Shown piece after piece: positions 1 to 64,000 of a DNA stretch of 64,000 bases. Origin of the DNA: Takakia lepidozioides (Eukaryota; Plantae; Bryophyta); NCBI GenBank assembly GCA_030704615.1, contig CM060733.1, positions 26,970,001 to 27,034,000 of the forward strand. Direction: 5' to 3'. Position 1 is the first letter of the stretch; each line of letters opens with the position of its first letter. Under the pieces are notes generated by a model. That model was not told where the DNA came from and did not search any database. It saw only the letters and a list, made by a program, of their open reading frames with translations. The translations under genes and the position numbers were made by a program.

Positions 1-208
1 GAATTGTTTTACAAAGGCAAATTGGTAAGGCTATGGGGTAGTAGAAAATTGTTTGGTTAATCCTCGCATTATGCTTCTCCAGGTACATAGTTTTGGAATC
101 GGCTCCATTCTGTATGGTTGGAACTGCATTGATCTGTACAATGGCTTGAACTGTATTTAAACTCCATCCCCATGCTTCACTGCATGAGGGATGATCACAT
201 GCTATCAG

Positions 209-3200
209 GTGCATTCAGTGGCGTGGAATTGTACGGGAAAGAAGCTTGCATCAGGATCTGTTGACCAGACAGCCCGCATTTGGCACATTGAGCCCCATGG
301 CCATGTATGTACCCCCCCTTTTTCTCTAAAACCAAAAGGAATCAAGATTCTGGTTATCATCGAAGTCTGTCCTCGCGTTGAGATGTGGTGGATGGGTTTG
401 GTGTGGGAGGCCAGAGCAAAGCAAAGGATATGGAGTTGAAAGGTCACACTGATAGTGTGGACCAGCTACGTTGGGACCCAAAGCATGCAGACTTACTGGC
501 TACAGCATCTGGTGACAAGACTGTTCGTCTCTGGGATGTCCGCAGTGAGTACTTATAATGTATTCCCCGTGCTTAACCGCACCCCCAAACTCTCTCTCTC
601 TCACTCTGGTCTTGAGCTCTTTGTTCTTGGTCCCCAGCATGAGGCTTTCGATCCATGATGAATACTTAGGATTTTGTCTGTTTGATGGTGACGAGTGGAA
701 CTATACAGAGAATATCCTTGTACCTGCTTTTGTCCTGAACAAGGAATGAGGATTGTTGTTGCAGCTGGTAAATGCTCACAGCAGGTTGAGTTGAGTGGAG
801 AGAACATCAATATAACCTTCAAGCCTGACGGCTGTCATATTGCCGTCGGTAATCGGGTCAGCACCACTTTCCTCTCCTCTGTTTGGTGTTCTATGCAGTA
901 CATTGGCTGCTCTTGGTAAAAGTTAGAGGAGGGTTGGTCCTGACCTGGTCCTAATACAAAAGTTCCATTTTTAGCACATGGGAGTTCATAATTTTTTTCC
1001 AATCAATAACTATCCATGTGACAACAAGGATGGTGTGAAACGAGTAAGACCTAATTGTTCCTAAAGCCTCCAGGCTTCTCTCAAGCAGTTAAGATACATG
1101 TATTTTGGACTGTAATACATTCTTGAGATGGGTATGCCTTCTTTGTTCAGGAAAGTCTCTTTTGTGATAAAATAGTATGTTCCAGAAGGTTATTTTCTTG
1201 CTCTGCATCAGATTTAATATATTTATGGGTCTCAAGATTCAAAATGGTTCTAAGGTTGTCAAAAATTGGGGCTAAAAAGAGAGGACTGCTGCAATAGTTC
1301 ATCATGGGAAACTCACACATCTCAGCTGGAAGTGGTCTGTTGAGGGGGCAGGTTTTCTGTTACATACAGGAGAAACTCAATGTTTTTCATCAGCTCTTAT
1401 GGGTTGTGCAGGATGATGAGTTGACAATTATTGATGTCCGCAAATTTAAAGCCATTCATAAACGAAAATTCACATATGAGGTAATGTTAAGCCCAGACCA
1501 AAGGCAAGCTTGACTGTCGATGAAATTTTTACTGTTTGATATATGTTCTTTGTAACTGAATGACATGGTGATTGGCTTTGTGGCATTGCACAGGTGAATG
1601 AAATAGCGTGGAATACATCTGGTGAACTTTTCTTTCTTACCACAGGAAACGGTAAGCACATGTTTCATTTGCTTCTGTGCACCTTAAATGCCTTGTAGGA
1701 CGCACTGCAAATTGTATGGACCTCATCTTCCCCTGTTGTTTCCATCTGTCAGCCTTGGAATAGTTTTCTCCAGATAAGGTGTAGTCTCTGTGCTGGAATG
1801 GGTATGTTGGTAAACTCTGGATTGGCAGGTTTTCTGCTTGCGCAAACAGCTAATCTGCCAAGCTCACTATTTCCTGCTGAGATTCTCTAGAGTTCGTTTG
1901 CCACAAAATTTTGTCTCACTGATGTTGGCCACAAACTTAAATTGATTAGACATGGGATTAGTGCTCATCTTCAATAAGTTCCTTGAAAGAGGAGAAGATG
2001 TTGATACATATAGCATCACTAGCTGTATGTTTCCAGGCTCTGGCCTTCCTTAATGCTGCGAAATCTGGTGACTGCATCTTGAGTGGTTTAGTGTCTAGTG
2101 TGCTTGTCAGGTATATGCAGCAAATGCCTGCATGTGCTGTGTTTGTCTGCCCCAAAAAGCTGGTTGCTAATTTGAGTAAGAAGCAACTGAAGTGAGTGGG
2201 ATACGAACAGGGACTGTGGAGGTGCTGCAGTATCCAACCCTGCAGACATTGCATACGCTTGTTGCTCACACAGCAGGCTGCTACTGCATTGCCATTGACC
2301 CCACTGGAAGGTGCTATCTCTCTTTCCGCTGATAAATGTGTTCGCAGATGATCTTAGTGGAAGCGGAATGGTTAGCTAAGCTGTCAGGCTGTGGGGTTTG
2401 GATTTCAGTTTGGTGTCTGATGGGGGAGTAGGTGCATGGCAGATATCTGGCAGTGGGAAGTGCGGATGCGCTAGTGAGTTTGTGGGATGTTTCAGAGATG
2501 CTGTGTGTACGCACGTTCACCAAGCTTGAGTATGGCTTTACCATGTGCTCTCATGGCTCAGTTGTACTTTTGGTTGATCTCTGTGAGCTCAGGTGGTGAA
2601 TGTCAGTCTCATCCATTAAAGACTCTCATGCATGCAAACTATCATAACATCTTCAAAGCTCAGACCAAAAGAAGAAAAAGGCAGCTTGGTATAATGTTCT
2701 GTGTTAGCCAAATAAAAACCATAATGTCATCACTTGGTCTTATCTCAAGACCTGCCAGCTTGGAAAATTGATTGGAAGGTTAGGTCAACCGTCTTTGATT
2801 GTACATGATGAATTGAGAGCGGGGGGTTTATCTGATGCGTATGCTAGCCTTCCATTGACAGTGTACGTGGTAACCTTGGTCTAAAGTGACCTCATTGGGG
2901 ATTGGGGTTATTGCAGGTGGCCTGTTCGAACTATCAGCTTCAACCACGATGGCAGTTATATTGCTTCTGCCAGTGAAGATTTGTTTATTGATATTGTGAG
3001 TGATATGTCTGAACCTTAAAGTCAATCACATGTAGGTAGGTGTGCTTGATACATGGAGGTAGCAGTCTGCAAACCCATGCCATATTGAATCTTGCAAGGG
3101 ATCAAGAAATATTGGGAGCCTGTTTTTGTCAGGCAGTCTTATGACACCTGAAATTAATCCGAGTCATGTGAATTCACTGTCAGTTTGCTTGCTTGGTGTT

Positions 3201-4372
3201 ATCCTGAAGCTCATGATTCTGGGAACCTGTAGTAGTCCTCCTATACTCCAGGGCCTGTGATGAGGTCTATCTTTTTCGTGAATTGTTGATGAAAGCCAAT
3301 TTTCAGGAAGTTACATATTCTTTGCAATTTGTGACACCCGATCACAGTTGGGTGTTGGATGTCATCCAACATGTAACTGATATTGAACGGCTCCTCACTC
3401 AGATTGTAACCATTTACTCGGTGGTGCATAGACAGACTTGACACTTTCCATCTGAATATGGGGTTAGCTAACCTTCAACCCAAGGTCCTTCACTGGACCA
3501 GTAGTGCAAGGGGTCAGGTGTCTCAAGACAGGACTGTCGGTCAAAGCCTTTCACTGCATGAAGAACAGTTAGAAATTTTTGTTAAGAGGAACCTTATGAA
3601 TCCTTAAGGTTCGCCTCGGATGTGCCCATGATTTCTGTAAGGTCCTCCTGGAAACAACTGCCATGTTCTGGCTAAGGGGGACCTCAAATAATTAAAATTT
3701 TCTGACTGTTTTTACGCTGTTGGTGGTTAGCTATGATACACAATTTTTGTCTTCTGGGAATTTGTACTGATTGTTTACTCCATGCAGTCGGAGGTGGAAA
3801 GCGGCCGTTCAGTTCACCAAATACCATGCCGTGCAGCCATGAACAGTGTGGAATGGAATCCTAAGTATAACTTACTGGCATTTGCAGCTGATGATAAAAA
3901 TAAGTACCAAGCTGATGAAGGTGTGTGACCAGCTCTCTCTCCCTCTGCTTTATTTTGCAGATTTGTGCACTGAAAGCTTGACAAAAATTTCGTGCACGCT
4001 CACACGGTTTGATCAGTATTTTCAAGGAAGTGAACTCAACAGTTGTATTTTGTTGCACTACCTGTATAACTTGGCCTTAGCCTAGGGCACATCCTTGTGA
4101 GGAGCTTCAACTTGGATTAGTCCAGTTCCCATTCCCTCAATATCCCACTACTGAAAAGCAGCGTCGTACCACAGAGGGTGACCTCCTACATAGTACTATG
4201 TAAGATTTGAATCCCAGATTGCTTAAGTGGGTCTAGGTCTAGAGGTGACCACTTGGCTATCTGCTGGGCGTTCACTATTGTATATACTCAAAAGGAGGTA
4301 AGAATCAATCTCATGTGCTTAATGTGCATCATTGCAGGAGTCTTCCGGGTTTTTGGTTATGAGACTGTGTAA
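209..4372 (+). CDS. THO3: THO complex subunit 3 (TEX1), WD40 protein; first exon(s) lie upstream of the window. Exons 209-304, 415-544, 765-856, 1412-1480, 1594-1651, 2211-2310, 2443-2529, 2917-2995, 3788-3920, 4338-4372
   Basis: GT-AG exons join in phase to give VHSVAWNCTGKKLASGSVDQTARIW...GHTDSVDQLRWDPKHADLLATASGDKTVRLWD...YLAVGSADALVSLWD...WPVRTISFNHDG...AMNSVEWNPKYNLLAFAADDKNKYQADEGVFRVFGYETV*, matching plant TEX1/THOC3. Confidence 0.95.
4195..4270 (-). mobile_element. Degenerate tRNA-derived SINE-like head in the last THO3 intron
   Basis: Minus strand has A-box TAGCCAAGTGG and, about 35 nt later, B-box-like GGATTCAAATC; no cloverleaf. Confidence 0.4.
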
Positions 4373-4700
4373 ATTGCACCATCTTGAAGGTCTGATCCAG
4401 GTGTCTTCCCGCAGGGACAGAAAGCAGTGCGGATTCTCAGCCACTGAACAGCTTTGTAGCTAAAACAGAACCACCTTAGTCTTAACTGTAAACACAGCCT
4501 ACAGCGACCTTTATATCAGTATGTAGAAACACCGATCCTGGTTTTGGGGGTGGGCTAAGCTCAATACAGTGTTACTGTTTATGGCTGGAGTGTGTCACAA
4601 TTTCGGAGGCTCCTACATTGGCACCTCCCAAAGAGTGTCTACCTGAGTCTTTTGAATGGTGCGGTGACAGTTTGTTGGCTCTGCCTTCCAGGGAGAGTCC

Positions 4701-4971
4701 CTGTGACATGTTGGATACATGTGAAAACGGTCACATGGCTGCCAATCAGGTTCTTGCTCCCGAGTATTCCCCACTATTGCCTTGATCCTTGAAAAAAGTC
4801 CAACATTTTTTGATCCACTGCCCTTTGTCTTTGAGACTCTGTGATATGTTGGTTACATGTGAATTCCTTCACGTCTGCGAATCAGGTTCTTGCTCCCAAA
4901 TATTCCCCACCATTGCCATGATCCTTGAAAGAAGTACTACATTTATTGATCCACTGCCCGTTCTCTTCGAG
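4701..4971. repeat. Diverged tandem duplication, unit about 137 bp (4701-4836 and 4839-4971)
   Basis: Both units share ctgtga.atgttgg.tacatgtgaa...aatcaggttcttgctccc..tattccccac.attgcc.tgatccttgaaa...tgatccactgccc. Confidence 0.85.
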
Positions 4972-6774
4972 TCCAATAGTCTCTCTTTCGTTTTTGTTTG
5001 GTGGTTGTCGGTCTATTATCTGTTTATTTAAATTAAGGGAAACAACAGCTCTTCAATTCGGGCATCTTGAAGTGAAAGGAGATGTTCAGCTTTCCAACAA
5101 ACCTCCATGATTTCCAGGGCCTCCGTCCCCATTCTTTGAAAAATGAACAAACCTCTATGACACCAAGCAGAAGGCTCTAGCAGAGAGTAACTAGGCACAC
5201 ACTAGGATGAGGGTTAGGGCTTATTGTGATCAACCTGATTAACACTCTAGTGGTCAAGCAATGGTGTTATTGCTATGGTCTTCTCTTACGATGTTAAGAA
5301 CAAATTTGGGTTGTGATGCAAAGACATTTCTAGGCACAGTTTTCTTCCTCTGCATGCATCGAGCGTTCGCGCAGGGCGCAGCCTCAGTTACTCCAGATCA
5401 TCACAAATACAGGACACAGACATTATTCCATCCTTCACTCACAAAGATATGATTTCCATACCTTGTACATAAACTGAAAAACCCCAAAACTGTCCTCGGC
5501 ACAGTTGTCTGCCAAGACTTTGTTATCTACTTAACCTTTTGATGTCATCTAGGCCAATATGACAAGACCTCTACTGAATATAGCGTGCATCCTCGCAATT
5601 AATCCCAGGAGTGTTGTCATTGGGGAGCTTAGAGCTTTTCCAAAATGTCATTACTTGTAGAGGTAATGCTAGCTCCAACACCCCCTAAAGACAACAAACA
5701 ATTGATCCGAGTTTTCCAAATATCCTCTAAAAATCCCTTCACACAAACATCAATCTGTTGTGCGTGCTTTGCTTTATACCTATGCATTGCGACCAACATT
5801 CCGAGCATTGCACCCACGAAGAAAAGAAGACAACAATCAGCGCATTTCCATATTTGATTGCCAAAATGTCTTTCATTAAAGCCCCCCAAGTTTGTGTGGG
5901 CTCTGAGGATTAGAGGATGATTCAAGAATCAGAAAAGGAGGGAATGGAACGAGCAAAAGGGGCTTTGGGCCAGAAACCGGGGTGCAAAAAAATAGAAGGA
6001 CAGTTTAAGCAAGACTCAATTAAGGATGGTTGGTGGACATAGAGCCGGTGGGAACAACCAATAGAGAGGGAGATCCGGGGTATAGTGGAGGGATGGAAGC
6101 ATCCATAGGAGAAAGACGTGTGCAGGGCCAAGGGTTCGAGAACCAACTTGCAGCGCCTCGACGTGTGAGGGCTAATGCCATTTAGAGATGGGGTGAGCAC
6201 ATGCGGGCGGGCTTCCAAAACAATCTGCGGCAGCCTGAACCCACAAGCTCGAGTATATATAGCAATGGCGGGTGCCGACGGTGCAGGTCTCACACCTTGA
6301 AGCCCAAGGTGCCCTGGTGAATTCCTATGGGAGGTCCTAGGGCCATCTAAAAACATAAATTTGGAGGACAAACCATTAGGCTATCAATTAATAGGGAGAG
6401 TGAGCTAAATAAGCCCCCTAATGAGGGGGTAGAATATACCAAAGTATCGTAATGATTCCTGAGACACTCTTTGTTATTTGAGGGCATTACTATTGGACAG
6501 AGTTGGCCTCATCCATGGATTGAGCCCTCACCCTCCGGACCTCAAATCCTGGAAACCCCCTGGGCAGAGACCTTACCCCTTACGTAAAGACTGGGACCAA
6601 GCAGGACAGACCGGTCTACAACGCACATTTCTTTGATAAAATATTTTCAACATTTTGTTTTTTCTTCTTTTGTCAAAGGGTGTGCTGCAAACCACCCTTC
6701 CTTCTTTGACCCGCTCCGTAGGTCAGCCATATCCCCCACAGTCATGTGCTTCTCTTCAAGGCCCCACTTTTTTT

Positions 6775-6993
6775 TTTTTAAATAATAAATTAAAAAAAAA
6801 GGGGAAACACCTGCTCACAAATCAGGCCCCTTAGTAGTGAGAGGAGAAAATAACCTCTTTCATTTATGCGCCATGGAGGCGAATGAGTGGGACACCGCCC
6901 GGGAACCATACCACACCCGTCAGTAGCAAGATTTGACCCCAGAATCATCTGGGTGGCACTCAGTGCACTTAACCAACTGAGCTACTGACTGCT
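6775..6993 (-). mobile_element. tRNA-derived SINE-like element, copy A
   Basis: Minus strand reads A-box TAGCTCAGTTGG, B-box-like GGGTCAAATC, a body, then AAGGGGCCTGATTTGTGAGCAGGTGTTTCCCC and a T/A-rich tail. Colinear with the copy at 34378-34605. Confidence 0.7.
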
Positions 6994-7434
6994 GGTTTTT
7001 TTTTTCTTTCTAAATTTTTAAGCGAAAGGGGACGGAGGCCCTTTTAATCAAATTAATGAAAAGGATTTACAAAAAGGTGAAAAAAATAACCACCCAATAG
7101 GCTTTTACCTTTTACAGTGTGCGAACAAGGCCCCACTTTAGCCACAACATAGCATTTATGGCTATTGAAACTGAAAAAACAAAAAACTGATGCTAAATTT
7201 ATTCATGCAAGTAATAAACATACAAATAGTAACTTGTTTCATTCAAGTGAAAACCGGAACATGAAAACAATAATAGTAATAAATGTGAGCATGTGCTTGG
7301 ATGATCATCCGTAAACTGGATGATGTTGTGGAGGAAACGGAAAAACATCCATTCTATTTCAAGATGGCATCCAATGTTGGAGGAATGATTCTTGGAATAT
7401 GACGGTCGGATAGTTATGAGCGTCCGGATCCCCG

Positions 7435-8365
7435 GAATATCAAATCTCACTTTCTTTCACTTCACGTAATAAATGCAGTATTGTTTTCTGTTCGCGTAAG
7501 TTCCCACGTTCCCCTGATTCTCCAACCGCATTGCTAATTATCATTATTGTACTTACGCCTTAAAATTAGAGATTATATATTTCAAAGGTAAGATTAAATC
7601 CAAAATAAAGTTTCTCATGGCATCCTTTCCTCCTATTAAAAAGAAAAGTCCCCCTCCTCAAGGGCCTGAATTATGAGCAGTCGCTCCCAGGTTTCCTTAA
7701 ATAAAAAGAAGAAAAAAAAAGAAAGGTAAAAAAGAAAAGAAAAGAAGACATTTTCCTCGCCCTTCAATGCATTTAATTAATTTAATTAAAAGGGCCTCTG
7801 TCCCCTTTCCTAAAACAATATTAAGAAAAAAAAAAAGGTCCAGTGGGCTTTCCCCCACCCTTCCCTTTTCAAAAAATTTAATTGTGGGCTGATCGCTCCC
7901 AGGTTTCCTTTTTTTAAATTTAAATTAATTAGTTTTGTGATTAAAAACATTAATTATTCAAAATATATTAAAATTTAAAACAATTTAGAACAAAGGGAAA
8001 CACCTGGCCCTTCCTTTTTGTTTTGAAAAAAACAAAAAACAAAAAACCATAAAATAAAATAAAATAAAATAGAATATCAAATCTCACTTCATTTCACTTC
8101 ATGTAGTAAGTGTAGGATCGTTACGACGTTCCCACGCCTTTCCAATGGCCAATTAGAAATGACCAGAGCATTACTTATAATCGATATTACAATTAACTCT
8201 TAAATATTTAAATAGAAATATTTTCATATTTTAAATAGAAAAGACAATTATGTTAGTGATTTTATCATTGAGGGCTTATTATTACTATACCTTCTTACGA
8301 AAATTAAAAATTAAAAAACAATAAGTGATAAAATAAAATAATGTTTTCCTCGCCTTTCAATGCAA
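7435..8365. repeat. AT-rich diverged duplication (about 7435-7770 vs 8072-8365) containing retroposon tail motifs
   Basis: gaatatcaaatctcactt, gttcccacg and ttttcctcgcc.ttcaatgca each occur twice about 600-640 bp apart; tail motif tcgctcccaggtttcc at about 7681 and 7893. Confidence 0.65.
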
Positions 8366-9301
8366 GGGCGGCTGCGTTTCTGGGCATCTGTCCCTCCTTT
8401 TTCTAAAAGAACACAACAAAAAATAAATACATAAAGAGGTTAGCGCGGTAAGAAGAGGCAGTTTCCAAGAGAGCAGCGAACGGCAAAGAAGAGGAAGAGA
8501 GCACAAGGAGGAGACGGGGCGATGGCGGCAGGGCTGCTCTGCACTGCGACGGCCGCGCAGCAGAAAGCGCGTATGCTCGCGCTGTAGCTGCCTGCCTGCC
8601 TGGCCCACCATCGCTGGACCTGCACACAGTCTACAGGCGCGCCTGAGTTTAGTCTACTTACAAACCTCGAGCAGTGCGTTTGAGAAGGAGAAAGAAAGAA
8701 AGAAAGGAAAGAGGGACGCTGTGAAAACAAGGATTGGCAACAGGTGGCGGTGGCAGAGAGGCAGACGGGCAGCGAAAGGGGAGGGGATGCAGGGATCGGA
8801 AGTTGGAGTGATGTCAAATTCGGAGCCGGGGAGAACTTGCTAGTGTTGTTGGACTGCGTGGGTGTGCTCGGGTGGCCACTGCCTTGCTGGTTTTTTTTTT
8901 CTTCGGGTGCTGGTGTATGATGTGAAGAGATCGGATCATTTCTTTGTGGTGCTGGTGGAGAAGAGTTGTGTAATAGTGGGTTGGGTTGTGGTGAAGACGA
9001 TGGTGTGAGCAGTGACAGGCCGTTGCAATTGAGGCTGTGTTCGGAATCCATGCTTCTCGGTGCTCTTCCCTTGTGCTTGGCGGTGGGCCTGGTTCAAGTA
9101 TGAGGCTTGCGGAGCTTTGAGGGTTTTTTCCATCGTGTTTTTTCCTCTGGAGCCTTCCTTCTTGCGGGTATTAGTCGAGGTAGCTACAAAATCGGGGATT
9201 TGAATACAGTATGTACGAAGGGCTGCGCATTTTTGTGAGAATACACGCGGGAGTGTGCTAGCTGGAGGAGACAAAGAGCGGAGGGCGGCGGGCATCGTGA
9301 A

Positions 9302-12300
9302 ATGCCTACTTACGTTACTCGGGAGGTCTCGAAGGTATTGCTCTGCGCTTCTTCTTCCTCTTCCGGTATAAGTTCCAATTTCTATAACGTGTGGATAACC
9401 TCTTATATTCGACAACGCGAGATATGCAGGCACACTGTTGGTCTCCCCGTTATTATATTATTCGGACGGTGTCATATCTATCAGAGCTCGTGTGTCAGAG
9501 AACACAACAGTACAAAGTAGGTGTCTTCTGCTGATTGCCGCAGTTAAAAATCTGACATGCAGGTTCGAATCCAGGCACTGTTGGTGCATTGGGTTTGCTG
9601 TAGCCAGATGGTTATTTACTGAGTATTGGCTCTCTCTCAGTCGACTATTTCAGTAGCGATTTTGAAGTTGCAGCTGGCCCTGAGCGGGAGAAGGATTAAT
9701 AAATCCATCTTACATTTTATCCCAGGATGTACTGAAGTCTGAAGTGTGCATTCAGTGTGTCAAGAACGTTGTAGTATAATCGAAGCCTTCGTGAAAGTCA
9801 AAATCGACCGTTGCCAGCCGCCAAAATGGTATTAGGGTTGCTGCAAGGTGCAAGAATGGATGCCAACGTAGCAGGTTCTGTCTGCTGTAGGGTCTGTCTT
9901 TGTATGTGATACCGTTGGGTTAAAGGGTTAAAGTCTTGGGACTCGTGTTTGTGCATCTTTCTCTCAAAAAGGAGGGTAAGATCCCGAGCTTTAAATTATG
10001 AATAGTGTGCTTGCTTGACAAATGGTGTCTGGAAGCACATTGTGTGCTACCCAGGTGTTATCTTCTTTGTAAACTATCAATGACTTCCTTGTCTCGAACC
10101 TGCTGTTCGAAGTTCTATTGAAGGGGCCCATTTTTCACTTCTTTGTGCAGCTGCCCTCCAGTCATCTTTATTAATGAGGCTACCTTTTGGACTGGTAACA
10201 GATATGGAGGAGGATAGTTTCGGAGTTTACTGTGGAGGTGCCGCTTTTGCAGCAAAGGTGGAAATTTATCCTATTTGGGCTTGTTTTTCAGGTAAGCCTG
10301 TTTCGAGCTCCTGTACACATATTCTCACGAGCCCTTGGAAGGGCACCCCTGAGGCTGTTGCTGTTCTAAACCATCCCAATTATGTGAAACTGGACCTTGC
10401 ATTGGAGGACTTGTGCTGATTTTTGGCGCCTGTGCTTTTGCGAGTTCAAGATGAATCCTCGTAAGATAAGTGTGGGGGGTTTTGCAGTACATTCATGGAG
10501 TTGGGGCTCGTGTGGCACATTATCTGCATCGGCCAGGCCCCCTTCTGCATGATGTGGGCTTTGATTTACTTCCTGTATGTTCCTTTCCCCTTCTCACTGT
10601 ACTCTGTTCTACTCATTTCCTGTCACCAACTAAAAACTGGTCTCTGAAGAATACTTACCTGATTGTTAGATTCCAGTTCTATGTGAGTAATACTGAAGAG
10701 TTGGTAGCCTTTGAGACTTGCAATTGACGGTGAGAGCGTATGCCTCAAAAGAGTTCACCTAGCATCCAGTTTGTTGGAAATCACACACCATTTGATTTTT
10801 TGTGGAAGGCTGACTTCCTGAGCAACCACGTGGTAGCTAGAGAGAGGAAGGGAGAGAGAGGGCAATGTATTTAGTTTGGCCTGTTGCACAGCTATACAGC
10901 AGGTGACTATCGAGATTGTAGAGTGGTACTGTATGCATGTGTTGGAATTGGTCCTTTCTCCTGGAAAAGTTGGCAGGAGACTGCGTGAAATTCGCAGGTG
11001 CTACTGACTGATGATTTGGATGTATTTACAAGTAATGACCTAGTTTTTCTGCAATGGGGAAGGGTGAGGTTTTTAATGGTTCTTTGTGTCTTGTTATTTT
11101 GGGCACTCCACAGGAGCTCGGGGCGGAAAATTCCCACATCAGTGAAACCCTCTTCACCTTCATCTTTGTTTCCTATGTTTTGGTATGCCTTTCTGGCCCA
11201 GGTTCTTTGTATGATCTTTCCAATCAAGTGTTGTTTAGAAACTAGTTCCTCCTGAAATGAACACGTCTTAGTTGTCTTCCATAACTTGTCTTCTTTTTAT
11301 CAAATTTGACACACGCTTCTGATTTGTTACTGAAGTTTTATTTGGCAAGTTTTGTTCCATCAGCGTATTTTTGATGAGAATGATGTGGATCTTTTGGGAG
11401 TGCAGTGGACATTCCATCCATTTGTATTTTATAACAAGCGCTTCTACACTGCTGTGCTTTGGCACAGAACGTTCGCAGTCCTGGTGGTATGTTCCTACAA
11501 AACTAAGACCCCCACTTGTCCCCCACTGCAACATTATATATTTCCTGCAGGAAAACTAAGTGTCATATGCCCATGGTACACTTTCTGCTTCAGCCATTAC
11601 CAAGCTCCCCATTCTGTGTTTGCTTAACTGACCTTTCCATTCCACAAACTCTTGTAGTGCAATATGCACAGTACTTGCTAAAGTGATAGGCATACATCAT
11701 AGTATATGGAACACATCACCCATGTAAGACTCGAAAGAGGGTGGTACTTGGCAAACATGCCTTGTTGGGCAGGTGGAGTGAGCTGGTTGGGGTTTCCCCT
11801 GATATAGCATATGAGCATTTCACCTTGGGTGCCAATGGGTGTCAATGCAATCTGCTACTGTCTCTTTTATAATTCCCATCTGTGCTTGAACCACCTCACA
11901 AGCTCCTCTTAGTCCAGGCTTTCTTTTCTGTCTTTGCCCGTGTCCCCCACTGTACTTTCATATCATTTCTTGCACGCATATGGGATTAGAAATTGTCCCT
12001 ATATATAGTCTCCAGGAGTGTGGTGGTACCTAACAGGAGGGGGTTGTGTGCAGGTTTGTCAAACTCTGAGGGTTGCGTCTTTCCTGGTTACCCAGCTGCC
12101 GGGCCCTAACTATCATTGTCGGGAGGTGAGCTTCTTATATTGTTGGCAATTCACTTTGCATACAACATCCGGGAATCATGATTGATTTGATGTCAATAGG
12201 ACTGGTTTCTTATTGCATTGGCTCTTGGGGTAAAACTTTAGGGTGGGCATGAATTGTATCAGGGGTCACAGCAGATGTCACGCTCTGCCTATAAGCATCA

Positions 12301-14286
12301 TCTTGGAGTTGTATCCTGGCTGTTCATCACCAATTGCATTAAACAATTTCCGACAGTGTTTTTTTGTTATGGGTGTGGGGGGGAGAGAGTGAGACAGCAA
12401 TTAGCTGTATGACACTCGTCATTTGACAATTAGATGAATTTGTTCCCACTGGATACAGGGCCAGGCTGCTGCCACTTTACATGTCCAGAGCATCAAAGAT
12501 GTCCTCCTTCTAAACTGTATGTATACTTTTAGGTCCTGGTAAATCCTTGTTTTCCTTGGGCAGACTCGTGCATTGACTTCACTTTTGGCAAAGGGCTGTT
12601 TCAGCAATTATCTTGTCCTCTTTTGTCAGTTCTTGGGCTGTCCCATGGAGTTATTGCTTGTTTGCCTATGTGAGGCCAGTGTCAGTAACCAGGAGGTTTC
12701 TCTGTCAACTTTGGCATTCTTGTAGTCATTTCCTGCAGTAATTTACAGCTCTCAGCTCGGCTGTGTGGCTTGTCATGCAGTTCCATATGGAGTGATCTAT
12801 GGATGTGGGGACTTGATATTTTCTTCACATATGATATTCGCCCTTACTTTCTGTCACCATTATTCCAAATATGGCTCCAAAAGGCGAGTACAATCAGTTT
12901 AGATCACTGAGGAAAAGTAAGATGAGATAGGATGAGTAGAGATCTTGATTCCAGTTTGCCTCGTAATGAAGCCCTTGATTGGTTTTCCTAGAGTTCTTTG
13001 AATAAGTGTATTGTTGCCATAATCTCTTTGATTTCACAGGTTGTGTATGATTCTGTTATTTCAAGTTCTGTTAAACTTGAGAAGCACCGAATTGCACTGT
13101 TGGGCTTGGATACAATTTTAGCCGCATGTGGACTGATTCTGGGATGACTTGGGGATGTGAACAGGTGGATGAAGAGGGTCGCATGGATGGCAGCTGTAGC
13201 ACTCAGTTTCCTCATTGTCGCCTCACGCAAGCATTACACTGTGGATGTTGTAATAGCCTGGTGGGATTCTTTATTTGGTTCAGATTCCACAGTGATTGCA
13301 TAGTTGTATTATTTGTCCTTCCTTTGTCCTGGGGATCTGTAGAGTAGGCCACAAGAGTTCATTTCTTATAGTGTACATAAGCTGGAGATTTTACAGGCTG
13401 AAGCTCTGTTGGATTGGATGAAATGCTGATTGGACATTGAGGTTTGACATACCCTCTGTTGTGTGGGAACAGGTATGTGGTATTTTTGGTGTTCAACTAT
13501 GTGGATCGCTGTCTCTCTGAAACAGGTGGGTTTATAACCTTGCAGAGTTTCTTAGGTGATTTTACTGACTTGCTAGGAGATTTTGAAGCTCCTTTTCTTT
13601 TCAAACTGTTGACAACAGGTAAATTGAAAGGTTATGGCAGATGCTGTAGTCTTCGGACAGTAGTCCGATGGGGATGTTACCCTCCTGTGCTATTATTAGC
13701 ATGGAGATGCCATAGCTCTCGCTTTCAAATGGCATCCTATATGCAAGATTGAGTTGTGCTGTTTCAAGCAGGTTTTTCTTTTGTATGGCGGTAGGATGAT
13801 TTGAGAATTTGCTAAACATGTGCAGATACCATAGATCGAATGCCAGTTACAGCAGGGATAACTCTGCTCCCACTAAACGTGCGGGTAGGCAAGGAGAGTC
13901 GCAATGAGAAGATGTTGAATGGCAACTCAGGCGATGTGCCATCTGACTGGGTTAGTCCAGGCGCCTTTCCAAACCTTTTTTCATGATTGTCTGGGCTGCT
14001 GTAAAGAAAACATTGTTATTGGAAACAAGGACTTGTGGCTGGGGCTTGTGAGCAGAGTGGGAGAGAGGTTGAGTTTGCTGAACTTGTTCCCACTTGGACT
14101 TTCTATCCCACCCAGAATATCAGACTTCATCTGTGTTTTGGAGGGGTGGAGAGAGAAACACGGTCAGTTTGTTTGCACTGATGCTGAGATATATGTATGC
14201 AGAGACAACGAACACCTGTGAATGGCAAGCATCTGGATGACGCCAACTCCATCACAATGGAGGTGGTTGTAAATGGTAGTCGTTGA
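9302..14286 (+). CDS. IPCS: Phosphatidylinositol:ceramide inositolphosphotransferase (IPC synthase). Exons 9302-9334, 10202-10291, 10488-10574, 11114-11182, 11406-11486, 12054-12125, 12459-12516, 12781-12883, 13165-13260, 13473-13525, 13826-13950, 14203-14286
   Basis: Spliced product has [42 protein letters not shown] and [13 protein letters not shown] (catalytic H/H/D of the IPCS/SMS family). All phases are consistent; intron 8 needs a GC donor. Confidence 0.95.
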
Positions 14287-14834
14287 ACATTTGTACTAAT
14301 TCTGACATTTTTCCAGTACTAAACTTGCAGGCACTTGCTACAAGTGCTTCAGCTTATGGTCCAATACCTTGATCCACTCAAGTGATGTTTTTAATCCACA
14401 CTTTTCAAGGCTCTTGGTATCCATCCCACAGTGAGCAAGCCCTAGGGCTGCATTGCCAGGGTGAGGGACCACACATCGATAAAGTGGGCTTGGTGCACTT
14501 GTTTTGATAAGCAACATGCAACGCTTGGTGGTATGTCAATTACATATCTGCCTGTCTGCATCTGATTGGTGAACAAATCCACCGCCCCCGCCCCATTTGT
14601 AAATGCAAGGTTATTCTCGTGGCCTGGTCATGCTGTCTGTCCTGCAATACAAAGAAACAGCGACGAGGCTATTCTCCATCAAAATTGTTTAAACTTTGAT
14701 CTTACAATCTAACAATGGGGCTAGCTTGTACATTCTAAAGTGTGAGCAGGCAGGCATATTATGGGTATATATACATCCTCCACCTACTAGATTCTTGCTT
14801 AGTGTCAGTCCTCTTGTTCCCCTGTGTATGTGCA

Positions 14835-15210
14835 GGTTCGATCAGCATCACATTAGGATGGCACTTCCTGAACCAATGAACCAATCCATCCAGCTCGTGC
14901 CAGGCAGGTCATTCATAAAGGGTGTTTCTCTCCCATGGCAAATGTCGGCTAAGTTACCTCCCTTCTGAGCATAGAGAATGTTCTCGCATTGCCTGACCTC
15001 TTCATTTCTAAGTACCAATCAAATAGGGAACCTTCTTCCTCCTTTGACAGGATCAGGACCTCGCATTTTGGAGGATGTTTTCCCGCTCATCCAGTTCCGA
15101 ACTGAAGTCTGAGGAATCGCATACTTCTCACCAATTTTACTGTGGATGCTGCCCCCTTCTTGACTTCTATTGTTGCTTCCTTCATGCCTTTCTCTGTCCA
15201 GGCTCCGCTG
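14835..15210 (-). mobile_element. Degenerate pogo/Tc5 (CENP-B-type) transposase N-terminal fragment
   Basis: With frameshifts: WTEKGMKEATIEVKKG...KIGEKYAIPQTSVRNWMSGKTSSKMRGPDPV (HTH_psq-like), then WYLEMKRSG...ICHGRETPFMNDLPGTSWMDWF..RKCHPN (CENPB-type HTH). Confidence 0.75.
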
Positions 15211-15669
15211 TGCCCACTTCTGTTGCCTGCCCTCTTCGAATGGTCGATTTTTCACATGCAAAACCGTGCCAAAAACAACTCCGTGGCCTGTCTCCCTCTC
15301 TTTCGACTTTTTACTGTAAAAACAAAAAAACACAAGATGGTCCCAGAGAACAAAAAGCGACTCATTGTTCATTACTAACAATGGGAAAACGTAAAAACAG
15401 GTCTGTCTATATGCGACTAAAAGCTCCACTATTACAATGTCTTCCAAATCACCCACTTGACTGCTGTCTGTATAAGAAGGCTCTACAGCAACTAAGCTGG
15501 GTGAAGTTCCCAAGGACTTCGGAGCACAGCGAGATATTCAGCATATGTACTGAAACGTATAACCTCCAAAGAGGTAATGGAAGGTCATGGCCTCTCACGT
15601 TACCCATCGTCATTCACAGCTCAAATTGAAGGAATAGAGATGCAGTGGTGGGAGGTCCAGCGTGGATTG

Positions 15670-16995
15670 ATGGAGCAGGGTTCTAGCGAGCTGGATGTGT
15701 ATGCTCTACATCCGCTGTTCCACGAGGTGATCTAGGCGGCAGGCCACCATGGACATTGGTAACCCCTTCGTGCCTGCACTGTCTGTCTCACTGTTTCCAC
15801 TCAGCCTTTTTTGGGGGGGTATTGTGGTGGGTGGAGGTTTCCTTTGTGTGACGCTTTTCATTGTGAGTAAGCAGTGTCTGCACGCCGTAGAATTGCACAC
15901 GTCCAGGAGGTGCGCGTCCTTTTGATCTCTGGCACTGACTGGATTCTTGGTGTGTGGACCTTGTCGTGTTAAGTTTACTGGGTTGCATCAGTCAAGGAGG
16001 TTTAGCAGCGAAGTGGTCATGTTGGTAGGTGCAATAGGTCACGTCGCACATGGAAAATCATCAGTGGTCAAGGCGATCTCTGGTGTTCAGGTAAAGCTCC
16101 TCAGTGGCCCATCACTTTTGTTTTTATTTTTTGCATTGTTTGTGGGTACCTCATCCTTGTAGTTTATTGGCTATACTCAACATGTCTTGTGACTCTACAT
16201 GGATTTCAGTGTAGAAGATCGACATGGTGAGCCGTGCATCATAAAATAGCTCAAGTGCACGTAGTCCACCAAATTTGATTTGTTGGTACCGAGTAGGAGC
16301 TTCTCAATGTCTTTCAATATATGGGATTAGCCCTAGTCCTTCTATTGGAATTGAGCACTGCTTGCTTCTTCCAGAGCATGGAGTTTGTTGGGCAATATGA
16401 AATTGTGGTTGATATTTGCCCTTATTGCTTGGTCGTTTGGTTGCAGCAGAACGCAATTGCTGATGGGGTTCCTGTGGTCCCTCCCTCTGTGCGGCTCAAA
16501 TATACTGTGGATGTTGTGTGTGAATATACGATAAATAAGATCACCATTCTGGATGCGGTTTCATGGCACCTCAAAATATGATTGTCATTAGGTCATTTGC
16601 TGTCAACAACCTCAGCATGAGATCAAGGGCGGTATGGCTGGTGGCAGAATTTGCAGGTATGTCATCATATGTCTTAGTTGCTTTTGTGAGGTCTGACCAT
16701 CCACATGTTCCTCTTACTTGATACACGTATGATGGCAAGGGCTACAAGCATGTTAGTTCAGGTCACCAGATCAGAAATTAGTGTTAACCTGGTTTGGGGG
16801 CAAAGGGAAGTGTGGCAAAATCCCTTATTGAAGCGGTGGTGACAAATTTCTCATATTGGCTACCCCAAAGTTTGAGTTTGGGATTGATGGAATGCTTTCT
16901 TGGGGCAGGTCGTGTTGAGATGGGGAAATAGATTGAGATCCGGCCAGGAATAATTACAAGGATGAGATGAACAGTTATAAGAGTGTGCCTATTAA
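15670..16995 (+). pseudogene. EIF2G: eIF2 gamma subunit pseudogene: intron-containing, internally deleted, with stops and frameshifts
   Basis: Exon relics MEQGSSELDVYALHPLFHEVI*/RQATMDIG, GAIGHVAHGKSSVVKAISGVQ|gt, ADGVPVVPPSVRLKYTVDVVCEY...NMIVIRSFAVN...EIKGGMAGG|gt and IEIRPGII; intervening exons are missing. Confidence 0.9.
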
Positions 16996-19601
16996 AGTTA
17001 TCCATTAAGTCCCGCCCTGTTTGACCCTCTGATCCATCCCCACATGCGGCTTTGGTGGGCAGTTTGAGCCTATCCGTTAAGTCCAGTAAAATGGGCAGGA
17101 CTCGAGTAAACTGGGCACGAGAGAGGAACAAAGTGGCCTGGCCTTGTGCCAGTTATGATGGGAGCGTGGGCCCCGCGTCAGGCTCATCCACGTGTCTCAG
17201 CGTGGGGCGCCGCCCAGAGGAAGACGGGATCAAACACGTTTGGGCTGGTTTTTCCTGCTTTTTTGAGTTTGGCCCCCACTTTATCTCGCTTGTACTTTGT
17301 GGGCCCGCTTCCACCCTGTTCACCCTGTCTTTTGACCAAACTGGCCGAACTCACCGTGCCATATAAAGAAGGGCTGATGTAGACTGAAGCACACATAAAG
17401 AGAGAATTGAAGATCGTTCTGAGAGAGAGCAATCACAGAGATCTGTCCAAACTTGTGAGAGAAAGAGATACAGTGACAATGTGGACAGAAAGAGGTTGCT
17501 GGGCAACTGTGGCAATGGCAGGCAGAGTGGTAGATTATCATAGTGATGTTTTGCGATTGGACTTGTAGGAGCTGCCTTCTGGTGGGTGTCGGGTGTTGCG
17601 GAAAATTTGCCTTACTCCTTCTATATATCCTGGATTTTACTTAATATTGCATAGTGCATCTCCTCTGCCCCTCTTGCACAGATCTTAAGCTTGTGAGGCA
17701 CAGGGGGTTCCCTTCTGAGTGCAAGTGCTCCGCTTCTACCCGCCTTGCTATGACTCTAGTCTCTCTCCATGTCTCCCCCTTTCCTTTTGTTGTAACACGT
17801 CCAGTGGAGGGTTTCATGTGGCTTGAAACTGTCACCCTCATTTATGTAGGAACTGCAGCTTTGACAAGTTCAATTACATAGATCCCAACCTCTCATACCA
17901 GCTGGAATGTATCATGAACTTAGTCCAATGTCTACTCCTCCTTTGTATGAAGTGAGAGACGCGACCCTCTCGAAGAAATGATTTCATGTACACCATGCAT
18001 CTCCACCACAAAGGCAGGCAATTGAATTCACAATACCTGCAAAATTTTATGCAAAGAATTAGATGGGGCAGGGAATGCCACAAATGCGGAGGTGAAGGTC
18101 AGACATGAGAATAAATACTGTAGTTGAAACAGCACAGGAATGTGTGAATTTCATCCCCATTGCCACGTGCAATAAGACAAAAGTCATAATGCACCAATCT
18201 GCTGAAGGAATCATAGCTAACTGCAACTGTACTGTGCACTAAAATCCATTTTCGGGATATGTCCCAAGAGATTCTCAGCAAATGAAAATGACCCACAACA
18301 TAATACGAGCTGATTTCCACAGCAGTGTCGAGGGGAGTCCAGGAGGCTTGGACCTGCCTCAGGGTCCTCAAATGTTGGAAACTCAACCACTGGATGCAAT
18401 GCCGGGTTTGGATACATTTTGAGAAGCTGCAAAGAGGCATCTCGCTCCTCATTACTCGACAGATGGAGACAAGTAAATACACAAACATCTGCACATGAAA
18501 CTGCGCACACATACGATATTCTCATTCATGGCACGCATGAGTGGGCGATGATGGCAGAGCTCCAGACAAGCCCAGCAGCGTTGGCAGACACCCACGTCGG
18601 GCTCATCACTATCCTGGGCGCATGTCTACTCTCGAATTCGTTGTGCTCATCACTAAGTGATGAGTATGAGTATATGTAGGTACTTTATATGTACTTGACG
18701 CATGTCTACTCTCGCATTCGGGGTAATTTTGAGCTCACAGTTCGGTAGAGAGGCTTAGCAGATATGCATTCACCATCCGAACTCCACAGCCATTTGGGTT
18801 ACAACCCATCATTTTCCACACTTACCTCTTCTGCAGCTTGGTAGGCATGTGACGATTCAAACACGTTAACACCTGGGATCAATTTTCTTTGTATTTTGAA
18901 AGGGGGTAAAGAGGTTCCAAACAATGGAGGCAGTTTAACATTTGATGGTGTAACAATTAGGGAGGGAGGTCCCAAAGGGCAACCACGTCAGACGGCTTAT
19001 CGTGAGGGCCAAATTTAGGGTCAGTTGGGTGTGGGTAGATTGAATTGAATCACGTGCATGATACTCATCCTTTGCTTCTGTCTGCGGATTGTAAATGAGC
19101 TGCATGATGACTGCAGTCAGTTACAGCGTGTGGGTTTGTTTCTTTCTTCGTTCCTCTCCGCAGTTCCGGCAAGCTCCTTTCTATTTTGATCTCCCTTCTC
19201 TTACGAGCTGTCTCCAGAGACGTGATTTTATCTGCTCGTCTACAAACATGTGAAGGGTCATTCCACTAAATTTGCTCAGGCTGACTGTTGGTACAACTCT
19301 CCTGTACTTGATCGATCTTCCCTATATACAGATCATTCTTCAGGTTGCACTTCACCATGCTCGATTCTTCCTCGACTTGGCATTGACTTTCTCTAGCTAG
19401 TAGTGCATGTCTTCTATCTTCTTTCACTCTCATGCTCTCTGTCTGTATCTCTTCCCTGCGTATTATGGGTTCTACTTTCTGAGTAGTTGATCCAAGTTTG
19501 AACTGGTGACTTCTTGAAGTCTCAGTTGCACTCAGGTTCGTCCACAGTTACAAGCTAGTTTTTATGTCTGTTCCTCTCACTTCTTTCTCAGGTGTGCCGA
19601 A

Positions 19602-21820
19602 ATGAGTGTGAAAACTGTGAGTCGAGGCTCGGCTGTGACCAGGGGAGACAACGTTACGACCTACACTATACCCCATGAGGTCGACGATCATGCAGCTTAC
19701 AACATGGCCCGCACAAAATCGGGCGGGCGATGGGGGCCTTTCGCCACCTAGTACTGTTGTGTTCTCGTCCGTGCTTTCATCAGTCCGTGCTGGATTCCGA
19801 CCGCGAAGACTTCAAGTTTACTCTTCCACAGTGTGAATTAGCGAATGTGAAGAGCCTTGCAGTCAAAGAGACGGATTCTGAGGACTGGAGGTTAAGATTG
19901 GAGATGCAGGTGATCAGACTCAACTCGAATCTCCACAGAATGTTTTGCAACAAGGAGTTATGCCTCTATGAAGGTAGCCATCAGTTGGACAAGAGCTCTT
20001 CATGACAGCCTAGATCAGAGAGATAAGACTAGCGTAAGAGGGGTGCAGGTCAATGGCACCAGAATTGTAGTAATTTAGCTCTAACACAGTAACTGGCCAC
20101 TTACAAAACGATCCTGTTAGCAGGTTCTGAACACTTCAACATGATGTGAGTCCAGCTGGGGTATCATTCACACAATCTTTGAACTTGGGTCACATTACAT
20201 GACTGCAGTAATTTGTTAGAGCACATTGGGGAGGAGGAGTTAGATTTATGCAGTCCCAGAGCTTAGAGAGACCTTGCATCCAATTCACATCATTTAATTA
20301 TCTGGTAAGTCGAAGCTTCTGCGCTGAGTTCGTGTACATCATACTCCTGCAGTAATCGCACTTTGACCGCACTTTGACTGACACGGTGCTTGCGGCTTGC
20401 AGGCAGTGCTACGCCATCTTGAAGTGCGATGGCAGCTCTTCGGTGAAGCACTTTCGAAATTTGGGGACCTTGAGGCCATGCTCGCCGTTTGTACGGGTAT
20501 TCTTCTTGAATTCTAATTCTTTCCATGCGTGCATTGCCCTCTTCTGGAGCAAACTACACTGCACATGTCATGTCTGCTACATGATTAAAACAGTGTCCGA
20601 AAGTTAAGAATTGACAACCATGTTCTGGCCGCCCACGATAGGATGTGTACCAAGGATTCCCAGCTATCAGAAGAACTCCAGTCTCTCGTTGCCAAGAAGA
20701 TGGACATCAATGGATGTTACGATAGACAGAATCACTCAGCTATTGCCGTCGGCTATCTTGGGCTCAACACTCGATAGAGATGGAAACTGGGGGCAATTAC
20801 AGCCCAGTGACAGGGCCAAGGCAGAAGCCTCACTGGAGATTTTGCGCAGAAGTGGAGATACAGGGAATGAGCAGGGCTTGGGATGGTTAAGGGGCACACG
20901 GCTTTGCGTTTTGGAAGATGATACCTACACTCTTTGCGACCAAAAGGTAACAACAAATTCTTGACATCATCCGATGTGCATTCCTCTTAGGAATTCAAGC
21001 AGATTTGCCATTCTTTTTCCTCTCTCTGGGGTCGTCGTATTTGTTATATGACAAGTTTCTCTACATGTCCCGGCCCCTTAAGTGCACCACAAGCAGTTGG
21101 AGGACCTTCCCTTTATTTAGCAAAGAAGGTTGTGAATGCAAGAGAGAAATCCAATGTACTAGGTAGTGTACTCTTGTAATCATTGACTGGCGCTACCTTG
21201 CAAGGCATTCCTTGAGAATATCAAACCTTTGTGGTGGAGTTTTACCACCTCCATGTGATACTCAGCAGCAATTAGCCAATGCTCTCACATGGGAGTTCTG
21301 GTAATAAAAACTTTCAGAGACCCCAAGTTTTTTTCCAACACAAAGTTCATGTTTTATTGCATTCATATGTGGGTATGTTACATGGTGCTGAGGGGGGGAT
21401 TGTCTTCTGGGCCGCAGGGAGAAATTGTCGAGGAAGGCAAGCGAGTTGTGATATGGGAGCAACACAATGCAACATGGTACATCCAGGGATGTGTAACCTA
21501 TCCCTTCAACAGCTCACCCTAATAAAGATACTCGTTACAATTATCGCAGGGATATGAAGGTGGAAAAGAACCTTACATTTACGTTCAACAATGTGTAAGG
21601 TACTTTTGCCCCCACCTCGTACTTACATCTTTGCCATATAGAAGCTAAAACGTGTGGAGCGCCTGATCCTATACGCTCTACTCTCGAATAGGCTGCATTT
21701 TTCTTCACGACCAAAATGTCTTAAAATTGTGTCGAATTTACTGGGGAATTGAAGCTAGTCACTGTGTCCAGAAACTCGTTAGCTTGTTTGCTTCTTCTCC
21801 CTGCCTCCACTGTTGTTGAA
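19602..21820 (+). pseudogene. Multi-exon gene of unknown function, frameshifted. Exons about 19602-19909, 20403-20496, 20642-20946, 21266-21595, 21692-21820
   Basis: Phase-compatible GT-AG joins ...RLRLEMQ|AVLRHLEVRWQLFGEALSKFGDLEAMLAVCT-G|CVPRIP...LCDQK|QQLANAL; frameshifts or stops in exons 1, 4 and 5. Confidence 0.55.
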
Positions 21821-22109
21821 TGTAAATGTTTTCCATAAATGACTTAGAGGTGGGTTCCAGCAGTGTTTCAGGGATGTTCTTCTTTTTCCAGTCTCGTGTT
21901 TTTAAGAGCATAATGTGTTAGTTGCTTTAATATAATGGAGAGTTCACAACATCTCCTATGTCCAGCTGGTTCATTTGGACATACACATGACACACTCCTA
22001 GCTTGTTGATCCTCTTTGTAATAAGGGTTTACAATGTACATGAATCACGGTGTTGTTCACAATCCCCACTATTGCAAATTTCTCCTGTGCGTACAGCATT
22101 CTACTCAAA

Positions 22110-24171
22110 AGGATCAATTCAAAGTCTCTCCTGCCCACATTGACACTACACATCCGGACCCAAATCCATACTGTTTTGGCACACACCATCTCTCTTACAA
22201 GAGTCACTGTACTAGAGTTTCTCGGAAGCCTGTAGAAATCTGGTCCATTGGAGCTTGCAAATGCCTCCAGTTTGTCAAATGCCGCCCATCTGAAACAGCC
22301 CCATCTCAAAGTGAAGCACACACAAGTTCCGACAGAGCCTGGAACAGGGACCCAAAGCATGCATTCTGAAGAAACCACCACCCCTCTCCAGAAATAACTT
22401 CTCCAAACTCTTTTTCCCCTTGTTGCACGTCCATGCAATGGCTAATTGTTACATGCAAGGATATGGTGGTCCTATGGGACTGAGTCACAGTGTAGGTAAG
22501 TCAATAACTTGCATATCATGTCGCTGGTTTCCTGTGACTTCAAAAACTTCCTCTTAAATGCTGCTGATGTAGGCAAATTGGACTAATATTACGAGTAAAG
22601 GCAGCCCTTATTCCACCATTTCCTCAAACACCGGCAATCACTCCCCAAACAAATCAGTCACACCCGCTTGTGAGTTTGTGGTAGCCCCAGCAGGATATAA
22701 CTTGACAGCCTTCACCACCCCGCTCTCTTCTGCCCATCCACCCAGTGGTTTTCAATTTTGTGACTACCCTCCCTCTCCCTTCCCAGTGGATATAACAACT
22801 TTTCTTTCCTCGCCCCATTTATTAATGGGCAGCTCACACACAGCAGATTGAGGCTTGTGTGAAGGGCTCTCTACAGGAAATCCAGAACGACTGAATTAAT
22901 CACTACTGGAGAGAGCCCCTCACAAAGGTAGTTCTTGTTCCGCCCAAACTGGGCATGGGGTCTATGGCCACAAGGCTATGACAAACGATGTCTTAAGAGT
23001 ACGTTCTCTCCCCACCTTTGATCCACCATGAGGTATTGCCCTCACCAAGCAGGACAGGAACAGGGGGTCATAAGAGAGAGAATTCACATACATTCCATTT
23101 GCACTCATCAGCTCAGACCGAAAAAACCACTCTATGAAGACATATCCCTCGTCATCCTAGATAACACCATTTATCATAATTTCCTACCTCTCCATTAAAT
23201 TTTCCACATCTCTCATGAGGGCTTTGGGCAACTTGGTTCTCACACTTTACAGTCGAGACAAGAAGATGGCACAAGCTACCACCTTATGGAGAATAGGGAT
23301 TGCCCAAATTCTACCACCAGTGACGTGGAGACAGAACTCTTCCTCACTTGTAGGGCCAATGAAAGAAATGTTCCTTAATTCTGAGTCATTTGCAAAATGG
23401 TCAAGGTATTTTTAGTAGACCAACTTACTAGCTCCTTGGATTTCATCCCTGGTTGTGATATCTGGTCAATCAATGGCTCAAAAGTGCCCTCCGAAGGAAG
23501 AACCTTCAGGATGCGTTCCTGTATGAAAGTGCTGCGACCACACTTGTGACAGGAGGCTTCAACTTGGGCATAATAATGGCTCGCTTAAACACCCCTGCAC
23601 TGCACCACAAACACATAATTACTTCAGAGATCAACCCAGGCTGATGAGAAGAGGATTGTATCTACCACAGGGAGGTACAACATACAACACCAGAAAGCAT
23701 CCCATCTGATCACAAAAAATAAACCTCTCCGAGAGAAGTTTTTTGGAGGTCACCATTCACTTCCAAAGTTCACATTCCGGACTGTCATGTCCATAGCTTG
23801 TAACCTCCAGAAACACTTAAGCAAAACAAGTAACCATGTTATGCACTACTTGACTTGATGCTATAACACTGGCATGGCACTGGTAACTGCCAGCCACAGA
23901 CCTTCCTTTCATGTTTACCCAACCATCAACAAGAACTCACTAAAATTTACTGCAAAGGTAAGTTGAGATAGCACAAACAGAAAAGGGGCAATGGCCATGG
24001 GACATACCTGAGAGGTGCCACAGAGGCAAGACCATCACCATTGTGAAGGTGGAGATGCCAATGGTTGAGTACGGGTCATCCGTTGAATCTCACTGCATGT
24101 CCCAATGTCTGCATTCTGTTGGTTTGGTATTGTTGTCAGATTCACTGACATCACCGGAACCCTCCGTGCCT
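22110..24171 (-). pseudogene. PYR4: Dihydroorotase (PyrC-type, plant PYR4) pseudogene; central exons deleted
   Basis: Exon relics TQP-WHLHLHNGDGL (24008-24171), FKRAIIMPKLKPPVT (about 23430-23602), [41 protein letters not shown] (about 22592-22730) and [23 protein letters not shown]...[12 protein letters not shown] (about 22110-22290). Confidence 0.92.
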
Positions 24172-25567
24172 GCACACTGAGGATCTCCACACAATTGTTT
24201 GTGGTCTTTCATACCAACAAGTAACTGAAAATGATCGGTTCAAGAACAGGACCACATGCTTTGTTACCATAAGTAATGTGGATTATAACTTGTCCCAAAT
24301 CAGCCACAATGAAAACCCAGATATTAGTGAATATTTGTTGCTTTAATCATGCATGCTAGAAAGCTAGATGCTGATTCCAGCCATCAGCATTGCAGTAGCC
24401 CATTAGTCATCCCTCACCTGTGAACCCTGTGGCTGCGGTTGTTCTGGAAATAAAATGGCATGGGATGATGACATGAAGTCCTAACAAGAACACAAGGTAG
24501 GTGGAGTAGGTACAAAGCTCAGAAGACCCCATCTGTTGCCTGCATGCTGCATTCTTTCTTCTCCAAACTTGACAAGACGCAGGTATGCTTGAGTGGGCCT
24601 TGTGGGCCCTTGCGGACATTGACGCTGCACAATTTTTAAGCGAACCCGAAAATTGCTTGCTGTTAAGGCAGCAGCTTGTTCTGACTTCGGACCTTCCAGA
24701 TTGCTATTGAATGTAGCATCAGTGATGAAGAATATCACTGAAGCAGGATCTATTACTAAAGGATTAAATATCTTACCAGACATAAAGGCCCAATCCAGGA
24801 CCGGTAGGAGTGGCAGAGCTCTGCGGGGGAATGGATGGAACAGGTCCTTCCCGCTCGGTTGCCAATTGCCCTTCGTGCACGCTGAAGCTCCTTCTTGACA
24901 TCATGTAGCAATTGTAAGGCTTCTACTTAACGTTCAACGGCCTCGCTCTCTCGCCGTGGGCGTCGTGCACTCTCGTTCTCGCACATAGAGCTCCTCTACT
25001 TCCTCCTTAAGATGGACATCACTTTTCCAAAACACTTTCTCCTTCTGAGGATTTGCTTCCAATTCCTGACAACACCGGCACTTCACCCCTTCTACAACGG
25101 TCCTCTTCTTAGTGGGTACCTCCATGTCTTCTGCCTCTTGGATCAGCGGCGTGCTCAGCTTTCATGTCGTCCCTTTTACTTCAAACAACCTCCAGAGCCA
25201 GATTTTCGTTAGGTCTCAGTCAGCATTGTACGGAAACGTGCAAGATGCAAAATGCAGTCAAGCCCATCAAACATCACATGCCATCGTCATCGCATATTCC
25301 ATGAAAACTTACGCTCTGTGCACAACACCCCTTTCGTGACCATGTTATGTGTTGTATGTTATCACCCTTCAATTACCCACCGGCTTTGAGTATATATATC
25401 TTTTTAAGCAACTGGCTGACTGGAGATCTCTATTTTACAGTTGGGTGGGCTGTAATGGGTGACATCCAACATATTCCATGACCACTTACCTTGCACAGCC
25501 AATTTCTACAAACTGTGAAAATCATATGTACAAATTATCAAGCGTCACAGGGGAGGGTGAGAGGCTA

Positions 25568-28500
25568 ATGGCAGGTGAAGTTTCTGGCCGTGTCAAAGCT
25601 TCTCCAGGCCAAGCACCCGCTGGGGAATTTGTAAAGGGAAAGAGAAGAGCCGAGCAGCAAGTACAGGCTACGTCAGGCAAGCATAAAGGCCTCCCAAAGA
25701 AACGGTTCTACCGCGCACGTGCACACAGCAATCCTCTCAGTGATTCACAATTTCCTGTGTATGTGTCCTCCCTCCTCTTCTTTTGCAGTAGTGTCGTGCA
25801 TGGGACTATTTCCACCTGAATCTGAATCCCTCTCGTTTCTCCTCCGTCCCACGAGATGCGCAATAGTTTCCAAGTACAGAAGAAGTTAACCCAGCTAGAA
25901 AGAGAGCCAAGTGGTGTAATGGGTGGTGTGCAAAATGGAGCGGTCTCTGTCAACGCACAAAAAATGTCAAAGCACCTCTTTTTCAAGAATCTTTCATTTC
26001 TGGACACAATGGCAAAATCTGGAAACCTCCTTGATTCTGAATTCTGGGTTCTGCATTCCTCCTCACTATTCTCTCCAATCTTATCCCTTCGCACACACAG
26101 GCAAAGTCAAGCAAAGTTTATTGAGACTCTCTAAGCCCTAAACCTTAAACCCAGTGCTAAAGTGTAGAGGTGTACAGTAGTCGTGCTATTGTTAACATTA
26201 TGCTTCTAGTATTTAGATGAACACTGAGTGCAGCTTGCTGTAGCACTGTTGCTATTGCACTTTGGATTTGAATGAGGTCGCAGGCAATCCACCGTTCATG
26301 GTGCGACCCATGGATACCACACCACCACTGTTACTCACAATCATTGATGAGATGTATTGTCTTTAGAACCAGAGACCACAACATCATCTCCAGTCTCTGG
26401 CATGAATTTGGTACAAAAAATGTTCGCTGAATGACCTGTATCAATGCTATGCAGCAGTTTTCTCCGTCCATAGTCCCAGAGATTCACCTGGTATATTGCA
26501 TAGGCGTCAGTTCCAAACCTTAGCACACTTCAAGAGCAAGACCTTGGACATCACTAAAGCTGGAAGAGAAGGGGGAGCTGTCAACAAATACTCTGCAATA
26601 AAACGGACTTTCACTTGCTGGGGAAATAAATTTTCAGGATGGTTTTACTGAAACGACGGTTGATGAATTATGCTCTATATCCTTTCTTGGCAGTACCTCA
26701 ATACTGGCATCTCTTATGGGGCTGGCTGATGTTGTGCTTGTTCCTAGAAAGATGCTGGTGATTGTTTATACCAAGCTCCACCGTACAAACATGTTCTGAG
26801 TGACACTAGAGTCTTCTGATGTACCTGGGCCTTCTTAAAAGTTGAGGTGCTCTGTTTCTCTAACTCTTTTTAAATCCTTGTCCCGCTCACCATAAGCACC
26901 CCTAGATAATCTCCAAATGGTAATCAGCGGGATACACGGTGCAATTGCAGGCCTATAAAACCTGATGAATTTGATTGGTCAGAGCACTTTCCAGCCTTCT
27001 TGCATGACAAGGAACCAGCCAGTGATGAAGTCCCAGACATCACCTCGGATGCTTCGGAGAAAGAAGATGTAACAATTGGTGTCCTGGCACGTTCTGCTGA
27101 ACCTGGTCAGTCCCCTTGTACTACCAGGAGTTGAATGGCAGTTGCTCCTCTAATCCAGTTACTGGTTGACTTCGGGAGTTTACTGCTTCTGGAAACTCTA
27201 AATTGTGAGCAGGAATGGAATAGTCATTAATGCCTCATTCTGACACATCTTGTTCTGTGATGTGGAGCTTAGGATGCAGTCTTATCAGTATGCAAAATGT
27301 GTGGATAGGTGTAGTCTGAGAGAGAGGTATTTGTCTGAATACTGTATCCTTTGGGTCTATAGGGAGTAAAAGTCACTCAGATTATGCTTCAAAAACTACT
27401 TGGTGCTCCCCAATGTTCTGAGCAGGATCTTAGCTGTATGCAGGAGATGATGCTATTTTGTCAAAGGGTAAGGTTATCCTTGATTGTGTTTGCATGTTCC
27501 TTGTGGCAGATGGGAGAGATGTCAAGGTCCACTTTGCTGACATTGGTTGCGGTTTTGGAGGCCTTCTTGGTGGGGCTGCTCACAGATTTGATTAAGACTT
27601 TTGAAATGGAGTGTTGCATATTTTATGTGGAAGCCATTAGCTGATGTGCTACTAAGAGACACTGCCATCTGGTTTCCTTTCATTCATTTTTCACTCATAG
27701 ACTGAAAGTGCCAGCAAGCTGATGAGAACCATTGAAGGCTCTCCAACTTTCCGGGTTCACTACCATTTTGACAGCAGCCAGCTTAATACTTTACAATACA
27801 TTGCATGTGCAATTTTCTAATTAATTGCTGGATCTCTACAGTAAAACTCTCCCCGCTGTTCCCTGACACACTTATGGTTGGGATGGAGCTAAGAGACAAG
27901 GTATGTTTCAAGCTTTTATCACCTCTTGATCTTTTGTGGGGTTTTCCCTAGCACTTTTCACTAAGCAGGTTTGAAGAAGAACGTGGGTTCTAGTATAGTA
28001 AGAAATGAAAGGGTGGGAGTGGGGTGAGGTGGAGGGAAGGTGAGGGAGAGGTTGGGACTCAAGCTGCAAATCTGTGTGCATATAGGAGATGTCGTTGCAT
28101 TGCTAGCAAACTCTTGATTGACAAGTTTTGGCTGTGGACGTGGAAATAAGGGCTTCATGTCGATCTTGTGTAATGCCAGTGTTCTTGGTTGTAGGTGAGT
28201 GAGTACGTGAAGGAAAGAATCTCTGCATTACGTGAGCAACATCAAGGCCAGGTATGTTATGTGCACGAATTCTCTTGCTTTTTCTGGTGGTGAGGACTTG
28301 TCTTACATGAGTAGCAGACTTAAAGCTCTTTTTCCTGCGGCCTTGTCACAAAGCCTTTCTCGACACTACTTAGTGGTTCATGTGTCAACTTACTCTGCCA
28401 CTATTTGGCAGCATTTCAATGATGATTGAATTCTTGTCTATGTTCAGGGACTTCTTTTGATTGTCAATTGGAAAGTCCCAAATGCTATTTTATTGTAATT

Positions 28501-30720
28501 ATCTGCTTAACAACCAAGTGTTCTTCTTCAACAAGATTCCTTTAGACCTAGTTTGTAATTTGTTTAAAGGCTAAAATTAATGTACTCATAAGACGTTGTT
28601 TGCCGTAGCATTGTGGCCATTGACCCTGCGCTCAGTTTGAGCAGAACGCAAAGGGACAGACACTACCTTTGTCAGGGGCTGACGCCGGTAGTATGACTTA
28701 CCTTGGAGAATAGGACTCTGAGAGTCAGAAACAAAGCAAGAGAGTTATAAGTGCATCTTTGCCTTTTGGCTTGGTGGGTTTGCAGTATGAAAATATAACT
28801 GTGCTACGGACCAATGCTATGAAGTATTTGCCAAACTATTTCCAGAAAGGGCAGGTAACTCTTTGTGATTACAGATTTACCATGCTTCCCCACCTTTTTT
28901 ACATCCTCTTTTTCCTGCCTTTAGGCCTCTCATGGATGTAACAAATTTCTTTCTTCTTTTCTTTCTTTGTTTCTCTCTCTCTCCCCTCCCACTTTCTTAG
29001 CTCTGTGCTTGGTCGATAGTCTCTGACCATCAGGTGATGGCAAGCAAAGGCTGATAGGTATATGTATCTGTGTACCCCCCTTGTCAACAGTCAATCATAG
29101 TGTCCCTGCTCTTCAATGGTTCCCTTGACTCCACTGTGTCACAAACATGTGCATGAGGGTCCTTCTTGAACCAGTCCATCATCTCTGACGTGTCAAACTC
29201 ACATGGAGCAAATAGCGTAGAAGGTTCGCTGAGGCCAGGACCAATGTAGGCTTTTGATAAAAGTTGTGCTGTGGATTGTGGTGCTGCAGCTGCAGAAGCT
29301 GTTTTTCTTGTTCCCTGACCCACATTTTAAAGAGAAGAATCATCGTCGCCGCATTATCAGGTGCTTTTCCTCACTTTCTGCTCGCAGGAGCTTCCCTAAG
29401 GGCAGAAATTCAAATGGCCAGTTGAAATACTTTGAGCTTTTGAAATTTTTATGCATCTGTAACTTTCCAAGATCACCTATAGACAGCTAATTTTAGACGT
29501 GCTTTGACATGTGTGTCAATCTCTTGGTGCGAATGGGAACTAAACTTGGTAGGCGTGTGCAGCATTCCATTACTCGCTGAATACGCATACGTCATGGCTG
29601 TTGGAGGTACCTCATTCTCTTCTTTTGATTTGCTGTAAGGGCTATGGCATGATTATCTGAGGGGGTATGAATTTCCTAGCAGCATCCCTTTCACTGAGCC
29701 TTGTCAGGGACATGGTCTTTCCAAGCTTTGGTTACTTTCCAGAGATCGTATACTGATTGTACTTGGATGTCATAGAGTTCAGCTACTGGTTGCATCTCCA
29801 GTGTTCCAAGTCCATCTCTAGGTTGAGAGGCTTTTCTAGTTTCAGAGGCCCAATGAAAGCCACTTCAGTCTTTTGATAGCTGGTAGCATGGACTGTGTTG
29901 GAGCCTCTTGCATTTGATGCTGCCCATTCATTGTGATAGCAATTTTGGGTGGGTGGCACAGGGGTGTTATACACAATAACAGATGTTCTCGAGCTTGCAG
30001 AGTGGATGAAATTGACACTAGATGGGCATCCTCTCTTTGAGACCCTAACTTCTGAGGAGCTGGTAACGACTGAACATTTTGCACATACACCACATCAATA
30101 CCTTTATCATTAGGAAAAGATCATGCGTACATGGGCTGCAGTTCTACTTAAGGTCTTTAGGAAAGTACTCCATGCCTACTACTGCTGTGTTTGGATGTGG
30201 TTGTAAAGTTATCTCAGAGTTGTGCGACTTTGACCTTCTTGATGGGACAGCAAAAGGACGTTTGCGTGGAGCTTTTGTCAACAGCAACAGAAGAGGGTCA
30301 GAAGGTAAAACTCTGCTTGTTTCTCTAACAAGAACAGCTTTGATTCTCCATCAATACGATCTGTACTCAAAAGTAAAGTCTCCTGGAGGTTTTACATGTG
30401 CCTATGCAGCATGCTATCCTTGCTCTTAGAGATTGAGTATGCATGCAGACTGTGAGTACTTCATTGAGAAATTAATATATGAGTACCACCCAGAGCTGCT
30501 GTAATCCTCCTCAGCAATGTTGCCAATAGCCCTTGCTTGTTTTTCCGATACTGCATCTTCGATCAACTCGAGTTTGAGTTGGCATAAGCATCATGCTTAG
30601 GGTTGCATTTTTTAGAAGATGTTTCTGATTTTGCAATGTGGATAGGTGGAGCGGAATCATGGCAAAGTGTACCGTGCTATTTACAGGCGTATTGTGGCAC
30701 CAATCAATGCAGGTGATTAG
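25568..30720 (+). CDS. TRM8: tRNA (guanine-N7)-methyltransferase catalytic subunit. Exons 25568-25758, 26951-27105, 27510-27569, 27842-27900, 28195-28251, 28786-28854, 29290-29360, 29563-29606, 29962-30062, 30251-30304, 30646-30720
   Basis: LPKKRFYRARAHSNPLSD, FADIGCGFGGLL, GMELRDKV, RTNAMKYLPNYF, FFLFPDPHFKEKNHRRRII, LYTITDV and TEEGQKVERN motifs; phases are consistent. Confidence 0.95.
26369..26488 (-). pseudogene. Isolated exon fragment of a WDTC1/DCAF-type WD40 gene (plant ASG2-like), antisense in TRM8 intron 1
   Basis: cag|VNLWDYGRRKLLHSIDTGHSANIFCTKFMPETGDDVVVSG resembles the GHxANIFxxKFxP WD repeat of WDTC1/DCAF6/DCAF8 proteins. Confidence 0.8.
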
Positions 30721-33100
30721 GTCTTCTTCCTCTGCCAATTTCAGGGGTTGAAAAAATACTACATTCTAGTTTCCAATTCATGGCCTGTAGCCTGATCACT
30801 TATCTTGCTCATTCCACATGGATTCTGTATGATGGAACGGGACAATGTTTGATTTGCGGCAGACAAAGAGAAGATGTGCCATGCATTTTTGGCACACACC
30901 GAAAAGAGATATATAAATCGTCATCTCATATATATCAGAGAAGTGGAAAAAAAGTATTCTAATAATTGAAAGGGAACCCCTGCACAGCAAATGCTGACTT
31001 GTTCTCTTTCGCTGTGTTGCTCTTCTGTGAATTGTTGTTCTGGTGCCTCTTAGTTTTCTCCTTGTTAGCTGTGTGTTTCTGTTTGGACTGGTCGTGTGAT
31101 TGGGCAGTTGTCCCGGTGCCTGTTTAAGTCTTCATGGCACCTGAGGTATTTTTAACTCGCGTTTCAATGTAATTCAGGGCCTCCATTCCCTTCTCTTAAA
31201 AAACAAAACCTGGGAGCAACTCAGACAGCTCACAATTTAACCCCTTCCAAGTGGAGGGGGAAATAAAGCTGAAGTAAGCTTTTGAAGCTATCTGTAAATT
31301 CAGAACTCAATACTTTTGAAGTGTGAATTTCAATGCGGAACTATCAGGGCTCACGCAAAAAATATTCTTAACCCATTGGAAAAGCAGTGTGTATGTTTCT
31401 TTCAGCTATATAGTATGACAAGCTTTGGAGATGATATATTGTGGACTCTAACAGAGAAAGATCAGTTGGGAGCCATGTTTCGAGAAGGAGAGTCTGTAGT
31501 ACTGCTGGGAATTCAGATTTTCCTGTGTACTACAGGATTCCTACTGCCTCAAAACCCCCCAGGGCTGGAATTTTTTTCCAAGCACGGCGAAACAGGTTCA
31601 TTAGGCAAGAGCTGATGCAATTCCATGTTAATTGGACCTGAGATCAGTGATGCCCCTTACAACAAAGCTGGAGTTTTATTGAGGCACCTTCCTCATCGTT
31701 GAGGATAGACTCTTGCACTAAATTACTTCAGTTTACCTCTCTCCCCATCTCTTCTATGCAGAGGGGGAGGCACTTACAGAAGGCAGTGCATCTCTCACCT
31801 AGCAGAACAGAGAAGCTCTGAAAGAGCAAATGTGAGCAGTGCAGACGAATATCTCTCCTTCCATTAATCATAGCAAATGACATCCTTACTGGGATGGTTC
31901 AACTCTATGTCACAGAACTGTAATGGCATTGAGTAGCAGTGTTCTAGTTCATGAGCTAAATGCAAAAACTTGAGAATGATGGATTCATCACTGTCCCCTA
32001 CAAACATTCGTTATGACAAGAACCTGAAGGCAGAGAACCTGGTCATTTATTGGCCCTGCCCGACAGGGTAGGGACTACGCATCAAGTTGGCCGAAGTGCC
32101 CTTAACCTTATATCATGGGTTGTTCCCATGAGACTTAATGGGAACATGAAAGTTTTTAGTTCCCAGTTGGGCACATATTACACTTCATATCAAACGCCTT
32201 GTTGATTGACAGTCACATCATCTAAGAACCATAATGTTGATTCCAAACCCAATTCGACAAACCCAATTTGAAGGAGACAGGCCAACATTTACGAAGGACA
32301 AATCTACCGTCCAATTTACAAATGTTGTGGTCCATGTCATCCTTGCAAAGGTTGTTGTAGAAAAAAGTTCAATCCAATGGGGCAAATACTTTAGGCTACT
32401 TTGGGGCCCTTCCCCCAACTTCCCAGCCCAACCTATATTCTAGCCTGCAACCCTCCGATATTTCTCATGGGTGTATTGGGATGGGTGTGGGGCTAGCGCC
32501 CCTTAGGGTGGAAACTGGAAACCCTTTCGCTAACCTGACCAAACAACTCTGGGAAGATGACTAAGCAAAAACATGCCATAAAAACTGAGTTAGCCCCATA
32601 TTGCGGGATCTTATTCCATGTGCAAATATTGTGTATTGAAGATTGGCCAATGTCATAGCCGTTGCGTGTAGAAACTGTTTTCGTACGTAATGAGCCAAAT
32701 TTGACTCACATCAAAGTAAATCCCAGTAGGAATTGGATGGTTCAAGACCTGACGACCCGGTTTGGGTCAGTTTCACACATAAGGGTTAACATGACATTCT
32801 GGCATGATAGTGATAGCATCTCATAAATATTGCACCTAGGAATCTGCAACATGGTAGATGAGCCGCCTTGTTTGATTGCCTTCTGGATATGGGTTACCCC
32901 CCTTGTCAGTTCCATCCAACTGGGCAAACAGTCTAGAGAAGGAGAAATTTTCTTGCCTCTACTGTTTCTAAGCTGGATAGGTGGTGGTGTTCAATGTTGC
33001 CCAACAAACTGGGCAAACAAAAATGTAGTCTCGAGCGAGTACTTGTTGTTAACTTAGAGGCCATGCAAACTCCTATCAATCCTGCAATCTTCTGCAATCT

Positions 33101-33910
33101 CTAGCTGTACACTGCCTGATGGCGCCCAGTATATCTGCTCCTCCCAAATTCGACTCCTTTGGCACAGGAGGAGGAGGAAAAGGTTGTCTGCAATATTGAG
33201 CCAAATCCATGGTAGGCTGTCCCGGTCCCATGCACGTAGTCATCATCATTGATGGGGTCGTTGATGCCGCCATATACCTTCCTCCTCCTTTGGAAATCTT
33301 CCCACTTTGTGATCTTTGTAATCTCCAAACCCCGCCCAAGTGAAAGCGTACAAGAATCTACACCAGGTTGCCGCTTCACATGCCTGATGTAAATATTGGT
33401 TGATTCATTTGAAGCATTGTCCGCCACAACGATCGCTCCTCTTTTCAGCTTCAGCATGTCAAAGATCTTAATGTAATGCTCAGGTAGCCCCGAGAGAACT
33501 ACAAATTCCATGTCTTCCCTCTCAGAGATGAGATTGACGGCATCACCTGTCACAAACTCAACGAACTCGCTCAATTCGAATTCCTTGAGAAAGCGCTGCA
33601 CAATAATCTGCTCCTCCTTGTCGTGGTGGACACACACCAGCCGACTACCGGTCGTTCGCGCTGCCACAGCTAGCGCAACTGTGGAGAGCCCACAGCCTAC
33701 CTGCAGCGTATGCTGGGAGTTGATACCTGCAGCCAGAGCAGATAAGACTTCAGCGCTTCCAGGTTCTAACGCTATGTTGTTGTACAGGGATGAGGCAACC
33801 GCCTGTGATCTCTTTCCCTGTGATCTCTTTTCCAAGAGAATCCTCCGCAGCTGCACAGCCTCGCAATACGCATAGGTTGCCATGTCCGGAAACCACCGCA
33901 TCTCTGCCAT
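33101..33910 (-). CDS. DUF1442 family (SAM-methyltransferase-like) protein, intronless, 269 aa
   Basis: W.P..A..AY...V N-terminus, EPGSAEVLSALAAG, STVALAVAARTTGSRLVCV, GAIVVADNA. Confidence 0.85.
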   Translation of the reverse strand: MAEMRWFPDMATYAYCEAVQLRRILLEKRSQGKRSQAVASSLYNNIALEPGSAEVLSALAAGINSQHTLQVGCGLSTVALAVAARTTGSRLVCVHHDKEEQIIVQRFLKEFELSEFVEFVTGDAVNLISEREDMEFVVLSGLPEHYIKIFDMLKLKRGAIVVADNASNESTNIYIRHVKRQPGVDSCTLSLGRGLEITKITKWEDFQRRRKVYGGINDPINDDDYVHGTGTAYHGFGSILQTTFSSSSCAKGVEFGRSRYTGRHQAVYS

Positions 33911-34377
33911 AATTTAATGAAAATAAATATACCACACCACAATGATCGAACTCTTCTCTCGCATGAGCTATCTTTCTGAAGTCACACCTGTAGGAGGTCA
34001 AACCTACAGGTAGCAGATCAGTCCCTTTGAAAACACTCACTGCGACGACCACCTCTCCAAGTCTCTCTGAATCTCCATCCCTCACTCCTCCTTCTTATGA
34101 GGAATTCATGAATTCACACTTGTCTCGGTGAGACAGACGATGCCAACTTGCATAAGAGATGTTAGAGCTCACATCGCTCTCCCTCACACACGGCCTCCTT
34201 TGTCAGCAACGTCGCAGTTGCCTCCCTCTAAATACCCCGAGCCGTCCCTATTTTTTGTTTTTTATTCTTTTTATTTTAAAAGGAAAGGGGTTCCTTCGTT
34301 TTAGTCATAAAAGCATTAAATAGCTTTTCAATAGAGTATAAGGTAAATAGTTGTGAAATAGTAAATAGTAGTACATC

Positions 34378-34605
34378 AGCTATTAGCTCAGCTGGTAAGT
34401 GTACAGTGTGTCGCCTGGGTGGTTTGGGGTTCAAACCCGCTGCCCTGCCAGGTGTGTGCAATGTTCGTGACTGGTTGGTCTTGTGATGTTTCGACCTGTG
34501 TGCCCAAAGGCTTATTTGAAAGGTGGTTAATTTTTCCCCTTCAGCAAGGGCCTGCAGTCGCTCCCAGGTTTCCTTTTTTTTTTAAACAAAACAAAAAGTA
34601 AAAAA
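34378..34605 (+). mobile_element. tRNA-derived SINE-like element, copy B
   Basis: A-box TAGCTCAGCTGG at 34384, B-box GGTTCAAACCC at 34428, tail AAGGGCCTGCAGTCGCTCCCAGGTTTCC followed by T/A-rich sequence; homologous to 6775-6993. Confidence 0.72.
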
Positions 34606-34864
34606 GAAAAGATTTGTGATGTAAAAGTCAAGTAAAGTTTGTTTAACGCCCACCAGTGACTAAAATAAGATGTGCAGGAATCCCAGCGAGCATATGAGCG
34701 ATGAGGGGGGGGAGACCGGGAGAGATTGTGTCTTCGACGAGTTATGAGGTGCCAGTCCTTCTACGTACAGATTTGAGAATTTCTGGAGGAGGTTTTTTCC
34801 CGGGTGGGGTTGTAGTTTGGCAGGCATTTCTTCTTGATGGTTCACGCAATTGTTAAACTCAAGT

Positions 34865-34925
34865 ATGAAATGAAATGAAATGAGATGAAATGGTGCTTTA
34901 TAACGTCCGCGGAAAGCTCATAGAG
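34865..34925 (-). mobile_element. 5'-truncated non-LTR retroposon end with a (CATTT)n tail
   Basis: Reverse complement CTCTATGAGCTTTCCGCGGACGTTATAAAGCACCATTTCAT is identical to 57028-57068. Confidence 0.65.
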
Positions 34926-35445
34926 CTTATGGACAGAATGGAAGAAGAAAACATGAGAGAGGAAACAAAACCAGAACCCAAGAATAAGAACTAATGTTCT
35001 AGTGATTGTCTAAGGGTGAAGGCCTCGTGCAGGTAATAAGCTGGCAAGCATTTCTGATCCTCATAGTGGAAGACTTCAGTGAGAGATTGTGCCAAGATAT
35101 ACATTTCAAAGCAGAAATAGAAGCACTAAAGTACCCTATGAAGTGCAAATCGCCCACAGGTGACTAACTGAAGGAGACATTGCAGCCCGATTATAATTCA
35201 CGTAGTGAAATATATGCTACGAAATATGGAAGAATCAGTTCCTCGCACCTGCACCTGCACCTGCATGCATCATGACACACATAAGCACGGATTGGCCAAT
35301 TCCATACATGATCCCCTAAAAGCGAGATCAAAGAAAGAGAATGTCTTATTTCTTTGATTCCTAATTTGCTTTGTTGGATGTTTGAAATGCATCAGTTGAC
35401 ATCTTTGAAACAGGTCTAGATAAACAGAAAGAGACTTACAATTCA

Positions 35446-35871
35446 TTAAGCGGCACAACACGGATCATGGAATGCGGGTTTATCGTTGCCGCTACGAAAC
35501 AGGAAGTATCCCACAGTCAATCCCGCCACAACGCTCATGAAAACGCCTCCATTGTATGACATTAAGGCAAGCATGAGCATATACCCAATTCCTACCTTGA
35601 CACCAAACAACAAGGCCTCTAAGGCCTTCGTCGTCTGAGATCCACCAATTTTAACAGTCGGGAAAGGGATGTAGGGTGCAGATTCAGGAGGGGTGTCTTC
35701 TAAAGGGTATGTACTGCGGAATACAGCCTGCAGGCTGGAGAGCCATTTATGAAACATGGAGAAGAGAAACAACATTCCTAGCGTGTAAGCATACCACGCC
35801 CATGTCTTGATGTTCCATGCATCAAACAGAATTGTCACAGATTTTCCCCAGTAGAAGGTCATATGCATCAT
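35446..35871 (-). CDS. COPT: Ctr/COPT copper transporter (COPT5-like), 141 aa; probable 5'UTR intron 35902-35980
   Basis: MMHMTFYWG N-terminus, MLALMSYNGG (MxxxM), GLTVG (GxxxG), C-terminal CC. Confidence 0.93.
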   Translation of the reverse strand: MMHMTFYWGKSVTILFDAWNIKTWAWYAYTLGMLFLFSMFHKWLSSLQAVFRSTYPLEDTPPESAPYIPFPTVKIGGSQTTKALEALLFGVKVGIGYMLMLALMSYNGGVFMSVVAGLTVGYFLFRSGNDKPAFHDPCCAA

Positions 35872-35931
35872 GGTGTCCCTTCCAATGCTCGTGTCTCTCT
35901 TCTAGAGTAAGATCACTAGGATCCTAAAACT

Positions 35932-36431
35932 GTACTGAAATTTGTACGTCAAGTGATAATCCACACTAAATATGAATCACCTGTCTTCTCTTGAGAGAGA
36001 GGACTTCCGTTCAAAATGTTCATTAGAATTTAAAATCTTGAAACCAATTTTCCAGCTTCATGCGGCCAGGAGCCCTGAATCTGCAAATTTTATAATATAG
36101 CTCGATCTCTAATCTCTCCAACTTCCACCTTGCAATGACAGGTCTGGCTCACCAATTTAGCTAGTACAAGCTAGCGGACGTTACTGAACACGTACATCAT
36201 GCATGTACTGAAAGAGAATTCCTAACAGCAAAGTTCAGAGAAAACCCAACAAAACAAGGAGAAGAGTTCAAGAGAGAGACTCCCGCAAGTCACATTTCAC
36301 GAAGCAGACACGAAATGGCTGCCTTCGATCATGAGAAGAATGAAATAGAAACGCGGAGCAGACCTAAGCATGGTAGTAGAAAGGAACATCGTCGTACACC
36401 TCCCTGCAGGCCAATTGTACTCCGTTTGTAC
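35932..36431 (-). promoter_or_regulatory. Cluster of 8 GTAC copper-response cores and a TATA-like box (about 36089-36099) upstream of COPT
   Basis: GTAC at 35932, 35944, 36164, 36192, 36205, 36394, 36417 and 36428; about 2 expected in 500 bp at uniform base composition. Confidence 0.7.
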
Positions 36432-36643
36432 TTCCTGTGCAGCACAACGAGAGAGAAGCTTTGTCTGCCTTGACCTCTGCTTTGGTCAGACTTGAGCAGG
36501 TAGCCCAGTGCCTGTGCATAACCTAGGTGAACCTGGGTTCAATCCTTCAACATGTGCCTTCAGACCGTCCATTGGGCCCTCGATGGCCTGTGTGTTGATC
36601 AGTAGGCTCTGTAAATTCACTGGACGTTAAAGAATCTTTATGT

Positions 36644-38250
36644 TTATCTTTCTCTCTTCCCTCTACTTACTATCACAATTTGATTGATTTTTTTTATTTT
36701 TCCTTGTGAATTAAACCCCTGTGACTGGTGGACCCAGGTATTTTTTAATGACAGATCAAATTGGAATTTGTGGCTATGGACAATGGAAGGGACTCTCTTT
36801 GTTACTTTCACCAACTTCCCTTGGTTCAGATTTTTGTGCAACTGTCTCCGTAGATTCACCATGACTCCTAAGTGTGGGAGTTTCTCTCGATTAGAATAGA
36901 GAAAAACACCCTCGTCAAATCGCACGTCCTTGCTGATAATGATTTTCTTTGTGGAAGGACCATAACCCATGGTCTCACTGTCATATGCCATGAAAGCGCA
37001 TTGGGGCGACTTGGGATCGAGGCTTTGTTGTTGTTGTTGTTGTTGTTGTTGTTTTTCAGTGTTGGTACATAAAGAACTTCTATGAGCTATATTTCGTCAT
37101 TGACAAGTGGAATAATTACGAAGTCTGTGCCCTCTATGGTGTGACTTTCTCCTCTAGCAGCTCTTACATGCTCAAGAGAGATTGCTTGAGGAAACTATAT
37201 CTCTAATGACACTCTTCTCTCCCGCAGTATGCTTAGAAGTACTTGAATCGACAAACCAATCCAGATCTTTTTCTAAGTCCATAGCGTTGATGTCACACTC
37301 AAAAAAATTTAGAGCCGTGTCATCATTCTTCATTGGACCGTCTTGCTCATTTTCCACGACGTTAATGGTGTGAGTAGAACCTGTTGATTGTTGCTACGTT
37401 CACGTGCTCGTTTGACCATTTTCCTTGCTCGTTCGGAGCAATTTTTCATCAGGTTCCAAGTTCACCGCAAAAGTTATAGGGACCAATGGTTCTTGGTTGG
37501 AAACCATCATGTCATCCACTGTCATTGAAAACTTGGGTTGAAACTTGGACGGAAGCCTCTACGTGCTGGTTCATAGGGTCATCTCCCATGAGCATTGTGG
37601 AAAGAGTTGTTTGCGCATTTTCACCATGAGCGCTTCGGCGTTATCACTACGGCTCATGGCTTTGGCTCGGAAGGCAAGTCTTCCATCTCTTTGCATGAGG
37701 TGAGCAGACATTTCGCCGAAAGTGGGGAGTTGCAAATTGCTATTGAAGGTTGCAAGAACTCAATTGTAGCTATCCGGAAGAGTGTTCAATATTGTTTCGG
37801 CCACCAAGTCATTTTGAGGGATCGCCTCTCCAATCTCTGTGAGGCTTGAGCTCGAATTAGATCTCATGAATTTTCTACAAGTAATCTGCCACAGATGCAC
37901 ACTCACCAATTTTAATCAGCATAAGAGGTAAGTTGCATTGTTTGGGATTATGTATAGTTCTGCAAAATACCTCCAACTATCCTTAGGATCTCCGAAGTGA
38001 GCAATAGAAGGCATGCCATGATCTTTCACAGATAAATTCAACGTAGCTTTGACTTTGAGTCTACGGAGATTGTCAAATTATTCCAAATTCATGGGATCGA
38101 TGACTCAATGGGCGTAAGATGATCAATTATGTCCCAAAGATCATCTCTCATGAGGATTTTTTTAATCTTGAACTTCCATGTTGAATAGTTTAGGGGGCCA
38201 GAAAGCTTGTTCGCATCAGTGACATAACCTTGACTTGTCATAATGACGAG
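36644..38250 (-). mobile_element. Degenerate Ty1/Copia internal region 1 (gag-protease-integrase relics)
   Basis: KLSGPLNYSTWKFKIKKILMRDDLW (gag), WFVDSSTSKH (protease), YVPTLKNN, YDSETMGY..STKKIIISKDVRFDE (integrase C-terminal). (GTT)n microsatellite at about 37025-37052. Confidence 0.85.
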
Positions 38251-38282
38251 GATGATCGTAGAGAATGAAGGAAAAAATTAGA

Positions 38283-39966
38283 CTATGAAGTGGAATGAAC
38301 GGGACCCACTAAAATTAGATTTCTACGAAGACTAGTTATGTAAAGAACGTTCTCGAGAGTTTTTAATTGCCCATTAGGGAAGTGAAAACTTACATCCCCC
38401 TTGTCTTGCACTGGGTGAGACTGTCCGCTAGCGGACTTGACATTCTGGCACTCTATAGGAGGCAATTTGATCTCGTCCAAGAGTTCTGCATTCCCAATCA
38501 CATGCTTTGAGGCCCCAATGTTAGAGTTCCAGGGATCTCCCTTCATTTTAGCGGACAAGATAGCAAGAGAAGAGCTCGGCTGCAAATGCTTGATCGATTT
38601 CACCTTGGGTAGGATGCTAATTCATCTTCCACAACGTTGGTCTAATTTTTCTATAATGTAAAAATGAGCACTTCACGAGACACTAGCGCCAATAGTGTCC
38701 AGGTTTCCCATACTTGTGACATGTGCCACGAGATGAATTTCCTCCAAAGGAAGTTCTGATTGATCCTCTGATTCTTCATCAAAGTCTGGAATCTGACCAA
38801 CCTAGCTTCTTCGTCGTTGAAGCGTCGAGATTTATTGAGATAATTGAGTCTGCTTTGTTTAAGCTGTAGACGTCCATTCAGCTCTTCCAGAGTATGAAGT
38901 ACTTTCTCATTGCTAATGACTTGGACAAAAGCTGTGAAGCTTTCTGTTAGTCCGTTGATGATCTGCTCCACAATGAGCTCATCACTAGGTTTTGCATCGA
39001 TCTCCGCTATTTGATGTAGTACGCTCTTTACTTCCACCATGAATTTCTCCACTAGTGTTCCCTCCTCCATTTTTAACTGGCTGAATTTGTTACAGATCAA
39101 AAGACATTGGGCATTGTTTGTAGTACCATAGAGAGTCTTCAAGATCTCCCAACACTCCTTTGGATTGGTAGCCTAAACCATGTATGGAATGATGTGATCT
39201 TTAACGGAAAGCTTCAAAATCGCCAAGCCAGCCTTGTGCTTGAGTTTTTTCAACGTTCCTTCGTCCAAATCTAGTGCCTCATCTGTGACGTCAAATGAGA
39301 TCCCAGAGGTCCTCATTTTTCCAAGATAGTCTGCATATTGAATTTCCGAATGGAGTAGTTGCTAGAACTATCCAATTTGTGAGTTTTAAAGATAGTAAAC
39401 TCTAGAGAAGATGTGGCCATGATAGCGAAAACAAATAAGCTACTACAGGTGCAAGATCAAAATCACATTCAAGGTGAACAGTGTAGGCAAAAGAGAAAAT
39501 AGCACATAAACAGAAAAACAGATGAGAATCGAAACTTGCCACCATACGAATACCGCAAAGTGAAGCTAGAATCCTCGTAACAATCTCTTATAAATACGTG
39601 ATCCCACTTCTAAGTTTGGACAACCGAAGGAGCAGTGCTCACTAGTTCCACCCATCAAGCGGAGCAACGCTCACACTCACACTCACCAAGGATCAGTCTT
39701 GGGTGTTATCCGGCTATGATACCATGAAGAAACACTCAGCAATGTATATCTAACTCAATATCTTACGCAGAGGGAAGACGGGGATATATAGGGACTGAGG
39801 CATTAATATTGAGTGGGATTGCCGAGAAGGATACCGGTGGTGGCAAGAATCCTAAGCTAAATGAATAGTTGTCTACCATTATATTCTAGCCGACACTATA
39901 TCCCTATATCTCATGTGCACTCTTTATGAACTATGGGCCTATATCTTGGTGTAAACTGTCCCAACA
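38283..39966 (-). mobile_element. Degenerate Ty1/Copia element 2 with 5' LTR (39725-39966) and tRNA-Met PBS (39712-39724)
   Basis: LTR TGTTGG...TTCA followed directly by TGGTATCATAGCC; gag KLDSSSNYSIRKF...KFSQLKMEEG...IINGLTESF; protease relic GASKHVIG...NVLYITSLRRNLILVG. No 3' LTR found. Confidence 0.85.
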
Positions 39967-41241
39967 GAATCACCGCCGTGAACAGAATCACCGCCGTGAA
40001 CCTCAACTCCCTCTGATGTGATGAGTCGCTATGAGTATTGGCTGAATATATCTAAAGTTCTATCAACAAGTCTTAGCACCCAATGAAAACTAATTATCCT
40101 AAAATATTTATATAGTCCAACCTCCTACGTTTTTGTAGTAGGGCTTTTATCCACAATGACCGCACTAGGTATGTGGACATCCCATGCTTTTGTACTATTG
40201 ACACAAATTGCAGCTTGGAGGTGGTAGGATGCCGAGAGTCAAAGAATGGAAAGGAAAAGATGGAATGGAGCCTTAAAATGCCTAAAACCGTCAGGCCCAA
40301 TTGGCTGGATTCCATCCTGCAAAGAAGAAATGGGACTTTGAAAGACTAGGAACTGTTGATAGAATTCCCCGTTTTTTGGTGGAAAAGTGCTCTCAACCCT
40401 CCGCACATCCTCACCTAATTTCATCCCCAAGCATTCTCATAGAGCCCAACGGACAAAGCTACAAAGAGCCAGCCACTCATAATCTTGCTCCATGTTGCCA
40501 AAAAGGGCCTCACCAAGAAGGACATGCGTGAGAAGCCGTGATCAATGCATTTCAGATCAATTGTATGTCAAAGCTATAGAATTCACCACATTATACTTGC
40601 ATTTGCTTGGCCCTTGCTTGGACCCCCTTCAGCGAGGGAGGGGGCACCATAGCCTCTCTAGTTAACAAAAATTTGAAATTGTTGAGGTAACTATTGTAAT
40701 TACCTTCAGGAAGGTAATCTTGGTTCAATAATCAAGGGCAATAGTAGTCGTTGATCCATCCTCTGGTGGGTTGCTTCTGTTAGGCAAATTAGTGAAGAGG
40801 TCCAAGTGTTTGAAACAGTTTCTGACTGGTGCGCGTGGAAGAGTTTCTGAGGAGCGATTTCAGAAGACTCGATTCAGAACAGGTGGCTGCGCCTTGGCTA
40901 AAGTAGTTGGGGGAGCAGCCAAGTGTGCTCCTTCCATGTGTTGCATTGCACGAAATCTGAGATCGCCCATCCAGGCTGGGCACCTGGCTCATCTCCTACC
41001 CGCTCCGCCTCAGCTTCTGCTCCAATCCTGCTCTTCCTTCCATCTCCGATCGCAAAATTGCCCACTTGTCAGAACAGTTCACGTACACTTGGCAAGCTTT
41101 CTTCTGGTTTCCTGTACAATATTAGAGTCCATTCCTTACACCGTGCCCACAGATCGTTCAAGCCTCCTACTGCGCTTCCTATCTCACTTGTGAATATTGA
41201 TCAAACGTCTCTGCCAGTGCAAATTGTTCTGGGTTGTCTCA

Positions 41242-42330
41242 ATGGCCTGCACCATGAATGCAGCATCCATGATCGTGGTTCAACAAGGATCACCTGTGGC
41301 ACCCAGCAGCTCAAGGAAGCTGGCGTCTATCAGCTCTGTGAAGTACTTCAACAACGGCGGCCTGCACATGACAGTGGCAACCCGAAGGTCGCACGCAGGA
41401 TCTATCGCACGGCCGCTTCGTGTGCGAGCTGAGGATGAGGTAGTGTTCTAAAAATTCACTGAGTACAATCTCATATAGACTGCTTGGGTGGGTAGAGTCG
41501 TGGGAACAAACCTCGTGTAAACGTTGGCAACGGCGTTGTTGTCAGAGTATTTGCTTAGAACAGTGCTCGGTACAACGTAGCTTCCGCATGGTGTGTTTAA
41601 CTGTTCTCCTCACTACACATTGTGCTCTCTTTGTGTGATGAGCATGTCGACACTTACGACTCTGCTGATTGTGGCCGTTGTACTGCATGACCTGCACTGG
41701 TCCTCTCCAGAGTGTAGTGGAGAAGATTCAGAAAGGAGTGGAGGATGCGGGCAAGAAACTCCAAGAGACTGTGGCTGGCGCTAGTCCCAAGACCAATAAG
41801 CCCGCAGAGACAGACTCGTGGGGTGTTGGGCATGACGTGAGCTCGACAGGAGGGCTGACTGACAAGGCCAAGGAAGCAGCTGCTAAGTCAGCTGACACCA
41901 CAACCAGCGTTATGGTATGTTGCCTCCCTTCATGAGTTTTGTGGGCTTCTTCTGCTGCGAAGACGCATGCATGATGTGCTAGACGGGCATGTGTACATAT
42001 TATGGTTGCATCTGATTTTCACTGTTGGGAAAACTGTGAACTCCATCATCGCAAGCTTCTTCAGACTGTGAGTGTGAGGGATCGTCGGAGCAGCAGCAGA
42101 ACGTACTTAAATTCTACTACTGTTGCTCCACCATTGCAAACATCTCCAGTACTTCTGTGATAAGCTTGCAAATCCAGCAACCATGTTAGCTTTGGCAGTG
42201 ACAGTGTGTGTAATCATGTGAACAGGACAAGTTGCAGGACGCAGGGCGAGACTTGCGGAGTAAAACTGGAGATGTAGTATACGGGGCGAAAAGAAATGCT
42301 GGAAATGTGGATCCAGATGCCACCGAGTAA
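41242..42330 (+). CDS. Plastid-targeted hydrophilic LEA-like protein, 168 aa. Exons 41242-41439, 41711-41914, 42226-42330
   Basis: Ser/Arg-rich transit peptide ending RPLRVRA, then an A/K/E/D/T-rich helical body (VEKIQKGVEDAGKKLQE, TDKAKEAAAKS, DKLQDAGRDLRSKTGD); phase-0 GT-AG joins. Confidence 0.78.
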
Positions 42331-44312
42331 AAGCTTCCAGGCTCAGACCGAGTATACAAAGGGGAAGAAGTGAAGAACCGACAGTCAAATCTCGCCTGTA
42401 AATTAGATGTTTGTTTCTTTGTAGGATTGTGAAATCTTGATGTCAATTATTTATATTTCATGCACAGTTTTTCCGAACTACTTTAGCGGAGGGTTTGACA
42501 GTACTCTAAAAGAAGATGCTGTACTCTTTTTGCTTTTAGAGTTTTAACTCCTTCACAAGCTGCTACAAGTTGCTAGAGTGAAGGAGAAAAACTTTCTGTG
42601 TACTGTATTGAGTTTGAACATATCGATCTTGTGAAAATTTCGTTGGTTTTGTAATACCAATTTGTGAAGTACTAACATTGGGCATATATCTGCATCAGGT
42701 ATGGGTGCAAGGTTCCACCCACCATGTACACTCAGTTGAGGGTGTGTATGTGTTATCCAAGTTTTCGTATATTAGACACGTTCTCAACAACACATTATAT
42801 CCTGCCACATCCACACAGAAGAGTCATGGTTTTCTTCTACTTTTATTCACGGAAGTAGAAGGGTTGAAACTAGCTTTCAAACTTTCATTGTCACAACATC
42901 TCCAAAGAAAATATGTACATGCACAAACCTGGAACACAGCTGAAGTGTGACACTTTCCAGAAGGATTGTATGACAACACCCACCGTCTTTCCCCATATCC
43001 ACACTTCTTGTAACGTTAATCAGCACCTTGAGACAAAGCGATAATAGTCACAGTGACATTGACTAATCAACAGCATGGTCATTTTCTGTCAAAATCAACT
43101 GCAAACAGTATAAAAGTATACAGGGGTCTTTGACTACAAATTGGATGGTTCTCGGGATAGTTGGGCTGACAAAATATGAAGTAAAGCAAACAAACTTTGC
43201 AACAGCTAACTACATGATAGCTACTGCTAATGTTTAAGCATTTCAAAGTTTCAGCAAATATTTCATTACTCTTCAACCCAAACTCTATGACCATCAACAT
43301 TTAATAATGGAAATCTCACCTATGAAATCTACATGAGCAAACTTGATTTGGTCTAATAAAAATATTTACAATTGTCATCTGGTCTTATATGGAAGTTGCT
43401 TCCTTCTTGTTTCCCTCACCTATGCAAGCATAAACATTTCATATGCTTGAACTTACACACGAACCAAAATTGCAACTTGACAGCCCCTATTCGACAAAGA
43501 ATTGCAGACAGTGCGATGGCAATCCAGTGAAGGTAGCAACAACAAGCTTTATGAAACATCAAAGAGGGACACCAACAGTAGAAATAATGTGCAATCAGGT
43601 AAATGCAGGGTTCATATACCACTGGCTCTGTACACTCTCACAAGAAACACGCAGACACTGCTGTAAAATTCTTCTAGAGATTGTAGACGAAACAGACATT
43701 ACTGATAGAAACGCAAATTGAAATCCAGAACCTGAGTGACAACTGAACCCTTGCCAAAAGAAAGGAAAAATGCTTACTACATCAGCAGAAGGCAAAGAGA
43801 GAATGTACTCATAAGGCAGTTGTTTGCACTAGCCTTTGCCTCCGGCCGGAGGCAAGAGAGAGACATAGAGGTTCTAACAGTGACAAGTAATAGTGCTCCA
43901 CAACTCGACCTATAAAGCAGGCGAATATCTCCTGAAAAATTTAGAGACTAACAAAGATAGATGAATCTGCATCTTGCATATCCAGAAAGGATCCCTCTTA
44001 TCCCAGGTTGACAAAAATGTATGAATGAGCAGGTAAATATGGACATTCAAAAAATAAGATATTCATACAAGAGGGTTGGTTCAAAAGTGCTTCCAAAATT
44101 TCTTAGAATATATTCTCTCCTCTATCTTTTTGAGGGGCTTGCAGGATGTTGGTTGGGATCTCTAATCCCCCCACTGCAGAATTGCCTTGGCAGTGTCCAG
44201 ACTAATAACTGTACAGTTGTGCATCTGTTTCACACCAAATATTAACCCTCCAGATAACGTTTGGTGGTATATAGGACTAACTGCTTGAAGGCAAAGGGTG
44301 AGCAGATCACCC

Positions 44313-45956
44313 CTAGTAGTATGATGAACGACGGAATGGGAGACAACAACAGTGACTCCATCGACGCCGTCGTCTTAGGTAGCGCGGGTCAGCCTTTGCC
44401 ATCCTCACAGGGCTACTATTCCATTCAGAGGCCAATCTGCGTACACACCAAAATCACTCCAGGTAAAGAATATGAATCAAAACACAGCTACAAAGTTTCA
44501 TCGTCACTCAGCCCATCAAGTCATAAAAACTCATTCTGACCATGGAAAGTATGTAAGATGCCAAAAGTACTCACACTGGAAATGCAAAAGACCTTGTGCT
44601 GGCAGAACTGCTGTCAGACCGGCCGGAGATGCTTCTGGAGTAAGCCCAGCTTGATCCACTATGCATTGTTGTTTCAGAAGAGGGTCCAGGGTACAAGTGA
44701 GGATTTTCTTCCCTAATAGTGAATGATCCACTGCTGCTTCTTGAGGAATCTCCTATTATGTCTGCAGCCTGCATTCTTGAATAACTGTCTGCTGAGACAG
44801 CTGGAAGAATTTGGACAGTACGAGGAGAAGACAAAGTGGTTGTCTCCTCAGTGACTAATATTGAGCCCAAGCCAGTCCCCTCAGCAGCAGTCTGCTTGTC
44901 TTCATTTATTGGGGTTGCATAAACACCTGATGATGATGCAGGCAGACCCATTACTTGCATAGATTTTTCAGGTGCACAGTCAGTCTCTCCAACCTCAACT
45001 GTTGGCACTGAGCTTTTCACAACTTTTAGACTCTTTGGTGCAATATTCTCTTTCTCTGGATCATCAACCTGAAACATCACACCTCCTCCCATTTTCAAAC
45101 CAACCAATAGTTCTCTGGATACAGCATCTCCTTCCGAGTCCTGCTGCTTGGCATCTGCAATCTCGGGTGTAGGGTTCAAATATAAGGTTGACTCAGGAAC
45201 AAATGACTCCAGCACAGCTTTCCAAATGATAGGGTCTTCCTCCACATGAGACTGCCCATTGCATGGAGGAGCTCTGAGCAATGCACTTTCGTCTTCCATT
45301 TCCTGAGAAAAGTTGCCTCCCTTCGTGACCTTTGTGTGCTGCTCTGCCTCAGGCTGGTCATGCAGTAGGGTCTTCTCCTCAAAAAAGAGAGCAGGTTGTC
45401 TAGGTATCTGAATGCGTAAACTATCAGTCCTAGACTTTGCTGATGCAACCATAGCAGGTTCTGTAGGACACAGTTGCCTTGGCTGCCTCCAATCTGAAGG
45501 AAGGGCAACTCCCTTCAAGACCAGCAAGTCCTCTGAATCTTTTGCGAGACATTCCCCAACACCTCCCTGCCAATCTTTGTTCCCGATGTTGATAGCAAGG
45601 GTTAGCTCACTGGAAAGTGACTCCTTTATGGAGTCCAAAGTGCCACAATTCCCACCAGAGGATGCATGAAAAGGCAGCCGCCGCAGCCTCTTTATGTGGA
45701 AAGAAGGGAGATTATCCTCATCGCTTTCTTGGTTGGTGTTCTCTGAGGGAGGACCAAGAGTGTTCATGGGGCTTCCGTTATCATGTTTGGTAGTGACACC
45801 TTTGTCTTCCTCATACCCATTATCCAGGCCTTCCTTTGACAAATCTTGAAGCGCATCAACTTTACAGAATTCGGCAATTTTCTTTTGTTCTGTACCAGCT
45901 TCCTGGCTTTCCCTAACAGGTAAAGAGCTTGGACGTGCTTCCTCTCCATTAGTCAT
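44313..45956 (-). CDS. Disordered protein with a BASL-like / gar2-related C-terminal motif. Exons 45956-44575 and 44436-44313
   Basis: C-terminus SISGRSDSSSASTRSFAFPV|LASEWNSSPVRMAKADPRYLRRRRRWSHCCCLPF. First in-frame ATG is at 45956; a different upstream coding exon cannot be excluded. Confidence 0.82.
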
Positions 45957-47819
45957 CTGAGAGGCCTCTGGCTCACGCCCAGTTATTAGATACTTGGCGC
46001 TCACTGTGTCAGCAATCAGAAGTTGTCTTCATGCACCTCAGTCTGTGTAAGATTCTCTCTAACAGCAGCATCTCTCTTTATCTTTGCCAAAGCTGTACCC
46101 ATCTGGATCTAAGTCCACTAACAAAAAATGGGGTGTTGACATTAACCTTTACATCGGTAAAAGCAAATGGTCAGACTGACATTTATATCAGAATTGAGTC
46201 CTACACACTCAAATCAAGTAGGAAGCCCTCCATAATGGCCCACCCGAAGGAGTCTCTGGGTCTCCAACGACGAACAACGCCATCTTCATTGTCGATCGCA
46301 AAAGGACCCTGTGTTTCATGAATCAGCACAATTACAAACAAGCCAACAATGAGCACTTGTGATATGTAGCTCTGCCGCTCCCGTTTCTCATTTTGTTAAT
46401 AAATGAGCTTACCCTGAGAAATAATGCACTGTCATGAAGACACGTACTGATAAACCACTCATTCATAACATCTAGAACACATCACCATGAAAATTGTCGC
46501 TCTTATCTTTATACGAGGTTTCCTAGTAGACGAAAGAGCTCGAACAAAAACTCAAGAAAAGGTACTTGTTTTGAATATATGAAGGATGTAGTCACAGTGC
46601 AGAATTATTGAAGTGTACAAAAGCTTGCGAAATTAATACATCGCAAGAACTTCTGAAGACTTCGATTGCCAGCCGAAAAGTGTGGAGACACAGTCTGGTT
46701 GAAAATCCTTCTGCGAGGTAAACATCTAAAAATACAAACACGCGCGCGAGGTGGTTTAACACCTTACACACTCGACGGTGAGGCCAGACAGACTCACCTG
46801 GACACAGAAGCGATCTGGAAGAGGCGATCGCCTGAAGAAAATTATGCTTCAATGACCACGGAATATGGCACCTAGACTAAAACCTCCAATACACAGAGCT
46901 TCGAGCTAACGCGATTTCCAATCTCAGAACTTGCCAAGAAAAATTCCAGTGGAGACGCAATCCGGAGAGGTGCGAAGAAAATACATTCCTCTAATATCCA
47001 AAGCTTGTCCAAGGCGGTTACTCGTAAATAACAACTCAAACTAGACCATCTCGTAACGCCAATGTGACGGAAGAAGCGATGCAAATCTTGTATAAAAAAA
47101 GGCAGTTACTTGCGAAAATAACCTTCCAACCGAGAAATTGTGAGAACACGGAATGCTGGAATAAGCACGAGGAATTACAATCCAGCCAATGCACGCCTAG
47201 AGCATGATTTTCCGATCTTAGGCCTACAATCCACCGATATTATCACGCTATACAGGGAAAGACCTCGTAACGCCATCGCGAGAGCCTGAGTCTCGCCGAG
47301 CAGAAGATTCAACACAGCAATAGCAAAAGATACAAAGTCCGAGATTCAAGCTTAAATCACGGTAAAGACGTAAAGACTGCTCTAGCAAGAGCAACCTCCC
47401 ACCGCCATCGCCGATCATCCCTTCAGCTTCCCATCAACACCTCCATGCACCTGGGGCAGACGACAGCAGCCCCACTTCATAAAACCAAGGGCGAATATAC
47501 TAGTGAGTTCAGCTTACTAATAGTGAGTTTGGTGTCGCTAGTAAATCACTAGTAAGTTGTGAGCAGTAACTGACAACCTACTATCATGCGAACCCCCGCC
47601 TAAAGGGATAGTTTTGTCGGTTTTCAGGCGCCCACGTGTGGATACTTCAACCCGTCGGATCGTGGTCAAGGCTCATCGTGTCCGTTGTAATGGAAAGAGA
47701 GCGATATGTGTACAAGATCTGGCCCACCTTCATTAGTGAAAGGACGGACCGCTAAATGTTACCATACCTATTTTCATCCACGTAAGTATATTTAATATGT
47801 TATTTATACAATATTTAAA

Positions 47820-48017
47820 CCCGGTTACCGACCAGTGGCAACCCTGACGCACTGTACCCTGCACTCGTCAACGGCTCCTCGTCTTCCGTGGACTGAAGGG
47901 CCAGATATGGATGAAATCATGCTCCACATAATGTACTTACATGGATGATGTTGTCCAGTAAGGGACTTACATCCATCTGACATAGGAGGGTCCGTCACCC
48001 GGAAGTCGGTAGCCGTG
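47820..48017. mobile_element. Small MITE-like element with imperfect terminal inverted repeats
   Basis: Left cggttaccgac vs right gtcggtagccg (reverse complement cggctaccgac). Confidence 0.4.
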
Positions 48018-49534
48018 TAACGGAGACACGGCTCTTCACGGTCACAGTTTTAATCCGTCATTCATCACATCATCCAAAGAGCCATACGTAACTATAATGG
48101 TGATTATTTATTAACGATTATGAATTTGTGCTGAAGGAATTGAGATTTATTCCACCTTCTTCCGTTCATGCATTCCGTCATTAATTCTGTCCTCATACAC
48201 CCATGTAGTCATGTTTTTCCCTTGTAAGCCTTTTTTTTTTTTTTTTTTTTTTTCCCCCTTGTAAGCCTTTTCTCTCTTTATTACAAAAAATGCCTTTGAA
48301 AAAGAAAAAAGGCCGAAGCACTTTCCAATAAACATTTAATCATTTCTTTGGATGGGCCCAGTCGCACCTACCGTGATAGACTCAGGTACCTGACTCCATG
48401 GATGAAAATGGACTCGGTGACCAGTGCAAGGAGATGGATAGCGGCAACTCATCCATCCACTCACACTGATTACCGGACATAACCGGGATGCACATGGATA
48501 AAAAGTGAATGGATATGAACAGATGCTGCTGCTAACGGATGAAAAAGAGCCCATCCATAACAAACCCATGACCCAGATCCAACTGGCAACATGAGTACAA
48601 AAGAAAATATCTGCAAAAGTGAATAAGTTAATCCTGGGGCCAACCCTTTTCAGAACTTCAAGTGACCTGCAGATGGAATAAATGATTATGAAGGACCAAA
48701 CAAATTCTAAAACAATTAAAAACAAATTGGAGAAATCATGTGAGGGGATTGGCAGAGGGGAGTAGGCCCAAGCCTGATGTCATGGATACTTTTTGCTGAG
48801 GTGGCGGGATGGGGGAGGTGCATGGTACATTTTGTTTGGAGACAAATACTGTTGCAGGGTTGGCTCCAATTGAATGCAAAGGAGGAGCGCCACCTGACAT
48901 AACCAATACTAAAGTCCCTGGCTCTGTACGGCTGTTTCTTTTTTTTTCTGTACGGCTGTTTCTCATAAACAATTTTAATTTAAATGAAGAAGCTATAGAA
49001 CTATTGTGTTTAAAGAAAAAGAAAAAAACTCTTGTCAATGCAGGCTGCCACTTTGCCCTAAGTTAATGGCTGTTACAACTTCTCTAAATAACACCGGATT
49101 GGTTGTGCAAGAATTAATGATGAGGAAATGGATGAAAATGACCATGGAAGAGGATGAAAACTATAAGGTACTAACATAAGTGCATAATGTTATGAGTTTT
49201 ATTTTTCATTTTATTGGCCATGCCTTCCTAAGGTAGAACTACGCAAAAGATTATGCTTCAGCTGAATTTGCGTCTTCTTCTGGGTGTTCACCTAAAGAGT
49301 CATTGCAAATATCAATACGAACTGGTCGAGTAACTGGTGGACCATAAGCTGAAGCAGCCAACGATTGCAAAGACTGTACATCTGAATTGGTGTCAAGCAC
49401 AAATGCATCAGTCAGAACTGTCTTAGAAGCTGCACATATGGGAGCCTCAACTTGGAGCTTCAGTTCGGTGTGCACTGTTGTGTCTGTTTGAGACTGTGAT
49501 TGCGCTTGTGATTCCACAAGTGAGCAGATCATAC

Positions 49535-50820
49535 ACATACATACTATAAGTTGATTGTGGTTATGAAGTCCCCAACCTCTGGGGTTCTAGCATTTGCAGC
49601 TTGCATGCTATCAATGTGCAGAACAAATGTGATGGAGAGAAACTTACCCCTACCGAAACACGGCCTTCAGTTCCAATTGCATGACAGGGTGTTGTGAAAG
49701 CTGATTACCGCAGAATGAGTGCATGTGGAATGCCCCTCCTGCTAGAATGAATGCAATGCCACCACCACCAAGATTGCTGCCGATCCTGGAACCCATAAAC
49801 CACAGTCCAGTTTCGGGCTCCTTATGAGAAAACCTTCCTGCTGCAACAAATTGTAAGGTAGAAGCTCATGTACTCACCATGGTATCAAGAATTGACACTT
49901 GGTTTGCATGGCCCTATCTATGTAGATGTGAAGGGTCACATGCCCCACTCCATCTTGTTGGAAAACCACTTACGTGTGGTCGGGCTAGGGATTGAACCTA
50001 GGACCTCCCCCATTCCGATGGGGTGCTCTACCACTGAGCTATCTGTCCCATTCTGTTCTCAAAGTGTCGTGCAAGGGCTATCACCTTGACACTCCAACAC
50101 AACTTGTACATACAAGATTGAGCCACTTGCCTTTACATGCATCATTTGGATAACACGCAGAAGTGATAAAGGGACTCTGGTCCATGGTATGCAAGTGATT
50201 GAGTGGTATGGCTATACAAGCCAAATGGTAGAGATTGACATGGAAACGTGGATGGATTGCAGTTCCAATCAAGCACAAAATTTTGCAATATCACATACCA
50301 TAGGCCACAATTCTGAATAGCTGATAAACAATCGATCCACTCCTGAAGCGTGTTGAACTTAAGAAAGCCCTGCTAGCCACCAATCTAATGCAACATCACA
50401 TGACCTCTATCACTGATGCATGCATATAACCATTCTACTTGAGATTTAAATGGATTTGATGTTCTTCATGCCCTCAATTGTGCACTGAGCAACAACAAGA
50501 CAAGAGACTTCCCCATTATAAACAAACTTGCATACCTGTTACAAAAGGTTTTAAGTGGATCAGATATAGGGTCAGTGTGCAATTAGGTTGGATGTTCTAA
50601 TGGCACCCACCTTCTTCGATATTCCCAAATGCCAGCACATGTCATTTCAAGTTTTGAAACGTCTCAAAAAATTAAAGTTCTTGCTAGCTGTAGAACATGT
50701 TTTCAACTGCCCCACGCCAATGGATAGTTAATGGATATGTCACACCTGTCATGGAATTAACATGCCTCTCCTCCTGCGCAAGCCTTGCAACTGGCGTAAT
50801 GTAGCTGGGCTCCACTAAAC
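49535..50820 (-). pseudogene. Spliced relic resembling a TET/JBP-type 2OG-Fe(II) dioxygenase. Exons about 50820-50536, 50369-50131, 49840-49648, and from about 49545
   Basis: Reconstructed with frameshifts: LPFGLYSHTTQSLAY..DQSPFITSACY...AGRFSHKEPETGLWF...GGGIAFILARRGIPHAL...GRVSVG|YV. Distal His and R-x-S strand are present; HxD is not intact. Confidence 0.4.
49977..50048 (-). pseudogene. tRNA-like cloverleaf inside a 179-bp TG...CA unit (49921-50099)
   Basis: GGACAGA TA GCTC AGTGGTA GAGC A CCCCA TCGGAA TGGGG GAGGTC CTAGG TTCAATC CCTAG CCCGACC A. D, anticodon and T stems pair; acceptor stem has 3 mismatches; anticodon loop has 6 nt. Confidence 0.75.
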
Positions 50821-51008
50821 TCCAAATGCAAGCAGTTCGAGCTCGAGCTTCGCAGCTATGGCGTCCTCGCTGCCTCGACGGCCAGTTCCAGTGGCGCTTG
50901 GCAGGCAGCTCGCGGGATAACCTTCGTTAGCCATTGCTAACTTTTAGCCATAAGTGTGGCCGCTCTCTAACCCGGGCTAACTAACCATTTGTTGGGCCAT
51001 GGAGGCAT

Positions 51009-51226
51009 CAATAACATATTTAGGCTTCGGCATTTGATCGTATAGTCTTACCAGAGATGGAGCCATTTTTGTGGTTACAGTGCCAAATATGTCTTATCGA
51101 CGGGGTCAGCTTGTAGATAGGACTAGATATTGGTACCAAGTCATAGCGATCAAAGTCGAATCGTGAACCGATTAATGAAGCAAATTTGATGAAACAACGA
51201 CTAATATCATAGGGAAATGACCATAA
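51009..51226 (-). pseudogene. ndhK: Nuclear plastid DNA fragment (NUPT) of ndhK
   Basis: [64 protein letters not shown] vs canonical Ndh[71 protein letters not shown]. Confidence 0.92.
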
Positions 51227-53874
51227 TTCCAGAGTGTTTTGCATCTAAAAACTATCTCATCGCAAGTCCACCTCACATTTCCAAGTTTGTCATAGTGAGG
51301 ATTGAAAGATTGAAAAGGACAGTCTCATTATCAACTAGACGGAGACAACACATGTAGATAACCTCAAACCGGGTACGAGTCATTGCATGTAACCCATTAA
51401 ATAGAATATCGATAACACGTAATAACGTGAGCAGGTGAGATTCCTGATAAGTACTGGACAAACGAAAAACACCTTGAATAACTGCCAATAGCATTGGGTG
51501 TTTGGTAGGAACTTGATGCCCATAAACAAACACTGCACCCCTAGCCAAGCTTTCAGTGAAGGTACTATGAGTGTCTTCCACAATCCCCCCCCTGTAGTCC
51601 TTGACCATACACACTCTCTCACATACAAGTTAGTTTCTCTGCATATAACTTGTTGCAGCACATGAGGCCTCCACAAACAAAGGCCTCCACAACAAGTGAA
51701 AAAACGATATGACAATGGCCCCTCTCATGTCTGGCAAAGGTTGCCCGGACTCCGAGTCCCCCAAATGCAAGTCTATCACTGCAAAAAAAATATCTTTGCA
51801 CTCCCAATCTTTGGGAGCTAAATTGGCATTGTCATCCACGATGGGTTCCAACATCCCGGTGTCTTCTCAATCTTTATCATTGGCCGAGTCCCCCTGGTAA
51901 TCAGGAAGCACTTCATCATCATCATGCTCACAAGTGCCTAAGGCTAAGCCCTAAGTAATTCTCTTACTCATAACAAAATGATTGGAATCCAACTCCACTA
52001 CAAGTGACCGGACATGTATACGCTTTGGAATAGGGCCATAGACGGCCGCTTGCGCATTATTGTACCCGTCCAAAGACACATCCCTTGTAGCACACGTTTT
52101 AGACTATCTCCTCACATGCACCTTCTGAGGAGATGAATTCATACTCACAGATCAAAACCGCTTGGCATGAGCCACTGCCTTGTAATTCCTGACTATCAGC
52201 ATTTGACTAAACCAATTCCCTCAAAAACCAAATTGATAAATTCAGAAAATCCACTTGGATCTCTCTCCTCACATCTCTTCTTCCAAACCCAACAAAAGCC
52301 TTATTCGTCTTCTAAATAGTGAACGCCAATTATGCGCATTAGGATGCTTTGGCCACAACCTAAGTCACATTAATTACACTAAAGACAAAATGCTATTTAC
52401 AATAAAAAAGAGAGGCCAAATGTGGACACACCAAATGCAATACTAAAAACATGCTCACACTACAATCACAAAAGCAAGACAAGGAAAGAAAGTGAAGACC
52501 TCTAGGGTGCTTGCGGCTGCCCTGCACAAACAACTGGCGGTAGAATACCAACAATTCCTAAAGCGCACAAAATAAGCACATTTCAAATGTGCTCATAGGA
52601 CATACATCGCATAAGTTGCCCACAAATGTAATATGAAAACACATAACGAGCGCGCATAACAAGCATAACTTCAGAGCTACATGTTCACTGTAAAATAGAT
52701 AACGTGCGAAAGGCTGTTGGGTAATGCTCCAGCCGCCACTTTAAAAATGGAGCGGGAGGTGGATATAATTCCACACGGGCAAATAGGCAGACAAACATGG
52801 CCCCCACAGTGGCAGGGAGCCATTTGTGGCCCCATCTCACATGCCATATTACCATTGTCAACCTTGTTGGATGCGCCAATGCCATCAATTCTAGGTCCCA
52901 CGTGGCAATTTTTTTTGTATGCAATGCCGTTTTCACGAGTTCTTTGCAAAACTAACTCCCATATGTGCAGCTCAATGTGCGGTACATTTTCGTTTAGGAA
53001 CCATTTCCATCCGACGTCATCCACAAAAACGTGATCATGGATGAAATTTGTTGCGACCTTAATTAGGTCACTTGGTCGTTTAAGGGTACGGAGTGGTTTC
53101 TATTTGAGAGAGAAGCAGGTTCTTCAGCCAGACAATTTCTAATTGTGTAGTGAAGTTAGGATAGTTGGATAGAGTGGTGCATATAATGATTTTCATGTGG
53201 CGGAATACCAAAAGTGTGCGGGCCATCAAGGAGTGAAGGCATGCATGTAGATGTACAGGGCCAAAAGGGAATGTAGTCCATTATATGTTGAGCCCTTCAT
53301 GCATACGGCAAGGATGACGATATAAGAACTATCTAGGGGAATCATGATGTGTAGCGGCGTAGGTTGGGGGCTGCGGTTAGTGCAGGACATGTCCGTGGAT
53401 TGCTAGTGGCAGAAAGAAGTGACAAACAACTAAATCATACCGACAAAGAAGGAATCCAACTTACTTCCTCACAAGGCGAGGTCGCGTTAATTCTAAGTCG
53501 TACAATTTCTTTTTGTGTTATAAAATTTAATAGTCTTCTAAGTCTTCTAAGTTATAGGTTTTATTGGCTAAGTCCTACGTGCTTGAACCCCTAAAGTGCT
53601 TATAGTAGGGAATTTGTTCAAATCCCACCCCCCAAAGTGCCTAATTGGAATTAGGGAGGAAGGGTAGAAACTAGAAAACTCTTCCTAATGTCCCTTCGAC
53701 TTCTAGGGGCTTGAGTTTAAACTACCCCCAAAGAGGGGCCAAATCCCACCCTTAAACTCAATTTATGGGTTTAAGGGGATCGAGATAATTCAATATTCAA
53801 TGGTCTAATATCGCTGAATTAATTAATTCAGATAATCATAAATAAAGAATAAGAAATACCTATGAATAAGAAAT

Positions 53875-54035
53875 CTCTTGGAAATGTGCTTGCTTTGACA
53901 GTCTATCCACCACAACAAATATGCTATCATGTTTAAGCCATGTCTTAGGCAAAGCCACAACAAAATCCCTGCTTATGGATTCCCATTTACCATGAGGAAC
54001 TTCCAAAGGTTGCAATAAACCTAGAGATTTATTTT
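53875..54035 (-). mobile_element. Ty3/Gypsy integrase fragment
   Basis: GLLQPLEVPHGKWESISRDFVVALPKT...DSIFVVVDRLSKQAHF, the conserved Gypsy integrase N-core. Confidence 0.9.
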
Positions 54036-54240
54036 TTTCCAACTTTTGAGACGCTCCGAGGTATTTCCCTTAAAAAAGAAAAAAAGAAAAGAAAAGAAAA
54101 AGAAAAGTCAGTCCCAATGACGCATATGGATGAAGCATTCCATCTACACATGTTTTGAACTAATTCATTTGCCAGTACACACCAACCCAGAGTATTGTTC
54201 ACCCTCAGGCTCAAGCTCCCATGAAAGCAGTCTGTGCGGG

Positions 54241-54880
54241 CCGTGTTTGGCCGATTCTGCCCTGTAAGCGGCCTTTGGGCGAGCCCTATGGCCGCGCACA
54301 GGGCAGAGTCGGCCAATGCGGCCTGTTCACTGGCGTTAAAAGCAGGTGTGGCGGATTCTCGCCACTACGTGGCGCAATATGATTGAGGTTCGATTATCCC
54401 ATATCGATTGCCCAGATTCAGAGCCCCAGAGAGGATATAAAGAGGGCGAGCCTCATGATTAGCTGGGTGGGTTGATTGCTGATGACATGGGCCTCAGTGG
54501 CAGGTCTGCCGTCCTCGGTGCGTAATCGGCCATCCCTGCCAATTCTGCCCTGGGTGGCCGATTGGGCCTAAGAATTAGGCCGAAAAAGTGGCAGAATCTG
54601 CCACACCTGCTTTTAACGGTCTGCGAGAGGTGGGCGCGAGGAAAGAGGTAGAACGGGAGCGCGTTGGAATTTTCCATCAGCTGCCCCGTGTGATTCAAGT
54701 TAATACGTGGGGGTGGGCAGGGGTTATCTAGTTGGACAAATACTGGGGGGTAGTTAGCCACGATTAGCGCTGATTAAATTTAACAGTGGCTAAATTGCCT
54801 AGCGCGGCATCAAAATAAAGATAGCCGTGGCTAAACTCCACTTAGCCACGGTTAAATTGGCCAGTGCGGCCGGGGCCTTA
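54241..54880. mobile_element. GC-rich MITE-like region with nested inverted repeats
   Basis: Hairpin arms 54247-54265/54298-54316; 26-bp inverted repeat 54334-54359/54593-54618; repeated tagccacg/gtggcta motifs at 54750-54860. Confidence 0.55.
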
Positions 54881-55348
54881 GAGAAGTAAGTTATGAGGAA
54901 GTGGGAGCAGTCGCTCCCGGGTTTCTTTGAAAAGTAAATAATTCCCTTCAATAATTTCAATAAGGTACATCCAGGGCCAAGGCTGTCCCCTGTTTAACTT
55001 TAAAAAAAAAAAAAGGGAATCACTAATAAGTGAAACTGGTTTAGTAAACTGGTTAGTAAGCAGGATTAGATTAGACAGGGTGGTTACCGCGTTGAGCGAG
55101 GATGCAAGAAGGACGGCAGAGTCTGGGACGGACCCGGTGATGCGATCTGTGCGACGAGGGACAAGCGATGAGGACAATTGCAATGCGGGCTGTGCATTGG
55201 CAGTGCGTGGGCATGGACATCTCAAAGACTACAATGTTGTCTGCATTGTTACGAGAGGGAAAGTGGTAGAGTAAGAGGTGGTGCATGTAGACCATGGATA
55301 TTACTCAAGTCCAGGGGCTGGCAGGAGATCTGTTATTTTCATGCCGTC

Positions 55349-58300
55349 ATGGCGCGTGCAAGAACTCGAATGAGGCTCTTGAAATTCCCAGCAATTTCTA
55401 CTCTCTCTCGCTGGTGCGGCTCGTCACTGTTGGCACTTGCAGTGCTGTCGATAATTTCTGGACGAATTCTTGATATGGAACATTTCCGCGGCAATTCGAA
55501 TCTAATATCTCCCGTTCCAATTCTGCATCCTTTGACAGTGTCCGTTCCGGTGGTGAGCACCATGTCTCTGTTGATACATTTTTGTGCAATGCCACAGTAC
55601 TCGTGACTGCAAGAGCAATATAGAGATGTGGTTCTGTTCTGAGACCAGCTATGTAGTGGAAGCTGTACGGGCGTAACCCCCTTTTTCTTCGTTTGTGTCC
55701 TGTCCTGCATGCTTGCTGGATAACCGACAGTAAGATTCAGTTTTGAAACTTGTGACTGATCCTCCGTAGTACCAGTGTGATTGTTGCATGTCGTTACTGG
55801 TAGTGCATCGTTTGTGTTTGTCCATATACCCATATTTTTCACGAAAGAAGAGGCGTGGAGTACTTACGAGCTCGTCGGAGACTAGTTCGGAAATTGGACA
55901 TAATAGACAATGTGCAGAAGAGTAGTCATAGTGGAACTTCTTTAGCTGGACATTTCCGCTTGCGATAGATTGATTGTTGAGGTAAATATTTGTGTCAAAA
56001 TCTGGGAGGCCTACAATTGAGGCTGTAAAATGCCAGGCTTGTTCAGGACCTATGCACATCCTAAACCCTACTTAGTACCAGCAGACCTCTATCATGGATG
56101 GGAGTGCAGCACGGTGATGACTCCCACCCACTTCTCTCCAATTGTAGTTTCTACTGAGAGGTTCTTCCATGTAAGGAATTTTCCAGTGATCACCTGCATA
56201 AGCCTGATATTTAACCTACCCCTTCCCCCTGGTGGAAGCAATTGACTTTAATTAACCTGTGTTCTGAAATATTGGAGCTCCTCTTCGGTTTACTGGTTCT
56301 CCTACTGCATGGTGTGACTATTTGCATTGGGGCCTGTAGCAGAGGAGAGAGACTTTAAACGAGACAGGCAATGGTCTGCAAGATTTGCAAGATGTACCAG
56401 TAAGTCCTCTTGTCATAAACCCACTTTCTCTATCTGTGAAATCGCTTTCCAGATGCTATTATCTCGTGGGATTGTGCAATGTTATGCCATGTGCCTTGAT
56501 GTCTTTACTCGTGTTTGTATTGAAGTCCTGATGCCACAAAAGAGGGTTGAAGCTAAGCTTAGAGAAAGATGGCTGATGGGTTTGTGTGGATGGTGTGGGG
56601 CTTCTAGGGGCAAGGGGATGGATTATTGGCGCGTGTTTGGGACTCTGAATCTGCAGAATATTACTATGGATGTAGTGAACCCAGCACACACTTCCCAAGT
56701 AGGTGGCTCTCTCTCAAAATCTGTAATTAGCCTGTGCACAGGCAAGGCATTGAATATACCACTGGAGATTTGCAGTATCAGTATCATCAGATTGCTCGAG
56801 CTGCAGGAACAAGGATTCATTCATTTTTGTTCTCATTTTTTTTTGTCAACATAGATTATATGTTTCCTTGCTTCCTGGCACAGTTGGGACAACCTTGGAG
56901 CCCAATGGTTATTTGTTCATCGTCACAAGTGGCGGATTAAACCAGCAAAGAACAGGGGTAAGCTCCTTTCCCACCACTACACTTTTTGTTGGTATCCCTC
57001 CTGCTGTCATCCATTCCTTTCTCCCTCCTCTATGAGCTTTCCGCGGACGTTATAAAGCACCATTTCATTTCATTTCCCTCCCTCCAAGCATGACCATTCA
57101 GTACTTGTAACCTTCATTAGATACCTTAGGCAGCCCTCATTCCTAGTTTTATCTACTCTCCAGTCACAGTACCTTGACACTGTCGATGAGGCAATCGAGG
57201 GGTTGCTTTATTAAGGACTGGGAGTGTGGGGCAGAACCTCCTGCTTCCTTTTGTGTATCCACTTGGTCCCAGGTTCCATGATGTCCTTGGAGCATGGTAA
57301 TACCTATGTGCTTCCTCCAGCTGAATCTTTGGTTGAACCAGGAGGAGAGGGGTTTAACCCTCTTATTTTATTTAACTTTCTAGCTGGCATCCTTGATCAT
57401 CCATATCCGGGTTTTATCAGGCAGGTTCATCTTAACCTGTATTTGGGTGGGTCTGGACTGATTGGTGGCCGGGGCACTTGTAGATAACTGATGCTGTTGT
57501 TGTAGCACGGTTGCTAAATGCGACACTTCTGGTGCCTCAGCTGGACCATCGCTCTTATTGGAAAGATTCCAGGTGTCTTTCTCTCTTTGGTTGTGCTTTG
57601 GTGTGTTGTTCTACTGGGCCCTTTGGGTCTTCTGCTGACTTCATACATTTTGTTCTTTGCTTGTTGTTTCTCGCTCTCTCTCTCGTACATGAGGATGTTG
57701 AGAGGCATCTAGAGAGCTGCACGTGAAACGGAGGAAATAGCTCTCACAGAATCCCTGATTCTTCAAACAGGCCTCCTTTGTCTTCAGAGACAAGTGCCTC
57801 ATCATGCCTTTCTACCCTCTCTGCTAAGTTCCCTCGAGAGGTGGGAAACTTCTAAGTCAGTTTTCACACGATATGGGTTGAGACAGGCAGATGGAATCAT
57901 GAGGCTTGAACTTATCCAGTATGTAGAGGCTGTGCATCAGTTCTTTATCTCATGCTGTTGCTACTACAGGATCAGGGCAAGATACGTCTTTTTCTTTGTC
58001 CATTGCAGAAATGCTAGAGTGCCAGGGAGTGGGCAGTCAGTACACCTGCAGACAACATAGATATGAGCACCCTTAATTCAATTCGCTACCCTTGTTTCTA
58101 ACCCCTAAACCTCCTGTGAGGGTTAGAATTCCCCAGAGACTATGCTGATAATGGTACTTTGTAATGGAATTTCATGAGGAGTTTGTGTGCCACATATCTG
58201 AAGTGTCTCACATTGATTTCTGTGGGCTGGGAATGACAGCAATTTCAGTGATATCTTTGACGTGGACTGGTTCATATCTTCCGTAGCACCTGATGTAAAA

Positions 58301-61300
58301 GTGATAAAAGCTTTTCCTCCTGAGTCCAAGAAATTTTTAACGAAGCAGTTGTATACCTTGCGGGTCCCACGGAAGGCCTCGCCCCCGTATTACCTGACCC
58401 GGATCTTACCAATTCTGCAAAAAAGACATGTAGGGTTTCTTTGCCCTCTGTGGATTGCATCTCTATTCTGATTTGTGTACCAACCTCTGTTTTAGCTTAG
58501 CTTCGCGTATTTCCTTCCCTTTGTTGATATCTACATCATTGACCAATCCTAAGGCCCTCTCTGCTTTCTGCTACAAAAGTATGTTGCTTTCAAAATGTTC
58601 CAACTCTTGAATACTTTTAATTGGTACATGGCAGTCTCTCCGTCTCACCAAGTTCGACTACAGGCTGGCAAACAAGCTAGATAAGGACTTGCAAAGGCTT
58701 CGGTGTCGAACTAATTACAAGGTAGTGGAAGTACATTGTGGATTCAATCTCTTGGAATGAAAGTAATCTGAATGTTGTTATCTGAGCTTTTTTCTGGAGT
58801 AGTACATAAGATGTCTGGATCAATTATGGGCTAAACAGATTGCTGCTGTACTGTTCAACTCACTTAAGATCTCTTTCAGGCACTGCGTTTCACCAAACCA
58901 TTACAGGACATGGGGCAAGCTTTGGTGGACAGGATGAGGGCCAAACATGGTCGATACATAGCACTGCATCTTAGGTAGGGGTGTGTGTGTCTCTGATGTG
59001 GTTATTCACTTACTATTAAGGTAAGGTGAGGTGGTGCTTGTTCTTGGTCTCTACAGGCCATTCTAGGACTAATTTGGAAGTTTACACATGGAGTGAATGT
59101 TTCATGGAGATTTTAGACCTACGGACGCAAGCATTTAAACACATGTCTCCAATTTAGGTTGTTGAGCTCCAGACCGTCCAACAGTCAATCATGTGAACTG
59201 ATCTTGTAGAGTTCTTGCACAGAGCAGGTGATGGATGAACTTTTCATATGAAATTGGATAGTCAGAAGTTGCTAAGGTCATGGGAATTTCTGCTTCATTC
59301 AATTTGTGTAACAACAAGGCTTACAATGGCCCAACTCATGTTTGGCAGGTATGAATCTGATATGCTGGCATTCTCAGGCTGCTACTATGGTGGGGGTGAC
59401 AAGGAGATCAAGGAGTTGAGTGTTATCCGCAAGCGTTGGAAAACACTACACGTATGTGCCCCTATTTCGTTATCTTTTAGTTGTCGAGTTGTATGATTTA
59501 TGGTCCTATATTCAATTCTGATATGGCCGAAACTTTGTTTCTGCACATGTGCACCATGGAAGAGTTTCTCACATATCACATCACATATTTGATTACATTT
59601 ATTTCATCTGTGGTACTGAAAGCACGTGTCTAATGTAGAGGCCTGCCTTGTTGAGTTCATATCATGTCCTCTTGTGACAGGCTGCCATATTGTCTTCTTA
59701 AATATGTATAGGAATAGGTGAACCTGCCAAACCATTGCTTGATATTATCCTGCTTGTTTATTGGAACCAACTACACTCTCTTTTGTGTGTCAAACAGTAC
59801 CGGAACCCAGACAAGGAACGACGGAATGGAAAATGCCCTCTGACTCCACAAGAAGTTGGTCTCATGCTACGAGCGCTAGGGTATGGAAACGACTCATATT
59901 TGTATGTGGCATCTGGTGAGGTGTACAATGGCGAGGCTTCGCTGGCACCTTTGAAGGCTCTGTTCCCATATTTTTTCACAAAGGAGACATTGCTTGGAAA
60001 GAAGGATCTAAAGCCCTTTGCAAAGTTTTCGTCACGGATGGCAGCAATTGACTACATTGTTTGTTCACAAAGTGATGTGTTTGTGGCAAATAACAATGGG
60101 AATATGGCCCGCATTCTGGCAGGCGAGAGGTATGTTTACCAGCATCTCCATCTTGCATTCCAGCAGAGGCACTTCCCTACAGCATGTACATACCATTTTC
60201 ACATTTTGAAGTTGGAGAAACATGAAATGTTCATATTGATCATGTGATTATCATGATCATAATAATGATTATTATGATCATAGCTACTTAAACAGAACAC
60301 CAACAGGTACCACATGGTCATTCAAGATGTCGTGTTCAACTATCAACAAATTGCTACAGATATTGTCTTGCCTGTGCTATCTAATGGTCAATAATTTTAT
60401 GTTTGTGCCCAATAGATTACCAATACAAAGCACTTCCAATTAAAAAACCTTTCTTTTTGCGATGACGGTCTTTTTTATCCTCACAGGATACATCTATGAA
60501 CTGTATTTGAAAGAATTTGTCTCCAAGTCTGTAGGGCTCTATGTACATGCATGCATCCATGGATCTTAGCCAATGGGGCTGTGGTTGTGCCTGCAGGCGT
60601 TTCAATGGCCATAAGCGAACAATTCGTCCCAATGCAAAAAAGCTGGGGTCCTTATTTCCCGCCCGCCACACTATGCCTTGGGATGAATTTGCCAGTAAAT
60701 TGCGTAGTTTTCAGAAAGGTTTCATGGGGGACCCTATGGAGGTGGGTTTTATGTTCTCCACCAATTTCAGGAAGTTAGTTGCACTTGTTCAGAATCTCTA
60801 GCTGCATTGGGCAAGGAGCTGGTCCTTGTGCTTCTGTGTGAATATTTCTGGATCAACTGTAGATTGGATGTACAGAGTGCTTTTGGTCAACCCCTCCAGA
60901 GTGCTTTCTAGAGAGCTGCACTTATCTATGGAGGAATAGTGTAGCTATGTTTGGATGTTTGTGCTGTTTCTGAAGCAGTGTCTGCATCTCACTTGTAAGC
61001 TTGATATCATATTTCCTGCAGGTGCGGCCTGGTCATGGAGAGTTTCATGAGAATCCTGCTGCTTGTATTTGTGAGAAGCCAGAAGCAAAAGAAAGGCTGA
61101 AGGCTTTGTGGGAGCAGGAAATGAAATTGCTTACCGCCAATGAAAGTGAAATTGTGAAGGTGCAGCCACAAACTTTAGATTTGAAAATGAACCCAGTTGT
61201 ACCTGCTGATGATAGAACAGAAGAAGATGAGGACAGTGATGTGGAGCTTCCAACGGATTTGGAGGATGACCAGTTGATGTTGAATGAGGAGGACTTGCCA

Positions 61301-61318
61301 CCAGAGTTGGAGGAGTGA
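55349..61318 (+). CDS. O-fucosyltransferase family protein (DUF246/GT106). Exons 55349-55552, 56340-56399, 56608-56698, 56884-56957, 57484-57572, 58240-58429, 58635-58721, 58880-58974, 59349-59451, 59798-60129, 60597-60741, 61022-61318
   Basis: N-terminal TM segment, [122 protein letters not shown]. Confidence 0.94.
57028..57076 (+). mobile_element. Second 5'-truncated retroposon end with a (CATTT)n tail, in O-fucosyltransferase intron 4
   Basis: Identical core to 34865-34925; flanked on both sides by ctccctcc (candidate TSD). Confidence 0.7.
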
Positions 61319-62689
61319 GAGCCAGGCAAGGAACTAGAAAGTAATGCACGAAGCACTGAGGATGGTGATGGGGCTGATGACACCGAATATACTTATGAAT
61401 GAGATTATAGCCCATTGACTATGGGCTGCGCTGCGCATCTATTCATCAAAATAGATGCAGACACCCTCCGGTTCACTCAATGCTTGGAGGATTCTTTCTT
61501 TCTTCGGCATGACGGTTAGTTTGCCATCCTTGCTGCAGCTCATAGTACTAGACATCTGTTGGTGAACCAAGTGCTACCGTCACGAGCTCTTGGCTGTGCT
61601 CCTTATCCCAAGCATTTCGCTATCATCGAAACAAGGGTGATTGACTCTGCCAGTAAACTGATGCCTTGCAACATCACCTCGACGACAGGATACTCCTACG
61701 AAGGAAAGATGGGCTTGGACCTAGGAGTTGGTCGTGACTACTGGAACCCACAGAGATGGGTACTGTTATCTCCCTATCAAATCTTAGGTCGCAGCACGCT
61801 TCAAGTGTCTGATGGCACCGACGAAATGGCATTCTTGTCTCTACAGTGTGCTCCATGACAGGCCGCTGCGCTCGCCATCTGTCTCTCACCACCTTCTAGC
61901 TTCTTACCGCAGTTCTTTTCTGGCTCAAGTTTTCACAGGGTAGCTGTACTTATTAGCAGCACCATTTTTCTCCAACAATTCAAGTGACTCTCTGTAAACC
62001 AGCTCCTTTCGAGGCGCACACACAAGCTGTGACATGAACCAGCTCCAAACTGAGCAATTCAGCTCAATTCAATTAATCAACCACCTTCTTTGAATCAAAA
62101 GCAAATCTCATTCGAGGTTGAATAGATGCATTCAAATTCTCAACAAACAAGAGAGTTTGGTTGAGAGCATGTATCAGGATGTTTTCATTGCAAGCACAAG
62201 CCTCATGACCCCAGCTCATTTCCCAAGCCGGCTTGGTCTGGACCCAAGCCTGTTCTCCAAACCTGCCCACATAGTCGGGCACCTAACCTAATCGGTGGTT
62301 CGGTAGAGGAGCTCGCCCGATCTCTCTCTGTTTCTCATTCTCAGTCTCGCAGGTCTCGCAGATCCGGATCGGCAAGGGACTGCAGTGGATCATCACGTCA
62401 ACAGCGCTGATTAGTCTGCCTGCACACCATCCTCATGTCTTATCCTTTCTGCTCATCTCAGTCGCCTCACATCATAGTTGGCATTTCCTCTGTCATACTC
62501 GCTGGAGCGACGTGGTCTGATCGCAATTGAAGAAAATCTTGTAAGGTGGTTTTGTATTCCATACAGGATCCATTCTAATCTGTGTCGTCTAGTGGTCTCG
62601 GGGTTCCCAAGAGACATCCAGGGATTATTTTTAGGAAAACCCTAGTCACATTGGTTTGCGAGAGTTTTTTTTTTTTGAGAGAGAGGCGT

Positions 62690-63322
62690 TGGCGGAGGGG
62701 CCAACCTTCCAGTAGTTCAAGCCCGGGCCATCCCCAGGAAATCGAGGCTGGTGTGGTTTCCAGAAGAAGTAGAAGTTGCAGAGGATGCCTCTATTACTCG
62801 AGTTTTTTAAGGGATAATTCCCGGAATCCAATATGTGTTGGCCTCAGCCGCAGTGAGCCTCATGTGTACAGAATACCGGAGAAGGAGGCTACCAAGGATT
62901 TTAAGTATGCGTGCATTGGCTATGGATTACACAAGGAAAGCGCGCCCTCAGCTAGTGATAGGCCTGTCGAAGGTACGGGTGAGCTGCCCCTCTGCGTTGG
63001 GATTGAATTTTTGGCAGACAGGAGGCCAACAACACAGGGTGCGCAAAATTCTACTCAAATCCCCTCTCAAAGTCCTGCACATACTACCACCACTGCTAGT
63101 GAATGTCCCCGCAGGAAGGATGCGGATGGACCCCCGGTGATGCCACGCCCACCCTCGTCCGTCGGAGGAGGAGGCGTTTCAAGTGACGAGTTTGCTACCA
63201 GATTCTTCAGGAGTGCGGGATTAGTGGCATCTGCAGTGGTTCACAATGTTAGCAGGGTAGCTGGCGTAGTTAGAACTACGATAGATGATATTTTCTATCC
63301 TGATCGTGGGCGCCCTAAGTAG
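62690..63322 (+). CDS. Conserved plant protein of unknown function (resembles Arabidopsis At3g51100 family, from recall), intronless; start codon unresolved, possibly a young pseudogene
   Basis: SCRGCLYYSS..NPICVGLSR, DFKYACIGY, ELPLCVGIEFLADRR, RFFRSAGLVASAV...IDDIFYPDRGRPK*. No in-frame ATG before the conserved part. Confidence 0.7.
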   Translation, partial: WRRGQPSSSSSPGHPQEIEAGVVSRRSRSCRGCLYYSSFLRDNSRNPICVGLSRSEPHVYRIPEKEATKDFKYACIGYGLHKESAPSASDRPVEGTGELPLCVGIEFLADRRPTTQGAQNSTQIPSQSPAHTTTTASECPRRKDADGPPVMPRPPSSVGGGGVSSDEFATRFFRSAGLVASAVVHNVSRVAGVVRTTIDDIFYPDRGRPK

Positions 63323-64000
63323 AGGTGTGCCGAGTCTACACTGTCAAAATTTCCTACACTATTCAGGGCCTCACTTTGTAATGATGAAGAGCATCGTTGT
63401 GATGTCTAGATTTTGCAACCATGATCTTACACTTGTCATTAGGATATATTCATGTTGTTTGAGTTTTGGGCTGAGGTGTGGATGGAAGGGTGCGGCCGAG
63501 AAGTATTTCAAGCAGCACTGTAGGTCAATCCACATGATTCACGGCTGCTGTCTGTACTTGTGGAAGACTCTTGGTAATTCTGGACAAAGCTGAGGACACA
63601 GGCACTCCCACGAATCTCCAGATGAGGCAAATGTTCGTGCAAGTTATGCACTCCTTTTGTGGCTGAGTGATTCTTAACCTGGTGTACGAGACAAAGTATC
63701 CTTGCCCAGAAAACTGCTGGCTCTTGTACATCATGGCACAACTAACAACAGCTAGACACTCCCCGATGTGATACCCACACACGGTTCTGGAGTGCAGTCC
63801 CTATTTTTGTTTCGATATCTGGGTTGCTGAAGTCTGGTAACGGAGACATTATGGATTGTTATACAGTTGTCTGCTTTTATTTCCTGCAATCTGTCTGCTT
63901 GGAGCAGCGACTGCTTTTCAACATGATATTCTGGATGTGATTGGCTGGTTAAAACAGCTTTCCTGTATATAGCACGATCACAGGCAAGCACCGATGAGTG

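Follow-up and report, generated by a model that had tools for sequence, protein, structure and literature searches.

In the window, the 64-kb stretch of bryophyte-like plant DNA analysed here as a whole, the introns of four genes are of the ordinary U2 spliceosomal type, and their two ends are skewed in opposite senses, C/U-rich behind the donor and G/U-rich ahead of the acceptor. This skew amounts to a dialect of splicing signals specific to the lineage. A minority of the introns also carry specific terminal stems: as shown statistically, a non-repetitive helix of 13-25 positions joins the region +7..+60 to the region -4..-66 in about one fifth to one quarter of them. General structure-bridged splicing is unproven. 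We put at about even the chance that these are ordinary U2-type introns with polarised end signals and a specific terminal helix in a minority, a generic bridging of C tracts to G tracts being unsupported.

Introns and gene models

The analysis covers 37 introns (36 GT-AG and one GC-AG, with ends checked on the sequence) from four plus-strand genes, encoding THO3-, IPCS-, TRM8- and O-fucosyltransferase-like (O-FucT) proteins. The 11 IPCS introns are removed in spliced RNA contigs from two public runs, and the other 26 of the 37 rest on homology-based gene models. Pfam matches come from exons searched one by one rather than from joined protein models.

305..4337, plus strand: THO3/THOC3-like gene; frame kept across junctions between conserved exon peptides, exons match Pfam Beta-prop_THOC3
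305-414, 545-764, 857-1411, 1481-1593, 1652-2210, 2311-2442, 2530-2916, 2996-3787, 3921-4337, plus strand: the nine complete THO3 introns
208, plus strand: extra THO3 acceptor
9335..14202, plus strand: IPCS-like gene; RNA contigs skip exactly its 11 introns, exons match Pfam PAP2_C at consecutive profile positions
9335-10201, 10292-10487, 10575-11113, 11183-11405, 11487-12053, 12126-12458, 12517-12780, 12884-13164 (GC-AG), 13261-13472, 13526-13825, 13951-14202, plus strand: the 11 IPCS introns
25759..30250, plus strand: TRM8-like gene; frame-preserving junctions, exons match Pfam Methyltransf_4 positions 50-72, 73-95 and 113-143
25759-26950, 27570-27841, 27901-28194, 28252-28785, 28855-29289, 29361-29562, 29607-29961, 30063-30250, plus strand: eight TRM8 introns
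56699..61021, plus strand: O-fucosyltransferase-family (O-FucT) gene; frame-preserving junctions, exons match Pfam O-FucT
56699-56883 (medium confidence), 56958-57483, 57573-58239, 58430-58634, 58722-58879, 58975-59348, 59452-59797, 60130-60596, 60742-61021, plus strand: nine O-FucT introns

The THO3 donor at 2530 was picked by comparison with the human THOC3 sequence. A TRM8 intron ending near 27509 was excluded because its donor is ambiguous; the last TRM8 intron and the upstream introns of O-FucT were also left out of the set, as was an eIF2-gamma-like fragment near 16 kb, which yielded no gene model. Exact-protein look-ups for orthologous introns gave no match. Elsewhere in the window, no homologue was found for a 485-aa ORF at 44574-46028, and a DUF1442 ORF has distant bryophyte relatives only (47-62% identity), with no further exon found for it within the window.

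The two intron ends are skewed in opposite senses

The original prediction described C/U-rich 5' ends and G-rich 3' ends that lack a polypyrimidine tract, and both descriptions hold across the 37 introns. Behind the donor (+7..+36), C makes up 26% and G 16% of positions, and G minus C falls below zero in 27 introns and above it in 5 (Wilcoxon p 2e-4). Ahead of the acceptor (-33..-4), G makes up 30% and C 15%, with pyrimidines at just 50%, and G minus C is positive in 28 introns and negative in 6 (Wilcoxon p 1e-5). Closer to the acceptor (-23..-4), pyrimidines average 49% while G+T reaches 69%; a single intron of the 37 has a pyrimidine-rich tract there (≥70%), and none of the 10-nt bins further upstream, as far as -72, is pyrimidine-rich. 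The acceptors at 414, 2442, 10487, 13164, 29961 and 58239 and the donors at 305, 10575 and 56958, quoted as examples, all lie where the prediction had placed them.

The two zones differ in extent and in vocabulary. The C/U-rich zone (CCC, CUC, CUU, UCU) spans about +7 to +35, and the G/U-rich zone (GUG, UGG, GGG, UUG) occupies the last 35-70 nt, the place of the pyrimidine tract in other plants and in animals, with G-runs inside the last 40 nt of 20 introns. The skew is seen in all four genes, the RNA-confirmed IPCS gene included, and is weakest in O-FucT. In the literature searched, we found no description of a skew of this kind in bryophytes.

Own ends share stronger helices than mismatched ends in a minority of introns

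The best contiguous helix between the two ends of an intron is stronger than that between ends taken from different introns: it scored 20.08 for own ends and 18.28 for mismatched ends (z 3.5, p 0.0004, 37 introns). In seven of the 37 introns, fewer than 5% of mismatched pairs do as well, compared to 1.85 such introns expected. The claim that the ends often pair stands in part: the test of contiguous helices is positive, the test of duplex energy described below is negative, and the stems belong to a minority of introns.

28268-28281 (+17..+30) with 28733-28746 (-53..-40), plus strand: TRM8 intron 4 stem, 13 Watson-Crick pairs and one G:U
13549-13573 with 13783-13807, plus strand: IPCS intron 10 stem, 25 positions with several G:U and 4 mismatches
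1658-1676 with 2179-2197 (-32..-14), plus strand: THO3 intron 5 stem, equalled by 1.4% of mismatched pairs
27607-27629 with 27797-27819, plus strand: TRM8 intron 2 stem, equalled by 1.4% of mismatched pairs, 16 expected end-to-end pairs
10582-10601 (C/U-rich arm) with 11050-11069 (G-rich arm), plus strand: IPCS intron 3 stem, equalled by 2.8% of mismatched pairs
2538-2551 with 2860-2873, plus strand: THO3 intron 7 stem, equalled by 4.2% of mismatched pairs
11507-11519 with 12033-12045, plus strand: IPCS intron 5 stem, 10 Watson-Crick pairs, two G:U and one mismatch

The TRM8 intron 4 stem is the top helix among all 37x37 end pairs, is flanked by additional pairs on both sides and is present in the MFE and centroid structures. 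The score of the IPCS intron 10 stem is unmatched by any mismatched pair, and the ensemble gives 23 expected end-to-end pairs for this intron. In THO3 intron 5, the 5' arm begins directly after the donor hexamer. The IPCS intron 5 pairing had been singled out in the original prediction, and its 12 matches in 13 positions are genuine; it ranks first of 37 by RNAduplex, has a helix score matched by 5.6% of mismatched pairs and is present in the MFE and centroid structures, and its 3' arm sits immediately downstream of a CTAAC motif that resembles a branch site. Two further pairings offered as examples are at chance level, since 33% of mismatched pairs equal that of IPCS intron 8 and 28% that of O-FucT intron 4.

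The stems loop out 140-510 nt in introns of 200-570 nt. The balance of G:U to A·C in the stems is the same as in mismatched pairs, and thus nothing in it shows selection at the RNA level. Among the variants of run X1 none lies within the stem arms, although fewer than one was expected there, and this observation is therefore uninformative.

Thermodynamic measures give no sign of general pairing

In the comparison proposed alongside the original prediction, in which the first 60 nt of each intron are paired with the last 80 nt by RNAduplex, true ends did no better than mismatched ends (p 0.29). Mean duplex energy was the same for cognate ends, mismatched ends and random genomic segments, and mismatched intron ends paired no better than the random segments. 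Similarly, end-to-end pairs and graph distance in whole-intron MFE structures were the same as in length-matched random segments, the predicted 5'-to-3' graph distance was not measurably shorter than in controls, and ensemble end-to-end pairs did not differ among real introns (8.1), chimeras (7.5) and pseudo-introns (6.7). In all, five metric families were tried, of which RNAduplex, MFE and ensemble pairing were null. Rfam contained no intronic RNA family that would account for the stems. For structure-bridged splicing as predicted, then, the part that stood is that cognate helices beat mismatched ones with clean controls, and the part that did not is thermodynamic, with the signal coming from few introns.

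These null results bear directly on whether the helix excess is genuine. The skew might be a real dialect and the helix excess an artefact of small sample or analysis choice, or a neutral by-product, the structure having no role. Besides the three null thermodynamic measures, such a reading draws on the fact that the helix metric was taken up only after the first metric failed, on the generally close approach of RNA ends in predicted folds, in which pseudo-introns equal real ones in end-to-end pairs, and on a signal driven by about 4-9 introns that fades when the top 4-6 are removed (p 0.08 without the top four). However, the p value of 0.0004 survives correction for the five metric families, and the excess is positive under all 10 scoring schemes. 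The controls are also clean: the real value was reached by none of 150 dinucleotide shuffles and none of 60 pseudo-intron sets, z was about 0 for windows shifted inward and 0.6 for exon-spanning pairs, and geometry specificity with within-gene permutation gave z 3.8, the excess being confined to the antiparallel geometry. Finally, the effect is present in two independent subsets, the RNA-confirmed IPCS introns (z 3.0) and the remaining introns (z 2.7). We consider an artefact or by-product somewhat unlikely.

The strongest form of the original idea is that the C/U-rich 5' ends and G-rich 3' ends exist in order to pair, generally bridging the splice sites and lowering the need for U2AF. The opposite skew of the two ends, the cognate helix excess, the C-tract:G-tract stems of IPCS introns 3 and 5 and the precedent of the fish AC/GT introns (PMC4691745) all fit this idea. 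Against it, the co-occurrence of C-runs and G-runs in the same introns is not enriched (Fisher p 1.0), the strongest stems are of mixed sequence rather than C:G tracts, and shuffled sequences fold as well as the whole introns do (z -0.08 and +0.92). Together with the equality of cognate, mismatched and random duplex energies and of ensemble end-to-end pairs, this makes general bridging distinctly unlikely. The null duplex, MFE and ensemble tests, the lack of C-run/G-run co-occurrence and the restriction of the signal to few introns suggest that the skew is not a pairing device.

Might the skew instead be passive, reflecting mutation bias and selection against cryptic splice sites (GU donors behind the 5' site, AG acceptors ahead of the 3' site), with no positive signal? 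In keeping with this, donors are followed by a depletion of G and acceptors preceded by a depletion of A (15-18%), and in other species the make-up of the 3' part of introns is shaped by AG avoidance (PMC10946897). Nevertheless, avoidance leaves unexplained the depletion of C and enrichment of G at the 3' end (GGG 2.1-fold) and the 2.5-fold enrichment of CCC at the 5' end, and the interiors of introns in the same transcripts are without skew; we hold a purely passive origin to be highly unlikely.

An origin of the terminal inverted repeats from TIR transposons (MITE- or introner-like) that filled or created introns, and of which they would be remnants, is very unlikely: such elements would put inverted repeats near intron ends, and dispersed repeat fragments do occur in TRM8 intron 4 and one O-FucT intron, but within the 64 kb these fragments exclude the arms, the arms lack flanking target-site-like direct repeats, and several 5' arms start 6-7 nt past the exon, too close to it for an older intron to fit in between.

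Relation to known intron systems

Of the canonical features of U2-type introns, these have the GT/GC...AG ends and lack the pyrimidine-rich tract before the acceptor. In yeast, stems described by Goguel and Rosbash in 1993 and by later work reportedly pair sequence downstream of the 5' splice site with sequence upstream of the branch point. The stems found here are likewise non-repetitive, intron-specific helices that run from +7..+60 to the branch- or acceptor-proximal region, in a subset of 7 of 37 introns, but they differ in that the plant introns are 200-570 nt long and their predicted 5'-to-3' distance is not measurably shortened relative to random RNA.

Fish (AC)m-(GT)n introns carry complementary repeats at opposite boundaries, which are proposed to bridge the splice sites and make the pyrimidine tract and U2AF2 dispensable (Lin et al. 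2016, PMC4691745). In partial likeness to those introns, specific helices here are enriched across introns (z 3.5) and not across exons (z 0.6), with no enrichment of C-run/G-run co-occurrence; unlike in those introns, Tandem Repeats Finder detects no AC/GT simple repeats at the intron ends, the stems, which only a minority of introns have, are each of unique sequence, and predicted stability is no higher than in controls. In human structured introns, GGG in the first 40 nt and CCC in the last 40 nt co-occur (PMC4691745). The introns studied here similarly have G- and C-triplets enriched at opposite ends, but with reversed polarity (CCC 5', GGG 3') and without excess co-occurrence within an intron.

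In REPAG, a G tract that follows a pyrimidine tract and precedes the 3' AG distinguishes some 3' splice sites, a regulated subset (Nguyen and Xie 2019, PMC6339879); the G-runs near our acceptors resemble it, but no pyrimidine tract lies upstream of them as far as -72, and a G/U-rich end is the norm rather than the mark of a subset. In human introns with weak pyrimidine tracts, C-rich and G-rich intronic enhancers read by proteins compensate (PMC2481429). The likeness lies in C-rich and G-rich motifs beside weak pyrimidine tracts, and the difference in the kingdom and in the placement of motifs at the two ends.

For ordinary U2-type introns with polarised end signals, the reading we prefer, both zones would serve chiefly as intronic splicing signals in single-stranded form. 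The C/U-rich zone could aid U1 recruitment via TIA-1/UBP1- or PTB-type RNA-binding proteins, and the G/U-rich zone may stand in for the pyrimidine tract, as a site for the U2AF large subunit or another RRM protein. Where a specific helix is present it may help to draw the donor to the branch/acceptor region, by analogy with yeast intron stems.

Implications

In a broader form, the G/U tract would have replaced the pyrimidine tract genome-wide and would act with the donor-side C/U tract partly by intron-specific pairing, so that splicing is structure-assisted and less U2AF-dependent. We think this unlikely; if true, plants would have an equivalent of the fish AC/GT introns that does without repeats. 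The stems, if functional, would extend structure-assisted splice-site pairing to plants, beyond yeast and fish, in a form independent of repeats.

The textbook land-plant intron is rich in U and has a 3' end rich in U or pyrimidines. A plant lineage whose acceptor regions are G/U-rich, and whose introns are C/U-rich close to the donor, would demonstrate that recognition of the 3' splice site is open to rewiring among plants, and the skew would point to an altered specificity of U2AF or to a substitute factor. The skew also matters to gene prediction in such genomes.

Genes and introns in the window

The window is nuclear sequence from a seed-free land plant. The introns come from four genes, each identified by a Pfam family match with its exons searched singly.

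305-4337 (+): THO3, a THOC3-like WD40 gene
9335-14202 (+): IPCS, an inositol-phosphorylceramide-synthase-like PAP2 gene
25759-30250 (+): TRM8, a TRM8-type methyltransferase gene
56699-61021 (+): O-FucT, an O-fucosyltransferase-family gene

Eleven IPCS introns, 10 GT-AG and one GC-AG (intron 8, 12884-13164, confirmed by spliced contigs of two runs), are absent from spliced contigs in two public runs from the same organism. Run X1 also holds unspliced contigs across IPCS introns (11475-14231), about 1% divergent from the window by substitutions and small indels, which could reflect retained introns, carried-over DNA or a different accession. In THO3, TRM8 and O-FucT, we placed junctions so that conserved exon peptides stay in frame with one another; where frame left a choice, human THOC3 and Arabidopsis TRM8 decided. 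This selection used a narrow splice consensus only, ignoring tract composition, and therefore cannot be biased towards the tested pattern. Where exon order can be read from the profile, the TRM8 exons match successive Pfam positions (50-72, 73-95 and 113-143), as do the IPCS exons on PAP2_C (1-27 and 32-61), and every acceptor quoted in the original prediction is an acceptor in these models. The set leaves out a TRM8 intron whose donor is ambiguous, TRM8's last intron and the O-FucT introns further upstream. It comprises 37 complete introns (median length 300 nt) from one window, 26 of which are our own models; all four genes share one strand.

The commonest donor hexamer is the yeast-like GTATGT (9 of 37), and at donor position +4, T (14 introns) is about as common as A (12), which differs from the flowering-plant consensus GTAAGT. 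The acceptor of TRM8 intron 5 (29284-29295) consists of two tandem CAGs at 29289 and 29295, a spacing of 6 nt, and either one keeps the frame.

Intron ends are oppositely skewed and generally lack a polypyrimidine tract

It had been proposed that these introns have C/U-rich 5' ends and G-rich 3' ends with no polypyrimidine tract, and this description holds across the 37 introns.

Base composition of intron zones (37 introns)
+7 to +36: A 19%, C 26%, G 16%, T 39%
Interior: A 25%, C 21%, G 22%, T 32%
-33 to -4: A 21%, C 15%, G 30%, T 35%

At the 5' end, 27 introns have a negative G minus C and 5 a positive one (Wilcoxon p 2e-4); at the 3' end, 28 are positive and 6 negative (p 1e-5). The two ends differ from each other with a p of 3e-6. 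The skew is found in all four genes, most weakly in O-FucT, and is fully evident in the RNA-confirmed IPCS introns. G and T together account for 75-85% of bases from -15 to -6, and C for just 5-20%. Mean pyrimidine content from -23 to -4 is 49%, reaching at least 70% in only one of 37 introns, and no 10-nt bin out to -72 upstream of the acceptor is pyrimidine-rich in the set. CCC is 2.5-fold enriched downstream of donors and depleted at the 3' end, while GGG is 2.1-fold enriched upstream of acceptors and depleted at the 5' end. The predicted compositional pattern is thus real.

AG avoidance, which moulds 3' intron ends across many species (PMC10946897), may explain the low A at the 3' ends, but does not explain the exchange of G for C.

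A probable excess of contiguous helices between cognate intron ends, with no better folding overall

The original prediction further held that the two ends of an intron often pair. By duplex energy, the test put forward with the prediction, they do not: with RNAduplex run on the first 60 and last 80 nt, true pairs (both ends of one intron) come to -22.3 kcal/mol and mismatched pairs from different introns to -21.9 (z -0.5, p 0.29). Length-matched non-genic segments give about -21.3 kcal/mol; thus, the opposite skews yield no better pairing than random genomic sequence. Whole-intron minimum free energy (MFE) folds show no excess of end-to-end pairs (9.2, versus 8.7 in random segments) and no difference from random segments in predicted end-to-end distance. 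Expected end-to-end pairs from ensemble base-pair probabilities are 8.1 for introns, versus 7.5 for chimeras whose last 80 nt come from a different intron (p 0.46) and 6.7 for random segments (p 0.34). Donor-side C-runs (14 introns) and acceptor-side G-runs (20 introns) occur independently, with both in 8 (Fisher p 1.0), and no AC or GT repeats are present.

RNAduplex is noisy and permits large loops, random pairs of 54 x 77 nt already reaching about -22 kcal/mol. We therefore scored the predicted uninterrupted complementarity directly, by the best ungapped helix; on this score, true pairs (20.08) exceed mismatched pairs (18.28; z 3.5, p 0.0004; 37 introns). Dinucleotide-shuffled windows score 18.39 ± 0.49 and none of 150 shuffles reached the real value; thus, composition, whether or not correlated between the ends, does not account for the excess. 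In 60 sets of pseudo-introns (length-matched genomic controls), the difference averages 0.09 ± 0.56, with a highest z of 2.4. The excess appears under all 10 scoring schemes (z 1.8 to 3.6), and with permutation restricted to within genes (z 3.8). It also holds separately in the IPCS introns confirmed by RNA (z 3.0) and in the remaining 26 (z 2.7). Controls specific to this metric were all clean: z is about 0 with windows moved 60-120 nt inward (2.2-3.0 at the true ends of the same introns), 0.6 for exon-flanking windows, 1.0 for the impossible parallel geometry and -2.3 for direct repeats.

Against the distribution of mismatched pairs, seven introns fall below the 5th percentile (1.85 expected, p 0.002) and 26 of 37 below the median. 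The signal is concentrated, with p 0.08 once the top four introns are dropped, and this was the one positive among five metric families (corrected p about 0.002). The cognate helix excess is probably real, and the effect is small.

The strongest terminal stems

The strongest stems are those of TRM8 intron 4 (14 positions, 13 Watson-Crick, with further pairs on either side), IPCS introns 3, 5 and 10, THO3 introns 5 and 7, and TRM8 intron 2. One of three originally cited examples, IPCS intron 5, is among the strongest, but the other two (IPCS intron 8 and O-FucT intron 4) are at chance level. Strong stems connect +7 to +60 with -4 to -66 and loop out 140-510 nt; most are of mixed sequence without C-tract:G-tract character. 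For TRM8 intron 4 and IPCS intron 5, the stem persists in the centroid structure, yet neither intron folds better as a whole than its shuffles (z -0.08 and +0.92). At stem positions, G:U and A·C stand in the same proportion as in mismatched pairs, which speaks neither for nor against selection acting on the RNA.

As to small RNAs, the introns contain no Rfam family. Over these 64 kb, that the stems are transposon ends is a weak reading: dispersed repeat fragments do lie inside two introns (28579-28692 in TRM8 intron 4, 74% identical to 22902-23005; 57028-57076 in an O-FucT intron, 98% identical to 34877-34925 over 49 nt), but they do not reach the stem arms, the arms have no flanking target-site-like direct repeats, and several 5' arms start immediately after the donor hexamer.

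Other features of the window

4701-4971: a 136-bp unit repeated twice (84% match), directly downstream of THO3
About 15990-16070 (+): an isolated open frame with an eIF2-gamma G-domain motif match, then a donor-like GT
33104-33913 (-) and 35449-35901 (-): single-exon ORFs for a DUF1442/O-methyltransferase-like protein and a Ctr-family copper transporter
36647-39172 (-): intergenic open frames, putatively copia-type retrotransposon gag and integrase fragments from their translated sequence
44574-46028 (-): an open frame of 485 codons without a Pfam match or a homologue in 5.8 billion proteins
49977-50048 (-): a tRNA-like sequence at the Rfam tRNA gathering score, its anticodon loop abnormal by ARAGORN

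The DUF1442 ORF is missing the C-terminal ACT domain of its bryophyte relatives; its closest relatives in Marchantia, Riccia and Physcomitrium are just 47-50% identical, and a metagenome fragment 62%. No additional eIF2-gamma exons were found downstream of the eIF2-gamma-like frame, which may be a gene fragment or captured exon. The tRNA-like sequence may be a tRNA-derived repeat.

Discussion

That the skew exists to bridge intron ends is not supported. Lin et al. 2016 (PMC4691745) described fish introns bridged by AC/GT repeats and spliced without U2AF2, as well as human introns with GGG towards the 5' end and CCC towards the 3' end. In our set the polarity is inverted relative to those human introns, and there are no repeats, no co-occurrence and no elevated predicted stability. 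The G tracts described by Nguyen and Xie 2019 (PMC6339879) sit between a pyrimidine tract and the AG, whereas here the upstream pyrimidine tract is missing. We found no published description of this skew in bryophytes in an incomplete literature search, and its novelty is thus unproven.

The most economical reading is that the C/U-rich and G/U-rich zones would be lineage-specific single-stranded splicing signals, which might be bound by proteins behaving as TIA-1/UBP1, PTB and U2AF are known to. A minority of introns would additionally have a specific closing stem, like some yeast introns.
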